Assembly: GCA_944320495.1 (NCBI GenBank)
Contig: CALUHR010000013.1
Span: 32,001-96,000 of the forward strand
Origin: Candidatus Methanomethylophilaceae archaeon
Lineage (GTDB): Archaea > Thermoplasmatota > Thermoplasmata > Methanomassiliicoccales > Methanomethylophilaceae
Length of the DNA stretch: 64,000 nt
Direction: 5' to 3'
The notes beneath the pieces are model-generated. The model was not told the origin of the DNA. It made no database searches and saw nothing but the letters and a program-made list of their open reading frames with translations. Made by a program: the position numbers and the translations under genes. Shown here piece by piece: positions 1 through 64,000 of this stretch. Each line of letters begins with the position of its first letter. Positions within the stretch are counted from its first letter, which is position 1.

Positions 1-433
1 CACGGGGGACGGCCTGCGCGTGGGGGATGTAGATGGCTTTCCTGTTGACAAGTCCGTACTCGTACTTGTCGGGGATGTTCTTCACAGGGCACTTGGCGAG
101 ACAGTCGCCGCAGCCCGTACACTCCTTGGGGTTGACGTACCTGGCCTTCTTCAGTACGGTGACTTTGAAGTCGCCGGCCTGTCCCTCGACCTTCTGGACC
201 TCGTGGTAGGTCAGGACGTCGATGTTCGGGTGTCCGGCGCAGTCCGCCATCTTAGGGGAGAGGATACACGCGGAGCAGTCGTTCGTAGGGAACGTCTTGT
301 CCAGACGGCACATGACGCCTCCGATGGTGGGGTCCTTCTCCACCAGGAAGACGTGTATGCCGCGGTCTGCCAGATCCAGGGATGCCTGGATTCCCGCGAT
401 TCCTCCACCGATAACCAATGCTGATTTGCTCAA
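1..433 (-). CDS. hdrA: Heterodisulfide reductase subunit A-like FAD/Fe-S protein, N-terminal part (runs off window)
   Basis: Hand translation from TTG at 433 (not in ORF track): MSKSALVIGGGIAGIQASLDLADRG...LDKTFPTNDCSACILSPKM...CTGCGDCLAKCP; GxGxxG, KTFPTNDC and ferredoxin motifs typical of HdrA. Confidence 0.88.
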   Translation of the reverse strand, partial: MSKSALVIGGGIAGIQASLDLADRGIHVFLVEKDPTIGGVMCRLDKTFPTNDCSACILSPKMADCAGHPNIDVLTYHEVQKVEGQAGDFKVTVLKKARYVNPKECTGCGDCLAKCPVKNIPDKYEYGLVNRKAIYIPHAQAVPR

Positions 434-479
434 GTCATTGCCTCCGTTACCAACATGGTGTTTGGAACGTGGCTTTGAA

Positions 480-750
480 CAGGATATCACTATATTAATG
501 GCTACTACAAAATGAATATATATTGAATAAAGCATTTTGTTTAGAGTTTTCAGTTTTGGATTTTTTAAGGCTCCTAAAATATTTAGGGTAGGCTAAATTG
601 ATATTAGCCAGCAATCCTAAAACTGACAAAAATGTGTATTAGTATTGTTGATAATACAACTGAAAAATTTGTAGATGAAAAACGTTTTGGATGATTATTT
701 AACAATATAAACTTCGGAATGCCTTGTTTTCCTTTGCTTATCAAATCTTT
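480..750. promoter_or_regulatory. AT-rich intergenic region between divergent hdrA and pop5, with short inverted repeats
   Basis: Much lower GC than flanking genes; imperfect inverted repeat TCAGTTTTGGATT (~550-562) / AATCCTAAAACTGA (~613-626); GGCTAA..TTAGCC hairpin ~591-609. Confidence 0.45.
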
Positions 751-967
751 GGCACTATGGATGCACTCCGCGAAGATGCTGGCACATGTATGATGGATGT
801 AACTCATGCATCCATCGTCATGGTAACACCAATTTTGAATTCGTAATACCTGGGCCCTTGGAACGCCTTCGGCCGAAACGCTCCGGCCGATGACTGTACT
901 GACCAGAAGTTCGACTTCCCTAAACCCTCTCGGAAACTCTATATCCGTCTGGCCGGTCGCCGTGCGC

Positions 968-1258
968 ATGGTGGTCAAATCGGTGCGCGGCAGACGCCGC
1001 TACACGGCGTTCGAGGTACCCTCCAACGCGGACAGGCACAGAGCGGAGACGGCCGTCTCCTCGGTGCGTTCGGCGAAGGTCGTCACCTGCGGCCACGGGT
1101 ACGCCGTGATCCGCTCGCTGCCGTCCGAGCGTGCTACCCTGGAGGACGCGATGTGTTCCGCGATACCCGGGAGCCGCCCGTTCGACTGCTCCGGGACCCT
1201 GAGGGCGCTGAGGACCAGGCACCCCCAGCTCGCCGCCCCGAGACGCAGAAGGAAGCGA
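968..1258 (+). CDS. rnp2: RNase P protein component Pop5/Rpp14 (ends at CGA)
   Basis: MVVKSVRGRRRYTAFEV...SGTLRALR motif; usual position directly upstream of psmA; first in-frame CGA at 1256-1258 after a basic tail RRRRK (standard ORF continues to 1306). Confidence 0.72.
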
Positions 1259-1340
1259 CGCGCACCCTGTGATGCACTGCCCAAACGCTTTATACGGCCC
1301 CTTTAATCAGGTCGCGTAAAGTAAAGGAGCAGGTCTTTTC

Positions 1341-2051
1341 ATGCAACCCGGACAGATGGCTTATGACAGGGGGAGCACGGTGTTCTCCCCCGACGGAAGA
1401 CTTTTCCAGGTGGAGTATGCCCGTGAGGCCGTGAAGAAGGGTTCCACGACCATCGGGATCAAGTACGACGATGGGGTGATGCTCATCGTCGACAGGAGGG
1501 TCTCGAGCAAGCTCCTGGAACCCAAATCCACGGAGAAGATCCACGAGATCGACGACTACATCGGATGCGCGACCTCCGGGCTCGTTGCGGACGCGAGGAT
1601 CCTCGTGGACGAGGCCAGGAAGCAGGCCCAGATCCACAGGGTCAACTACGGCGAGAACATCGGGGTCGAGATGCTCGTCAAGAAGATCTGCGACTACGAG
1701 CAGAACTTCACCCAGTACGGCGGGGTCCGCCCCTTCGGAACGGCCCTGCTCGTCGCCGGCACCGACGACCTCGGCGCCCACCTCTTCGAGACCGACCCGT
1801 CCGGAGCCCTCGTCGCGTACAAGGCGACGGGCATCGGCAACGGACGCCCGGCGGTCATGGACCTGTTCGAGAAGGAATTCGAGGACGGCATGACCTTCGA
1901 GAAGGCCGCACTGCTCGGCCTCAAGGCCCTCGCGACCGCCGTGGAGGACAAGCCCAAGGCGGACTCCGTCGAGATCGGCGTCGCCGCGAACGGCCAGAAG
2001 TTCAGGAGGCTCTCCGAGGAGGAGGTCTCCGAGCTCATCGGCAAGATGTGA
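1341..2051 (+). CDS. psmA: Proteasome alpha subunit
   Basis: YDRGSTVFSPDGRLFQVEYAREAVKKG signature. Confidence 0.98.
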   Translation: MQPGQMAYDRGSTVFSPDGRLFQVEYAREAVKKGSTTIGIKYDDGVMLIVDRRVSSKLLEPKSTEKIHEIDDYIGCATSGLVADARILVDEARKQAQIHRVNYGENIGVEMLVKKICDYEQNFTQYGGVRPFGTALLVAGTDDLGAHLFETDPSGALVAYKATGIGNGRPAVMDLFEKEFEDGMTFEKAALLGLKALATAVEDKPKADSVEIGVAANGQKFRRLSEEEVSELIGKM

Positions 2052-2064
2052 GAAGGCCGGTAGG

Positions 2065-2763
2065 ATGGTTAACCTAGACGACGCCATAACCGCCCGCCTC
2101 GAGAGCCACGGGGAGACCTTCGAGATCCTGCTGGACCCGAAGGTGGTCGACCTCATCAAGGCCGGCAAGCAGTTCGACATAGTCGAGTACATGGCTGTCG
2201 AGGACGTCTTCAAGAACGCCTCCAAGGGCACCAGGCCCCCGGAGGACAAGGTGAAGGAGGCCTTCGGGACCACCGAGATCGCCGACATCGCGAGGAGGAT
2301 CCTGGAGAAGGGCGAGGTGCAGATGACCGCCGAGCAGCGCAAGGAGATGCTCGAGGCCAAGAGGCACCAGGTCGTGGCGTACATCGCCGCGAACGCCATC
2401 AACCCCCAGACCCACACCCCCCATCCCCCGTCCAGGATCGAGATGGCGCTGGAGGAGGCCAAGTTCCACGTGGACCTCTTCAAGCCCCTGGACAAGGAGA
2501 TCGAGGAGGCCATGAAGCTCCTGCGCCCCCTCATCCCGATCAGGTTCGAGAGGAGCAGGATCGCCATCAAGCTCAAGGGCACGGACTACGGACGCTGCTA
2601 CGACGACCTGATATCGTACGGCATCGTCGACAGGGAGGTCTGGACGCCCGAGGGGGACTGGATCGGCAGCATGGAGATCCCCGCGGGGGTCATCACCGAG
2701 CTCACGGAGAAGCTGAAGCACAAGACCCGCGGAAGCGCCTCGGTGAAGCTCGTCAACGAATGA
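2065..2763 (+). CDS. sdo1: Ribosome maturation factor SBDS/Sdo1
   Basis: ARLESHGETFEILLDP...INPQTHTPHPPSRIE; superoperon position. Confidence 0.96.
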   Translation: MVNLDDAITARLESHGETFEILLDPKVVDLIKAGKQFDIVEYMAVEDVFKNASKGTRPPEDKVKEAFGTTEIADIARRILEKGEVQMTAEQRKEMLEAKRHQVVAYIAANAINPQTHTPHPPSRIEMALEEAKFHVDLFKPLDKEIEEAMKLLRPLIPIRFERSRIAIKLKGTDYGRCYDDLISYGIVDREVWTPEGDWIGSMEIPAGVITELTEKLKHKTRGSASVKLVNE

Positions 2764-2782
2764 TATTCAAAGAGTGATACGA

Positions 2783-3490
2783 ATGGAGAGAAGAAACGCC
2801 AGACAGACGCGCGAGATCGTCGTGCCAGGCGACGTCCTCGACGGGACCGGGATGAAACCCGGCGACTACGCATACGTCCAGGGCGGCAAGGTGCGCGCCA
2901 GCGTCATGGGCGTCCGCAACGTGTTCCAGAACACAGTGGGCGTCATACCCCTGAGGGGCTGCTACATGCCCACCTCCGGGGACACGGTCATCGGAGTCAT
3001 CGTGGACATAGGACCCTCGAACTGGCTCGTCGACATCGGAGCGCCCTACCCCGCGCCCCTCCACGTCAACGAGGTCCCCTGGAAGGTGGAGTTCGGGGAC
3101 ACGTCCCGCTACCTCGGCATGGGCAACGTCGTCCTGCTGAAGGTGCTGTCGGTCGACGAGAGCAAGAAGATTCAGGTCACGATGAAGGACTCCGGCCTCA
3201 GGAGGCTGGAGGGAGGGAGGCTCGTCAAGGTCTCCCATTCCAAGGTCTCTAGGATCATCGGCAAGAGCGGATCGATGATCTCGATGCTGAAGAACATGAC
3301 CGACTGCAGGATCACCGTCGGACAGAACGGAATGGTCTGGGTCGACGGAGACGAGGAGAACGCCGATGTCGCGGTGAGGGCCATCCGCATGATCGAGGAG
3401 AAGGCGCAGTGCGGCAACCTGACCGACCTGGTCAGGGAATTTATCGAGAGCAAGCTCCCCCAGAGCGAGATTGATGAGGGGGACGAGTGA
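2783..3490 (+). CDS. rrp4: Exosome RNA-binding subunit Rrp4
   Basis: IVVPGD, S1 and KH domains ([11 protein letters not shown]); start set at ATG 2783 because the upstream GTG 2774 is followed by an in-frame CGA. Confidence 0.95.
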
Positions 3491-3492
3491 CA

Positions 3493-4230
3493 ATGAGCGG
3501 ACACACTGATATGGTATTGGTCGACGAGAACGGCATGCGCATCGACGGAAGGACTGCCGAGCAGCACAGGCCAATCAAAATCGAGGCCGGCGTCCTGCAC
3601 AACGCGGACGGATCGGCATATGTCGAGATCGGGAAGAACAAGGTCCTGGCGGCCGTATACGGTCCCAGGGAGTGCCACCCCAGGCACCTCCAGAACCCCG
3701 AGAAGGCCATCGTCCAGGTGAAGTACAACATGGAGGCCTACTCGGTCTCCGACAGGAAGAGGCCCGGGACCGACAGGAGGAGCATCGAGATCTCCAAGAT
3801 CACCGCGGAGGCGCTGGAGAAGGTCGTCCTGACCGAGCTCTACCCCCGCGCGTCCATCGACGTCTACATCGAGATCCTCCAGGCCAACGCCGGGACCAGG
3901 TGCGCCGGTCTGACCGCCGCATCCGTGGCCCTCGCCGACGCCGGCATACCCATGAGGGACATCGTCCCCGCCATCGCCGCCGGCAAAGCGGACGGCAAGG
4001 TCCTCCTGGACCTGAACAAGGAGGAGGACAACTACGGGCAGGCGGACGTCCCCATAGCCATCGTCCCCAGCACCGACGAGATCGTCCTGCTCCAGATGGA
4101 CGGCAACATGACCCGCGCCGAGCTGGACCACGCGATCGAGCTCGCGGTCAACGCCTGCCACGAGGTCCACGACCTGCAGGTCGACGCCCTCAAGAGGCGC
4201 TACTCCAAAGACAGGGAGGCATCCGAATGA
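3493..4230 (+). CDS. rrp41: Exosome catalytic subunit Rrp41
   Basis: RIDGR...ADGSAY...AAVYGPRE...ANAGTRCA; RNase PH fold. Confidence 0.97.
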
Positions 4231-5000
4231 GCAACGAGATGATGTCCGAGATCAAGCGCGACCACATCCTCCGCCTCCTCGAGAAGGGGACCAGGCAGGA
4301 CGGCCGCGGCGTGAAGGACTTCAGGAACATCGAGGTCGAGACCGGCCTCATCGAGTCCGCCGACGGGTCCGCCCGCGTCAGGCTCGGCAACACCACCGTC
4401 ATCGCCGGCATCAAGATCATCCCCGGCACCCCCTTCGGCGACACCCCGAACCTCGGTGTGCTCACCACCGGGATGGAGCTCATCCCCATGGCCCACCCCA
4501 CCTTCGAGTCCGGACCGCCGGGAGAGGACGCCATCGAGCTGGCGCGTGTCGTCGACCGCGGCATCCGCGAGTCCGGCATGGTCGACGTCGAGGCCCTGTG
4601 CATCACCCCCGGAGAGGAGGTATGGATGTGCTACATCGACATCTACGCCATCGACCACGACGGCAACCTGTTCGACGCCGCCAACCTGGCCGCCGTGTGC
4701 GCCCTGAAGAGCGCCATCATCCCGTGCGAGCAGTACGGCAAGGGCGAGAACAAGCACCTCCCGGTCACCTGCACGCCGATATCGGTGACGGAGGCCAAAG
4801 TCGGAAACACTTTAATAGTGGACCCCGACTACGACGAAGAGCAGATTTCAACCGCACGTCTCACAGTGACAACGGACGACGACGGCAACTTCAGGGCGAT
4901 GCAGAAGGGCGGATGCGGATCCATCACGCTCGACGAGCTGAGCCAGTGCCTCGACAGGGCCGTGGAGATCGGCGCGGAGATAAGAAAGATAATTGGGTGA
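4227..5000 (+). CDS. rrp42: Exosome subunit Rrp42
   Basis: RQDGRG..FR...[12 protein letters not shown]...[24 protein letters not shown]. Confidence 0.97.
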
Positions 5001-5006
5001 TCCCAC

Positions 5007-5258
5007 ATGGCAAAGAGGACAGTCAAAGCGGGCAGCTCCGGAAGGTTCGGAGCCAGGTACGGAGTCATCGTCCGCAACAGGATCAAGAACATCGAGGCGC
5101 AGCAGAAGAAGAAGCACGAGTGCCCGGTATGCCACCACGCTTCCGTCAAGAGGGAGAGCTCCGGCATCTGGTACTGCTCCCACTGCGGCACCAAGTTCGC
5201 GGCCGGCGCCTACAACCCGAAGACCAAGAGGGAGATCTCCCAGGTCAGCGAGCAGTGA
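5007..5258 (+). CDS. rpl37ae: 50S ribosomal protein L37ae
   Basis: GRFGARYG...CPVC...GIWYCSHC. Confidence 0.97.
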   Translation: MAKRTVKAGSSGRFGARYGVIVRNRIKNIEAQQKKKHECPVCHHASVKRESSGIWYCSHCGTKFAAGAYNPKTKREISQVSEQ

Positions 5259-5265
5259 GGCCACG

Positions 5266-5397
5266 ATGTACAGATGCGCCAAGTGCAACGAGCCCGTCAG
5301 GAACGTCAACGCCCTGGGGCTCCAGTGCGAGAAGTGCGGATCCAAGATCTTCTTCAAGGAGAGACCCAACGTGAAGAAGGTCCTGAAGTCCAACTGA
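5266..5397 (+). CDS. rpoP: RNA polymerase subunit P (Rpo12)
   Basis: MYRCAKC...QCEKCGSKIFFKERP zinc ribbon following rpl37ae. Confidence 0.93.
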   Translation: MYRCAKCNEPVRNVNALGLQCEKCGSKIFFKERPNVKKVLKSN

Positions 5398-5400
5398 GCG

Positions 5401-5634
5401 ATGCTCAGGGCCGTGCTGAGGGTGTCCGGGGCCGATACGGCCGCGGAGGCCCTGGGTCCGGAGTCCGGCAGGGAACTGCCGAGGACCCGCGCGTCCGTCT
5501 CCTCCGAAGGAGACGAGACGGTCGTCAGGATAGAGGCGGACGACACGTCCGCCATGAGGGCGGCCCTCAACTCGTATCTCGAGTGCGTCATCGTAGTGCA
5601 GTCAGTGGAACACATCGCCAAGGTGAGAAGATGA
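5401..5634 (+). CDS. pcc1: KEOPS complex subunit Pcc1
   Basis: IEADDTSAMRAALNSYL motif; position between rpoP and prefoldin. Confidence 0.85.
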   Translation: MLRAVLRVSGADTAAEALGPESGRELPRTRASVSSEGDETVVRIEADDTSAMRAALNSYLECVIVVQSVEHIAKVRR

Positions 5635-5999
5635 ACGGCATCAGCCCCCAGCTCCAGAACCAGATCGCCCAGTTCCAGCAGGTGCAGCAGCAGCTGCAGG
5701 CGGTCTCCACCCAGAAAGCGCAGTACGACGCCCAGAGGAGGGAGATGATGAGGACCCTGGAGGAGCTCAAGGCAGCCACCGGCGACGTCTACAAGTCCGC
5801 CGGTTCCCTGCTCGTGAAGGTCGAGGACAAGGCCGCCCTGGTGGCCGACCTCGAGGAGTCCGTCGAGACCATGGAGGTCAGGGTGAACAGCCTCGGCCGC
5901 CAGGAGACCTCGCTCCAGGAGAAGTACAAGACCCTCTCCGAGTCCATCAACGCCGCCATGGGCAACGCCCGTCCCGCGGCGCCCTCCGACGAGGAGTGA
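5631..5999 (+). CDS. pfdB: Prefoldin beta subunit
   Basis: Q-rich N-terminus, VYKSAGSLLVKV, coiled coils. Confidence 0.93.
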   Translation: MNGISPQLQNQIAQFQQVQQQLQAVSTQKAQYDAQRREMMRTLEELKAATGDVYKSAGSLLVKVEDKAALVADLEESVETMEVRVNSLGRQETSLQEKYKTLSESINAAMGNARPAAPSDEE

Positions 6000-6012
6000 A
6001 AAAACCTTTCAA

Positions 6013-6044
6013 GGGGGCTCAGGCCCCCGTTTCCCTTCTTTTTT
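6013..6044 (+). terminator. Hairpin plus T-tract ending the superoperon
   Basis: GGGGGC-TCAG-GCCCCC stem followed by a pyrimidine/T run just after the pfdB stop. Confidence 0.6.
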
Positions 6045-6063
6045 CATCGCTTCGAACCCCGTT

Positions 6064-6075
6064 CCCCCCCCCCCC
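6064..6075. repeat. C12 homopolymer tract
   Basis: 12 consecutive C just upstream of TATA-like TAAAATAA and the ABC operon. Confidence 0.85.
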
Positions 6076-6111
6076 GAACCGGTAAAATAAGGGTTCCACA
6101 TAGTCCGGAGC

Positions 6112-6831
6112 ATGGAAGCTCTCGAACTGCAGGACGTCAGAAAGTCCTACGGCAACAGGGAGGCGGTCCACGGCATCTCGCTGACGGTCCATGAGGGGGA
6201 GATTTTCGGCCTCATCGGACACAACGGGGCCGGCAAGACCACCACGCTCCGCATGATATCGACGCTCCTCCGTATAACGTCCGGGAGCATCAGCGTCTTC
6301 GGCCACGACGTGGCCACCGAACCCGACGAGGTCAGGAGGATCATCAGCTACCTCCCCGAGGACGCCGGCGCCTACAAGGACCTCACCGGCAGACAGTACA
6401 TGGAGTTCATGGCCAGCTTCTTCGCGTCCGGCGAGGAGAAGGCCGAGATGGTCCGCAAGGGCATAGAACTGGCAGACCTGGGCGAGAGGATAGACTCCAA
6501 GGTCGACACGTACAGCAAGGGGATGATGAGGAGGCTCCTCATCGCGAGGGCCATCATGCCGTCCCCCAGGCTGGCGATCATGGACGAGGTCACCTCTGGA
6601 CTGGACGTCATCAACGCCTACGAGGTCAGGGAGGTCATCAGGTCCATCGCGAAGACCGGGGTCACCGTGATAATGTCGTCCCACAACATGTTCGAGGTCG
6701 ACATGCTCTGCGACCGCGTCGGGATGATCGACCAGGGGAACCTCATCCTCCTCGGGACCCCTGCGGAGCTCAAGGAGAGGTTCGGGGTGGAAACCCTCGA
6801 AGAGGTGTTCGTCAAGGCGGTGAAAGGATGA
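6112..6831 (+). CDS. ABC transporter ATP-binding protein (NatA/ABC-2 type)
   Basis: Walker A GHNGAGKTT, signature YSKGM, Walker B IMDE, H-loop. Confidence 0.95.
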   Translation: MEALELQDVRKSYGNREAVHGISLTVHEGEIFGLIGHNGAGKTTTLRMISTLLRITSGSISVFGHDVATEPDEVRRIISYLPEDAGAYKDLTGRQYMEFMASFFASGEEKAEMVRKGIELADLGERIDSKVDTYSKGMMRRLLIARAIMPSPRLAIMDEVTSGLDVINAYEVREVIRSIAKTGVTVIMSSHNMFEVDMLCDRVGMIDQGNLILLGTPAELKERFGVETLEEVFVKAVKG

Positions 6832-8156
6832 GCCACATGACATCCATCATCAGGAAGGAGGTCAGGGAGATGCTGACCCCGGGCTCCGTCATATCCGTGC
6901 TCGTGATGGTCATCATATTCGCGGGCATGGGAGGACTCATCGGCACGGAGGTCGACAAGGCGGCAGAGCTGCCGAGCTTCGGCCTCGTGGCCGAGGAAGG
7001 CGACTACCTGGAAGGCTGGGACCTCATCGGCACCCTCCAGGGATACTACGGCGACGAGTCCGACAAGATCGTCATCATGGACGCCGCCTACGGGGATGAC
7101 GAGGCGATCATGGCCGAGATGGAATCTCGCGGCATCGCCAACGTCCTCGCGTTCCCGGACAAATCGACCTTCGAGGCATGCATAGCCGGTTCGGAGCAGA
7201 TCACCGTAGAGCAGTACTACCTCTACGAGCCCACCGGCATGTTCGGCACCATATCGTCAACTGTCATGTCCTCGATCGTCTCACTCGTCGAGGGCAGCCT
7301 CACGCAGGAGCTCATATCCCTCTCCGGGGACGGCGGAGCGAACATCAACTACATCATGGACCCGATGTACACCGGCGGGGACTCGGTCAGCACCGTCATC
7401 GACGGAGTGGCCCACTCCGGGGTCACCCCCTCGGACATCGACACCGAGATCTCCAGCCAGACCATGATGATCCCGCTGGTCATCATGATCATCATCATGA
7501 TGGTCGGGAGCATCGTCATCAGCTCCATCGGTTCGGAGAAGGAGAACAAGACCCTGGAGACGCTCCTCACCATGCCGATCAAGAGGACGTCCATCGTCAG
7601 CGGGAAGATCGCCGCGGCAGCCATCGTGGGACTCGTCTACGGCCTCGCCTACATGGTCGGCATGAGCATCTACATGGGTGCGATGACGGGCGTCGTCGGC
7701 TCCGGCCAGGGAACCGACCTGGAGAGCCTCGGGCTGGCGCTCGACGTGGGAGACTGGGCCCTCGTGATGGTGTCCATGTTCCTGTCCATCGTCTGCGCCC
7801 TGGGCATCTGCATGATCCTGGGTGCCTTCGCCAAGAACTACAAGTCCGCCCAGACCATGACCCTGCCCATCAGTATCCTGGCCATGATCCCGATGTTCGT
7901 GATCATGTTCTCCGGATGGTACGGATGCGGAGGGTTCCTTCAGGCGATCCTGTTCGTCATCCCGTTCTCGCACCCGATGATGGCCATGCAGGCCCTCATG
8001 TACGGGGACATCACCCTGGTGCTCGGCGGGATCGGGTACATGGCCGTGTTCGCCATCGTGACCATACTGATCACGGTGAGGATGTACAACTCCGACATCC
8101 TCATCACCGGCCTGGGCCAGAACAAGTGGGTCCAGACCCTCACCGGGAGGAAGCGA
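6828..8156 (+). CDS. ABC-2 type permease, NatB-like (ends at CGA)
   Basis: SIGSEKENKTLETLLTMPIKR motif and TM helices; in-frame CGA at 8154-8156, one base before the TTG start of the next gene. Confidence 0.88.
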
Positions 8157-8157
8157 G

Positions 8158-9135
8158 TTGGGCATCGTCGAGGATATGGTCGAGGCCCTGTCCTCCGACA
8201 GGACGAAGGCCGTCCTCGTCCACGGGAACGCGGACATGGACGCCGTCGGCTCCGCCTACGCGATAGCCCGCTGCTTCCCCAACTGCGCCATATTCGCCCC
8301 GGACGGGGTGGACCGCGTTGCGCGCATGGTCGCCGCCAAGATGGAGACGACCATCCGTGAGGGGGCCGGAGAGGGCTTCGAGATGCGCGTCGTCGTGGAC
8401 ACCTCCTCCCCCGAGCAGCTCGGAGAGGGCTTCGAGGGCGCCGATGTGGTGATCGACCACCACATGCCCACCGGGAGATGGGACGGGGTGCCGCTCTTCC
8501 TCTGCGACCCGGGCCGCACGTCCTGCTGCGAAATCGTGAAGGAGGTGCTGGACGCCGCCGGGATCGACATCCCGAGGGACGCCGCCCTCATGCTCCTGGG
8601 AGGGATGCTGACAGACAGCGGACACTTCCAGTTCGCGAAGCCCGCCATGATGAGGACGTTCGCCGACCTCATGGAGAGCGCTGGGATAGACATGGACGAG
8701 GCCATGCTGCTCGTGCAGGCCGAGGCCAGCATATCCGAGAGGATAGCCATGCTGAAGGCCGTCGGTCGCGTGAGGTTCGAACGCGTCGGCCAGATGATCG
8801 TAGCCACGTCCAGCGCGGGGAGCTTCGAGGCATCCTCCTGCAGGGCGCTGCTGTCCTGCGGCGCGGACATAGCCTTCGTCGGATCCCAGAGGGAGAACGC
8901 CTTCCGCATCAGCGGGAGGGCGACCCAGGACGCCGTCCGCAAGGGAGTTCATCTCGACGAGATCGTCGCCAAGGTCGGCGGTGAGACCGACTCCGACGGC
9001 GGCGGACACGGAGGCGCCGCCGGCATCAACGGGACAGGCGACGTCGAGGCCATGCTGATGATCTGCATGGAGAACACTATGGACGCCATGAGGGCCATAA
9101 AGGCCAGGGAGGACGCTGAGCGCCTCCAGCAGTGA
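8158..9135 (+). CDS. DHH family phosphoesterase
   Basis: HGNADMDA, VVDT, IDHH, LTDSGHF and GGGHGGAAG motifs. Confidence 0.92.
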   Translation: MGIVEDMVEALSSDRTKAVLVHGNADMDAVGSAYAIARCFPNCAIFAPDGVDRVARMVAAKMETTIREGAGEGFEMRVVVDTSSPEQLGEGFEGADVVIDHHMPTGRWDGVPLFLCDPGRTSCCEIVKEVLDAAGIDIPRDAALMLLGGMLTDSGHFQFAKPAMMRTFADLMESAGIDMDEAMLLVQAEASISERIAMLKAVGRVRFERVGQMIVATSSAGSFEASSCRALLSCGADIAFVGSQRENAFRISGRATQDAVRKGVHLDEIVAKVGGETDSDGGGHGGAAGINGTGDVEAMLMICMENTMDAMRAIKAREDAERLQQ

Positions 9136-9152
9136 AACGGAACGGGTTTTAT

Positions 9153-9187
9153 GCGCCGAGGGGCGGTGGATCCCCGCCCCTCGGCGC
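9153..9187. terminator. 14-bp GC stem-loop between convergent DHH and tyrS genes
   Basis: GCGCCGAGGGGCGG (9153-9166) pairs perfectly with CCGCCCCTCGGCGC (9174-9187). Confidence 0.65.
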
Positions 9188-10255
9188 TCATCTGAGCTTG
9201 GAGAGGCCGGCGACGATCTCCTGGAGCCTCTCGTAATTCTCGGGGTGCTCCTCGAAGTAGTCCCTGACGGGCTGGAGGGTCTTCCAGATGCCGTCGGACA
9301 CACCGGTCTTGAGGTCCACGGGGGACAGCTGGCCGCCGAAGTAGGCCTCGGTGAGCTCCTCGTAGGACGAGTAGTCCACGGGACCGCCGTACTTCTCGGG
9401 GCGCTCGATGTGCATCGTGCCCTCCCTCGGGAATATGACGTACCTGCACAGCATCAGGACGGGGTTGACGTCCTCGTTCTCCTTCTCCGGCGGACAGTAC
9501 GCCTTCTTCATCTTGGCGGCGATGTCCTCGCGGGTGTCGTGGATCCTGATGCCGCTCTTGGGGTCGCTCTTGGACATCTTGGACTCGGCGGGATCCATCC
9601 TGTTCCCGCCCTTGAGGCCGGGGAGCAGGGGCGTGTGGAGCGCGACGGGCTTCTTCCATCCGAGCTTGTCGGCGGCATCCCTGGCGAGCATGTGCGCCCT
9701 GCGCTGGTCCAGTCCGGCGTAGGCGAGGTCAACGTCCATGCAGAAGATGTCGGTGGCCTGGAGGATCGGGTAGAAGAGCTTGGATGCGTCGACCTCGGCC
9801 TCGTCCTCCGAGCGGCCCATGATCGTCATTGCCCTCTTCACCCTGGACAGGGACGTGACCTTGGCGACCTTGATGACGGTCTCCCAGTACTGGATGTCCG
9901 AAAGCACCTCGCTGGCGTACTTGAACTCCACGCTCTCCCTGGGGACCCCCAGGGCTACGAAGCAGTCCTCCATGTACCTGGCGCAGGCGCGGATGTTCTC
10001 CAGGTCTCCGCCCATCTTGTCGTTGATGTAGGCGTGCCAGTCGGCCCAGAACACGGTCACCTTGAATCCGGCGTCGGCGAGATCCCTGATCTTCTGCGCG
10101 ACGAGGACCCATCCCAGATGCACGATTCCTGAGGGCTCGAATCCGATGTATGCTGTGGGGTGCTCCTTCTCCCTGATGAGGGCCGCGAGCTCTTCGTCCG
10201 TGACGACCTCCACGGCGTTCCTCGTGACGAGTGCCAGTCTCTCCTCGGCGTTCAT
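9188..10255 (-). CDS. tyrS: Tyrosyl-tRNA synthetase (archaeal type)
   Basis: AYIGFEPSGIVHLG (HIGH-like), YPILQATD, GLDQRRAH, KMSKS. Confidence 0.97.
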   Translation of the reverse strand: MNAEERLALVTRNAVEVVTDEELAALIREKEHPTAYIGFEPSGIVHLGWVLVAQKIRDLADAGFKVTVFWADWHAYINDKMGGDLENIRACARYMEDCFVALGVPRESVEFKYASEVLSDIQYWETVIKVAKVTSLSRVKRAMTIMGRSEDEAEVDASKLFYPILQATDIFCMDVDLAYAGLDQRRAHMLARDAADKLGWKKPVALHTPLLPGLKGGNRMDPAESKMSKSDPKSGIRIHDTREDIAAKMKKAYCPPEKENEDVNPVLMLCRYVIFPREGTMHIERPEKYGGPVDYSSYEELTEAYFGGQLSPVDLKTGVSDGIWKTLQPVRDYFEEHPENYERLQEIVAGLSKLR

Positions 10256-10310
10256 TTCAATCGGCGCCCAATCTCAGATTAGATAAAAATGGATGTCGAT
10301 ACGGGAGGAC

Positions 10311-10871
10311 ATGGAGCTTCGCAGACTCAGGGAGAGCTTCTTGGAGGGGCCGTCCGTCGACCGCGACGGCTATGAATACTTCGTCAACCCGCTCTCCGAC
10401 GGCCTCCCCCGCGTGGACAGGGAGCTGCTGGACGAGGCGGTGTCAGGCATCCTGGAGGTCGCGGAGCTGGACTGCGATGTGATCCTCGCCCCGGAGGCCA
10501 TGGCCCTGCCGATAGCCGCTGGGATCACACTGAGGACCGGCATCCCCTATCTGGCGATACGCAAGCGCCCGTACGGGCTCCCCGGCGAGATCTCGTTCGG
10601 GAAGCGCACAGGGTACTCCGAATCGATGATGCACGTCTCGACGCTGAGACCGGGCGAGAGGGTGGCGATCGTGGACGACGTCCTCGACACGGGCGGGACT
10701 GCGAGGGCCACCGTGGACGCGCTCCGCGGGGCTGGGATCGTCGTCACGGAGATCGTGGCCGTATTCGACCGCAATCCCGACAGCGACGCCCTGTCCGCCG
10801 AGCTCGGGGTGCCCATCAGGACGCTGCTGAGGGTGGGCGTCGAGGACGGAGGGCTCATCGTCAGGGATCGA
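10311..10871 (+). CDS. hpt: Purine phosphoribosyltransferase, Hpt/Apt-like (ends at CGA)
   Basis: YEYFVNPLSDG and AIVDDVLDTGGT PRPP-binding motif; in-frame CGA at 10869-10871 after LIVRD; the standard ORF would overlap the next gene. Confidence 0.85.
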
Positions 10872-10948
10872 CGGTACACATCGAAGACCGTACATGAAGT
10901 GCTGACGCAGTCGGTCCGCTATTTCTACATGGAGCCGGAGAGGGCGTC

Positions 10949-12217
10949 ATGGACCCCTCCCTGCTGGCAGTATGTCTCGCGATGTCCGCGGTCGGATGCG
11001 CACTGGGCCTGTTCAGCGGCCTCGTCCCAGGGATACACGTCAACACGCTGGCGGCTATGCTGCTGACCGCATACCCTGCCCTAGAGGCCGCGCTGCCGCT
11101 GGGAGAGACGGAGGCGGCCGTCGCCGTGGGATGCTGCGTGATGGCGGCCTCCGTGGTCCATTCCTTCGTAGACTTCGTGCCCTCGGTCTTCATAGGGGCG
11201 CCGGATGCGGAGGACGCCGTCTCAGTGCTCCCCGGACACCGTCTGCTCCTGGCCGGGAGGGGCATGGAGGCCGTCCGTGCGGCGGCCGTCGGAAGCCTGG
11301 TCGGATGCTCCGCCTCGCTGCTGCTGGCACTTCCCCTCCAATGGGCCCTCATTCACGGTGCGGAGGGACTGCTGGACCTCCTGACGCCTGCTGTGCTTAT
11401 GCTGGCGTGCGCTGTCCTGCTCTCGTCCGAGTGGCGCAGAGGGAACGGCCTGTGGGGTCCCGCCCTGATGCTCCTCTCCGGAACCCTCGGGCTGGGCTGT
11501 ATGGTGCTGCCGATACCCATGGACGGCGTGCTGGGGGAGGGGAGCGTCATGATGCCCCTCCTCACCGGGCTGTTCGGGGTGCCCGTGCTGCTGGAGACCG
11601 GCAGGGCATCCAAGATACCTCCGCAGAAGGACATCGTCTCGGATCCCGTGGGGGTGCGCCCGGGGCTCCGCGGCGTCCTGATGGGGGCCGTCGCCGGATG
11701 GTTCCCCGGGATCACGTCCACCGTCGGGGCATCGATGTCCGCCGCGGTGCTGCCCGAGAGGGGCCCGGCGAGATTCATCTCCACGGTCGCCTCGATAGGC
11801 ACCGTCACGTCTGTGCTGGCACTTGTCACCCTGTCCGTCTCGGGGAACGGCAGGTCGGGGACCGCCCTGGTCATCGGGGACATATTGGAGGGGTCCCTCG
11901 GCGGGTTCGCCTCGGGTCCGTTCCTGATGCTGCTGCTATCCGCGGCGGTGGCATCGCTCGCGGGATACTGGCTCACGATAGCCAGCGGAAAACTTCTGTC
12001 CCGCACCGTCGGCAGGATCGACCCACTGAGGCTCAGCAGGGCGATGCTGGCTCTCCTGACGGCGCTGACGTTCGCCCTGAACGGCCCGGCTAGCCTGCTG
12101 GTCCTCGTCTCAGCCACGGCCGTCGGGCTGCTGCCCGGGATGTGCGGCACCGGGAGGGTCATCCTCTGCGGAAGCCTGATACTCCCGGTGCTCGCGTTCA
12201 AGCTGGGTCTCGCCCGA
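10949..12217 (+). CDS. Tripartite tricarboxylate transporter TctA/DUF112-like membrane protein (ends at CGA)
   Basis: GLVPGIHVN, FVDFVPSVFIGAPD, VLPGHRLLLAGRG; CGA at 12215-12217 abuts the stop of the convergent thioesterase. Confidence 0.82.
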
Positions 12218-12604
12218 TCACTCGAGCTTCGACCTAGCCTTGGACATGAACTTGGCGTCGTCGACCACGAAGCGCTCTTGGGTGCCGGAGCCGATCTCGC
12301 CCTTGGCGTCCCTGACGACGACCCTGAAGACGAGCCTCCTGCGGTCCACCTCGACGAGCTCTGTCTCGCAGGTGACGTCCATGCCGACCGGCGTGGCCGC
12401 GGAGTGGGCGACATCCAGATGAGTGCCGACGGTGCTGGTGCCGGGCTCGAGGTGCGGAGCGACGCTGTTGCTCGCGGTGGCCTCGATGAGGGCTATCATG
12501 GCCGGGGTGGCGAAGACTGGGAGTGTGCCGGAGCCGACGGCCTCGGCGGTGTTCTCGGGGGTGACGGAGACGGTCCTCGTCCCTCTGATGCCTGCTTCTA
12601 TCAT
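12218..12604 (-). CDS. Fluoroacetyl-CoA thioesterase (FlK)-like hotdog protein
   Basis: GSGTLPVFATPAMIALIE...VGT.LDVAH..ATPVG. Confidence 0.9.
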   Translation of the reverse strand: MIEAGIRGTRTVSVTPENTAEAVGSGTLPVFATPAMIALIEATASNSVAPHLEPGTSTVGTHLDVAHSAATPVGMDVTCETELVEVDRRRLVFRVVVRDAKGEIGSGTQERFVVDDAKFMSKARSKLE

Positions 12605-12714
12605 GAGAAGCGGCAGTCCCGCCTCGTTGATAACGGTGCCGTCCGTTCCCTCCCTTTAGGCACGCGGGCGCGCGCGCCATTATGTTTACAAACGAGCACC
12701 ACCTATCGTGTGAC

Positions 12715-15700
12715 ATGGGATTGGAAGATGACCTCTACGACGAGCTCTTCGAGCTCAGGGAGAACCTCCGGGACGAGCGCCGGCAGTCGAACGGACGCAT
12801 CCCGCAGATTTGCTCCGATGAGGCCCTGAGGGAGATGGCCCAGCGTGTGCCGACCAAGACGTCGGACTTCTCGGCCATCGTCGGCGTGGGCCAGAGATTC
12901 GTCGAGCAGTACGGCGAGGACTTCCTGGAGGTCACCAGGAAGTACGCCATCACGGCCGCCAACGGCTCCAACATCGACGCCGAGGCGGCGCAGACCCTCC
13001 GCGAGCTGGAGAAGAAGCTCATCAACATCAACAAGGCCAACAGGCTGCTGTTCCAGCCGAAGCTCTCGCGCAAGAACGCCTTCGACGTCATGACGCTTCC
13101 CGACGTGGACATCATGGGTCTGGTGTTCGGGAACAAGCGCACCCTCAAGCTCGTGGACACCGCCAAGGGCCCCGAGGCCACCAAGGCCTACAGACACCTG
13201 AACGAGATCATCCGCGAGGTCAACAGGGAGCAGAGGGACAAGGGTCAGTACGACCTCTACGTCGCTTATCCCTTCGTCGAGGGCAAGATGCCCGACGGGG
13301 ACCTCGACATCCGCGCCCCGCTGGCGCTGTTCCCCGTTATCCTGGAGAAGGACACCAGGGTCATCACGCTGAAGATGGACGACTCCAGGGATGCCATCTA
13401 CAACAACACGCTCATCCTCGGCTTCATCAAGGCCAGCGGCGTGAACCGCCCCCTCCCGGACAACATCCTGGAGGACTACAGCGGCGAGTCGTTCATGTCC
13501 AACCTGATCGAGTTCTACGAGGCCAACGGCATCCGCCTCGACTACCAGTACGGCCTGCCCGTCCAGTTCACCGAGTACAAGGCCGGGGAATTCCCCAAGT
13601 ACCAGCCCGGTGAGACGAAGCTGGTGCCGAACATCCTCATCGGGAAGTACCCCACGTACTCAAGCTCCATCCAGAAGGACTTCGACGGCATGCTGGCCGG
13701 CAGGGAGATCAACGGCATCCTCAACGACCTCATCGTCGACCTCAACAAGACGGACTACCTGTCCGACCTGCCCATGCCGCTCTCCGAGGAGGAGATCGCC
13801 GACAAGGGCCTGGAGGCGTCCGAGAGGGACCTCATCTACATCAACTCGCTCAACAGCTCTCAGGAGAACATCATCGCCGCCATGGACCGCGGCGACGAGA
13901 TCGTGGTCCAAGGACCGCCGGGCACCGGGAAGTCCCAGGTCATCACCGGCCTGATAACATCGGCCGTCATGAAAGGCAGGACCGTCCTGATGGTGTCCGA
14001 GAAAAAGACCGCCCTGGACGTCGTCTACTCCAGGCTGGGGACGCTGTCCAAGTACTGCCTTCAGATCGACGACGTCGCCAACAAGGAGAGCTTCTACAAG
14101 CAGCTCGCCAGGATGCTCGAGTGCGGCCAGCCCAAGAGGCCCGTGGACGTGGACGCCGTGTCCGACCAGATCGACAACGACGTGCTCCTGCTGGACAACA
14201 TCGCCGATGTGATGTACAAGCCCGGCGATTTCGGCATCGAGCCCTACAAGCTGTACGCCATGGACCGCTGGCTGAACCTCGACGACCGCAGGCAGTTCGA
14301 CGAGTACAAGGTCCTGAAGGACAACATCGAGCCGTCGCTCCTCAACCTCAAGTACCCCGCAGTGAGGGAGCTCCACAGGAAGTTCGGCGACCCGACCCTG
14401 ATGCGCAACTTCGACGAGTACAAGCGCCTGGTCCAGACAAACCCGTGGATGACCCAGATGAAGCCGGACCTCTCCGAGTACAACATCGGCGAGATGAAGG
14501 CCGACCTCCTCGACCTGGACAAGCAGCTCGCGGAATGGAAGACCAAGGGCTTCATGAGCAAGATGTTCTCCAAGGGGAAGATCAGCCGCGAGGCCACCGC
14601 CATGGTGGACAAGTACTTCGCGAACTACAACGAGCACACCGTCAACGGCGTCCTCGAGAACCCGCGCTCCTACTTCGACGCCCTGGACGGGTACGAGACC
14701 TACTCGTCCCGCGCCACGGTCTACGGCAGGCTCAACGACGACGAGAAGAACTACGGCGACGACATCCTCGCCGTCTCCGGCGAGACGAAGATGACGTTCC
14801 GCGAGAGCAACGACCGCATCTTCGACTGGATCCTCAACGAGCACCTCCAGATGTTCGACGCGTCCCACAAGGACATCATGCAGGAGATCTGGGACTTCGA
14901 ATCGATCATAGCCGACATGGACAGGAAGATCGGCGAGAAGAGGGAGCTCTGCAAGGACAAGGTCGAGGAGATCTTCCAGCAGAACCTCAAGTACATCACC
15001 GAGTCCAAGCGCCGCGGCGACATCAACAGGATCGTCGAGTCCAAGAGGAAGTGGAACCTCAACAAGTTCATCGGCCGCTACGGCTACGAGCTGTTCAAGG
15101 GCGTGCGCGTATGGCTGCTCACCCCCGAGGTCGTGTCCGAGATCCTCCCGCTGGAGATGGGCATTTTCGACGTGCTGATCTTCGACGAGGCCTCGCAGAT
15201 GTACGTGGAGAAGGGCGTGCCGTCCATCTACCGCGCCAAGAAGGTCATCGTCGCCGGCGACCACAAGCAGCTGCGCCCGTCGTCCCTCGGGGTCGGGAGG
15301 ATCGAGTACGAGAGCGACGAGGACGACCCCGAGGACGACGTTTCGGCCGCCCTCGAGGAGGAGAGCCTGCTGGACCTGGCCCGCGCCAGGTACGACTCCA
15401 TCCTGCTGAACTTCCACTACCGCTCCAAGTACGAGGAGCTCATCGCGTTCTCCAACTACGCGTTCTACGGCGGAAGACTGTACGTCTCGCCCAACGTGGA
15501 GGAGCCCGAGCGCCCGCCGATAGAGGTGCTGAGGGTGGACGGCCTGTGGGAGGACAAGTCCAACATGGCCGAGGCAAGGCAGATCGTCTCCCTCCTGAAG
15601 GACTTCTTCGCCACCAGGAGGAACAACGAGACGGTCGGCATCATCACCTTCAACTCGTCCCAGAGGGACCTGATAAGCGACGTCCTGGACGAGGAGTGCG

Positions 15701-16446
15701 CCTCCGATCCGTCCTTCGGCAAGGCCGTGAACGACGAGATGCGCAGGTTCGACAACGGCGAGGACGTGGGACTGTTCATCAAGAACATCGAGTCCGTCCA
15801 GGGGGACGAGCGCGACGTCATCATGTTCTCCGTCGGATACGCCAAGAACAGCGAGGGCAAGCTCATGCAGAGGTTCGGATGGCTCAACAACCGCGGAGGG
15901 GAGAACCGTCTGAACGTCGCCATTTCCAGGGCCAAGAAGAAGATCTACATCGTCACGTCCTTCGACCCGGAGGACCTGCAGGTGGACAACGTCAAGAACG
16001 ACGGCCCCAGGATCCTGAAGAAGTACCTCCAGTACGCCCGTGCGGTCAGCGACGGGGACAAGGGCATGGCGGATTCCATCCTCAAGTCCTTCGGCGACGA
16101 GCGCTGGACCGTCCCCGACGAGATCGGCGAGTCCAAGATCGCGGACAAGGTCTACAACGCCCTGGTCCGCAAGGGATACACCGTCGAGCGCAACGTAGGC
16201 ATCGGAGGGTACCAGATCGACCTCGCCGTCAGGCAGAGGGACAGGTACATCCTCGGCATAGAGTGCGACACCCACCTCTACAACCTCCCGGCATCGACGA
16301 GGGAGAGGGACTACCACAGGCAGAAGTACCTCGAGTCCAGGGGGTGGAGGATCCACAGGGTCTGGACCCCGGGGATGTGGAAGAGTCCCGAGAGGGAGAT
16401 CGCCAGGATAATAGAGGCCATCGAGAAGAGCACCGGGACGGTCTGA
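12715..16446 (+). CDS. Large SF1 helicase: N-terminal HRDC-like domain, DUF4011-like region, AAA_11/AAA_12 helicase, C-terminal Vsr/REase-like domain
   Basis: LFELRENL...ICSDEALREMA..VP (HRDC-like); VQGPPGTGKSQ; IFDEASQ; GDHKQLRP; VQGDERD; RLNVAISRAK; IDLAV..ILGIECD..RERD..RQKYLESRGW.I.RVW. Confidence 0.88.
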   Translation: MGLEDDLYDELFELRENLRDERRQSNGRIPQICSDEALREMAQRVPTKTSDFSAIVGVGQRFVEQYGEDFLEVTRKYAITAANGSNIDAEAAQTLRELEKKLININKANRLLFQPKLSRKNAFDVMTLPDVDIMGLVFGNKRTLKLVDTAKGPEATKAYRHLNEIIREVNREQRDKGQYDLYVAYPFVEGKMPDGDLDIRAPLALFPVILEKDTRVITLKMDDSRDAIYNNTLILGFIKASGVNRPLPDNILEDYSGESFMSNLIEFYEANGIRLDYQYGLPVQFTEYKAGEFPKYQPGETKLVPNILIGKYPTYSSSIQKDFDGMLAGREINGILNDLIVDLNKTDYLSDLPMPLSEEEIADKGLEASERDLIYINSLNSSQENIIAAMDRGDEIVVQGPPGTGKSQVITGLITSAVMKGRTVLMVSEKKTALDVVYSRLGTLSKYCLQIDDVANKESFYKQLARMLECGQPKRPVDVDAVSDQIDNDVLLLDNIADVMYKPGDFGIEPYKLYAMDRWLNLDDRRQFDEYKVLKDNIEPSLLNLKYPAVRELHRKFGDPTLMRNFDEYKRLVQTNPWMTQMKPDLSEYNIGEMKADLLDLDKQLAEWKTKGFMSKMFSKGKISREATAMVDKYFANYNEHTVNGVLENPRSYFDALDGYETYSSRATVYGRLNDDEKNYGDDILAVSGETKMTFRESNDRIFDWILNEHLQMFDASHKDIMQEIWDFESIIADMDRKIGEKRELCKDKVEEIFQQNLKYITESKRRGDINRIVESKRKWNLNKFIGRYGYELFKGVRVWLLTPEVVSEILPLEMGIFDVLIFDEASQMYVEKGVPSIYRAKKVIVAGDHKQLRPSSLGVGRIEYESDEDDPEDDVSAALEEESLLDLARARYDSILLNFHYRSKYEELIAFSNYAFYGGRLYVSPNVEEPERPPIEVLRVDGLWEDKSNMAEARQIVSLLKDFFATRRNNETVGIITFNSSQRDLISDVLDEECASDPSFGKAVNDEMRRFDNGEDVGLFIKNIESVQGDERDVIMFSVGYAKNSEGKLMQRFGWLNNRGGENRLNVAISRAKKKIYIVTSFDPEDLQVDNVKNDGPRILKKYLQYARAVSDGDKGMADSILKSFGDERWTVPDEIGESKIADKVYNALVRKGYTVERNVGIGGYQIDLAVRQRDRYILGIECDTHLYNLPASTRERDYHRQKYLESRGWRIHRVWTPGMWKSPEREIARIIEAIEKSTGTV

Positions 16447-16460
16447 GAGGGTTGCTGGGA

Positions 16461-18476
16461 ATGAACGTCGGCGAGATAGACAGGAGGGGAGTGCGCGTCC
16501 TGCTGCTATGCTACATCATCTCGCTGATGTTCACCGTCGTATTCACGAGGCTCCCGGAGACGCTGGACTTCTCCGCCGCGCTGGGAGTGGCCCTCGGGCT
16601 GCTCTCCGGCCCCTGGGGGGCGGCCGGGTTCTCCCTCGGCTACCTCACCACGGGACTGGCCGACGGGGGATCGCTGGCCGAACCGGCCACCGAGACGGCT
16701 GTGCTGTTCCTGGTGTCCTACCTGGCGTACCGCCTCTGGTACTCCACGCTCACATGGATCAGGCCGAAGACGCCGATTCTGGGGACCGCCCACAACATGG
16801 GGAAGGTGTTCCTGGTCTCCGCCGGCTCGTCCATCGTGTACGCGTGCCTGGACCACGGGCGCTACATCGTGATACACGGACAGAGCAGCATGCTGCTGCT
16901 GGATGTGAACACCATACTGCTGGTGCTCGCGCCCTCTATCATCCTCACTATGGCCGCCATCTTCGTGACGGGCGTCCTGAGGATACCCCACTGGACCCCC
17001 AGGCCGGCGGCGATCAAGGGCTATCTGCCCTCCTTCGACCCGAGGGTGTTCGACCTCGCACTGGTGCTCTCCATACCGGTGGCGCTGTCGTCTTCGCTGG
17101 CCGGGAGCTTCGCCTGGGTGCCGACCGTCGCGGCCTGCGCGCTGGTCGGGTTCTCGCTCCTGAAGCCGTCCATGGCGGTGCGCGAGTGGGAGCTCCCCGC
17201 CAAGGGCAAGGGGGCGAACACCTTCAAGAACCAGGTCAACGACCGCATCATCATCATGCTGTGCATGATCGGCCTCGGCGCCATCCTTCTCGTGGCGCTC
17301 ACCTACACCTACGGTCCGCTGGGCGACCTGCCCCTGGTGGTGGAGCTCGTGAAGGACTACGACGGCATCCTGCCGGGCGACCCGGCGGAGCTCGCCAAGT
17401 CCCTCTCGCTCCTCACGTACATCACGATCGCCATGTTCACCCTCATGGCCGTGGTGCTGATCCTGCTGAGGTTCATCGAGAACAGCGTCGTCACGCCCAT
17501 CAGGGCCATGTCCAGGGTCGCCAGGGACTTCATCATCTCCGATTCCGAGGTCAGCGCGGACGAGGTCGCCGACAGGTGCGCCGTCTACGCCGACAGGGAC
17601 AACGAGATCGGGGACCTGGCCAGGTCCCTCGGGAAGCTCACCAGGGACGTGGCCGACTACGTCCACGACATCGAGTCCCTCACCAGGGACAAGCAGGCGT
17701 ACCGCGCCGAGCTGGCCATCGCCAGGCAGATCCAGATGGAGCTGGTCAACAGGGACTTCGACTCCATGGACGGCACCGGGGTCAGGATCAGCGGTGTGAT
17801 GGACACCGCCAAGTCCGTGGGAGGGGACCTCTACGACTTCATGGCCCTCCAGCGCTACAAGGTAGCCGTGACCATCGGCGACGTCTCCGGCAAGGGGGTG
17901 CCCGCCGCGCTGTTCATGTCCCGCACCAAGACCCTCATAGAGGACCACGCGGGCCACGGCACCGACCCCGCCACATCCTTCCACGAGATCAACAACGCCC
18001 TCGCCAGGCACAACACCCAGGTGCTCTTCGTGTCATGCTGGCTCGGCATCATCGACACCCGCACCGGCGTGGTGGAGTTCGCGAACGCGGGCCACTGCCC
18101 GCCGCTGGTGCTGAGGGCGGCCACCGGGGAGGCCGAGTTCGTCCAGATGGACCCGTGCCCGGTCCTGGGGGTCATACCCGACACCGACTACAAGGTGGAG
18201 ACCCTCAAGCTGGAGATGGGGGACAGACTCCTGCTCTACACCGACGGCGTGACCGAGGCCAACGCCGGATACGAGGAGTTCTTCGGCGCCGAGAGGCTCA
18301 AGGGCGTGCTGGAGGACACGGCGTCGCTCACACCGGCGGACCAGCTCAAGGTCATCCGCGACGACGTGAGGAGCTTCGTCGGGAGCAACGAGCAGTTCGA
18401 CGACATCACCATGCTCATAGTGGAGTTCCAGGGACGCAGCAGCGCCACTGGGCTCCGCGCGGCTCCGGACGAGTGA
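16461..18476 (+). CDS. Membrane-anchored SpoIIE/RsbU-type PP2C phosphatase with HAMP-like linker
   Basis: Multiple N-terminal TM helices; DNEIGDLARSL; ELAIARQIQ; VGGDLYDF; IGDVSGKGVPAALFM; ANAGHCPP; LYTDGVTEA; FDDITM. Confidence 0.9.
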   Translation: MNVGEIDRRGVRVLLLCYIISLMFTVVFTRLPETLDFSAALGVALGLLSGPWGAAGFSLGYLTTGLADGGSLAEPATETAVLFLVSYLAYRLWYSTLTWIRPKTPILGTAHNMGKVFLVSAGSSIVYACLDHGRYIVIHGQSSMLLLDVNTILLVLAPSIILTMAAIFVTGVLRIPHWTPRPAAIKGYLPSFDPRVFDLALVLSIPVALSSSLAGSFAWVPTVAACALVGFSLLKPSMAVREWELPAKGKGANTFKNQVNDRIIIMLCMIGLGAILLVALTYTYGPLGDLPLVVELVKDYDGILPGDPAELAKSLSLLTYITIAMFTLMAVVLILLRFIENSVVTPIRAMSRVARDFIISDSEVSADEVADRCAVYADRDNEIGDLARSLGKLTRDVADYVHDIESLTRDKQAYRAELAIARQIQMELVNRDFDSMDGTGVRISGVMDTAKSVGGDLYDFMALQRYKVAVTIGDVSGKGVPAALFMSRTKTLIEDHAGHGTDPATSFHEINNALARHNTQVLFVSCWLGIIDTRTGVVEFANAGHCPPLVLRAATGEAEFVQMDPCPVLGVIPDTDYKVETLKLEMGDRLLLYTDGVTEANAGYEEFFGAERLKGVLEDTASLTPADQLKVIRDDVRSFVGSNEQFDDITMLIVEFQGRSSATGLRAAPDE

Positions 18477-18675
18477 GATGGGTCTACCGCGCATTCGTGA
18501 GACCGCTGACCACCCTCCTATGATGCATGATCCTGGGACACGCCCGACGTCGATCCCGGCGATGGACCTGGCCTTGACGTTCCTGGTCGCGTAAATCCGC
18601 GAGGACATAATGGAATTGGGCGACACCAAGCGGTTCGACGGCATGACGACGCTGCTGGCCCGCTACGACGGACCG

Positions 18676-19014
18676 TCGCACCAGGCGCGAGCGGACCATG
18701 TCCTGATAGGCCGCGCCCCAGAGGTCCAGCTCCTCCAGGACCGGGAGGACGGACATGCCGACGCTCGTAAGCGAGTACTCGACGCGCTGGGGCGAGTCGC
18801 AGACCACAGTGCGACTGATCAGACCGTCGGACTCCAACTCCCTCAGGGTTATCGTGAGCATGCGCGACGACCCCTCCCCAGTGAACCGCTTGAGCTCGTT
18901 GAAGCGCATCCGCCCATGGGAGGACAGCATCCACAGGACGAGGATCTTGTGCTTGCCGCCGAGGAGCCTTATCGTGGTGGCGAACGGGGTCTCCCCCTCG
19001 GGTATCGGGTCCAT
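18676..19014 (-). CDS. HxlR-family winged-helix regulator (ends at CGA)
   Basis: LLGGKHK...RFNELKR...MLT..LRELE.DGLI.R...PQRVEYSLT; in-frame CGA at 18678-18676 gives 112 aa. Confidence 0.85.
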
Positions 19015-19087
19015 GCGACCCCATCGGAAGGGAGGGAATTAACGGTTCCTCCTACCTATATTCTATATCTATGGCGATGCGGGACGC

Positions 19088-19591
19088 TTGACTTTCGCCG
19101 ATCTGACCAACGAGCGCTACTCGTCGAGGAGCTACACGGACGAACCCGTCTCTGATGAGGACATCGTGTCCATCCTCGAGGCCGGGAGGATGGCGCCCAC
19201 CGCCAAGAACCTGCAGCCCGTGAGGGTCATCGTGGCGGACACGCCGGAATCCATCGCGAGGATCGGGAAGGCCGCCGGACCATACGGGGCGACCGTTGCG
19301 CTCATCGTCGTCGCCGACGCCTCCAAGGCCTGGGTTAGGCCCCAGGACGGCAAGAACTTCGGGGACATCGACGCCTCGATCGTCACGACGCAGATGATGT
19401 ACCGCGCCCAGGAACTCGGACTCGGGAGCGTGTGGATCGGGTACTTCGACCCCGCCGTCGTCAAGGAGGCCTTCGGACTCGGGGAGACCGAGGAGGTCTC
19501 TGCGATTCTCGCGGTCGGCCACCGCGCGGACGAGACATCGTCCAACCACGGCAACAGGAAGCCGATGTCGGAGTTCGCTTCAAGGGCCTGA
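19088..19591 (+). CDS. Nitroreductase family protein
   Basis: RYSSRSY, APTAKNLQP, AQELGLGSVWIG. Confidence 0.92.
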   Translation: MTFADLTNERYSSRSYTDEPVSDEDIVSILEAGRMAPTAKNLQPVRVIVADTPESIARIGKAAGPYGATVALIVVADASKAWVRPQDGKNFGDIDASIVTTQMMYRAQELGLGSVWIGYFDPAVVKEAFGLGETEEVSAILAVGHRADETSSNHGNRKPMSEFASRA

Positions 19592-19951
19592 GGCCTGACG
19601 CCCCCTGGCGCAGTCGGCCACGGCCATCCCGTGCGCGTCCATGTAGGATATGCCCCACGAGCACATGTGCTCGATGACGGGCATCAGCGACAGCCCCAGC
19701 TCCGTCAGTGAGTATTCTGTCCTCGGGGGGACCACCGGATAGACGCGACGGCTGATCAGCCCGTCCGCCTCCAGCTCCCTGAGCTGCTTCGTTATCATCT
19801 TGCCCGTGGCCTCCGGCACCAGGGCCTGGATCTCGCTGAACCTCTTCGTTCCCAGCCTCAGGTTCCAGAGAATCACGGACTTGTACTTGCCCCCGATGAG
19901 TTTCACGGTCACCCTCACCGGGCATTCGGCCATGCCCTCCTCCTCGTCCAT
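19580..19951 (-). CDS. HxlR-family regulator with N-terminal CPV cysteine
   Basis: ECPV..TVKLIGGKYK...RFSEI...KMITKQLRELEADGLI.R..YPVVPPRTEYSLT. Confidence 0.9.
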   Translation of the reverse strand: MDEEEGMAECPVRVTVKLIGGKYKSVILWNLRLGTKRFSEIQALVPEATGKMITKQLRELEADGLISRRVYPVVPPRTEYSLTELGLSLMPVIEHMCSWGISYMDAHGMAVADCARGRQASGP

Positions 19952-19955
19952 ACCA

Positions 19956-19977
19956 ATACTATACTTTTGGATAGTAT
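19956..19977. promoter_or_regulatory. Candidate HxlR/YodB-type operator
   Basis: ATACT-N7-AGTAT (19961-19977), nested in ATACTAT-N8-ATAGTAT, immediately upstream of the HxlR start. Confidence 0.45.
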
Positions 19978-20199
19978 ATGTCATTTTATACTGTACTTGA
20001 TATAAATAAACAGATAGCCATCATGGAACCAGATGCCTCCAGGCGTCCGCCATCGATATGCCACGAGACGGCCTCCGTCGGGACCGGCCTGCAGAGACCT
20101 GGGGCCGGTCCCGAAACCAGTCTACGATGGCAATGTTTAAGATATCCTAAATGCCTGGAAGGCCATCGGTCCGCCGAGACGGACCCGGAAGTGAATGAT

Positions 20200-20418
20200 A
20201 TGGCCAAGACAACGATCAAGATCGAGGGAATGATGTGCGAGGGCTGCGTGAAGAGCGTCAGAGAGTCCCTCGAGAAGGTGCCCGGCGTCAAGAGCGTCGA
20301 TGTCAACCTGAAGAAGGGCACGGCCGTTGTCCAACAGGACGGCGTGGCCGACGAGGCCCTGATCAAGGCGGTCGTCGACGCGGGCTTCCGCGGAACCGTT
20401 AAGCACGGGCTCTTCCGA
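20200..20418 (+). CDS. copZ: Copper chaperone / HMA domain protein (ends at CGA overlapping copA ATG)
   Basis: GMMCEGCV metal-binding motif; TTC CGA TG junction. Confidence 0.88.
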
Positions 20419-22637
20419 TGAGGACCCGCATATTCCGCGTGGGCGGCATGACATGCGCCGCCTGCGCCAACCGCATCAACACGGCAGTGGAGGCGCTCGA
20501 CGGCGTCCAATCGTGCAACGCCAACATAGGCAACAACACGGCCACCGTGGTATACGACGACTCCGCCATCACAGAGGATACGATTGCGCAGGCCATCATC
20601 GGGGCCGGGTACCAGGTCATCAGCGACGACCGTACCGAAGCCGACAAAGCCGAGCTCAGGGACCTGGCGGTCCGCAGGCGCGACCTGGTACTTGCGATAG
20701 CGTTCGCCGTCCCACTTAGCGTGGTGGCCATGGGCCACATGTTCGGCCTGGACATCGGATTGGAGCCCCTGGCCCTCTGCGCCCTGCAGATCATCCTTCT
20801 GATACCGATACTCTATGCCGGCAGGCGCTTCTTCAGGAAGGGCTACCCGGCGCTCCTCTCCAAGAGCCCCACGATGGACTCGCTCGTATCACTCGGATGC
20901 ACGGCGTCCGTGCTGATGGGGCTCTGGTCCACCTACGAGGTCTGGAACGGGGATGCGTCGGCGGTCCACTCGCTGAGCTTCGACTCTGCGGGCATGATTC
21001 TGGCGCTGGTCAGCATCGGGAAGTACCTGGAGGCGCGCTCCAAGTACAGGACCAACGACTCGCTGAGGAAGCTCCTGGAGATGGCCCCCGACGAGGCCAC
21101 CGTCATCCGCGACGGTACCGAGTCCAGGATACCGTCGTCCGAGCTCGCGATGGGCGACATCGTCCTTATAAGACCAGGCGAAAGGGTGCCGACCGACGCC
21201 ACCGTCATCGATGGGCAGTCGTCCGTCAACGAATCCATGCTCACGGGCGAGAGCATCCCCGTGACCAAGGGCCCCGGCGATATCGTCTACGGGGCGACCG
21301 TGAACGGATCCGGAAGCCTGAGGGCGAAGGTGGAGAGGATCGGCGAGGACACCGTCCTGTTCCAGATAGCCCGCATGATGGAGATGGCCCAGGGGACCAA
21401 GGCTCCCGTGGCCAACATAGCCGACCGCGTGGCCGCCGTGTTCGTGCCGGCGGTCATCGTCATAGCCGCCCTCGCCTGCATCGGTTGGCTGCTGGCCGGC
21501 AGGGGCCCGGAGTTCTCACTCACGATCGCCGTGTCCGTCCTCGTCATCTCGTGCCCGTGCGCCCTCGGCCTGGCCACACCGCTGGCGATAGTCGTCGGCA
21601 CGGGATTGGGGTCCAGGCATGGGATACTCTACAAGACTGCGGCCGCCCTGGAATCCGCCGCCAGGATCGACACCGTCATCCTGGACAAGACGGGTACATG
21701 CACCGTCGGCCGCCCGGAGGTCGTGGAGGTCAGCACATCCATGGACGCGGCGAGGTTCGTGTCCATCGTCGCAGCGGCTGAGACGGACTCGGAGCATCCG
21801 CTCGGAGAGGCCGTGGTGGCATATGCCGCATCAAAGGACATCGCGGTGCCGGAGCACGCCGGGTTCGAGAGCGTCACCGGAGGCGGGGTCAGATGCACCG
21901 TGGACGGGTCCAGGGTCCTCGTCGGGAGCGCGTCCTTCCTCTCGGAGGAGGGCGTGGACATCCCCGAAGGCGCTGACGCCGGAGCATCCGAGGGGCGCAC
22001 CTGCATCCTGGCGGCTATCGACGGCGAATATCGCGGGACCATCTCCATCATGGACCCGGCAAGGGAGGAGAGCCCCTCGGCCGTGGCGGCGCTCAAGGCC
22101 GACGGCATCCGCGTGATGATGGTCACCGGGGACCGCAGGAGCACAGCCGAGCACATCGCCGGCGAGCTAGGCATCGACGATGTCAGGGCGGAGACGAGGC
22201 CCGGCGACAAGCTGGAGATAGTCAAGGAGCTCCAGGTCGCCCAGCGCAGGGTCGCCATGACCGGAGACGGGATCAACGACGCGCCGGCGCTCACCCAGTC
22301 TGACCTGGGCATCGCCGTCGGTTCCGGGACGGACATAGCCATGGAGTCGGCGGACGTCATTCTGATGAACGACGACCTCCGCAGCGTCCCGGCCTCGCTG
22401 GAGATCGGCCGCGCCACTCTTCGCAACATCAAGCAGAACCTGTTCTTCGCATTCTGCTACAACGCGGTGTGCATCCCGATAGCCGCCGGCCTACCGGTCC
22501 TCCTAGGCTACGACGGACTCGTGGACCAGATGCCGATGATATCGGCGGCGGCCATGTCGCTGTCCTCGATATCCGTCGTCACGAACGCCATGAGGCTCAG
22601 GGGCTTCAGGCCCGCCGCCCTAGACGGGCGGAGGTGA
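20418..22637 (+). CDS. copA: Cu(I)-translocating P1B-type ATPase
   Basis: [54 protein letters not shown]. Confidence 0.96.
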
Positions 22638-23280
22638 CCCTGAGCGTCCCCCCGGAGCGGGACCATTCCCGCTCGGTCGAAACGATTTCCACCGGAGACC
22701 TGTGGAGCGGCGAGTCCAGCGTCATGGACTCGTACTCCCCTCCCTCCCCGACGATGCTTATGCCCGTCCTGGCGCGGATGGCCTTCAGCTCCTCCACGGC
22801 CTCGCGGTCCAGCTCCCTGCCCAGCCACTCCGGGCCGAGCCCCTCCGCGTAGCATCCGACGATGACCGCACGTATGCCCGAGTCGAGGAACCTCTCCATC
22901 ACGAGGTCTTGGTCCTTGCGCCACAGGGGCGTGACCAGCCTGAGGCCCAGGTCCCCGCAGACCATCCCCATACGGTCCCACTGGTAGTCGGACCAGATGG
23001 CCCCGGAGACCACGCCGTCGACGTCCAGACCCTCCAGCGCGCAGCGCAGGCCCTCCATGTCGCCCTCCTCGGTGCCCGAACTGGTGGATGTGACCAGCTC
23101 CTTGCCCATGGCCTCCGCCATGAGCGGGACGACGGACAGGTTCGGCGTGTGGAAGATCCACGAGTCGCTCGCCTCCGGCACCACGTTGACCAGGTACGGG
23201 ACCTCGTGCCCCATCTGCTCGGCCAGATACAGGGAGAATGTGGAATCCTTGCCACCGGAGTACAGAGAAGCCAGCCTCAT
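22606..23280 (-). CDS. Diphthine--ammonia ligase (Dph6)/ATP-binding PP-loop protein
   Basis: [31 protein letters not shown]. Confidence 0.88.
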
Positions 23281-23364
23281 GACAGCAGGAATGGGCACCT
23301 GGGATTTAACAGAACCCAAAGGCTAAAAGCACCGGACCCATCGGAGGTCCAGGTTGTGACAGCC

Positions 23365-24069
23365 ATGCCTCTCGAAGCAGCGGAGATGAAGAGGATCGCG
23401 GCCGAGGCCGCGGTCGATGCGTACGTCAAGGACGGAATGAACGTCGGTCTCGGGACCGGCTCCACCGCGTACTACGCCATCCGCAGGATTGGACAGCTCG
23501 TCACGGAGAACGGATACAGGCTCACCTGCGCCGCCACATCTATTCAGAGCGAGGAGATCGCGAAGGGGTTCGGCATCGAGGTCGTGGACATCGACTCCGT
23601 GGGAAAGCTCGACGTCACCATCGACGGCGCCGACGAGATTGACCCCAAGCTCAACCTCATCAAGGGCCTCGGGGGCGCCCTCCTCAGGGAGAAGATCGTC
23701 GCCGCTGCCACCGTCAGGGAGATAATCGTGGCCGACGACTCCAAGCTCGTCGAGAAGCTGGGGACCAAGGCCCCGCTCCCGGTGGAGGTCCTGAAGTTCG
23801 GGCACGAGCACACCAGCTTCGCCCTCAAGAGGCAGGGCTGCGAGCCCGTACTCCGCATGAGGGACGGCGAGCCCTTCGTGACCGACGGGGGGAACTACAT
23901 CTACGACTGCAGGTTCCCCAACGGCATAGACAACCCGTACTTCATCGAGTCCAGGATCGACGTCATCCCCGGCGTCGTCGAGAACGGCCTGTTCCTCAAC
24001 ACCGCATTCGACACCGTCGTCTGCGACCCCGAGGGCAACGTCTCCAAGGCGTCCGAGAGGGAAGCCTGA
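23365..24069 (+). CDS. rpiA: Ribose-5-phosphate isomerase A
   Basis: GLGTGST, DGADE, IKGLGGALLREK, TDGGNYIYD, GVVENGLF. Confidence 0.97.
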   Translation: MPLEAAEMKRIAAEAAVDAYVKDGMNVGLGTGSTAYYAIRRIGQLVTENGYRLTCAATSIQSEEIAKGFGIEVVDIDSVGKLDVTIDGADEIDPKLNLIKGLGGALLREKIVAAATVREIIVADDSKLVEKLGTKAPLPVEVLKFGHEHTSFALKRQGCEPVLRMRDGEPFVTDGGNYIYDCRFPNGIDNPYFIESRIDVIPGVVENGLFLNTAFDTVVCDPEGNVSKASEREA

Positions 24070-24179
24070 TTCCTGTCACTACTATACGCGCGTATAGGAG
24101 GGGTCCCCCGGCCAGATAATTAGCCTTATATAGGACCCCCCTATTAGCACCTCCCCGTTCACATTCTAGGTGATTCACA

Positions 24180-24458
24180 ATGAAGATGCCCAGGACTGTC
24201 AAGAGATACTGTCCCTACTGCCAGGCCCACACCGAGCAGGAAGTGGAGAGGGTCAAGAAGAAGAAAGCCAGCGAGCTCAAGTGGGGTCAGAGGAGATTCA
24301 GAAAGGTCACCGCCGGATACGGTGGTTTCCCCAGGCCCAAGCCCGAGGGAAGGGAGAAGCCGACCAAGAGGATCAACCTCAGGTACAGGTGCACCCAGTG
24401 CAAGAAGGCCAACATCTCCCCCTGCATCCGCGCGAAGAAGTTCGAGCTCACGGAGTGA
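24180..24458 (+). CDS. rpl44e: 50S ribosomal protein L44e
   Basis: [15 protein letters not shown]...GYGG..RP...KPTK. Confidence 0.97.
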
Positions 24459-24463
24459 TCCAG

Positions 24464-24631
24464 ATGACTGGAGATTTCATCAAGGTCAAGTGCCCCGACT
24501 GCGAGGCTGAGCAGATCGTTTTCAGAAAGGCCGCCACCAAGGTGACCTGCCACGTCTGCGGTTCCACGCTCGTCGTCCCCAAGGGCGGCGTCGGCGACAT
24601 CAAGGGCGAGATCCTCGAGGTAGTCGGCTGA
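24464..24631 (+). CDS. rps27e: 30S ribosomal protein S27e
   Basis: FIKVKCPDC...IVF...VTC.VCG..L..P.GG. Confidence 0.96.
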
Positions 24632-25413
24632 TGGCAAGGGTCAGAGGCTTCCCGGAGAACGGCGAGCTCGTCGTGTGCACCGTCAAGAGCGTCAAGAATT
24701 TCGGCGCTTTCGTCTCACTCGACGAGTACGACGACAAGGAGGGATTCGTCCACGTCCGGGACGTCGCCACTGGCTGGGTAAAGTACATCAGGGACTACGT
24801 AAGGGAAGGTCAGAAGGTCGTCTGCAAGGTCCTGGGCGTGGATTCCTCGAAGGGCCACATCGACCTTTCCCTGAAAGCGGTCAACGACCATCAGAAGAGA
24901 GAGAAGATCCAGCAGTGGAAGAACGAGAAGAAGGCCGAGAAGCTGGTGGAGATCGTCGCCGAGAGGATGAAGATCTCCATCGACAAGGCCTACGACCTGT
25001 TCGGGAACGAGCTGCTGGAGGACTACGAGTCCCTCTATGATGCCTTCGAGTCCGCCGTCGCGGACACCGAGGCCTTCCTGGAGGACTACGAGGGCGCGTG
25101 GATCGACACATTCCTGGAGGTTGCCAGGGAGAACGTCGCCCCTCCGTCCGTCCAGATCGACGGCATCCTCGAGATGACCTCCTACGCCCCCAACGGCATG
25201 GAGCTCGTCCGCGACGCCCTGCTCAAGGGCATCGAGGCCGCCGACGGAGCCGACGTGGAGATCACCTGCGTCGGATGCCCCAGATACAGGGTCCTGGTCA
25301 GGGCCCCCGAGTACAAGGAGGCCGAGGAGGTCCTCAGGGACGTCTCCAACGCCGCCATCGGCGACCTGACCTCCAAAGGCGGCACCGCCGCCCTTAAGCG
25401 CGAGAGCAAATGA
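24631..25413 (+). CDS. eif2a: Translation initiation factor 2 alpha subunit
   Basis: FPENGELVV...S1 domain...GHIDLSLK; TGATG overlap with rps27e. Confidence 0.97.
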   Translation: MARVRGFPENGELVVCTVKSVKNFGAFVSLDEYDDKEGFVHVRDVATGWVKYIRDYVREGQKVVCKVLGVDSSKGHIDLSLKAVNDHQKREKIQQWKNEKKAEKLVEIVAERMKISIDKAYDLFGNELLEDYESLYDAFESAVADTEAFLEDYEGAWIDTFLEVARENVAPPSVQIDGILEMTSYAPNGMELVRDALLKGIEAADGADVEITCVGCPRYRVLVRAPEYKEAEEVLRDVSNAAIGDLTSKGGTAALKRESK

Positions 25414-25580
25414 GCTCACGCATGAGGCGCTGCGCATCATGCGGGCGCTATTCTCTTGAGGCGGTCTGCCCCGCATGCGGGGCGGCCACCTCCTGTCCGA
25501 TCCCACCTAAGTATTCTCCAGACGACCGTCTCGGCAAGTACCGCCGCCAGCAGGTCATCGAGTCATGGAAGAGGGAGCGA
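25410..25580 (+). CDS. nop10: H/ACA RNP protein Nop10 (ends at CGA)
   Basis: C..CG.YSL...CP.CG....P.PPKYSPDD..GKYRR following eif2a; CGA at 25578-25580 gives 56 aa versus 333 aa in the standard-code ORF. Confidence 0.92.
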
Positions 25581-26141
25581 TCGCTCCCTGTCGTCGTACA
25601 TCACCCTGTACTCCGAAGAGGTGTACAGCGGCGAGAACCAGGCGTACTTGAACCAGCTCCACAGGGACAGCTCGTCCTCCATCATGGGCATGTAGTACCT
25701 GCGTATGGGCGCCCAGAACATCACGGCGATCACGGCGAGAGCGAAGGGCGTCACCAGAAACGGGTTCATGACCACCAGCGACGAGGCCGAGAGCGGATCG
25801 TTCCCGTACCAGGCGATCAGATTGAAGATCACCAGGAGCATCGCGGCGCGTACCGCCTTCTTCCACGCCTTCGGCCTGCGGGACGACACGACGAGCAGGG
25901 AATCCATCGTCACGAGCATCATCGCCATGTCCACCAGGAAGGTGGCGATCGACACGAACTGGTTTCCATAGCCCTCGTTCATGCCCATCGCAAGGACGGC
26001 CAGCTTGGTCAGGTAGATGGCGACGATGATGACAAGGAAAGACTGCGCCACCTTGAGGACGAACGGACGCGCTCCCCTGTGGAAGAGCCCCTCCGCCGTC
26101 TCGGACGGCGACCAGCTCGAATCCTCCCGGAATCTGGGCAT
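25581..26141 (-). CDS. Hypothetical membrane protein (ends at CGA)
   Basis: About four hydrophobic segments; in-frame CGA at 25583-25581, back-to-back with the nop10 CGA. Confidence 0.65.
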
Positions 26142-26185
26142 GTCCGAGGGTATCGGTTTTCTATGGTTAATCGTTTCCAGGACCC

Positions 26186-27085
26186 ATGGAGAGGAACCAA
26201 TGGGCCGACAGGTTCACCGACAACGTGGTCAGACGCACCGAACGCGACAGCGGCACGAGCGTCTACGTCGTGTTCCTCCTCCTGTGCATCCCGATGTTCC
26301 TGGCCATCGTCTTCAGCGTCTTCGTGGTGGAGACCAACCAGGACATATTCGATTCGACGGGCATCATCGAGATCGCGTTCTCGACCATCTTCATCGGCGA
26401 ATGCTGCATAGCCGGGTTCCTGCTCTATTCGTACACCCGCACGGACCACGGCCATCAGGCCAGGGACGTGGAGTGGATGGACGCCCTCATCGGATATGTC
26501 GGATCCAAAGGAGGGGACACCTCGGACATGGAGAGAATCAGGAAGAGCGTCCGCACCTCCGGGTGGAGCGCGAAGAAGACGTTCTCCGGCGCAATGCTCC
26601 TGGTGGACCTGGTCATCCTGGCGGCCATCGGCATAGCCACGTTCCTGGACATCGGCATGCTCTCGGACAGGTCGTTCCAGATGCTGCTGGTCTGCTACGC
26701 CGTGCTGCTCATCCAGTTCGTGTTCACCGTTAGCACCACGGTCAGGTTCCCCTTCAGGCATGACAGGATCCAGTGCGAATTCACGGAGGCCCTCTCCGTA
26801 CAGCTGAGGGGAATCGGAATCCCGATGGAACCGATGCACCGCAGCGTCAGAAGGTCGTACCTGTTGATCCATATCCTGCTGTTCATCGTGACCCTCGGAC
26901 TCTACTCCTGCGTCCTGCTCCTGCTGACCTCGTACCTGACCAGCAGGCATATCAAGACCCAGTGGAAGTACGAACAGAGACTGGTGATGGAGATCATAAG
27001 CTTCGAGGGCGGCGTAGGCATCGAAGGGACCGGAAGCAACCAGCCGAAGAGCGCCGTTGCCAGGTTCCTCAAGAACCTCGTGTGA
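26186..27085 (+). CDS. Hypothetical membrane protein
   Basis: 299-aa ORF with several TM segments and host-like codon use. Confidence 0.7.
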   Translation: MERNQWADRFTDNVVRRTERDSGTSVYVVFLLLCIPMFLAIVFSVFVVETNQDIFDSTGIIEIAFSTIFIGECCIAGFLLYSYTRTDHGHQARDVEWMDALIGYVGSKGGDTSDMERIRKSVRTSGWSAKKTFSGAMLLVDLVILAAIGIATFLDIGMLSDRSFQMLLVCYAVLLIQFVFTVSTTVRFPFRHDRIQCEFTEALSVQLRGIGIPMEPMHRSVRRSYLLIHILLFIVTLGLYSCVLLLLTSYLTSRHIKTQWKYEQRLVMEIISFEGGVGIEGTGSNQPKSAVARFLKNLV

Positions 27086-27180
27086 CGGTCACCGAAATCG
27101 GTTCTACGGTTTCGACGGTTTCCTCGAATGAAGATGAGGACAGATTAACTTTAAATAAGAGGGCGGTATCCCAAAATCGT

Positions 27181-27292
27181 CCCCACCTAGCTCAGACTGG
27201 CTAGAGCGGCTGACTGTAGAGTGTCTTCGGAAGAAACCGATACAGCCGCTGAAATCAGCAGGTCCCCTGTTCAAATCAGGGGGTGGGGACCA
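27181..27292 (+). tRNA. tRNA-Tyr(GUA) with canonical 37/38 intron (about 27220-27253) and encoded CCA
   Basis: CCCCACC/GGTGGGG acceptor stem, C1:G72, A73, GCTGA/TCAGC anticodon stem, anticodon GTA 27216-27218, TTCAAAT T-loop. Confidence 0.95.
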
Positions 27293-27534
27293 TTTCTCAT
27301 CATCCCATCTTATGGCGATGGCCATCGTGTCATTCTACGATTGCCGTTTCGTCTCCGTCCCCGTTCTATTTAAAGATGCGTCCACCTCCGAATTCGGACA
27401 ACCCCTTCGAACCCTGGAAAACAAGATGTGATCGCGATTCCGCGATGAACTGACTGCCGATTCGCGCCTTTATTGATCGTATTTAAACAGTATTTAAACG
27501 CCCATCGGACGATTCCTCATCCAAGGTGATTGGA

Positions 27535-27912
27535 ATGGGAAAGTTCGGCATCAAGCCCACCGCTGACGGCGGATACATGTTCAATCTGATAGCGAACAAC
27601 GGTCAGGTCATCTGCACCTCGCAGGTCTACAAGTCCTTGGCGACGTGCAAGGCAGGTGCCGAGAGCGTCCGCACCAACTGCGCCGTGGACGTCGAGGACC
27701 AGACCGTCGAGGGATACGAGCAGGTGAAGTGCCCCAAGTACGAGATGTACACCGACGTGGCCGGCAAGATCAGATTCAGGCTGAGGGCGAGCAACGGCGA
27801 GATCATAGCGGCATCCCAGGCGTACGCCGACAAGGCGTCCTGTCTGAAGGGCATAAGGAGCATCGGGGCACACGCACCGGATGCGGAGATCGTTGTGCAG
27901 GAGCTGGAGTGA
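27535..27912 (+). CDS. YegP/DUF1508 tandem-domain protein
   Basis: Two repeats: F.L.A.NGQVI.TSQ.Y and FRL.A.NGEIIA.SQAY. Confidence 0.88.
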   Translation: MGKFGIKPTADGGYMFNLIANNGQVICTSQVYKSLATCKAGAESVRTNCAVDVEDQTVEGYEQVKCPKYEMYTDVAGKIRFRLRASNGEIIAASQAYADKASCLKGIRSIGAHAPDAEIVVQELE

Positions 27913-28006
27913 ACATCGCGCCCGCCTGCGGGCGGGCGGAAAACCATCCGATACGGCAGGAGGTCCATCTAATCGTTCTAAGCCCGCGTCCTGATTCCAT
28001 CCTCCG

Positions 28007-28250
28007 ATGGAGACCAGGAACCTCGTGACCATTGCATTGGTCGCCATCGTCGTGATCGCCGCACTGGCGGCAACGCACTTCCTCTCGGATGACAGAGGGA
28101 AGGGTGGACGCCGACGTGGACTGTGCCGTGTGGGAGGAGGCCCTCGAGGACGACCCAGACACCGGATACATCCTCTACGAGGGACTGGGGCCCCCGTTCA
28201 TCAACACCTCCAATCTTCTGCACGATTCCTGCATTTCCGTGTTGATGTGA
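28007..28250 (+). pseudogene. Probable frameshifted remnant of a secreted or membrane-anchored protein gene
   Basis: Signal-anchor-like start METRNLVTIALVAIVVIAALAA; coding-like sequence (VDADVDCAVWEEALEDDPDTGYILYEG) continues in the +1 frame after about 28104. Confidence 0.4.
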
Positions 28251-28431
28251 CTCCGACTCTGTTGTACGTATAGTGAAGGCAGGAATCGAAGCGGGGAACA
28301 TCGACCAGACTCGATGAGGGACCACCGGATCAGGGTCTGACCGTCCGATGCCATGGTGCCAGACCCTCCGTAAACTACGAAGGGTTCCATAGGCACTTAT
28401 ATGGATAAAGTGTCCTCGTGTTAGTGGTTAT

Positions 28432-29847
28432 TTGGATCTTATCGGAATTCTCGACTTCGTCGACGAGTACATCTGGTACATCGCGTTCGTCCTGATCATC
28501 TGCGTCGGGCTGTTCGCGACTGTCGCCCTCAGGGGCCTCCAGGTCACGTCGCTCGGCGAGATGGCACGCAACACGTTCAAACGTGACAAGGCGAGCAGCG
28601 AGAACAAGCTCTCGTCCTTCCAGGTATTCTGCATGAGCATGGGCTCGCGCATCGGCGTGGGCAACATCACCGGACCGATCATGGCCCTCCTCGTCGGAGG
28701 CCCCGGAGCCATCCTCTGGATGTGGGTCTTCGCCGGGATCGGCATGGCCACCAGCTTCCTGGAGACCATCATCGGTCAGATCTACAAGGTCCCCAAGGAG
28801 AACGGCGGATTCCGCGGAGGTCCCGCGTATACCCTGTTCCACGGGCTGGGAATGAAGAAGCTCGGTATGGTCGCCGCCTTCGTCATGATCATGATGTACC
28901 TCCTCGGATTCGTGTCCGGCGAGGTCATCAGCATGTCCGAGGCCGTCCAGGGCGCCTTCGACTACGAGTGGACCCACCTCGTGTTCGCCATAGTCCTCAC
29001 CCTCGTCACAGGCCTCATCCTGATCGGCGGCGTCTACAGAGTCGCCGACCTCTCCGTGAAGATCGTCCCCGCGATGGCGATCTGCTGGTTCATCATCTGC
29101 ATCGCATCCATGGTCCTGGCCCCCGCAGGGGTCATCCACGCCTTCGGCACCATCTTCGAGTACGCCCTCAACGCCCCCGCCCTCGTCGGAGGAGGCATCG
29201 GAGTCGCCCTGATGAACGGAATGAGGAGGGGAGTCTGGTCCAACGAGTCCGGTATCGGTACCATCACCAACCTGTCCGCCATGGCCGACGTGAAGCACCC
29301 CGTCGCCCAGGCCTACACCCAGTCATTCGGCGTCCTCATCGACACCCTTGTGAGCACCATGACCGCCCTGGTCGTCCTTTCCTACGCCGACTTCGACGTC
29401 CTCCACGGCATGTACGTCGGCGCCGGCGAGGACTCGATCCCCGTCCTCCAGGCCATATTCTCCGACACCATCGGATCGATCGCGCCCTACGTGGTGGCGG
29501 TGTTCATGTTCATATTCGCGTTCACCTGCCTGATATCCGATGTCGTCATCGGAGAGGGGAACCTGATGCTGATCAAGGACAGCAAGGCAGCGTCCATCGC
29601 GATGAAGCTGTTCCTCCTGGCCGTCGTCTTCCTGTCCTGCTTCTTCGCATCCGATGAGATGACGATCTTCATGGACATCCTGCTGGCAGTGTGCGCGCTG
29701 TTCAACACATACATCATGGTGCGCCTGGCTAAGCGCGGGTTGGAGGCGTACAGGGACTACCGCGCCCAGAAGAAGGCCGGGATCGAGGAGCCCGTGTTCC
29801 ACAAGGACTGTCTGTCCGACGACTCGGGAATCTCGTCTTGGGACTGA
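28432..29847 (+). CDS. Alanine/glycine:cation symporter (AGCS family)
   Basis: RIGVGNITG, GGPGAILWMW, RGGPAY, RGVWSNESGIG. Confidence 0.93.
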   Translation: MDLIGILDFVDEYIWYIAFVLIICVGLFATVALRGLQVTSLGEMARNTFKRDKASSENKLSSFQVFCMSMGSRIGVGNITGPIMALLVGGPGAILWMWVFAGIGMATSFLETIIGQIYKVPKENGGFRGGPAYTLFHGLGMKKLGMVAAFVMIMMYLLGFVSGEVISMSEAVQGAFDYEWTHLVFAIVLTLVTGLILIGGVYRVADLSVKIVPAMAICWFIICIASMVLAPAGVIHAFGTIFEYALNAPALVGGGIGVALMNGMRRGVWSNESGIGTITNLSAMADVKHPVAQAYTQSFGVLIDTLVSTMTALVVLSYADFDVLHGMYVGAGEDSIPVLQAIFSDTIGSIAPYVVAVFMFIFAFTCLISDVVIGEGNLMLIKDSKAASIAMKLFLLAVVFLSCFFASDEMTIFMDILLAVCALFNTYIMVRLAKRGLEAYRDYRAQKKAGIEEPVFHKDCLSDDSGISSWD

Positions 29848-29858
29848 CGATGACAACA

Positions 29859-29878
29859 GCCGGGGCACTTGCCCCGGC
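29859..29878. terminator. Stem-loop between convergent symporter and MFS genes
   Basis: GCCGGGGC-ACTT-GCCCCGGC. Confidence 0.55.
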
Positions 29879-29907
29879 ACTAAACCGCTTCCACGATTTC
29901 TGGCACA

Positions 29908-31305
29908 TCAACCCTTGGGGTCGCGGACCCGCATCGAAACGATCAGACATGCCACCGTCATGACCGTTCCGACCAGACAGGCGAAGTGCGTCCCCTCCAG
30001 GATTGCTGACCCATCCATCACGTCGACGCTCGACGCCATCCCTCCCGGGGACGCCGCCTTGAAGAGCAGCGCGAAGACCGCCACGCCCAGGGCGGTGGCT
30101 ATGTAGTTCGTGAAGAGCACCACGGCGGCCGAGGACGGTCTCAGATCCTCCTCGACGTGTATCTGCATCCTTGTCGGCAGCGCGGTGCCGGCGATGCCGA
30201 AGGACGCGCCCATCAGGACCAGCTGCATCAGCAGGAACGCCAGCCCCATTGACGGCTCTATGACCACGAGCATCGCGCAGAAGGCCACCCTCATCACGAG
30301 CGAGACGTTCGACGGAAGGACGCACCCGTACCTGCGGCACCAGCTCCCGGCAGGTATGGAGAACACCGCTGATACCGTCGTGGCGACCGACAGGAGCAGG
30401 CCTGCGGCTAGCGTGTCGTAACCGGCCGATCCCGTGAGATAGTACGGCAGCAGATACATCACCCCGCATCCGATGATGCTGTTGACCAGGAACAGGGAGG
30501 TGATCGCGTAGTACCTCCCGTTCCCGCGGAGCGGGATGTCCATCAGCCTCTCGCCCTCCGTCCCCCTGCGGCCGAGCGCCAGGAAGACGGCCATCGACAG
30601 GATGCAGATCACGGCCAGCACGGCGGTGTACCATACGAACAGCCCGCCGGTCCACAGCTCCAGGACGACCATGCCGGTCGCCACTGCGACGAACATCGCG
30701 GCCGCCCGCATCGGCTCCGGCATCCGGGACATGCTGCTTGGGGATACCTCCCGCATCCGCAGTGCCAGCGCCACTACGATGACCCCGACCGGGACGTTGA
30801 TGAGAAAGATCCAGTGCCACTCCGACAGGCCGGTGATCAGCCCGCCGAGCGCGGGACCGAGGATGATCGCCACGCAGCAGGCCGCGTTCATGTAGGCCAT
30901 GCCCATGTGGCGCCGCTCCGACGGCAGCATCGAGGTACACATCGCGGGCGTGGCTGACACCATCATCGCCGCACCCAGGCCCTGCACGAACCTGAACGCT
31001 ATCAGTACGCCCCTGTCGCCCGACATGGCGCAGCCCACGGACGCAGCCGTGAACACGACCGTGCCGAGGACGAGCATCGCACGGACCCTCCCGTCGGACG
31101 CCAGCCTGGAGAGCGGGATGCACAGGCCAGCCAAGGGGAAGAGATACGCGACGACGACGAACGCCCCGTCCGTCACGCTCATCCCCAGATCCACGGACAT
31201 CTCGGGCAGCGCTACCTGGACGATGGACGCGTCCAGACTGTCGATCAGGAGCACCAACGTCATCGTCGCGATGACCAGACCCGTGCCTCCGCGCCCCCCT
31301 CCCAT
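29908..31305 (-). CDS. MFS transporter, DHA2/EmrB-like
   Basis: LDASIVQVALP, FRFVQGLGAA, GPALGGLI...WHWIFLINVPVG. Confidence 0.92.
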   Translation of the reverse strand: MGGGRGGTGLVIATMTLVLLIDSLDASIVQVALPEMSVDLGMSVTDGAFVVVAYLFPLAGLCIPLSRLASDGRVRAMLVLGTVVFTAASVGCAMSGDRGVLIAFRFVQGLGAAMMVSATPAMCTSMLPSERRHMGMAYMNAACCVAIILGPALGGLITGLSEWHWIFLINVPVGVIVVALALRMREVSPSSMSRMPEPMRAAAMFVAVATGMVVLELWTGGLFVWYTAVLAVICILSMAVFLALGRRGTEGERLMDIPLRGNGRYYAITSLFLVNSIIGCGVMYLLPYYLTGSAGYDTLAAGLLLSVATTVSAVFSIPAGSWCRRYGCVLPSNVSLVMRVAFCAMLVVIEPSMGLAFLLMQLVLMGASFGIAGTALPTRMQIHVEEDLRPSSAAVVLFTNYIATALGVAVFALLFKAASPGGMASSVDVMDGSAILEGTHFACLVGTVMTVACLIVSMRVRDPKG

Positions 31306-31390
31306 GACATCCGGATGGCATTCGCATAGGAATAGGATTCCGATTGACCATTCGCAGACTATTTATCCGAAGCCGTCCAGAGGATGACCC

Positions 31391-32608
31391 ATGCCCAGGA
31401 ACGAGGAGCTTTCGGTTCGCAGCCTTACGACGGACGACATAGACCAGTACAACTCGCTTCTGCGCTATGCGTTCCAGGTCACGGAGGAGGAGCTCCAGAG
31501 GGCGGGATGGAGGGACGACGACATCCTGCAGTCCAAGTTCCCGGTGCTGGAGAGGGCCGAGGTCCTCGGATGCTGGGACGGTGATCAGCTCGTGTCCCAG
31601 GTGGCCGTCTACCACCTGAGGATGAACATACACGGCGAGGTGTACGACATCGGCCATGTCACCAGCGTCTCCACGTACCCGGAGTACTCCGGCCGCGGGC
31701 TCATGAAGAGGCTGCTGAGGCTCAGCCTCGAGTACATACGCTCAAGCGGGAGGTCCCTGGCCCTGCTCTACCCGTTCTCGATCCCACTTTATCGCCACTT
31801 CGGCTGGGAGATCGTCTCCAACAAGATGTCCTACAAGGTGAAGGACTACCAGATCGCCCCCTCTAGGAAGAAGCCGAAGGCCCCCGGATACGTCAGGAGG
31901 GTGGCCTGGGACGACAGGGAGTTCATGGACCTCCACGCGAGATTCGCCCTCCAGACCCACGGGTGCATCCTGAGGGACAGGGTGGCCTGGGAGGAGTACT
32001 GGAGATGGGACGAGGAGGACACCATCGTCGCCATCTACTACGGCGAGGACGACGTGGCCGAGGGGTACATGGTGTACCAGATCAAGGCGGACGTCATGCA
32101 CGTGAAGGAGATGGTCTACCTGAACATGGAGGCCCAGAGGGGGCTATGGGACTACATCAGCGCCCACTACTCCATGATCGAAGAGGTCAGGGGATACACC
32201 TATAGGAGCGAGCTGATGGCGTTCATCCTCGAGGACGGGAACGTGACGGAGACCATCCGCCCGTACATGATGGCCCGCATCGTGGACGTGGAGCAGTTCT
32301 TCGTCGACTACAGGACCGACGGGGCGGAGGCCGATGTTGTGTTCGCCTTCGAGGTGGAGGACTCCTTCCTCGAGTGGAACAACAGGACCTTCTGCGTGCT
32401 GTTCCACGGCGGAAGGGCCGAGGTGACGGACATGGAACCGGACTACACGGTGAGCCTGTCCATCGGATCGCTGACCACCATGCTGATGGGGTACATGACC
32501 GCCTCACAGCTCGCCAGGCTGGAGAGGCTGAAGGCCGAGCCGGAGGCCGTGGAGGCCCTGGACGAGATACTGATCCACGAGATCCCGTACATCTCGGACT
32601 ATCTGTGA
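31391..32608 (+). CDS. Eis-like GNAT acetyltransferase with C-terminal SCP2-like domain
   Basis: VTSVSTYPEYSGRGLM, LYPFSIPLYRHFGWE, MARIVDVE. Confidence 0.9.
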   Translation: MPRNEELSVRSLTTDDIDQYNSLLRYAFQVTEEELQRAGWRDDDILQSKFPVLERAEVLGCWDGDQLVSQVAVYHLRMNIHGEVYDIGHVTSVSTYPEYSGRGLMKRLLRLSLEYIRSSGRSLALLYPFSIPLYRHFGWEIVSNKMSYKVKDYQIAPSRKKPKAPGYVRRVAWDDREFMDLHARFALQTHGCILRDRVAWEEYWRWDEEDTIVAIYYGEDDVAEGYMVYQIKADVMHVKEMVYLNMEAQRGLWDYISAHYSMIEEVRGYTYRSELMAFILEDGNVTETIRPYMMARIVDVEQFFVDYRTDGAEADVVFAFEVEDSFLEWNNRTFCVLFHGGRAEVTDMEPDYTVSLSIGSLTTMLMGYMTASQLARLERLKAEPEAVEALDEILIHEIPYISDYL

Positions 32609-32660
32609 CGGTCATCGCCGGGATGGGGCGGACGCCCCGCCCCGGCTATTCTCATCAGAC

Positions 32661-33032
32661 TCGGTCGTCCCACTCGGCGAAGAGTCTGGCTATGCCCTTC
32701 TTGGCCACGGACCAGCAGGGGACTCCGCCGATGAGGACGGCCACCTTGATGGCCTCCAGGATCTCCTCCTTGGTGGCCCCGTAGTTCTTGGCCACCCTCG
32801 CCTGGGCGTAGACGCAGTCCTCGCACATCCTTACCGCGACGCACGAGAGCGCCATCAGCCTCTTGGTCTTCCTGTCGATGGCCCCGTCCTCGACCATGAC
32901 CCTGTCCATCGTGTGCAGGGTGTCGATGAAGGACGGATCCAGCTCCCTGATCGCCTTCAGCGTGTCTGGCGCGAACCCGCCCATGCCGCTGCACATCTGC
33001 CCGAACTTGTCTCCTCCGCATTCCTGGGACAT
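32661..33032 (-). CDS. Carboxymuconolactone decarboxylase/AhpD-like protein (ends at CGA)
   Basis: GAIDRKTKRLMAL..VAVRMCEDC...GATKEEILEAI; CGA at 32663-32661, TGA two codons later. Confidence 0.85.
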
Positions 33033-33229
33033 GCGTACGGAATCAGTGGGCGGGCAGATAACGGTTGCCCGTCGTGGGACTGGATTCAACCCCCGTTCAC
33101 ATCCGGCCCCTCGAAGTGATGGGCAGACCCTGTGAACATCGTGGGATCCCCGATCTACAATTGCATATTAACATTCGTAACTATCAAATTATTTAAATAG
33201 AGAATCCCTTCATGGGTCCCTTATAAGTG

Positions 33230-33565
33230 ATGACCATGGTAGACAACCAACCGCTGGAGAGCCCCGATGCGGATGTCACCCGCGTTCGTCTTCCGAACAT
33301 CAAGGAGAACGAGATGTTCGGCATAGCCGACCAGCTGCTGGGCGCATCCAAGATCAAGGTCATGTGCGAGGACGGAGTGTCCCGCGTCGGCCGCATCCCC
33401 GGGAAGATCAAGAAGAGGATGTGGATAAGGGAGGGAGACCTCCTCATCGTGTCCGTCTGGGACTTCCAGCCGGACAAGTGCGACGTCCGCTTCAGGTACA
33501 CCCGCACGCAGGCCGTCAACCTCAGCAAGAGGGGCAAGGTCCCGAAGAACCTCGACATATTCTGA
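33230..33565 (+). CDS. eif1a: Translation initiation factor 1A
   Basis: LGASKIKVMCEDG..R..RIPGKIKKRMWIREGD. Confidence 0.96.
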   Translation: MTMVDNQPLESPDADVTRVRLPNIKENEMFGIADQLLGASKIKVMCEDGVSRVGRIPGKIKKRMWIREGDLLIVSVWDFQPDKCDVRFRYTRTQAVNLSKRGKVPKNLDIF

Positions 33566-33573
33566 GAGGTTCC

Positions 33574-34371
33574 ATGACCTCCTACGAGGAGGCGTACGCG
33601 TACCTCGAGAGGCATGTGGACGCCCTAAAGACGGACCGCACCGGCGACGAGCGTCAGACCGACGCGGAGGTGTTCGACAGGAGGACCCTCCTGACGATCT
33701 ACGACATGATGACCGCCGGGTACATCGACATGGTGCACTACCCCGTGTCGACCGGCAAGGAGGGCAACGTCTTCTACGCCACCGACGAGGACGGCGACGG
33801 CATGGCCCTGAAGATCTTCAGGACCTCCACATCGACGTTCAAGCGCGTGGCTAAGTACATCGAGGGGGACCCCAGGTTCAGGGGCGCCACCGGCAACAGG
33901 TGGCGCATGATCTACACCTGGGTCAACAAGGAGTTCAAGAACCTCGCCAGGTACGCCGAGGCCGGGATACCCGTGCCGGAGCCCATAACGTTCAACCAGA
34001 ACTGCCTCCTGATGGAGTACATCGGCGACGAGACCGGACCCGCCCCCCAGCTCAGGGAGTGCGTCCTGGAGGACCCCACCGAGACCTACGACGATGTGAT
34101 ATCATTCATCATCGACGGATGGCAGGAGGCCCACCTCGTGCACGGGGACCTGAGCGAGTACAACATCCTCATGTGGGACGGCCAGCCCGTTATGATCGAC
34201 GTCGGGCAGGCCATGACCACTGACAACTACAACGCGAAGGAGCTCCTGGAGAGGGACATTCGCAACGTCAACGCCTTCTTCCGGAAGAGGGGCGCGGACG
34301 TCATAGAGGACGCCGTCGTCCTCGACGAGACACTGAACGGCGGCAGCGACGACGAGGAGGAAGAGGAATGA
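33574..34371 (+). CDS. rio1: RIO1 family serine/threonine kinase
   Basis: STGKEGNVF, KEFKNL, LVHGDLSEYNIL, IDVGQA. Confidence 0.95.
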   Translation: MTSYEEAYAYLERHVDALKTDRTGDERQTDAEVFDRRTLLTIYDMMTAGYIDMVHYPVSTGKEGNVFYATDEDGDGMALKIFRTSTSTFKRVAKYIEGDPRFRGATGNRWRMIYTWVNKEFKNLARYAEAGIPVPEPITFNQNCLLMEYIGDETGPAPQLRECVLEDPTETYDDVISFIIDGWQEAHLVHGDLSEYNILMWDGQPVMIDVGQAMTTDNYNAKELLERDIRNVNAFFRKRGADVIEDAVVLDETLNGGSDDEEEEE

Positions 34372-34916
34372 GGTCCATAAGGATACCCGCCGACAGGGTC
34401 GGCACCCTCATAGGGAAGAACGGAGAGGTCAAGAAGACCCTCCAGAACATCTCCGGGATCAAGATCGATGTGGACACCGAGGAGGGGGAGGTCATCCTCC
34501 ACGACGACGTGGAGCTCGAGGACCCCCTCAAGGCGCTCCAGCTCATGGACGTCGTCAAGGCCGTCGGCAGGGGGTTCAACCCCGAGAAGGCCATGAGGCT
34601 GTTCGAGGACGACGAGTACCTCGAGGTCGTTGATCTCAAGGAGTTCGTCGGCGAGCGCTCCAACCAGCTCGCCAGGATCCGCGGGAGGCTCATCGGCAAG
34701 GACGGCAAGACCCGCAGGATCATCGAGGACCTGACCGGCTGCGATATGGTGATCTACGGCAACACCGTCGGGCTGATCGGGAACTCCGTCACACTCCCCG
34801 TGGCCAAGCACGCCGTGGAGCTCATCCTCCAGGGCAGCGAGCACGCCACCGTGTACCACTATCTGGAGAGCCAGCGCCCCCGCCTCCGCATCGCGGAGAT
34901 GGGATTCGACCTGTGA
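34368..34916 (+). CDS. KH-domain pre-rRNA processing protein Dim2/Pno1
   Basis: RVGTLIGKNG, VGRGFNPEKA, RGRLIGKDGKTR. Confidence 0.93.
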   Translation: MRSIRIPADRVGTLIGKNGEVKKTLQNISGIKIDVDTEEGEVILHDDVELEDPLKALQLMDVVKAVGRGFNPEKAMRLFEDDEYLEVVDLKEFVGERSNQLARIRGRLIGKDGKTRRIIEDLTGCDMVIYGNTVGLIGNSVTLPVAKHAVELILQGSEHATVYHYLESQRPRLRIAEMGFDL

Positions 34917-34925
34917 GGCGACCCC

Positions 34926-36152
34926 ATGGAGGACTGGATCTACGAGAACCTGGAGACCGCCCGCGCCCTCGCTTCCGAGGGACTGTGCGACAGGTGCCTG
35001 GGCCGCATGTTCGGCAAGGTCGGCACCGGCATGACCAACGACGAGCGCGGACGCATGGTCCGCGAGGCTCTCGCGGAGGAGGGAGACTGCCCTCCCGCAG
35101 TGTCGCCCTGTCCCCTGTGCGAGGACATCTTCGACCTGCTCCCCCGCTTCGCCGAGAACGTGGCGGAGGCGGTGAACCCCATAGAGTCCGACAACTTCCT
35201 CGTCGGCACCAAGGTCGAACCCGAGATCGCCGAGCGCGAGAGGGCCCTGTGGGAGAAGCACCAGCTCCAGAGCCCGGAGGCCATCAAGTCCGAGCTCAAC
35301 CGCGAGATCGGCAAGCTGGCACTCCCCATGATCCACCGCCCGGTGGAGTTCAAGAACCCCCAGGTGGTCGCCCTGGTGGACACCCGCTTCGGCGAGGTCA
35401 AGCTGGACATCGCCCCCCTCTTCATCGCCGGCCGCTACAACAAGTACAGCCGCGAGATCCCCCAGACCATATGGCCCTGCAGGGAGTGCCACGGCAAGGG
35501 ATGTCCCCACTGCCACGGCAAGGGCAAGATGTACGAGACCTCGGTGCAGGAGATCATCGGGGACATCGCCCTGGAGATGGCCGACGGGAAGGAGCACTTC
35601 TTCCACGGCATGGGCCGCGAGGACATCGACGCGCGCATGCTCGGTGACGGGAGGCCCTTCGTCCTGGAGATCTCCCAGCCCAGGAGGAGGTTCATAGACC
35701 TGGACGAGCTCGAGAGGAGGTCCAGCGCAGGCGACATGGCAGCGTTCAACTCCCTGCACTTCGTCCAGCGCGAGGCCGTCGAGAGATACAAGGGTGCCGC
35801 GTCCGACAAGGTCTATCGCGTGCGCGTTAAAGCAGACGGCAAAGTTAATAAAGAGGCAGTAGTTGACGTCGCCTTATCGTTCAAGGACGCCGATATAGAA
35901 CAGAGGACTCCACGCCGTGTCGAGCACAGAAGGGCCGACCTGGTCAGGAAGAGGAGGATCCACTGGGTGACGGCGGACTCCTTCGACGGGGACCGGTTCG
36001 ACCTCGAACTCGAGACCGACTCCGGCACGTACGTGAAGGAGTTCGTGTCCGGGGACGACGGCCGCACTCACCCCAACTTCTCTGAGAGGCTTGGGATCCA
36101 GTGCGTCGTCGAGGCCCTCGACGTATTGGCGATTGACTATCACGAACCACGA
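34926..36152 (+). CDS. pus10: tRNA pseudouridine(54/55) synthase Pus10 (ends at CGA)
   Basis: LCDRCLGR, FHGMGREDIDARMLG.GRPF, QRTP.RV..RRAD, GTYVKEFVSGD.GRT.P, LDVLAI; CGA at 36150-36152, 10 nt before the rpl21e ATG. Confidence 0.95.
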
Positions 36153-36162
36153 GGGATTCACA

Positions 36163-36456
36163 ATGCAGGCATCCAGAGGAACAAGGACCAAAACCCGCAA
36201 CCTCCTGAAGAAGAAGCCGAGGGCACGCGGCCTGTCCCCCATCACCAAGGGACTCCAGACCTTCGAGCCCGGCGACAAGGTCAACATCATCATCGACCCC
36301 AGCGTCCACAAGGGCATGCCCTTCTCCAGGTTCCACGGTCTCACCGGCGTCGTCATCGACTCCAGGGGAGAGGCCTACGAGGTCAGCGTCAAGGACGGCA
36401 ACAAGACGAAGATCGTCGTCGCCCGCCCCGAGCACCTCGTCAGGACCATGGAGTGA
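36163..36456 (+). CDS. rpl21e: 50S ribosomal protein L21e
   Basis: SRGTRTKTR, IDPSVHKGMP..RFHG.TG, ARPEHL. Confidence 0.97.
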   Translation: MQASRGTRTKTRNLLKKKPRARGLSPITKGLQTFEPGDKVNIIIDPSVHKGMPFSRFHGLTGVVIDSRGEAYEVSVKDGNKTKIVVARPEHLVRTME

Positions 36457-36462
36457 GGTCCC

Positions 36463-36789
36463 ATGGAGCAGAGGTACCTCACGGTCGCCGAGGTGGGGGC
36501 GCTCCTCCAGGCCGAATCAGAGGCCAGGGGATACGACTTCATGCTCGCCTCCCAGAAGGCGGCGCTCGACCACGCGCAGAAGACCTGCGCGATTACGAAG
36601 GAGCAGGCGGACGCCATCGTGGCCGCCGCCCTCCAGCTCGACTTCGTGACCGAGCCCGTGGCCGTGAAGATCGCCGACCTGCTCCCCTCCACCCCCGAGG
36701 ACGTGCGCGCCATCTTCGCCAAGGAGAGGGTCGTCCTCGAGAAGGAGCAGATAGACGCCGTCATCGACATCGTCAGCGACAACTCGTGA
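36463..36789 (+). CDS. rpoF: RNA polymerase subunit F (Rpo4)
   Basis: YLT.AEV..LL, AVKIADLLP...EDVRAIF; conserved position after rpl21e. Confidence 0.92.
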   Translation: MEQRYLTVAEVGALLQAESEARGYDFMLASQKAALDHAQKTCAITKEQADAIVAAALQLDFVTEPVAVKIADLLPSTPEDVRAIFAKERVVLEKEQIDAVIDIVSDNS

Positions 36790-36798
36790 CGTGATCAA

Positions 36799-37350
36799 GT
36801 GGAAGACTACGCCTACATCCTCGACTGGCTGCCGACCGGTGCCACCGGCGGCGGATTCTCCAAACGCGAACCCCTCGTCTACGCCATCGGCGCGGAGGAG
36901 TTCAAGCTCTTCGAGCTCGTCCCGAAGGCTACCGCGCAGGTGACCATAGGCACCAGGACCTACATCGGGAAGGACACCCCCCAGATCAAGAGGGACGTTA
37001 TCGACCACGTCAAGAGGCGCATCGGTTTCAACGAGCTCACCAGCAACGCCCAGAGCGAGCTGGAGTACGCTGTGACCGACATAGTCATGGCCGACCAGGC
37101 CAGGTTCGTGAAGTTCTTCAACGAGGCCGAGGGGATCAGCCTCCGCAAGCACATGCTTGAGGAGCTGCCCGGCCTCGGGAAGAAGTCCATGGCCACCATC
37201 CTCGAGGAGAGGAAGAAGGGTCCGTTCAAGGACTTCGCAGACCTCACCGAGCGCACCGGCATCAAGGCGCCCGAGAAGTTCATCGTTTCGCGCATCGTGC
37301 TCGAGATCTCCGATCCCGACAGGAAGCGCTACATCTTCGTCTCCAGATGA
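36799..37350 (+). CDS. DUF655 nucleic-acid-binding protein (OB/HhH)
   Basis: EDYAYILDWLP, LEELPGLGKK HhH; conserved rpoF-DUF655-ksgA order. Confidence 0.88.
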   Translation: MEDYAYILDWLPTGATGGGFSKREPLVYAIGAEEFKLFELVPKATAQVTIGTRTYIGKDTPQIKRDVIDHVKRRIGFNELTSNAQSELEYAVTDIVMADQARFVKFFNEAEGISLRKHMLEELPGLGKKSMATILEERKKGPFKDFADLTERTGIKAPEKFIVSRIVLEISDPDRKRYIFVSR

Positions 37351-38132
37351 GCACCGCCAGAGAGCTCATGGCCTCCGCGGGAGTCGTCCCGAAGAAGAGC
37401 AAGGGGCAGAATTTTCTGATTGACGACCGCGTGGCGGACCGCATCGTCGGCTACGCCGGCATCACGCCCTCCGACAGGGTGCTGGAGATCGGCCCCGGGT
37501 TCGGCGTCCTCACAGATAGGCTCGCCGGCATGGGATCGAGCCTCACGTGCATCGAACTTGATACCAAGCTCGCATCCTACATCAGATCGACCTACGGCGA
37601 CCGCCTCACGCTCATCGAGGGCGACGCGGTCAAGGTCCCCTTCCCGGAGTTCGACGTCCTCGTCAGCAACCTGCCGTACAGCGTCTCGACCCCCATCATC
37701 TTCAAGCTCCTGGACCGCCCGTTCAGACGCGCCGTCGTCATGGTCCAGAAGGAGTTCGCCGACCGCATGGTCGCGGACGTCGGCAGCCCCGAGTACTCGA
37801 GGCTCACCGTCAACCTGTTCTACCGCGCCGAGTGCGAGATACTCGAACCCGTCCCCGCGTCCAGGTTCGACCCCAGGCCCAAGGTTGACTCCGCCGTAGT
37901 CGGCATAACGCCGAGACCCGCGCCGTTCGAGGTCCTCGACGAGCGCACGTTCTTCAAGGTGACCGAGGCCTGCTTCAACCAGCGCAGGAAGAAGATCGGC
38001 ACCGCCCTCAGGAACTACCGTCTGGTGGAGTCGTCCGAGAACATACCCTACAGGGACGACCGCATAGAGGACCTCCGTCCGGTGGAGATCGCCGAGATCG
38101 CTGACGCGGTGTTCCTGACCAGCAGACAGCGA
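37347..38132 (+). CDS. ksgA: 16S rRNA dimethyladenosine transferase (ends at CGA)
   Basis: GQNFL, LEIGPG.G, SNLPY, QKEFA, F.P.PKVDS; in-frame CGA at 38130-38132. Confidence 0.95.
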
Positions 38133-38202
38133 TCGCTTCAACCAGACCGCCGGCGAAGAGGGGCAGGTTGATATACAACATATTGTCTGATTGCGGGACA
38201 TC

Positions 38203-38919
38203 ATGAGGCACGACCATATCGCCAGACGCATCCTCGTCTTCGCGATGGGTCTTCTGGTGATCTCGCTGAGCATCGGATTCATCACGAAGGCGTCCCTCGG
38301 GACCCCTCCGATCTCCTCCATCCCCTACAGCCTGTCACTGATCTTCCCATCGCTGACGCTCGGCAACTTCACCATCCTCTACAGCCTGCTGCTCGTGTTC
38401 CTGCAGCTCGTCATCCTCGGGAAGGAGGCGGACAAGCTCAGCCTCGGTCTCCAGGTCATCATATCATTCGTGTTCGGGTACTTCATCGACTTCGGGCTCA
38501 TGGTGCTGGGCGACTTCGCGCCAGACGCCTACTGGGAGCAGGTCGTCTGCGTCCTGATCGGATGCTTCGGACTCGCCCTTGGGGTCTATCTGCAGATCAT
38601 CGCCGACTTCACCATGGTCCCAGGGGACGGCTTCGCCTACGCGCTCTCGGTGAAGATCAAGAGGAAGCCCTACAGGGTCGTCCGCGTCTGCTCGGACGTG
38701 ACGATGATCGTCATCGCCGCCCTGCTCGGCTTCATCGCCATGGGCGGGACCGGAGGGGTGCGCGAGGGCACCGTCATCTGCGCGCTCCTGATCGGCACCA
38801 TAGCGGGAGTCTACTTCAGCAAGCTGAGGTGGCTCACCGTCAGGCTCTTCCCGGAGGATGCCCAGGAGACCGTAGTCACCGCCGAACCCGCGGGGGGATC
38901 CGGTGCCAGCGGACAGTGA
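38203..38919 (+). CDS. YczE/YyaS/YitT-like membrane protein
   Basis: ASLGTPPISSIPY, VPGDG, GVREGT motifs. Confidence 0.85.
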   Translation: MRHDHIARRILVFAMGLLVISLSIGFITKASLGTPPISSIPYSLSLIFPSLTLGNFTILYSLLLVFLQLVILGKEADKLSLGLQVIISFVFGYFIDFGLMVLGDFAPDAYWEQVVCVLIGCFGLALGVYLQIIADFTMVPGDGFAYALSVKIKRKPYRVVRVCSDVTMIVIAALLGFIAMGGTGGVREGTVICALLIGTIAGVYFSKLRWLTVRLFPEDAQETVVTAEPAGGSGASGQ

Positions 38920-39346
38920 CATCCTGGCCGTGGCCCGCATGCTCCGCATCGCGGGGCGCGAGGTCACGAGACGCCGCGACGCCCATGCCGCCAGCCTCGG
39001 GCTGACATCGTCCCAGGCGGATGCGCTCACGTTCATCCGCGAGCATCCGGGATGCATGATCGCCGACCTCGGGGCCTATTCAGGCTCCTCGCACCAGGCG
39101 GCCAGGACCCTCGTCGAGAGGCTGCGGGAGAGGGGACTGGTCGAGGTCTCCGTATCGGACAGGGACGCCCGCGCAAGGGTCCTCGAGATAACCCCCCGCG
39201 GAATACTCCTGCACGACAGGTTCCTCGCCATGGGCGCGGAGTCCTTCGGCAACATCAGGGAATCCTTCGACGAGGGCGAGGTCAGGGACCTCAGGGACAC
39301 CTTGGAGAGGTTGATGGCGCTCCTCGGTCTGGAGAGGACGGTCCGA
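38903..39346 (+). CDS. MarR-family regulator (ends at CGA)
   Basis: LT.SQ...L.FI, LV.RL.ERGLV......DAR...L..TP.G; CGA at 39344-39346; start uncertain. Confidence 0.78.
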
Positions 39347-39368
39347 TCCGTATTTCTATGGTGACACG

Positions 39369-39950
39369 ATGTCATCGAACATGGATCTCGAGAGGTTCAG
39401 AGAGCTGATGGCGAGGGACGGAAGGATCGTCTTCCCCTCCGAGGACGTAGGCGCGTTCTTGAACGAGGCGGCCGACAGGTCCCGCCGCATCACCATGGAC
39501 CTCAACACCGAATACCACACGATGGAGGAGATCCGCTCCATCATGTCGGAGCTCATATGCGAGCCCGTGGGCGAGGGGTTCAGATTGTTTCCTCCGTTCC
39601 ATGCGGACTTCGGCATGAACATCCACATCGGAAGGGACGTGTTCATCAACGAGGGGTGCTGCTTCCAGGACCAGGGAGGAATCTGGATAGGCGACGGATC
39701 GATGATAGGTCAGCAGGTCGTCATGGCCACCCTCGACCACGACCTGGACCCGGAGCACAGATATGACATGTTCCCGGGGCCGATTCACATCGGCAGGAAC
39801 GTCTGGGTCGGTGCCCATGCGACGATACTCAGGAACGTGACCATAGGCGACGGGGCCGTCGTGGCGGCCGGTGCGGTGGTCACGAGGGATGTCCCGCCGA
39901 ACACGGTCGTCGCCGGGGTGCCAGCGAAAGTCGTGAAGACCGTGGATCGA
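39369..39950 (+). CDS. Sugar O-acetyltransferase, maltose/galactoside LbH family (ends at CGA)
   Basis: PPFHADFG.NI..G..VFIN, hexapeptide repeats, GAVVT.DVP...VVAGVPAKVVK; CGA at 39948-39950. Confidence 0.92.
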
Positions 39951-40026
39951 TTCTGGCACTTCGGATGCGGATGGGAAATCGCCCGACACAATTTAACGCG
40001 AGTACCCCCATCGGCCCCGGGATCAC

Positions 40027-41214
40027 ATGCAGATAGGAATCGTAGGGAAGCCGAACGTCGGCAAGTCGACCTTCTTCGGAGCAGCCACCATGGCGCCGGT
40101 GGAGATCGCCAACTATCCCTTCACCACCATCGAGCCCAACAAGGGCGTCGCTTACGTGCGCACACCGTGCCCCTGCAGGGAGCTCGGCGTCAAGTGCACA
40201 CCGCACAACTCGATCTGCGTCGACGGGACCAGGATGGTCCCAGTGGAACTCCTGGACGTCGCCGGGCTGGTCCCCGACGCGTGGCAGGGCAAGGGCCTGG
40301 GAAACAAGTTCCTGGACGACCTGAGGCAGGCGGACGCCCTGATCAACGTCGTGGACGCCAGCGGCTCCACCGACATCGAGGGGAACCCCGTGGACACCGG
40401 CACCCACGACCCGACCGAGGACATCCTGTTCCTCAGGACCGAGATCGAGTGCTGGATGCGCGAGATCATCAAGAACGGCTTCGCCAAGATAGCCAGACAG
40501 GCCAAGATGCAGGGATCCAAGCCCGAGGCGATACTCGCGGAGAGGCTCCAGGGGCTGAAGGTCACCGAGACCCAGATCAAGGAGGCCCTGAGAGAGGTCC
40601 CTCTCCCGGACGACCCCACCAAGTGGGACGACGACCTTCTGCTGAAGCTGTGCGGAGCCATCCGCGAGCGCTCCAAGCCGATGATCGCCGCCATGAACAA
40701 GGCCGATCTCGCCTCGAAGGAGAACCTCGCGAAGATCGAGGCGGTCAACCCGATCTGCGTCCCCACCATGGCCGAGACCGAGCTCGCCCTCAAGAAGGCC
40801 GCCGCCGGCGGACTGGTGGACTACACCCCGGGCGACGCCACCTTCAGGATCAAGGACGGGGCGAAGGTCTCCGAGGGACAGAGGAAGGCCCTCGAGTACA
40901 TGGCGGAGAACATGGAGCGCAACGGCGGCACCGGCGTCCAGAGATGCATCGAGGAGGCCGCGTTCAAGATGCTGGACCTCATCTGCGTCTATCCCGTCGA
41001 GGACGAGACCAAGTTCACCGACCACTTCGGCAGGGTCCTGCCGGACGCGTTCCTGGTGCCCCGCGGCAGCACCGCCCGGGACCTGGCGTACCGCGTGCAC
41101 ACCGACCTCGGGGACAAGTTCATACGCGCCGTCAACGCGAAGACCAAGCGCACCGTCGGTGCGGACTACGTCCTCCAGGACGGCGACGTCATCAGGATAG
41201 TCGCCAACAAGTGA
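40027..41214 (+). CDS. YchF/OLA1-related archaeal GTPase with TGS domain
   Basis: GKPNVGKST, NYPFTTIEPN, DVAGL, NKAD, C-terminal TGS. Confidence 0.94.
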   Translation: MQIGIVGKPNVGKSTFFGAATMAPVEIANYPFTTIEPNKGVAYVRTPCPCRELGVKCTPHNSICVDGTRMVPVELLDVAGLVPDAWQGKGLGNKFLDDLRQADALINVVDASGSTDIEGNPVDTGTHDPTEDILFLRTEIECWMREIIKNGFAKIARQAKMQGSKPEAILAERLQGLKVTETQIKEALREVPLPDDPTKWDDDLLLKLCGAIRERSKPMIAAMNKADLASKENLAKIEAVNPICVPTMAETELALKKAAAGGLVDYTPGDATFRIKDGAKVSEGQRKALEYMAENMERNGGTGVQRCIEEAAFKMLDLICVYPVEDETKFTDHFGRVLPDAFLVPRGSTARDLAYRVHTDLGDKFIRAVNAKTKRTVGADYVLQDGDVIRIVANK

Positions 41215-41221
41215 GGTTCCC

Positions 41222-43633
41222 ATGGAAACCGCGGAGATCAGGATAATCAGCACGTCGTCCGCCACCCTGGATGAGGAGCCCGTAGTAGAGATCTACGGCA
41301 AGGCCAGGGACGGCAGGTCCGTGACCGTCCTGGTCCGCGGGTTCCATCCGTACCTCTACGGGGTGGAGGTCCCGGAGAAGCTGGAGCGCCAGCTCTCCGA
41401 GGACCCCGAGGTCGTCTCGGTCGAGCACCATCCCCTCCTCTTCAGGGGGAGGAACGTCGATGCGCTGAGGATCACGATCAAGAGTCCCTGGAAGGTCTCA
41501 GACATGCGCAGCAGGCTCCGCGCCAACGGCGTCGAGTCCCTCGCATCCGACATCCCGTTCAACCACCGCTACATCTACGACCAGGACATGGGCGCCTGCA
41601 TCCGCGTGACGGGCGAGCCCGTGGACCGCGGGTACTTCACCGACCTGACGATCGAGCTGTCCTCGTTCGAGAACGTGGACCCCTTCGACCCCGGCCTGAA
41701 GACGCTGTCCTTCGACATCGAGAACAGCGTCGAGCACGATTTCCTGTACTGCATCTGCTCCGTGGTCCATGAGAACGGGACCATGCGGGCCTGCGACCCC
41801 ATCTACGGCACCGAGCCGCAGATCATCCAGGCCTTCTCCGACCTCATCAGGAGGGAGGACCCGGACGTCATCACCGGGTACAACATCGAGAACTACGACA
41901 TCCGCAAGATCGAGGAGCGCGCCAAGGCCAATCGCATGAAGGATGCGATGCCCTGGGGCCGCGACGGCAGCCAGCCGAGGCTGCGCAACGACCGCTTCTG
42001 GCGGGTGAGAGGGCGCATCGTGTGCGACGCCTGGTGGGCCGCCCGCAGAGAGCTCCATCCCAAGCAGGAGACCCTCAACGCGGTCTCCAAGGAGCTCCTC
42101 GGAGAGACCAAGCTGGACGTCGACCCCCGCCACATGGACCAGGAGTGGAGGGACAACCGCGCGAAGGTCCTCGAGTACTGCACCAAGGACGCGGAGCTGG
42201 CACTGCGCATCCTGAACGAGGTGGAGACGGTCCGCAAGGGTATGGACCTGGCGGCGGTGTCGAAGCTGTCGGTGGAAGACGTCCTCTCGTCCGGATCCTC
42301 GCAGCTCGCCGACTCGCTGCTCATCCGCGCGGCGGACCGCGCGAACGTCGCCGTCCCCCAGATGGGCAAGCGCACCAGGGACGACGAGCAGATCGAGGGG
42401 GGATACGTGCACGACATCAAACCGGGACTGTACCACTGGGTCTGCGTCCTGGACTTCAAGTCCATGTACCCGTCCACCATCATCGCCAAGAACATCTGCT
42501 TCACCACGCTCTCCCCCGACGGGGAGATCGTCGCCCCGTCAGGCACAAGGTTCCTCTCCAAGGAGAAGCGCCTCGGGCTCCTGCCGATGATCCTCCAGGG
42601 CCTCATGGACCAAAGGGATTCTATCAAGAGGCAGATGAAGCAGACGACGGACGAGCACGAGCGCAGATACCTGGACGGACTGCAGGCGGCCGTCAAGGTG
42701 CTGATGAACACATTCTACGGGGTGTTCGCCTCATCCTTCTACAGGTTCACGGACAAGAGCATCGGTGCCGCGATAACATCGTTCGCGCGTGCCAACGTCA
42801 AGGGCATCATCGGCGAGCTGCAGTCGGAGGGTCACCATGTGGTGTACTCGGACACCGACTCCGTCTTCGTCCAGTCGCCGAAGGACGACATGGACGGCGC
42901 CATAGGGTTCGGGACGGCGATGGCCGATCGCTACTCCCGGGACGGCGGCACGCTGGAGTTCGAGAAGATCCTCGAGCCCCTGTTCACCCACGGCAAGAAG
43001 AAGAGGTACGTCGGCCGCGTGGTATGGCCCGTGAGGCAGGAGGACCTGCTGGTGCGCGGATACGAGAGCAGGAGGACCGACTCCTTCGACCTCCAGGACC
43101 GCCTCCAGACAGAGATGTTCGCATGCATACTGGACGAGCGCAACGAAGACGCCCTGGCGCTTGCCAGGAAGGCGATCCAGGACACACTGGCCGGACGGGT
43201 GGACCCTTCGGACCTGGTGATATCCAAGACATGCAAGGGGCTAGATGCCTACGAGAACCCCGACCGCATGGCGAACGTCCAGGCGGCCAAGAAGATGATC
43301 GAGCTAGGGTACGACTTCATCCCGGGCATGAAGGTCTCGTGGATCGTCACCGACGCCAAGTCCGCCCCCATGAGGGTGGAGCCATACATCAGCGGTCCCC
43401 AGTTCACGGCGAAGCCCGACTACCGCTACTACGCGGAGCGTCTGGCGAAGATGGCCGGCATGGTCACAGATGTGCTTGGATGGGGCGAGAAGGACCTCAT
43501 GATGGGCAGCCAGCAGGCCACCCTCCTGGACGGCGGGATGTTCTCGTCCAAGGAGTCCGACGCCCCGCAGAGGGAGCCTCCGAAGGCCCCCAAGCCCAAG
43601 TCCAAGGTCCGGAGCCTTGACGAGTTCTTCCGA
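41222..43633 (+). CDS. polB: Family B DNA polymerase (ends at CGA)
   Basis: Exo motifs FDIE, YNIENYD, YCTKD; pol motifs DFKSMYPS, K.LMNTFYG, YSDTDS, KKRY; terminal SLDEFF then CGA 43631-43633 (803 aa). Confidence 0.97.
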
Positions 43634-44167
43634 TCGCGACGCGAGCCTCGGACGGAGCGTCTCCCCCATCATCCTCAGCGTGATATCCGCCATCTCCTCC
43701 GGAGGGTCGGACATGCCCCTGTCGAACCACAGAACGAACCATGCCATCATCCCGCCGAGATGGTACTCCATCCGGTACATGGACGGGACGTCGCCTCCGT
43801 CTGTCGGGAAGTGCTCCCTCAGAACGGGGAGGAGCATGGGCGTGAGACCGCGGGAATGCAGGACGATCATCTCGTCGCGCTTCGCGTAGAACGAGGAGAA
43901 TATCGTCCCGACGTACGCCTTGACGGTCTCCCATCCGTCCATTTCGCTCGCCGCCCTGCTGATAGGCCGCATCGCACCTTCGTAGATGTACGACACGACC
44001 TCGTCAACCGACCCGAACCTGCGGTAGAACGACGTGCGGTTCATGCCCGCCTCCCGGGTCAGCATGCTCACGGTGACCTCGTCGTAAGTATGGTCCCTCA
44101 GCAGCCTTACCAGGGACGAGGCGAGAGCATCCGAGGTCCCATCACGAATATGAGACATATTAGGCAT
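43634..44167 (-). CDS. TetR/AcrR-family regulator (ends at CGA)
   Basis: TVSMLTREAGMNRTSFYRRF HTH; CGA at 43636-43634 back-to-back with the polB CGA; start uncertain. Confidence 0.83.
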
Positions 44168-44232
44168 ATGTGTCTCATCACGGAATTCGTTATCGGAAAC
44201 CGTATAAATCATTATGATGGGGTCGAAGGATC

Positions 44233-44700
44233 ATGCGGTTCAGGACGATGAGACGCGTGGACAGGGACCTGGGCGCGGATGCTGCCCTCGGAATCATCAG
44301 GGACGGACATAGCGGCGTTCTCTGCGTGGATGGGGCGGAGGGCTACCCTTACGGCGTGCCCATGAACTACTGCTTCGATGGCGAACGCCTACTGTTCCAC
44401 TGTTCCAAACATCCGGGACTGCTCCTGGAGTCGATCGGGGACGGGTGCCGGGCTTTCTTCACCGTCGTCGATCACCTGGAGGGGACCAGGTCAAGGAGCG
44501 CCATAGCCTTCGGCACTGTCAGGGAGGACCCCAGCTCGATGCGGAGATGTCTGGAGGGAGTGATAGACAAGTACGTCCCGGAACCCGGTCGTGCGGGCGC
44601 GAAGGACGGAATCCCCAGTGCCGTGAATAGAGCCACAGCACTGGTGTTCACCATCGAACACGTCTCTGCGAAGGTCATCGACCGGCCCGAGGGGCGCTGA
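44233..44700 (+). CDS. Pyridoxamine 5'-phosphate oxidase-like FMN-binding protein (NimA-like)
   Basis: MRR.DR, GYPYGVPMNY, LFHC, RS.IAFG. Confidence 0.8.
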   Translation: MRFRTMRRVDRDLGADAALGIIRDGHSGVLCVDGAEGYPYGVPMNYCFDGERLLFHCSKHPGLLLESIGDGCRAFFTVVDHLEGTRSRSAIAFGTVREDPSSMRRCLEGVIDKYVPEPGRAGAKDGIPSAVNRATALVFTIEHVSAKVIDRPEGR

Positions 44701-44702
44701 CC

Positions 44703-45005
44703 TCGGGCCTCTCCCAGACGTTCCATCATCTCGTTCACCCTATGACGCATGCGTGTGGCTGTGTTTATGGAGACCTCGCACTCCTCAGCGGTCTCCCTCA
44801 GAGTCGCACCCCGTGCGTGACACTCGACGAATATCGCCCACTTGTGCGCAGGAAGCTTGGTGCCTGCCATGACACCATTCCCGACGAACGTGCGTCCGCA
44901 CCCAGAGCATCTGAACCTCTGCGTTCCGCGAGACGTCCTGCCGAAGCGTACGTATTCTGTGCTCCCGCAGACCGGACATGATCCGTCAACCAGTGAAATC
45001 ATCAT
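44703..45005 (-). mobile_element. IS1/IS1595-type zinc-ribbon plus HTH protein (transposase N-terminal part, no DDE domain; ends at CGA)
   Basis: CPVCGS...RFG.T..G.QRF.C..CGRTF then ATLRETAEECEVSINTA.RMRHR; no catalytic domain or terminal inverted repeats seen. Confidence 0.6.
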
Positions 45006-45250
45006 CTTCAGTCTGTCTCCACCGACGCTCCTCCTGGTGATTGCAGGCTCTTTACTGCCGCCCATGGATGGGAGATGTACTCGTATTATATCAACTGCTG
45101 TCTGTTATCTTTGTAATGTTTGTCATTGATTCGATCCAGGCTCGCCAACCACTTTCGGATGTTTCTGAGCGAGCGACAAGGCGGTGCGGGGACGCCGAGG
45201 CCGTCTGCAGGCGAACGGTTATCCAGAGGGCCTCAGATACGGATGACGAC

Positions 45251-45709
45251 ATGCTCGTACTGGACAGCTCCTACTTCTTCTCCTCCGACTCGCTCCCTGA
45301 CGAGGAGCACGTGTGCCCACCCGGCGTCATCCGCGAACTGGAGAACCACGGGGACCCCCGTCTGTCACTCTGGGGCGACATGGTCCGCGTGTCCGACTGC
45401 TCGAAGGGGTCCCTCAAGCGCGTCACAGAGGCCGCCCGCGGCAGCGGGGACCTGGGAAGGCTCTCCCCCGTCGACATGACCGTGCTGGCTCTCGCCCTGG
45501 ATGTGAACGGCACCATCCTCTCCGACGACTACTCCATCCAGAACGTGGCCAGGATACTCGGCATCCCGTTCAGGGCTGTCGGCACCGCCGGCATCAGGAA
45601 GGTCGCCAAGTGGAACTACCAGTGCATCGGCTGCCACAGGTGGTACAAGGAGAAGCTGCCGGAGTGCCCGGTGTGCGGATCGCCGATGCGGGCATGCAGG
45701 AAGAGGCGA
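45251..45709 (+). CDS. nob1: Nob1-like PIN endonuclease with C-terminal zinc ribbon (ends at CGA)
   Basis: VLDSS, LS..D..VLALA, SDDYSIQNVA..LGI, C.GC...CPVCGS; CGA 45707-45709 abuts the convergent TGA. Confidence 0.9.
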
Positions 45710-46798
45710 TCACGGGAAGAGGCGCCTGCACCTGATCAGGTTGCCCATGCGCCTCTGCCCCAGGATCCTCATGCAGAGCTCGGTGCTCCTCTCGGACCTG
45801 AACGCGAAGGTGTCGGCGAGCCTCTTGTTGAACGCCGCCGTCCTCAGGGGCTTGTCCATGACCCTGCGCCACTGCGTCTCGTAATCGGAGAGCGGCGAGC
45901 CCGATTTTATGTTGGATGCGGCCACGGTCCCGCAGATCCTTCCGGCGATCATCGCCAGCGGGATGCCTCCTCCGTTGACGGATATGACCTGTCCGGCTGC
46001 GTCTCCGACGACCATGCCGTTGCCCTCCACAGTCTTGGGGATGGGGCCCTCGCTGGGGACGTACTTGCCCTGGAGCCTGGAGTGCTCGGCGAACCCGCGC
46101 TTCTCGGCGAAACGGTCGAAGTACTCGGACAGGGAGGTCCCGTCGGAGAACTTGGGCGAGAATCCCACGCCGACGTTGGCGCGGCCGTCCTTCGGTATGA
46201 TCCAGCTGTAGGCGCCGGGCGCGATGTCGCCGAAGTACATGTAGGTGTAGGGCTCGAAGTCGCCCTTGACCTGGGCGGTCACCGCGGGATAGAGGTTCTG
46301 GTTCCTCTGCAGGCCGAGGCTCTGGGCCACGCGGGACCCGGGGCCGTCGGCGCCGACCAGAACCTTGTAGCGTATGTCGCCCTGGGACGTCTTCGCGACC
46401 CCGCCCTCGATCCTGTCGAAGGCGCAGTTCATCTGCAGCTCGGCGCCGGCCTCGACGGCCTCGTGCGCCAGATACTGGTCGAAGCGGTCCCTGTCGGTGG
46501 TGTACCCGTCGAAGTCCAGGAGCGTGACCTTGTCCTTGGGGTCGACCAGCTTTATTCCCTTGATGTCCAGGCAGCGGAGGCCGTCCGGGACCGCGAAGAG
46601 CGACTCGTAGTCCTCCAGCTCCGGGAACATGAACTTGATCTCGGATGCGCCGGGCATGAACTCCCCGCATCTGACCGGCACGCCGACCTGGGAGCGCCTC
46701 TCGATCATGAGGACGGATGCGCCGGCCTCTGCGGCGAATCTCGCTGCGGTGCTTCCGGCGGGGCCGGAACCCACGACAAGGACGTCGACTGAATCCAT
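45710..46798 (-). CDS. Geranylgeranyl reductase family flavoprotein
   Basis: VVGSGPAGS, PVRCGE, GADG, YSWIIPK, VGDAAGQV....GGGI. Confidence 0.92.
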   Translation of the reverse strand: MDSVDVLVVGSGPAGSTAARFAAEAGASVLMIERRSQVGVPVRCGEFMPGASEIKFMFPELEDYESLFAVPDGLRCLDIKGIKLVDPKDKVTLLDFDGYTTDRDRFDQYLAHEAVEAGAELQMNCAFDRIEGGVAKTSQGDIRYKVLVGADGPGSRVAQSLGLQRNQNLYPAVTAQVKGDFEPYTYMYFGDIAPGAYSWIIPKDGRANVGVGFSPKFSDGTSLSEYFDRFAEKRGFAEHSRLQGKYVPSEGPIPKTVEGNGMVVGDAAGQVISVNGGGIPLAMIAGRICGTVAASNIKSGSPLSDYETQWRRVMDKPLRTAAFNKRLADTFAFRSERSTELCMRILGQRRMGNLIRCRRLFP

Positions 46799-46803
46799 TG
46801 GAA

Positions 46804-47769
46804 TCACCTGGTGCGCCTTATGACGTAGTCGGCGACATCGACGAAGGCGCTCTTGTAGACCGAGTCCGGGAGGATGTCGAGACATGCGACGGCGTCATGT
46901 GCCATGCCGTCGGCGAGGGACAGGCACCTCTGAATCGCATCGGTCCTCTGGATGAGTCCCAGGGCCTTCACGACATCGTCCTCCGTCGGTTGCTCCGTCT
47001 CGAATATGGCGCGGATCTCGTCCCCCAGCTTGGGGTCCTGCATCGCGTAGATGACCGGCAAGGTGGGCTTCCCCTCGATGAGGTCCGTCCCTATGGCCTT
47101 CCCGGTCTGATGCGGATCGCCGGTCACGTCGAGGGCGTCGTCCACGATCTGGAACGCGGAACCTATGGCCTGACCGAACTGACCGAGGCTCTCCAGGACC
47201 TCCACATCGGCACCCGCCACAGCGGCGCCCGATTTGATGGACGCCTCGAACAGCTTGGCCGTCTTGTGGTCGATGATGCGCAGGTAGTCCCCCTCGGTGA
47301 CGGAGGACCTGTGCTCGAAGTCCTTCTGGACGAACTCCCCGGCACCCATGGCGGCGGACGCGTCCACGATGTAGTTGACGATGTGGGGGGCGGCGTCGGC
47401 GAGGAGCTTGAAGCCCATGGCGAACATGAAGTCGCCGGCGATGATCGCCTTGCTGGTGGCGTACTGCCTGTGGAGGGCCTTCCTGCCGCGCCTGACCTCG
47501 CCCTGGTCGTTGATGTCGTCGTGGACGAGGGTGGCGCTGTGGATGATCTCGAATCCCGCGCCGATGCTTATCGGGATGCTGGCGTCCTTACCCCCGCACG
47601 CAAAGTAGGCGAGGAGGCACATAGACGGTCTGAGGCGCTTGCCTCCGGCACCGATCACATAGCGGCACATCTCGGAGAGCTCGGGATTCTCCGAATCCAA
47701 CGAGCGGTCCATCAGTGCCTCGAGCTGTTCCAGCTCCTGTGTGATGCATGAATGCCAGGGCTCTGCCAT
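46804..47769 (-). CDS. Polyprenyl/geranylgeranyl diphosphate synthase
   Basis: GGKRLRP, LVHDDIND..RRG, KTA, FQIVDD, GKPTLP. Confidence 0.94.
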   Translation of the reverse strand: MAEPWHSCITQELEQLEALMDRSLDSENPELSEMCRYVIGAGGKRLRPSMCLLAYFACGGKDASIPISIGAGFEIIHSATLVHDDINDQGEVRRGRKALHRQYATSKAIIAGDFMFAMGFKLLADAAPHIVNYIVDASAAMGAGEFVQKDFEHRSSVTEGDYLRIIDHKTAKLFEASIKSGAAVAGADVEVLESLGQFGQAIGSAFQIVDDALDVTGDPHQTGKAIGTDLIEGKPTLPVIYAMQDPKLGDEIRAIFETEQPTEDDVVKALGLIQRTDAIQRCLSLADGMAHDAVACLDILPDSVYKSAFVDVADYVIRRTR

Positions 47770-47860
47770 CGCGCGTACATGCGCGTTCCCTATTTATGGT
47801 TGTACCTCGGAAGCACCAAGTGCCAGCAGCACAGGAACCGAAGGTCAAGCGTTGTCAGAA

Positions 47861-47884
47861 GGTAAGGGGTTTGGTAAGGGGTTT
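47861..47884. repeat. Perfect 12-bp tandem repeat (GGTAAGGGGTTT x2) just downstream of fpoN
   Basis: 47861-47872 is identical to 47873-47884. Confidence 0.8.
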
Positions 47885-47895
47885 TGAGACTGCGT

Positions 47896-49377
47896 TCAGA
47901 GCAGCAGGGCTGCGGCGGCGGTCTCGCAGTAGTCGAAGATGAGCTGGGGGTAGACTCCCAGCACGATCACGAAGACCACGCAGATCACGATCGCGACGGT
48001 GAAGACCGCAGGGATCTTGATCTTCTCGGTGGACTCGCCCTTCTCGATGTACATCGCCTTGACGACCCTCGCGTAGTAGTACAGCGAGATCGCGGAGTTC
48101 AGGATGGCGATGAACGCCAGCCAGACCCACTGGGATGTCAGTCCGTCCACACCGCCCAGCGCGGAGCTGAACAGGAAGAACTTGGACGTGAATCCCGCGA
48201 GAGGCGGTATACCGGCCAGGGAGAACAGGAACAGCAGCATGGCGGCCGCCAGGAACGGAGACCTCTTTGCCAGTCCCTTGTAGTCCGAGATCTTCTCGCC
48301 GAGTCCGGCGCAGATCAGGGCTCCGACGATCAGGAACGCTCCGCCCTTCATGAACACGTGGGTGAACATGTGGAACATACCGGAGGCCAGGGCGTAGTCG
48401 GTCATGACCGCCATGACGATCAGGATGTAACCGGCCTGGGCGATAGAGGAGTACGCGAGCATCCTCTTGATGTTGTTCTGGGCGATCGCGACCACGTTTC
48501 CGACGGTCATGGTGAACGCCGCGATGATGGCGAAGAGGTACTGGACCTCCTCTCCGCAGATGGCGCTCAGGCTGGAGCCGGCGACGAACAGGACCAGGAA
48601 GATCTGGAAGAACACGCTCAGACCCATCTTCTTGGATCCCGTTGCCAGGAACAGGGAGACGGGCGAGGATGCTCCCTCGTACACGTCGGGCGCCCACATG
48701 TGGAAGGGCACGGCGGCGATCTTGAATCCATATCCGGCGACCATGCATACCAGGCCGATGGCCAGGATCCAGTTCATGCCGTCGATTGCCGTGGATGCGG
48801 CGATGGCGGCGATGTCCGTGGTCCCGGTGAGACCGTAGATCATGGAGATACCGTAGATGGTCAGGGCGGTGGACAGTCCTCCGACGATGACGTACTTGAC
48901 TCCGGCCTCGGCGGCCCTAGAGTCGTTCCTCTTCATCGTGACGAGGGCGTAGGACGAGATGCTGGTCAGCTCGACGCCGACGAAGATGGTCAGCAGGTCC
49001 GAGGACCCGGCGACGAACATCATACCGGTGGTGGCACCGGTCAGCAGGGCGTAGTACGCTCCGACGTGGAGCCTGGTGGTCTCGGTGCTCGCGTTGGAGA
49101 CCAGGATCGCCAGGAACAGCACGATCTGGAAGAGCAGCAGCATCACTCCGGTGTACGCGTCGTACTCGTACACGCCGAGGGTGGTTCCGGTGAACCCGTC
49201 CACGAGCATGTACGCGTTGACCGCCATCGAGACGACGGCGAAGACGAGCGCGACGGCCCAGGTGACGGTGTGCCTCTTTCCAGCGAAGTGCACTGCGGGC
49301 AGGATCAGCGCGGAGATCAGCATGATGATGATCGGCGCGAATGCGGCGTAATCGCCGAAGATTTCCTCAACGAACAT
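47896..49377 (-). CDS. fpoN: Fpo-like complex subunit N
   Basis: EAGVKY, FKIAAVPFHMWAPDVYEG, KRMLAYSSIAQAGY, GIPPLAGF. Confidence 0.95.
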   Translation of the reverse strand: MFVEEIFGDYAAFAPIIIMLISALILPAVHFAGKRHTVTWAVALVFAVVSMAVNAYMLVDGFTGTTLGVYEYDAYTGVMLLLFQIVLFLAILVSNASTETTRLHVGAYYALLTGATTGMMFVAGSSDLLTIFVGVELTSISSYALVTMKRNDSRAAEAGVKYVIVGGLSTALTIYGISMIYGLTGTTDIAAIAASTAIDGMNWILAIGLVCMVAGYGFKIAAVPFHMWAPDVYEGASSPVSLFLATGSKKMGLSVFFQIFLVLFVAGSSLSAICGEEVQYLFAIIAAFTMTVGNVVAIAQNNIKRMLAYSSIAQAGYILIVMAVMTDYALASGMFHMFTHVFMKGGAFLIVGALICAGLGEKISDYKGLAKRSPFLAAAMLLFLFSLAGIPPLAGFTSKFFLFSSALGGVDGLTSQWVWLAFIAILNSAISLYYYARVVKAMYIEKGESTEKIKIPAVFTVAIVICVVFVIVLGVYPQLIFDYCETAAAALLL

Positions 49378-50879
49378 CACAGCACCCCCACAAGGAAGTC
49401 GACGTAGGGATCGATGAAGCTCAGGGCTGCATCGGGCCATACTCCGAACAGGGCGACGAGGACGGCCAGGACGGCGAGCGCGACGAACTCGGGCTTGCTG
49501 ATGTCGTGGACGTGCTCCAGGTCGATCTTCTTGGTCTCGGGGCCGAACAGGGTCTTCTGCATGGCCCAGATGTAGTAGCCGGCGGTGAGCATGAGCGTCA
49601 GCAGGCAGAACACCAGCAGCCACATCACGCCCTCGGCCTTGATGAACTCGTAGAACCCGTAGACGAGCGGGAACTCTCCCCAGAACCCGACCAGACCGGG
49701 CAGTCCGAGGGAGGCCATGAAGGCGATCATCATGAAGGTCGCGTAGATGGGCATCCTGCCGGCGAGTCCGCCGAGCAGGGGCATCTCTCTGGTTCCGACG
49801 GCGTGTCCGGTGAATCCGCACACCATGAACAGCATGGCGCTGATCAGTCCGTGGGCGAACATCTGGAAGATCGCGAAGGTTATTCCGATGTCGGACAGGC
49901 ATCCGATTCCGACCATGACCATTCCCATGTGGCTGATGGACGAGAACGCCACCATCTTCTTGAGATCGGTCTGGGCGATGCAGGCGTAGGCTCCGTAGAC
50001 CATCGAGATGAGACCGATGGCGATGATCACCCACTGCCAGTACGCCGCCCCCTCGGGGAAGCACTCGAGGCAGATCCTGATGATACCGTAGGATCCCATC
50101 TTCAGCATGACACCGGCCAGGATGACGGATCCGGCGGTGGGCGCCTCGACGTGCGCGTCGGGCAGCCAGGTATGGAAGGGCACGGACGGCATCTTCACCA
50201 TGAATCCGAAGAAGAGCAGGGCGAAGACGGCGACCTGGAACGCCTGAGAGGTGGCGGGCATGATCTCGGCCATCGTGTCGAAGCCGAAGTCCATGGTTCC
50301 GGTGACGGCCATGCACTCCCAGCCCATCGCGAAGATTCCGATGAGCATGACCAGCGAGGCCACGTGGGTGTAGATGAAGAACTTGATGGCGGCGTAGTGC
50401 CTCCTCGGTCCTCCGTACCAGCTGATCAGGAAGTACATCGGGATGAGGGTGACCTCCCACATGACGTAGAACAGGAAGTAGTCCGCCGCCATGAAGACGC
50501 CCATCAGGCCGACCTCCATCGCCATCAGCAGGGTGTGGAAGTAGTTCGCCCTGTCGCTCTCCGCGGAGGAGAAGACGACGACGAGCAGGGTCAGCAGGGC
50601 CGTCAGGAAGATCATCAGGACGCTGAGTCCGTCGACCATGAGGTCGAATCCGATGTGGACGGAGCTGGTGTCGATCCAGTCGTACCCGACGGTGAAGACC
50701 GTCCAGTCCTCGAAGCCCGCGTACATCATGTACAGGGTGACGATCAGAGTGATCCCGGAGAAGACTCCGGCGACCCACTTGGCGTATTTCTGCTTCTCGC
50801 CGCCCATGAACAGGGTTGCGACCGCTCCGATGAGCGGGATGACGATCAGCAGAGGCAGTATGAGAGACTCGATGCTCAC
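49377..50879 (-). CDS. fpoM: Fpo-like complex subunit M
   Basis: PFHTWLPDAHVEAP, LKMGSYG, AFSSISHMG. Confidence 0.95.
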   Translation of the reverse strand: MSIESLILPLLIVIPLIGAVATLFMGGEKQKYAKWVAGVFSGITLIVTLYMMYAGFEDWTVFTVGYDWIDTSSVHIGFDLMVDGLSVLMIFLTALLTLLVVVFSSAESDRANYFHTLLMAMEVGLMGVFMAADYFLFYVMWEVTLIPMYFLISWYGGPRRHYAAIKFFIYTHVASLVMLIGIFAMGWECMAVTGTMDFGFDTMAEIMPATSQAFQVAVFALLFFGFMVKMPSVPFHTWLPDAHVEAPTAGSVILAGVMLKMGSYGIIRICLECFPEGAAYWQWVIIAIGLISMVYGAYACIAQTDLKKMVAFSSISHMGMVMVGIGCLSDIGITFAIFQMFAHGLISAMLFMVCGFTGHAVGTREMPLLGGLAGRMPIYATFMMIAFMASLGLPGLVGFWGEFPLVYGFYEFIKAEGVMWLLVFCLLTLMLTAGYYIWAMQKTLFGPETKKIDLEHVHDISKPEFVALAVLAVLVALFGVWPDAALSFIDPYVDFLVGVL

Positions 50880-52916
50880 TCACATCCCCCCCAGGATCAT
50901 GGCGATGACGACGAACAGCGCGGCGAGCACGGAGACTCCGAGCAGGATGACCGCGGTGTAGTCGTGGACGTTACCGGTCTGCATCTTGCTGATGGTGTCT
51001 CCTCCGCCGACGACGGCCGCGGACAGCCCGTTGACGGTGCCGTCGATGACCTGCCTGTCGACATAGTTGACTCCCTTGGCAACTCCGTATCCGAACTTCC
51101 AGGAGACCCAGTTGTAGAACTCGGGGAAGTACCACCTGTTGGCGAGGACCTTGTAGAGTCCGGACTCGCCGTGCTTGTTGAACCTGCCGGGGTCCACGGT
51201 CTTCTTCGCGTACATGAGGTAGGCGATGCCGATACCCAGGAGGGCCAGCACGATGGTGAGGTAGGTGTACGGGTTGGTGAACAGGTGCTCGAAGTAGTGG
51301 ACCATTCCACCGGCATGACCGCCACCGACGATGAACGCGGTGTCGGTGACCTCGAACGAGACCATGCCGTCGAGGCCGAACATGATGAGGAATCCGCTCA
51401 GGACGGCGAAGACCGAGAGGATGACCAGCGGAGCGGTCATAGTCTTGGGGGACTCGCCGTGGCAGTGCTGGGTGTTGGCACCCTCCTCGCCCATGAAGGT
51501 CATGAACCACATGCGGAACATGTAGAACGCGGTCATGAACGCGGTGATGACTGCGAGCAGCCACAGGACGGTGAACCAGATGGTCTGGTCCCCGGCCTCG
51601 AGGGCGATGTCGAGGACGAGATCCTTGGACCAGAATCCGCTGAAGAGCGGGAATCCGGCGATGGACAGCGAACCGAGCAGCATGGTGATCGAGGTGATCT
51701 TCATGTGCTTGCCCAGGCCGCCCATCAGGCGCATGTCCTCGGTGCCCACGGAGTGGATCACGGATCCGGAGCACATGAACAGCAGGGCCTTGAAGAAGGC
51801 GTGGTTCATCATGTGGAAGCATCCGGCGGTGAATCCGGCGGTACCGGCGGCGATGAGGGCGGTTCCCTCGGCTCCTCCCATGTCCATTCCGAGAGCCACG
51901 AGGTAACCTCCGGCTCCCAGGGCCAGGATCATGTATCCGAGCTGGGACACGGTGGAGAAGGCCAGGACCTTCTTGATGTTGTAGTTATTGAGCGCCATGG
52001 TGGCCGCGAAGAACGCGGTGACTCCTCCGATGATACCGACGAACAGCATGACCTCGGGGTCCTGGATGAACAGGGGGTATCCCCTCGCGACGAGGTAGAC
52101 ACCGGCCTTGACCATTGTCGCGGCGTGGATCAGAGAGGAGACGGTGGTCGGACCGGCCATCGCATCCGGCAGCCAGTCGTGGAGCGGGAACTGGGCGCTC
52201 TTTCCGATGACTCCGCCGAACACGAGGAGCATTCCGAGCGTGATCATGGTGGAGTCGGCGTTGGCGATGTTGGCGGGGTCGAACAGCTCGGTGTAGTCCA
52301 GGCTGTGGAACTCGCCAAGCAGGATGAACAGGCCGGCCATGAGGCAGACGTCTCCCATCCTGGTGACGAGGAAGGCTTTCTTGGCGGCGGAGGCCGCGTT
52401 TGCGGAGGCCGCGTCGCCGTCGTTGTGCCTGAAGGACCAGAACCCGATGAGCAGGTACGAGCACAGTCCCATGACCTCCCAGAAGATGAACATCTCGAGG
52501 AAGTTGCTGGAGACGATGAGCCCGAGCATTCCGGTCAGGAACAGGGAGACCTCGGCGTAGTACCTGGTCTTCCTGGCGCCCTCGGCGTGCATGTATCCGA
52601 TGGAGTAGATGAAGATCAGGGTCGAGATGAACGACGAGAACAGCATCATCATGCAGGTGAGGCCGTCCACGTAGTATCCGAGGTTGATCTCGAAGTCTCC
52701 GATGGCGAACCATGCGATCTGAGAGGTCACAGGCTCCGGATAGGCGTCGCCGGTGAGGTACTCGTACGCGATGAGCGCGGAAATGATGAACGAGAGCAGG
52801 GCTCCCGCGATAGCGATGTAGCCGCCTTTCTCGGGCGTCTTCCTGCCGAGGAGACCCACGATCAGGAAGCACAGCATCGGGATGAGGGGCACGAGCCATG
52901 TGTATTCTATGAACAT
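50880..52916 (-). CDS. fpoL: Fpo-like complex subunit L
   Basis: GKSAQFPLHDWLPDAMAGPTTVSSLIHAATMV. Confidence 0.96.
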   Translation of the reverse strand: MFIEYTWLVPLIPMLCFLIVGLLGRKTPEKGGYIAIAGALLSFIISALIAYEYLTGDAYPEPVTSQIAWFAIGDFEINLGYYVDGLTCMMMLFSSFISTLIFIYSIGYMHAEGARKTRYYAEVSLFLTGMLGLIVSSNFLEMFIFWEVMGLCSYLLIGFWSFRHNDGDAASANAASAAKKAFLVTRMGDVCLMAGLFILLGEFHSLDYTELFDPANIANADSTMITLGMLLVFGGVIGKSAQFPLHDWLPDAMAGPTTVSSLIHAATMVKAGVYLVARGYPLFIQDPEVMLFVGIIGGVTAFFAATMALNNYNIKKVLAFSTVSQLGYMILALGAGGYLVALGMDMGGAEGTALIAAGTAGFTAGCFHMMNHAFFKALLFMCSGSVIHSVGTEDMRLMGGLGKHMKITSITMLLGSLSIAGFPLFSGFWSKDLVLDIALEAGDQTIWFTVLWLLAVITAFMTAFYMFRMWFMTFMGEEGANTQHCHGESPKTMTAPLVILSVFAVLSGFLIMFGLDGMVSFEVTDTAFIVGGGHAGGMVHYFEHLFTNPYTYLTIVLALLGIGIAYLMYAKKTVDPGRFNKHGESGLYKVLANRWYFPEFYNWVSWKFGYGVAKGVNYVDRQVIDGTVNGLSAAVVGGGDTISKMQTGNVHDYTAVILLGVSVLAALFVVIAMILGGM

Positions 52917-52918
52917 GC

Positions 52919-53227
52919 TTACCACCTCATGGATGTGAGACCGTCCTCGTCGAGTTCGGTCGTCTTCCTCATCTTGTAGGCGTTCAGCAGGATGGCGATA
53001 CCGACTGCGACCTCGGCTGCGGCGACGGTGATCGTCATGATGACGAAGACCTGCCCCATGATGTCGGGGTGGTACGCTCCGAACGCGACGAAGTTGATGT
53101 TGGCGGCGTTGAGCATCAGCTCGATGCACATCAGGACGATGATGGCGTTGCTCTTGGTGGCGACGCCGTACGCTCCGATGGCGAACAGGATGGCTCCGAG
53201 GATGAGGAAGTACTCAAGCGGAATCAT
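52919..53227 (-). CDS. fpoK: Fpo-like complex subunit K
   Basis: IELMLNAANIN, AAAEVAVG; TAA stop. Confidence 0.95.
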   Translation of the reverse strand: MIPLEYFLILGAILFAIGAYGVATKSNAIIVLMCIELMLNAANINFVAFGAYHPDIMGQVFVIMTITVAAAEVAVGIAILLNAYKMRKTTELDEDGLTSMRW

Positions 53228-53540
53228 CGTTCTCTGCCTCCTCTCTCGAAATGACCACTCCGCCGACCATCGCGCCGAACATGAGCAGCGCGAGCGGGAT
53301 CAGGACCAGGCCGTACTTCTCGAAGATGTTGTACGGGAGACTGGTCTCCTTGAGGTCGCCGTTCTCGTCATAGATGCCGTCCTCGTCCCCGGTGTTGAAC
53401 GTGGGGCCGCCCGGCAGGGGGGTGTCGGTGGTCGTGTAGTCGTCCCAGTCGACCGAGGCGATGCCGATCACGAGGACTGCCAGCAGCAGGACCGCGGCGG
53501 TCGCTCCGATCGCGACCTTCTTGTTGACTCCCTTACTCAT
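53214..53540 (-). CDS. fpoJ: Fpo-like complex subunit J, C-terminal part (J2)
   Basis: IFEKYGLVLIPLALLMFGAMVGGVVI resembles the NuoJ C-terminal helix; lies between J1 and K. Confidence 0.75.
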   Translation of the reverse strand: MSKGVNKKVAIGATAAVLLLAVLVIGIASVDWDDYTTTDTPLPGGPTFNTGDEDGIYDENGDLKETSLPYNIFEKYGLVLIPLALLMFGAMVGGVVISREEAENDDSA

Positions 53541-53874
53541 TGGAGTCTCCCTCCTTCTTCATGATGTACCTCCTCGTCAGCATGATGCTGAAGGCGAAGA
53601 GGATGGTGATCGCACCGACGTACACCAGGATCTGGATGACGCCGATGAACTCCGCCTCGAGGAAGAAGTAGACGAACCCGACGCACAGGAACACCAGTGC
53701 CAGGTAGAACGCGCTGTGGACGACCTCCTTGTCAGTCACAACGTACAGCGCTGCGAGGACCGCGATGGCGGCCAGGATGAAGAACGCAACCAGGTCCAGA
53801 TTGCTCAGGAGGAAGTTGCTGAAGTCACCCGTTCCCTCGCAGAACGCGTTCCAAATGTCTCTTGCTATTGCCAT
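53533..53874 (-). CDS. fpoJ: Fpo-like complex subunit J, N-terminal part (J1)
   Basis: VVHSAFYL, AEFIGVIQILVYVGAITILFAF; TAA stop. Confidence 0.9.
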   Translation of the reverse strand: MAIARDIWNAFCEGTGDFSNFLLSNLDLVAFFILAAIAVLAALYVVTDKEVVHSAFYLALVFLCVGFVYFFLEAEFIGVIQILVYVGAITILFAFSIMLTRRYIMKKEGDSNE

Positions 53875-54617
53875 CACAGCACCTCCTTCATGACGAGCGC
53901 GTCCTTCGGACAGTCGTCGATGCAGTTGCTGCAGCTGATGCACTTGACCTCGTCGATGACGGGGCGGAGGATCGGTTTGCCGGTCTTCTCGTTGGTTCCC
54001 TTCTCCACCATCTGGATGGCGTCGACGGGGCAGACCTTGGCGCACTTCTTGCAGCCGATGCACTTGGCGTCGGTCAGCTCCGGCCTGTCGAGACTGAACA
54101 CGGACACGCGCCTCTCGGCGTTGCCGTTGTCGATGTCCGACTGCAGAGTGACCTCCAGCTTGACCTTCATGCCCTCGGTGGTCTTGTCGTACGCGAGCCT
54201 GCGGGGTCCGTACAGCAGGTCGAACCTGGTGAACTCGGCGAGCTCGTACTCGGGGGTGACGGTCATGGCGTCGACGGGGCAGTACTCGGCGCAGTATCCG
54301 CACATGGCGCACCTGCCGAGGTTGACCTGAGGCCTCTTGACGGTCTTGCCGTCGGCGGCCTCTGAGTCGACGATCTTGATGCACGCGGTGGGGCACATGC
54401 GGGCGCACATGCCGCATCCGACGCATTTGTCGAAATCGAGTCCCGGGCGTCCGCGATAGTTGTCCGGCACCCACTCCTTCTCGTAGGGGTACAGGACGGT
54501 GACCGGCCTGTGGAAGACGGTCTTCGCGAAGAGCTTCAGGACGTGCCACTGGGGTTTGATGACCCAGAGTCCCCTCGCTGTGCTGCGGGGGTACTTTTCG
54601 AGATACTTCATAGCCAT
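53874..54617 (-). CDS. fpoI: Fpo-like complex subunit I with four [4Fe-4S] motifs
   Basis: YPYEK..P.NYRGR; CVGCGMCARMCP, CAMCGYCAEYCP, CIGCKKCAKVCP, CISCSNCIDDCP. Confidence 0.93.
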   Translation of the reverse strand: MAMKYLEKYPRSTARGLWVIKPQWHVLKLFAKTVFHRPVTVLYPYEKEWVPDNYRGRPGLDFDKCVGCGMCARMCPTACIKIVDSEAADGKTVKRPQVNLGRCAMCGYCAEYCPVDAMTVTPEYELAEFTRFDLLYGPRRLAYDKTTEGMKVKLEVTLQSDIDNGNAERRVSVFSLDRPELTDAKCIGCKKCAKVCPVDAIQMVEKGTNEKTGKPILRPVIDEVKCISCSNCIDDCPKDALVMKEVL

Positions 54618-55804
54618 CGGAAGAACCCTCCTACCTTGAGCAGCAGAACGACTGCCAGGTTGATCACGGACAGGGGCATGAAGACCTTCCATCCGATGTT
54701 GACGATCTGGTCGGGCCTGACACGTCCGAGGGCGGCCCTCACGAGGATCATGAGGAAGAACACGAACCAGGTCTTCAGCAGGAACACGATCTCGGGTATG
54801 GGGCCGTTTCCGATGATGGGGAGCGCCCATCCGCCGAGGTACATGATTGTGACCATGGCGCACGCGACGTAGCCTCTGAAGTAGTCGGCCAGCATGATGA
54901 GACCCCACTTCATTCCGGCGTACTCGGTCTGCCATCCCTCGACCAGCTCGGCCTCTGCCTCGGCGATATCGAAGGGCACACGCTCGGACTCCGCTGTGGC
55001 GCAGAAGAAGAACGTGATGAAACCGATGATCTGCGGGATGAAGTACCAGACGGTCTCGTACTGGGCGTCCACAATGTCGCCGATGTTGAAGCTGCCGGCG
55101 AGCAGGGCGGTGGTCGCGATCATGATGAGCATCGGGACCTCATAGGAGATCATCAGCTCGGCCGCACGCATACCTCCGATCATGGCGTACTTGTTGTTCT
55201 GGGACCATCCGGACACAAGGATGAAGAACGGGGCCAGGGCGAAGAACGCCATGATGATCAGGAGACCGGAATCGTAGTTGACGACGAACCATCTCTGGGA
55301 CAGAGGGATCATACAGGCGAGCAGGACGGAGACACCGATGACCAGGGACACAGTCCACATGTAGGTCATGTTGTCGACCTTCTTCGGGATGGTGTTCTCC
55401 TTCATGAAGGTCTTGAGACCGTCGGCAACGCACTGGAGGAATCCCTTCATTCCCACCATGGTTCCCCTTCTGTCCATCATCCTACCGAGGCACTTACGCT
55501 CCATCCATAGGGAGATGAGCGTACATACGAACACCACGATGAAGACGATGAGCATGAAGATTATCAGCGACAGGAGGACGCACACGGGCTCGCTCATGAG
55601 CCAGTCCGACACGGGGTTCTCCGGGAAGATCAGGTTGATGAGCCAGGCGAGGGCTCCTCCGATGATCTTCCAGAGGCCGTACGAGATGGCGAACGGCAGG
55701 TTGTAGACGTCCTCGAACGGGTAGTACGCGTTGTCCATCACGTACTGGCCGTTGAAGTCGATGAAATCCAGGATGCTTGTGTATTCCACTACCACGCTGA
55801 TCAC
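54617..55804 (-). CDS. fpoH: Fpo-like complex subunit H (ends at CGA overlapping fpoI ATG)
   Basis: ERK...R.G, ADGLK, GGMRAA...SYE, R.PFDIAEAE.ELV.G..TEY; start (GTG 55804 or 55795) uncertain. Confidence 0.93.
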
Positions 55805-56964
55805 CTGTCGGTTTCTCCGAGGCACATGTCGATCTGGGCGAGGACGGCCGGAACATCGGCGATCCTGACGCCCTGGCACTGCAGCTTGGCGGAGGATACG
55901 TTCGTGAAGATCGGACTGCGGACCTTGAGCCTGTAGGGCTTGTCGGTTCCGTCGGACACGAGGTACATGAGGGACTCGCCGCGCGGGTCCTCCATCCTCA
56001 TGAAGTGGGTTCCGGCGGGGACCCTGGACGGGGCCTTGACCCTGTAGGGGGCGTTCTTCCCGAGAGCCTGGATCTTCTTCACGGCCTGCCTGATGATCTC
56101 GCAGGACTGGAACATCTCCTCGGTACGGATCATGTACCTGGCGTAGGAATCGCCCTCGGTCAGCACGGGGACCTCGAAGTCGACCTTGTCGTAGTTGTCG
56201 TAGGGGTCGTCCCTGCGGATATCGAAGTCGACGCCGCATCCCCTCATGGCGGGGCCGGTGAGTCCGACGTTGGCGGCCTGCTCCCTGGTGATGTAGCTGA
56301 TGCCTTTCATCCTCGATACGATGATCGAGCTGTCGTCCATCAGCGCGATGATCTCCCAGAGGGCCTTCTCGAACCTGTCGACGGTGCGGAGGATGTCCCT
56401 GTCGAAGAGCTCGGTGGTGTCGTTGCGGACACCTCCGATCCTCGGGTAGTTGGTGGTCATCCTGGCTCCGCAGAGCTTGACGTTCAGGTCGAGGAAGTAC
56501 TCCCTCTCCCTCATGGCCCACAGGAAGACGGTCAGGTTACCGAGGTCGGTACCTACCGCGGCGAGCCACATGAGGTGCGAGTTGATGCGGCAGACCTCGT
56601 CCGCCACGATCCTGATGTACTTGGCCTTCTCCGGGATGTCCATCCCGAGGGCCTTCTCGACCGTCATGCAGTACAGGTGGGTGTAGGTCATCGAGGCGGC
56701 GTAGCAGAGACGGTCCGCCATGGGGATGATCTTGGGATAGGTCCTGTTCTCGGTCTCCTTCTCCCACCCCCTGTGCAGGTAGCCGACGATGGGCTCCGCA
56801 TCAACGCAGATCTCTCCGTCGACCTTGATCTTCAGGGTCCACAGTCCGTGCGAGAACGGGTGCTGGGGTCCCATGATGATCCACATCTTGTCGGTTTCCA
56901 TCTTGTCGGCCTGCTGCTGGAGCTTCTCCTCGGCCGCAACGATGGGCGCTATTGAGTCAGCCAT
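55801..56964 (-). CDS. fpoD: Fpo-like complex subunit D
   Basis: GPQHP.SHG, GYLHRG.EK, E.PRGE, K.RSP, D.CLGE.DR. Confidence 0.95.
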   Translation of the reverse strand: MADSIAPIVAAEEKLQQQADKMETDKMWIIMGPQHPFSHGLWTLKIKVDGEICVDAEPIVGYLHRGWEKETENRTYPKIIPMADRLCYAASMTYTHLYCMTVEKALGMDIPEKAKYIRIVADEVCRINSHLMWLAAVGTDLGNLTVFLWAMREREYFLDLNVKLCGARMTTNYPRIGGVRNDTTELFDRDILRTVDRFEKALWEIIALMDDSSIIVSRMKGISYITREQAANVGLTGPAMRGCGVDFDIRRDDPYDNYDKVDFEVPVLTEGDSYARYMIRTEEMFQSCEIIRQAVKKIQALGKNAPYRVKAPSRVPAGTHFMRMEDPRGESLMYLVSDGTDKPYRLKVRSPIFTNVSSAKLQCQGVRIADVPAVLAQIDMCLGETDR

Positions 56965-57434
56965 CACTCCTGCCCCCTGAGCTTGTATGATTTCCTGAAC
57001 GGGAAGAACTCGTAGGTCTGAGGCGTGAGGAGCCTCTCGAGCTTCGGGTGACCGTCGAAGACGATTCCGAACAGCTCCCAGGTCTCCCTCTCGTGCCAGT
57101 TGACCCCCTCCCAGATGCAGGTGACGGAGTCCACGTGGGGATCGTCGTTGGGGATGTCGGCGGAGAGCTCGATCATGAGTCCGTTCCAGTAGTTGGACAG
57201 GTGGTAGACCACGGTGAGGTGGTCGACGTAGTCGACGCCGATGACGGTGGAGCAGTGCTCGAACGAGAGGTTGTCGTGGATGTACTGGCACACCTCGCGG
57301 ACCTTCTCCCTGGGGAGCTTCGCGAAGACCCTGCGGGCCTCGGTGCCGGTGACCTCCACCTCGGGGAACCTCTCGGTCAGGAGGGTTTTGACCTCCTCCT
57401 CGGTGGGTTTCTGGTAGACTGCGGACGTGTCCAT
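56964..57434 (-). CDS. fpoC: Fpo-like complex subunit C
   Basis: W.ERE.W..FGI.F.GHP.L.RLL, P.RK.Y. Confidence 0.93.
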   Translation of the reverse strand: MDTSAVYQKPTEEEVKTLLTERFPEVEVTGTEARRVFAKLPREKVREVCQYIHDNLSFEHCSTVIGVDYVDHLTVVYHLSNYWNGLMIELSADIPNDDPHVDSVTCIWEGVNWHERETWELFGIVFDGHPKLERLLTPQTYEFFPFRKSYKLRGQE

Positions 57435-57436
57435 TC

Positions 57437-58000
57437 TCAGTCCTCCAGGAACGCGCCTCTCCTGAAGTAGTCCTCGATCTTCTTCTGGAGCAGCATGAAT
57501 CCGTCGATCATGGCGTCGGGACGTGCGGGGCATCCGGGGATGTAGACATCCACGGGCACGATCTGGTCGAGGCCCTGCACGGTGTTGTAGGAGTCGTACC
57601 AGGGTCCGCCGGAGATGGCGCACTCGCCCATGGCCACGACCCACTTGGGGTTGGGGATCTGCTCGTACAGACGCCTGAGGTCCGGACGGATCTTCTTGGA
57701 GATCCAGCCGTTGACGAGCAGGATATCGGTCTGCCTGGGGGACGAACGGTAGATCATACCGTAACGCTCGGCATCATACCTGGGGGCCGACGCGGCCGCC
57801 ATCTCCAGGGCGCAGCAAGCGAGACCCCAGTGCAGAGGGTGCATGGAGTTCTTCATCGCCCAGGACCAGATGGGTCCGGTCAGCTCGTCGATGGTCTTCT
57901 TGGTACCGGAGCTCAGAAGGTCGTTGATCATCGCATCGGACCACGACATGAACTCGTCGGCACTCATTGCCACCGCATGGGGGTAGAGGCTCATATCCAT
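57437..58000 (-). CDS. fpoB: Fpo-like complex subunit B
   Basis: GLACCALEM, SPRQ.D, MGECAISGG, DVYIPGCP. Confidence 0.96.
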   Translation of the reverse strand: MDMSLYPHAVAMSADEFMSWSDAMINDLLSSGTKKTIDELTGPIWSWAMKNSMHPLHWGLACCALEMAAASAPRYDAERYGMIYRSSPRQTDILLVNGWISKKIRPDLRRLYEQIPNPKWVVAMGECAISGGPWYDSYNTVQGLDQIVPVDVYIPGCPARPDAMIDGFMLLQKKIEDYFRRGAFLED

Positions 58001-58353
58001 ACGTTCTCCTCCTTTTTGAGTGAGTAGCATACCCCAAGAATCAGAATCGCGAAGAAGGCGATCATCATGACCTGAGCCGTTATCGACAGTCCGGAGAATG
58101 CGACTGCCCAGATCATGAGGAAGGTCGCGACCAGGTCGAATACCACGAAGATCAGTGCGAACGTGTAGTACTGGAACCTGAACTGGACCTGAGCCTCTCC
58201 GATCGGTTCGGAACCGCACTCGTAGGTGGATTCCATCCACTGAGTGGGTTTCTTGGGCCGGATGAACCTGGATGCCCACCATGCCAGCGGTGCGAAGCCC
58301 AGCGCGATGACTGCGACTATCGCCAATGGCATGTAAAATGCTACTAGAGACAT
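57991..58353 (-). CDS. fpoA: Fpo-like complex subunit A
   Basis: YECG..P.G, YY..ALIFVVFD. Confidence 0.93.
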   Translation of the reverse strand: MSLVAFYMPLAIVAVIALGFAPLAWWASRFIRPKKPTQWMESTYECGSEPIGEAQVQFRFQYYTFALIFVVFDLVATFLMIWAVAFSGLSITAQVMMIAFFAILILGVCYSLKKEENVWI

Positions 58354-58494
58354 TGGACGCGCGCACGGAGTTGCAGTATAAAATAACTAAGGAAGGCCAG
58401 CTTAAATTATATTTAAAAGAAAGAGGGGAGCGAGATAAGCCAGGACCCGGCGAATCGCCACACCTATTTAGTGGCACTGGGATGCCCATCCATC

Positions 58495-59304
58495 ATGACC
58501 GCACGCATCGGATTCATCGGCGCCGGGAAGATGGCCGAGGCCCTGATGGCCGGACTCCTGGCGAAGGGCGTATGCTCGAAGGACGACATCATCGCCTGCG
58601 CCCCCAGCGAGGGGACCAGGAGGCACATCTCGGAGACCTACGGGATCGCGATGTTCCAGACCGCCACCGAGGTGGTCTCCATGGTGGACGAGGTCGTCCT
58701 CGCCGTCAAGCCCGCGCAGGTCCGCACCGTGATGGTCGACGAGGGCGCCGCATCGGCCTTCAGGCCCGGGACCCTCCTCCTCAGCGTCGTCGCGGGGCTC
58801 ACCGTGAACGGCCTGAAATCATATGTGCCAGACGCAAAGATCGTGCGTGTCATGCCGAACCACTGCGTGGCCGTTCTGGAGGGCGCCATGGGCTACACCA
58901 CGGACGGCACGCTGACCCCCGAGGAGCTGAATGGAGTATCATCCATCCTGGGTTCCGTGGGCCTCGCCGTGCAGGTGCCCGAGGAGAAGATGGACGCCAT
59001 CACCGGCCTCGCCGGGAGCTCCCCCGCGTTCATATATCAGGTGATAGACGCGATGGCCGACGCTGGCGTGCTCAACGGCATCCCGAGGAGGGACGCCATA
59101 ACACTGGCCGCGCAGTCGGTGCTGGGGGCCGCCAAGATGGTTCTCGAGACCGGGAAGCACCCGGACCAGCTGAAGGACGAGGTCTGCTCCCCCGGCGGCA
59201 CCACCATCGAGGGCGTCCGCGCCGCGGAGGACATGGGACTCCGCTCCGCGATGATCGCCGCGGTGGATGCGGCGGTATCCAAGTCGAGGGAGATGAGCAG
59301 GCGA
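58495..59304 (+). CDS. proC: Pyrroline-5-carboxylate reductase (ends at CGA)
   Basis: FIGAGKMA, RVMPN, GSSPAF, VCSPGGTTI.G; CGA 59302-59304 gives 269 aa versus 455 aa in the ORF track. Confidence 0.95.
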
Positions 59305-61029
59305 TCGGCGCCTCAGGAACGACTTCGCGAGGCCCATGACCACCCTGGGACCGTTGGACCATATCGATCCGGCGTCCCAGTCCAGGTCCTTCTTGTTGGC
59401 GATGGTGGAGTTCATCATCCTGATGCCCTCCTCCTTCGTCTCCCACAGCTTCGCATCCCTCTCCCCCTGATCGGGGATGAGCATGATCTCGTCGATGCGG
59501 TGCATCAGCGAGCGGGCCTTCTCCGTGCGGTCGACCCTGTCGTCATAGACCTCCTTCGATGTGCGTCCCGCCTCGTGCTCGCATCTCGCGAGCTCGTTGG
59601 CCGCGTCGTAGGAGATCTCGGCGACGTCGTCCCTGGTCATCCACTTCGTCTCGTAGGACAGGACGTGCTTCCACGATGGGTTGTCCAGGAGCCTCCTGTG
59701 GTCCTCCAGCGTGTGGGCGCGGAGGGTGTATCCCCACTCGTCGGGATGCTCGAATATCCTGCTCCCGGGGTCGACGAAGGGCGCGAACGGGGCGTTGTAG
59801 ATGAACAGGTTGTCCTCCGGCCTGACCGAATCCCATAGCTTCTTGGAGGCTCTGGCACTGTTCATGGCGGACTCGCGGTCCTGGAACGGGAGACCGTTCA
59901 TGTAGAACAGGTCGAACCTGCTGCAACCGCATTCGAAGGCCGTCGGCACGGTGCGCTCGATGGCCTCGTTCGTATAGCCCTTCCCGAGCGCCGAGCGCAC
60001 GGCCTCGTCGTGGGAGTCGGGCGAGAACTCGATGGACCATCCGGCCTCCAGGGAGCGGTCGATCTCCGTGAAGTAGTCCGGTCCGGCGCCGTTGAAGAGC
60101 TCGATGACCACATGGTTCCTTATGCCGATCTCGCGGCACTCCCTGAGGAACCTGGTGGCGTAGTCGCGGCCGGCCTGCCTCAAGTCGCCCACGATGAACA
60201 CGGGAGTGTCAAGATAGGACTGAATGGACTCTATGTCCTGTGCGAGCCTCTCCGGGCTGCGGAACGCCGGCTTCCTCCTGCAGACGACGGTTCCGTTCGC
60301 GTAGTGGGAACCGCCGCACTCGGCGCAGTTGATGGAGCATCCGCGCACTGTGAACACGGAGGTCAGCGGGAGCCTGTCCCACCCGTACCACGGGAGGGCC
60401 CCTTTGATGTCCATGTTCCTGAGGACACCGCGGATCATCGTCCCGTAGTCGAACCTTATGGAATCCAGCGATTCCAGAGAATGGGACACGCCGTTGTCGT
60501 GCACCTTCCCCTCGGAGTCCTTCCAGACGAGGTTCGGCACCTCCGACAGGTCACCTCCCCTCTGCAGGACCTCCATCATCTTCACGGTCGGGACCTCGGT
60601 GGTGTCCCCGCACATGACCAGGTCCACCTCGGGACGGCGGATCAGCTCGTCCTTGAAGTAGGACGACGTGAGCCCCCCGAACTCGACCTTCGATTCGGGA
60701 TGGAGCCTCTTGACGATCTTCGCCAGCTCCAGCGCGCCGTGCGCGTGGGGCATCCAGTGGAGGTCTATGGCGAAGACGTCAGCATGGAGCTTGCGGATGC
60801 ATTCCTCGGCGTCGAAGCTGTCGCTCTGCAGCATCCGGACCGCGATGTTGACGATGCGGGTGCGGAAGCCTGCGGCCTCCAGCTCCGAGGAGATGGTCAT
60901 GAAGCCCACGGGGTACATCTCGAACACCGGGGACGACGGGATGACGTCGGACACCGGCCCGTAGAATATGGGCTTCTTGCGGAAATCGTAGACGCTGGGC
61001 GCATGCAGGAACACTATCTCCGTCTTCAA
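59305..61029 (-). CDS. B12-binding-domain radical SAM protein (MA_4551/TIGR04190-like; ends at CGA)
   Basis: FLHAPSVYDFR, PSSPVFEMYP.GF, DLHWMPHAHG, RGCSINCAECGG; CGA 59307-59305. Confidence 0.88.
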
Positions 61030-61033
61030 CCGA

Positions 61034-61819
61034 TCATCTCCCGAAGCGCCTGACGCGCTGCTGATAGGTGCGTATGGCCCTCAGCAGGTCTATGTGCCTG
61101 AATCCCGGCCAGTACACGTCCGTGAAGTATAGTTCGGAATAGGCGAGCTGCCAGAGCAGGAAGTTGGACACCCTGACCTCCCCGGACGTGCGGAGCACCA
61201 GGTCCGGGTCGGGCATCCCCGTGGTGGAGATGTACCCAGACACCGTGTCCTCGTCTATCTCGTCGACGGATATCTTCCCATCGACGGCGTCCTGGGCTAT
61301 CGCGCGGACGGCGTTGGCGATGTCCTGCCTCCCGCCGTAGGCGATGGCCATGTTGAGGAACCTCTCGTTGTATCCAGAGGTGCGCTCGTAGGCGTAGTCC
61401 ATCGCCTTGCGGACCTTCTCCGGAAGGAGATCCGTCTGGCCTATGACGCGGATGCCCACCATGTTGGCGTGCACGTCCTCGTCGTCGGCGAACTCGTACA
61501 GCGACTGCTCCAGCAGGTCCATGAGGTACTCGACCTCGTCCGAGTCCCGCTTGAAGTTCTCCATGGAGAACGCGTAGACGGTGAGGACCTTGATGTCCAG
61601 GTCCATGCACCAGTGGAGGACCTCCTCCAGCTTCTTACGGCCCAGCCTGTGGCCCTCGAGCGGCGGGCTGCCCAGCACCTCCTCGGCGTAGCGCCGGTTG
61701 CCGTCCATTATGATGGCTATGTGCTGGGGCATCTCCCCCGCACGCACCTCCTTCTCGAGCTGCGCGTCGTAGGTGGCATACGCCCTGTCTGTTAATATCC
61801 CCTTGAGGTCCATGCTCAT
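61034..61819 (-). CDS. uppS: cis-prenyltransferase (undecaprenyl diphosphate synthase family)
   Basis: HIAIIMDGNRR, YAFSMENF.R, YGGR, RTSGE.R.SNFLLWQ. Confidence 0.96.
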   Translation of the reverse strand: MSMDLKGILTDRAYATYDAQLEKEVRAGEMPQHIAIIMDGNRRYAEEVLGSPPLEGHRLGRKKLEEVLHWCMDLDIKVLTVYAFSMENFKRDSDEVEYLMDLLEQSLYEFADDEDVHANMVGIRVIGQTDLLPEKVRKAMDYAYERTSGYNERFLNMAIAYGGRQDIANAVRAIAQDAVDGKISVDEIDEDTVSGYISTTGMPDPDLVLRTSGEVRVSNFLLWQLAYSELYFTDVYWPGFRHIDLLRAIRTYQQRVRRFGR

Positions 61820-62763
61820 TCGAAGTCCTCGGGGATCCCCGCGGCCCTCTCGCCGATGTCGAAGCATCCTATGGCAGCGACGGCGCCGATGACGCCCTTG
61901 GTCCCGGTGACGCTGATGATCTGGACCCCGCACTCCTCGGCGACGCGGACGGCATCGTCCGTCGTGTACAGGACGGATTTGCAGGACCAGCCGTACTCCC
62001 TGAGGCGCTCCGGGATCTCCAGACCCTGGAACACTGTCAGGACCGCGTCCTCGGAGTAGCTCTCCTTGCGGACGAAGTCCACGGCGTACTCGATGAGCGC
62101 CGGGATCTCCTCCTCGCGCACGGCGAAGGAGACGGCGGTGGAGCAGCAGTTGGTGGTCTTGTTGGGGACCTTCGGGTTGAGCTGGATGATCTTGTGCTCC
62201 AGGAACCTCCCCACGGGGCAGGTGGTCCCGAGCTTGAGGGACACCACCCACGAGGCGCCGGCCTCCTTGGTGTCGGTGTCGTCGATGCCGATGATCACCC
62301 TGACCATCTTGGGCGTGATGATGTCCACGTGGGCGCGGTGCGCCCCTCCGATGGTGAAGTCGTCCGGATACTCGGTGCGGATCACATCGGGGCACTGCGG
62401 TATGCACGCGCCGATGCCGACGGAGGCGCCGGCTATGCCGTACCAGGTGGTGCGGACCTCGTCCCCCTCCACCTTCAGGGCGCTGAGCCCCTGGCCGCCC
62501 ACGTCGGAGGACACTGGGCCGAAGCTCAGCTCGCTCTCCCCGATGCGGGCGTTCATCACGAGCATGTCCGACTCCTGGCGGATATCCTCTATGACGCCCT
62601 TGGTGCGGCGCCTATTGACCAGGTCCCACTCGCCGGGGCCCTTGGAGGCGCATTTCTCGACGATCATGGCCTTGCCGGCCTTCTCGTCCACCAGGGTGTA
62701 GAACCCCCTGCAGAACAGAGGCCCGTACTTCGCGCGGACCTCGTCCGGTCTCAGCACGTACAT
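61816..62763 (-). CDS. Methanogenesis marker protein 11-like (DUF1743/TiaS-related)
   Basis: GPGEW...R, WYG.AGASVG...C, IGIDDTD, K.IQL.P.VP.KTTNC, G.IGA.AA.G. Confidence 0.75.
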   Translation of the reverse strand: MYVLRPDEVRAKYGPLFCRGFYTLVDEKAGKAMIVEKCASKGPGEWDLVNRRRTKGVIEDIRQESDMLVMNARIGESELSFGPVSSDVGGQGLSALKVEGDEVRTTWYGIAGASVGIGACIPQCPDVIRTEYPDDFTIGGAHRAHVDIITPKMVRVIIGIDDTDTKEAGASWVVSLKLGTTCPVGRFLEHKIIQLNPKVPNKTTNCCSTAVSFAVREEEIPALIEYAVDFVRKESYSEDAVLTVFQGLEIPERLREYGWSCKSVLYTTDDAVRVAEECGVQIISVTGTKGVIGAVAAIGCFDIGERAAGIPEDFE

Positions 62764-63440
62764 CGCTCGACCTCCTCGTCGTCATCGTCGACCGGACCGG
62801 TGTCCCAGTCCTCCGGGTCGGCGATGTCGATGGCGTCCGACGGGACGTGCTTGCAGAGGAACACAGTCCTGGCGGCCCTGCCGATGTCGGCGCCCATCTC
62901 GATGCAGACGCCGGTGTCTATGACCAGGATCTCGGGTTCGTCCATCCTGACGGACCCTGCGCGGACGGCGTCGCGGAACGACAGGGACAGATGGACCATG
63001 TTGCGGTCCGTCGGCGATATGCCGTCGCGGAGGATGTCCTCGGTCTCCTCGGGGGAGACGGGGTAGAACAGCTCCGGGGGTATGTCCTCGTTGTCCAGCT
63101 TGAGGTCCAGCGGGATGGTGTGGCCGTACGTGGCGCGGACCTTGCCGCCGGCGATGGAGTAGCGGCCCTTCGGGTCGGTCTCCACCAGGGCCTCGATGTG
63201 CCTCGGCCTCAGCCAGTTCATGTAGGTGTGGCGCCCCCTGATCAGGGCGACCACCTGCTGCATGGGCACCCAGCCCTGATCGTCCATGTCCGGCTCGAAC
63301 TTGCCGTGCCTAAGGATGGCGGCAAGCGTGCGTCCGATCCTCTCGACCTCCTTGTCAGAAAGGATGAACTTGCCCTCCTCCCCGCAGTGGGGACATCTCT
63401 CGTCACGGAAGTAGCCGTGTTCCTCGCATTCCCTTATCAT
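62763..63440 (-). CDS. kptA: RNA 2'-phosphotransferase Tpt1/KptA with N-terminal zinc ribbon (ends at CGA)
   Basis: C..HG.FR...CP.CG, ILRH, D.KGRY, RATYGH, HLS; CGA 62765-62763 overlaps the next ATG. Confidence 0.9.
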
Positions 63441-64000
63441 CTTGATACCCCCGCTGCCTTCTCGGCCGCGCGGACGGCGTTGGCCATCAGCATGCAGATC
63501 GTCATCGGTCCGACCCCTCCCGGGACCGGCGTGATAGCCGATGCGACCTCCTTCACGGCATCGAAGTCCACGTCCCCGACGAGCCTGCTGCCCTTGGGGT
63601 GCGTCGGATCATCGACCCTGTTGGTGCCGACGTCGATCACGACCGCTCCCGGTCTGACCATGTCGGCCGTTATGAAGCGCGGCTTCCCGATCGCCACGAC
63701 CAGGATGTCCGCGGTGCGCGTGATCTCGGCGAGGTTGGCCGTCCTGGAGTGGACGACGGTGACCGTGGAATCCGCCCCAGGGCCCTTCTGGACCATCAGC
63801 GCGGCCATGGGCTTGCCCACGATGTTGCTCCTCCCGACGACCACCACGTGTTTGCCGGCGATCTCGACCCCGGAACGGACCAGCATCTGCTGGACGCCGG
63901 CGGGGGTGGCCGGCATGAAGTCCGGGTCCCCGATGAGGAGCTTCCCCACGTTGGACGGATGGAAGCAGTCCACGTCCTTCTCGGGGGATATCGAGGCGAT
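63437..64000 (-). CDS. folD: Methylene-THF dehydrogenase/cyclohydrolase, C-terminal part (5' end outside window)
   Basis: [39 protein letters not shown]. Confidence 0.96.

Follow-up and report, generated by a model that had tools for sequence, protein, structure and literature searches.

In a Candidatus Methanomethylophilaceae archaeon (order Methanomassiliicoccales; a chicken-gut MAG with a genome of 1.8 Mb), the codon CGA probably serves, in addition to TGA and TAA, as a fourth and leaky stop codon, at which the release factor would compete with a weakened tRNA. Its ordinary role as an arginine codon appears to have been lost in this archaeon. The evidence comes from a 64,000-nucleotide stretch of the genome (the window), from genome-wide codon counts and from comparison with related genomes.

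CGA at gene ends and in gene interiors

All 21 in-frame CGA codons listed in a first-pass annotation of the window are present, and all 21 lie at gene ends, with none inside a window gene (Table 1). Independent gene calls gave 68 gene ends, comprising 49 TGA, 18 CGA, one TAA and no TAG; the 26% share of CGA is close to the annotation's estimate of about 28% of roughly 74 ends. Out of frame, CGA is among the commonest trinucleotides, with 3,577 occurrences in the window on both strands. The concentration of in-frame CGA at gene ends, without interiors, is far beyond chance.

Fifteen of the 21 CGAs are informative, as the standard-code frame would extend for 12 to 431 further codons. The other six (copZ, CMD, fpoH, kptA, the membrane-protein gene and MarR) say little alone, since the standard-code frame closes after 0 to 5 further codons. 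GC3 at the window CGAs is 0.82–0.97 upstream and approximately 0.4–0.6 downstream, with the drop exactly at the codon, and Pfam models end shortly upstream of it. The post-CGA tails lack coding periodicity, are dense in CGA and overlap real genes in other frames; searched against Pfam, they matched no family. Read as arginine, CGA would lengthen nop10 from 56 to 333 aa, pus10 from 408 to 622, polB from 803 to 1009, the acetyltransferase from 193 to 625 and TctA from 422 to 626, the lengths given in the first-pass annotation.

Table 1. In-frame CGA codons of the window. Genes are written from start to end; where one position is used for a minus-strand CGA, it is the codon's first base. A t marks putative terminators. 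Tail, further codons in the standard-code frame; CGA aa, residue number of the CGA.
Gene	Coordinates	CGA	Strand	Tail	GC3 before; after	Pfam match	CGA aa	Remarks
pop5-like ORF	890-1255	1256..1258	+	15	0.88; 0.47	no match		
ABC-2 permease	6828-8153	8154..8156 t	+	67	0.97; 0.42	ABC2_membrane_3, 346/347 of model, last aa 417	443	
hpt-like phosphoribosyltransferase	10293-10868	10869..10871 t	+	64		Pribosyltran to aa 161	193	tail extends into next gene, different frame
TctA-family transporter	10949-12214	12215..12217 t	+	203		TctA 1-419/423, last aa 404	423	adjoins TGA of convergent gene 12218-12604 within CGATCA
HxlR regulator	19014-18679	18676..18678 t	-	63		HxlR 1-88/91, last aa 105	113	
copZ		20416..20418	+	none				last codon, TGA directly after (CGATGA); one-residue difference between codes; uninformative
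nop10	25410-25577	25578..25580 t	+	276	; 0.38	Nop10p 1-47/52	57	14 further CGAs in tail; shares palindrome CGATCG with CGA of convergent membrane-protein gene
membrane-protein gene	26141-25584	25581..25583	-	5	0.95;			weak alone
CMD family	33032-32664	32661..32663	-	1		CMD to aa 106	124	uninformative alone
pus10	34926-36149	36150..36152 t	+	213		Pus10_C 1-232/232, last aa 404	409	17 CGAs in tail
ksgA/RsmA	37347-38129	38130..38132 t	+	12	0.85; 0.42	RrnaAD to aa 246	262	
MarR regulator	38903-39343	39344..39346	+	5		MarR_2 to aa 91	148	
hexapeptide acetyltransferase	39369-39947	39948..39950 t	+	431		Hexapep to aa 173	194	32 CGAs in tail, which spans next gene
polB	41222-43630	43631..43633 t	+	205	~0.9; collapse			803 codons without CGA; shares CGATCG with CGA of convergent TetR gene
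TetR regulator	44212-43637	43634..43636 t	-	109		TetR_N and TetR_C_8 inside aa 35-182	193	
IS-like InsA-type ORF	45065-44706	44703..44705	-	76	0.68; 0.70	Zn_ribbon_InsA and HTH inside aa 29-112		weak case
nob1-like PIN	45251-45706	45707..45709 t	+	360	0.95; 0.40	PIN_6, aa 2-84	153	adjoins TGA of convergent gene 45710-46807 within CGATCA
fpoH/nuoH	55804-54620	54617..54619	-	2		NADHdh 3-297/298, last aa 386	396	uninformative alone
proC	58471-59301	59302..59304 t	+	177		P5CR_dimer 1-105/105, last aa 275	278	shares CGATCG with CGA of convergent radical SAM gene
B12-binding radical SAM	61029-59308	59305..59307 t	-	121	0.93; 0.60	domains inside aa 34-389	575	
kptA/Tpt1	63440-62766	62763..62765	-	3		PTS_2-RNA 4-176/177, last aa 197	226	weak alone

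Genome-wide, high-GC3 ORFs terminate at TGA (1,060), CGA (375), TAG (167, nearly all short) and TAA (62), and about 22% of genes end at CGA. TAG terminates hardly any long gene in the genome. In long high-GC3 frames divided into tenths of their length, in-frame CGA occurs 541 times in the first tenth, 160 times in the last and 4–19 times in those in the middle, the strongest depletion from gene centres of any of the 61 sense codons; the lack of internal CGA that the annotation had reported for the long genes it read through in the window also holds. Just five CGAs in the genome are flanked on both sides by 60 coding-like codons: three at same-frame gene junctions, one in the aRF1 gene and one in a GmhA-GmhB fusion. 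The nearest in-frame backup stop lies a median of 29 codons after CGA and 27 after TGA, so termination appears to be equally final at both.

Stop positions in relatives and independent assemblies

In 29 relatives, PolB ends in SLD[DE]FF followed by TGA or TAA, whereas the FF-CGA end occurs in this genome and one other of the same genus. The PolB of another strain, 97% identical, aligned up to residue 803, and similarity was gone straight after FF-R-S. Total lengths in the PolB cluster range from 851 to 1009 aa, with unequal tails, and post-CGA tails in general are unlike in length and sequence between strains that are 94–97% identical. The two codons also interchange in the opposite direction: in UBA480, the aRF1 gene and a neighbouring gene end at CGA where this genome has TGA. 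In other species of the genus, 0–10% of sampled genes end at CGA. From the loss of coding signal, the ends of Pfam domains, the stops of relatives and the loss of conservation between strains, we infer that translation terminates at CGA. This part of the first-pass reading stands; the route it proposed, loss of tRNA-Arg(UCG) together with a release factor accepting YGA, finds no support as written.

Identical CGAs are present in a 97%-identical independent assembly and in many MAGs of other projects, and Logan contigs from chicken-gut runs of other studies agree with them. The acetyltransferase CGA is letter-perfect both in DNA contig X1 and in record 20 of RNA-library contig X16, and the nob1-like CGA is identical in record 6 of contig X1; record 2 of that contig starts at 39342, two bases upstream of the MarR CGA, and was not counted as bridging it. 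No C>T or G>A change was seen at the other covered CGA sites among the Logan matches listed. TGATCA occurs 614 times and CGATCG 692 times; TGATCA is thus not depleted, which argues against a motif-wide T-to-C miscall.

Internal CGA codons and tRNA-Arg(UCG)

CGA is no absolute stop, a feature absent from the first-pass annotation, because two sites require it to be read as a residue. These are the only demonstrably internal CGAs, namely codon Arg78 of aRF1 and a codon in the GmhA-GmhB linker, and both are CGA in five of five genomes of the genus. In nine fetched genomes of other genera the linker codon is AAG or AAA and the reading frame continues across the linker without interruption; between the linker CGA and the catalytic DxD there is no start codon. 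We found no context rule separating read-through from terminator CGAs: a C or G follows both internal sites, but also 39% of terminators.

Close aRF1 genes carry exactly one CGA, at Arg78, in 39 of 39 cases, while their other arginine columns vary in codon. Among family genomes with at most 0.2 internal CGAs per 1,000 codons, aRF1 has at least one CGA in 28 of 28 (31 of 11,480 aRF1 codons, compared with 8 of 225,467 codons elsewhere), although these genomes are mutually related and the counts overstate their independence. The position of the aRF1 CGA shifts among genera (78, 25, 50, 123, 11, 9 and 99). The codon looks like a self-regulating switch. Under negative feedback, abundant aRF1 would halt its own synthesis at codon 78, and scarce aRF1 would allow the tRNA to read through.

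The suggested loss of tRNA-Arg(UCG) fails, as all five sampled genomes of the genus, this one included, have the tRNA. Its anticodon-stem pair 31-39 is mismatched in all of them (A31.A39 here, C31.A39 in the other four), including species with few CGA-ended genes, whereas the pair is formed in ten tRNAs-Arg(UCG) from other genera. In several CGA-free genera the tRNA is normally paired, so CGA loss cannot have begun with this defect. The N-domain of aRF1 retains NIKS and YxCxxxF, and none of its columns holds a residue that distinguishes CGA-free from CGA-using genomes. An altered, YGA-reading aRF1 is therefore at most a candidate.

Proposed competition at CGA and its alternatives

We propose that, when CGA occupies the ribosomal A site, aRF1 and tRNA-Arg(UCG) compete for it. 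The 31-39 mismatch would leave the tRNA of this genus with a 4-bp anticodon stem, so that termination would usually win, and the tRNA may be kept because the two conserved in-frame CGAs still need to be read as arginine. Historically, CGA would have been lost from genes first, in a wider set of genera, and later captured as a stop, with TGA stops mutating from T to C, most of all in this species.

The same protein ends would arise without recognition of CGA by aRF1 if the codon were unassigned or nearly undecodable, with ribosomes stalling with an empty A site, rescue by Pelota and ABCE1, and subsequent hydrolysis of the peptidyl-tRNA. The unaltered decoding motifs of aRF1, the structurally weak cognate tRNA of the genus and the Pelota gene in the genome are all compatible with this, and the disappearance of CGA from genes in genera that barely use it as a terminator is to be expected if CGA first became unassigned. 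However, so slow a route would have to serve a quarter of genes, with polB, fpoH, nop10 and even pelota among them; CGA is followed by no excess of backup stops; and the persistent but shifting CGA of the aRF1 gene would be purposeless if aRF1 were uninvolved; we consider stalling and rescue unlikely. C-to-U editing of mRNA, which would present genomic CGA to the ribosome as an ordinary UGA, would likewise drive CGA from gene interiors and fits an unchanged aRF1, and the preference for T as the next base (54% after terminator CGA, 29% after TGA) could reflect an editing-site context. Yet over the acetyltransferase CGA (39948-39950) the RNA-library contig does not differ from the DNA, which speaks weakly against editing as the comparison is of contigs and not reads and DNA carry-over is possible. 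Competition on the ribosome gives a simpler account both of the retention of tRNA-Arg(UCG) and of the CGA within aRF1. We know of no case of mRNA C-to-U editing in archaea, and we regard this alternative, which the first-pass annotation had also raised, as very improbable.

Under the standard code, CGA would be a rare arginine codon and the tails real extensions or mis-called genes. The existence of tRNA-Arg(UCG) and the reading of CGA as a residue at two sites would agree with this, and the 6 of 21 window cases with tails of at most 5 codons fit either code. But the remaining tails look non-coding and lie across real genes, they differ between nearly identical strains, and relatives stop at the same residue. 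Consensus errors in place of TGA are opposed by the recurrence of the same CGAs in independent assemblies and runs and by the abundance of TGATCA. The sequence evidence already contradicts both ideas, and we give them almost no credence.

The system proposed here has partial parallels. Sense codons serve as stops in organelles (NCBI tables 2, 22 and 23): AGA and AGG in vertebrate mitochondria, UCA in Scenedesmus obliquus mitochondria and UUA in Thraustochytrium aureum mitochondria. There too a sense codon (one for arginine in vertebrates, as here) is absent from interiors and placed at gene ends, but those genomes are tiny, encoding about a dozen genes and a reduced set of tRNAs, whereas the present 1.8-Mb genome is cellular, of free-living type, and has about 375 CGA-ended genes, a retained cognate tRNA and two conserved read-through sites. 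Bacterial prfB, encoding RF2, is autoregulated through an in-frame UGA and a +1 frameshift. As in the archaeal aRF1 gene, an early in-frame codon read by the factor itself is conserved across many species, and factor abundance would set its own synthesis; here, read-through by the cognate tRNA at a conserved arginine is proposed, with no frameshift, and the codon moves among genera.

According to work cited in PMC13092985, a tRNA-Trp(CCA) with a 4-bp anticodon stem reads UGA in Blastocrithidia and ciliates. In that account a shortened or weakened stem is likewise linked to a shifted balance between tRNA and release factor, but that tRNA gains the reading of a stop, whereas the effect of the 31-39 mismatch would be that termination prevails over the reading of a sense codon. 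The KACI preprint (bioRxiv 10.64898/2026.04.02.715157) describes two hydrothermal-vent archaeal assemblies in which CGG encodes Trp and conserved domains lack CGA; its author raises CGA as a possible stop, with a method unable to infer stops. The absence of CGA from recognised domains is shared, but those archaea are of another lineage and habitat, have approximately 50% GC, have reassigned CGG and yielded no tRNA(UCG), whereas in the present genome CGG remains in use as a codon, tRNA-Arg(UCG) is present and the ends of homologous genes served to test the stop reading. Kivenson et al. (bioRxiv 10.1101/2024.09.30.615893), without mention of CGA, report an archaeal code in which all TAG encodes pyrrolysine. 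That is also an archaeal stop-codon change, and here too TAG ends almost no long genes, but for TAG the change is from stop to sense. We found no paper describing CGA as a stop of the kind proposed here. If true, this would be the first genetic-code change outside organelles in which a sense codon has become a stop.

CGA codons at gene ends

The window corresponds to G000:C13:32001-96000 of an assembly that comprises 1.77 Mb in 14 contigs with 62% GC and, by CheckM-type figures, is 90.6% complete and 1.8% contaminated. The first-pass annotation had placed 21 in-frame CGA codons at gene ends in the window, and each was found in place (21/21). Calling genes in the window with four stops allowed and a filter on third-position GC content (GC3) gave 68 genes, ending in TGA (49), CGA (18), TAA (1) or TAG (0). 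The accompanying remark that no internal CGA was seen in the long genes of the window held (0 within the 68 genes). Genome-wide, two internal sites are demonstrable, one in the release factor aRF1 and one in a GmhA-GmhB fusion. Fifteen of the 21 sites are informative; the other six have a standard stop at most five codons further on and are compatible with either code. The IS-like site is a weak case, and the ORF that had been assigned to pop5 has no Pfam match.

In polB, 803 codons with zero CGA and a GC3 of about 0.9 are followed, past the CGA, by a frame with a GC3 of about 0.55 and eight further CGAs. The same collapse of GC3 at CGA was seen in nop10, pus10, the acetyltransferase gene, TctA and proC. 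Pfam models stop shortly before the CGA, often at the final model position (Pus10_C 232/232, P5CR_dimer 105/105, NADHdh 297/298 and TctA 419/423), and no Pfam match was found in the tails beyond the CGA of CGA-ended window genes. Several pairs of convergent genes abut at their stops (see the table of features); genome-wide, TCG directly follows the terminator CGA in 54 of 375 cases.

The CGA sites are not a sequencing artefact. A search with aRF1 placed the genome among uncultured Methanomassiliicoccales / Methanomethylophilaceae, with SI.A92.metabat-bins.58 (97% nucleotide identity), UBA480 and Candidatus Methanoprimaticola sp. MG2 as the nearest records. At that identity, the first of these is a close strain that was assembled independently; the third has a RefSeq-style accession and 420x coverage, and may thus exist in culture. 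Near-identical sequence occurs in chicken-gut and bird metagenome runs from nine studies, the same CGAs are present in assemblies of unrelated projects, and DNA contigs from another study are letter-perfect across the CGAs at 39948, 44703 and 45707. We rejected a motif-linked miscall of TGATCA as CGATCG, of the methylation or nanopore type, because TGATCA (614 copies) and TGATC (2702) are not depleted in the genome, and also because in-frame specificity could not come from a motif-linked error.

Coordinates of features discussed in the text (C2 and C13 are contigs of the studied genome, G000)
Feature	Location	Strand	Detail
Abutting convergent stops	window 25578-25583		CGATCG palindrome, CGA on both strands
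Abutting convergent stops	window 43631-43636		CGATCG palindrome, CGA on both strands
Abutting convergent stops	window 59302-59307		CGATCG palindrome, CGA on both strands
Abutting convergent stops	window 12215-12220		CGATCA, CGA on one strand, TGA on the other
Abutting convergent stops	window 45707-45712		CGATCA, CGA on one strand, TGA on the other
tRNA-Arg(UCG)	G000:C13:413317-413390	+	A31.A39 mismatch at base of anticodon stem
GmhA-GmhB fusion	G000:C13:193621-194718 (locus L255:478-1575)	-	CGA in inter-domain linker
aRF1	G000:C2:85936-87165	-	one in-frame CGA at C2:86932-86934, Arg78

Homologous ends and the genome-wide pattern

Comparison with orthologues placed CGA where relatives carry a standard stop, as expected if it ends the gene. 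In 29 genomes of the family PolB ends in ...SLD[DE]FF followed directly by TGA or TAA; the codon after ...FF is CGA in the studied genome and in a single other member of its genus. The exchange also runs the other way, in that aRF1 and its neighbouring gene end in CGA in UBA480 and in TGA in the studied genome. CGA ends at the exact homologous position are also present in the genomes G052 and G042. A public protein collection contains a 1009-aa read-through PolB from the very contig of the window, and members of its 90%-identity cluster range from 851 to 1009 aa, so tail lengths vary. A member of 896 aa matches at about 97% as far as ...SLDEFF-R-S and loses all similarity beyond; this loss right after the CGA indicates that selection on the protein ends there. 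The collapse of GC3, the tails free of Pfam matches, the loss of similarity between strains and the variable tail length together place the end of coding constraint at CGA.

Across the genome, in-frame CGAs in long high-GC3 frames, counted by tenths of the stop-to-stop frame, number 541 in the first tenth, 160 in the last and 4 to 19 in the middle tenths, and CGA is the most centre-depleted of all codons in these frames. A census of terminators in 1664 high-GC3 ORFs gave TGA 1060, CGA 375, TAG 167 and TAA 62; for ORFs of at least 400 codons the counts were TGA 319, CGA 81, TAA 16 and TAG 1. The rarity of TAG, which ends none of the window genes and one of these 417 longer ORFs, agrees with reports that Methanomassiliicoccales which use pyrrolysine nearly lack TAG stops or recode them. 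Ranking codons by the loss of long ORFs when CGA is added as a stop was uninformative, as long antisense shadow ORFs abound in this GC-rich genome. Backup stops showed no enrichment after CGA genome-wide.

Five CGAs in the whole genome have 60 coding-like codons on either side. Three of these are a gene end followed by the next gene in the same frame, one lies in aRF1 and one in the GmhA-GmhB fusion. Further candidates for internal CGAs were mostly antisense shadow frames or same-frame junctions of two genes and were set aside. At C5:178733-178735 (locus L256, on another contig of the genome) an in-frame CGA separates a soluble part from two predicted membrane helices in an ORF without a Pfam match, and could be either a third internal CGA or a two-gene junction. 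Terminator CGAs are preferentially followed by T (54%) and, after this T, by G or C. C or G follows the two putative read-through CGAs and also 39% of terminator CGAs, and the following-base test yielded no simple context rule separating the two classes.

To map the spread of this pattern, we sampled 56 genomes of the family, at about 40 kb apiece, and aligned the proteins of the studied genome to them. Half of them (28/56, from nine genera and with GC contents of 42% to 62%) have at most 0.2 internal CGAs per 1000 aligned codons, with a total of 8 in 225,467 codons, and are referred to as CGA-free. In the other 28 genomes, the CGA-using group, the rate is 1.4 per 1000 aligned codons, mostly in Arg columns. 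Among 54,120 aligned codons, the four further genomes sampled from the studied genus contain 3 CGAs. A CGA that coincides exactly with the homologous stop and is followed by a real tail is found mainly in the studied genus, yet its share of sampled ends is 0 to 10% in the four other species of the genus against 22-26% in the studied genome, and three other CGA-free genera show single likely cases. CGA-free genera with few CGA stops imply that CGA disappeared from genes earlier, and in a wider range of genomes, than it became a frequent terminator. As a separate observation on Arg codons, G038 (genus g9, locus L150) has 157 CGG and 6 AGG in 4310 aligned codons, against 7-13 CGG and 67-144 AGG in its four sister genomes, an abrupt switch of the main Arg codon.

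tRNA-Arg(UCG), aRF1 and the GmhA-GmhB linker

The first-pass annotation had suggested, as an example of a route, loss of tRNA-Arg(UCG) together with an aRF1 that accepts YGA. The tRNA is not lost: the genome encodes tRNA-Arg with anticodons UCU, CCU, CCG, GCG and UCG, and the UCG gene folds into a cloverleaf. It has an A31.A39 mismatch, and its anticodon loop, UUUCGGC, is unusual (U32, C38). In ARAGORN drawings the anticodon stems of the remaining four Arg tRNAs have five pairs, although an internal T.T interrupts that of GCG. The other four genus genomes carry C31.A39 in tRNA-Arg(UCG), so that positions 31 and 39 are mismatched in 5/5 genus genomes; both positions pair in ten genes for tRNA-Arg(UCG) from nine other genera, in which the loop is the usual CUUCGGA or CUUCGAA. 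Within the genus the gene is 83-85% identical, an unusually fast divergence. The mismatch may be a defect that weakens the tRNA.

Alignment to solved aRF1/eRF1 structures showed the NIKS and YxCxxxF motifs of aRF1 to be intact; where the GTS loop has its first Gly, the aRF1 of the studied genome has Ser. No N-domain residue separates CGA-free from CGA-using genomes; the only separating residue is at position 164, in the middle domain. The genome has one aRF1 and one Pelota. The Pelota gene itself ends at CGA (...ILRYRL-CGA). Because a homocitrate/isopropylmalate-synthase-like gene comes next in the same frame, table 11 merges both into one 858-aa frame (G000:C1:20926-23502).

The in-frame CGA of aRF1 stands at a conserved Arg position in the RLK segment that follows NIKS, within the eRF1_1 domain match. 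In 39/39 close aRF1 relatives codon 78 is CGA and the sole CGA of the gene, and the codons at other conserved Arg columns vary among AGG, AGA, CGC and CGT. We checked the aRF1 CGA across 80 genomes and then across the 56. All 28 CGA-free genomes have at least one CGA in aRF1, a total of 31 in 11,480 codons or 76 times the rate elsewhere, although the genomes are related and this figure overstates their independence; among CGA-using genomes, 6/28 have an aRF1 without CGA. Its position varies by genus (78, 25, 50, 123, 11, 9 and 99), and this shifting still argues for repeated selection. Synonymous-site conservation revealed no extended RNA element at codon 78; the sole conspicuous features are two rare codons beside it, GCT and AAA.

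We regard the aRF1 CGA as a candidate read-through feedback loop. It would resemble bacterial prfB in having a conserved in-frame codon inside the factor's own gene, a likeness that holds only if aRF1 reads CGA. Unlike prfB, with its +1 frameshift, slippery site and SD-like stimulator, the aRF1 frame runs straight through the CGA and the protein is conserved on both sides, so that recoding here would be read-through, and thus an analogue of prfB autoregulation and not a member of that class.

The linker codon of the GmhA-GmhB fusion is CGA in 5/5 genus genomes. In nine fetched genomes of other genera the fusion frame is open through the linker, with AAG or AAA (Lys) at this codon. No start codon lies between the linker CGA and the catalytic DxD of GmhB in the genus genomes, and GmhB would therefore be made only if the CGA is decoded.

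A proposed fourth stop codon and its alternatives

Termination at CGA is well supported by these comparisons, and the codon appears to be readable through at two conserved places. C-to-U editing of mRNA, by which CGA would become a stop only in the transcript, is disfavoured: an RNA-library contig retains the C and is identical to DNA at 39948-39950, and no C-to-U change was among those listed at other CGA sites covered by contigs. These observations concern contigs, not reads, and the RNA contigs of X15 and X16 span only parts of the window. The main rival is stall-and-rescue, by which CGA would be an unassigned codon where ribosomes stall and are rescued. The mechanism that seems most likely to us is that aRF1 and a weakened tRNA-Arg(UCG) compete at CGA and that the CGA of aRF1 provides feedback; release by aRF1, the defect of the tRNA and the feedback loop are all inferred.

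The most far-reaching form of this proposal is that CGA is a true fourth stop read by aRF1 in at least nine genera of Methanomethylophilaceae, and has gone from all genes but aRF1, whose CGA, decoded by the retained tRNA-Arg(UCG), makes a feedback loop; in the studied genus, a second programmed read-through would set the ratio of GmhA to GmhA-GmhB. We hold this version to be evenly poised between right and wrong. If true, no earlier case would be known of a cellular genome changing a sense codon to a stop, nor of a release factor regulating itself through stop-codon read-through. To our knowledge, a sense codon turned stop is established in no cellular (non-organelle) genome. Our literature search on CGA stops in archaea, Methanomassiliicoccales or Methanomethylophilus and on sense-to-stop changes found no description of a CGA stop. 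The nearest match, a 2026 preprint (bioRxiv 10.64898/2026.04.02.715157), describes two vent archaea without CGA in domains and only speculates on a stop.

Annotation with table 11 gives hundreds of wrong proteins in such archaea; the public 1009-aa PolB carries 206 residues of junk beyond the real protein, and genes beneath false tails may be overlooked. PylRS/tRNA-Pyl pairs from Methanomethylophilaceae are widely used in genetic-code expansion, and a naturally freed codon in the family that supplies them is therefore of engineering interest. If the proposal is true, the family would offer a natural codon capture ending in a stop, with living intermediates in sister genera whose CGA-free genomes have few or no CGA stops, and the conserved CGA of aRF1 would provide archaea with an equivalent of the feedback loop of bacterial RF2.
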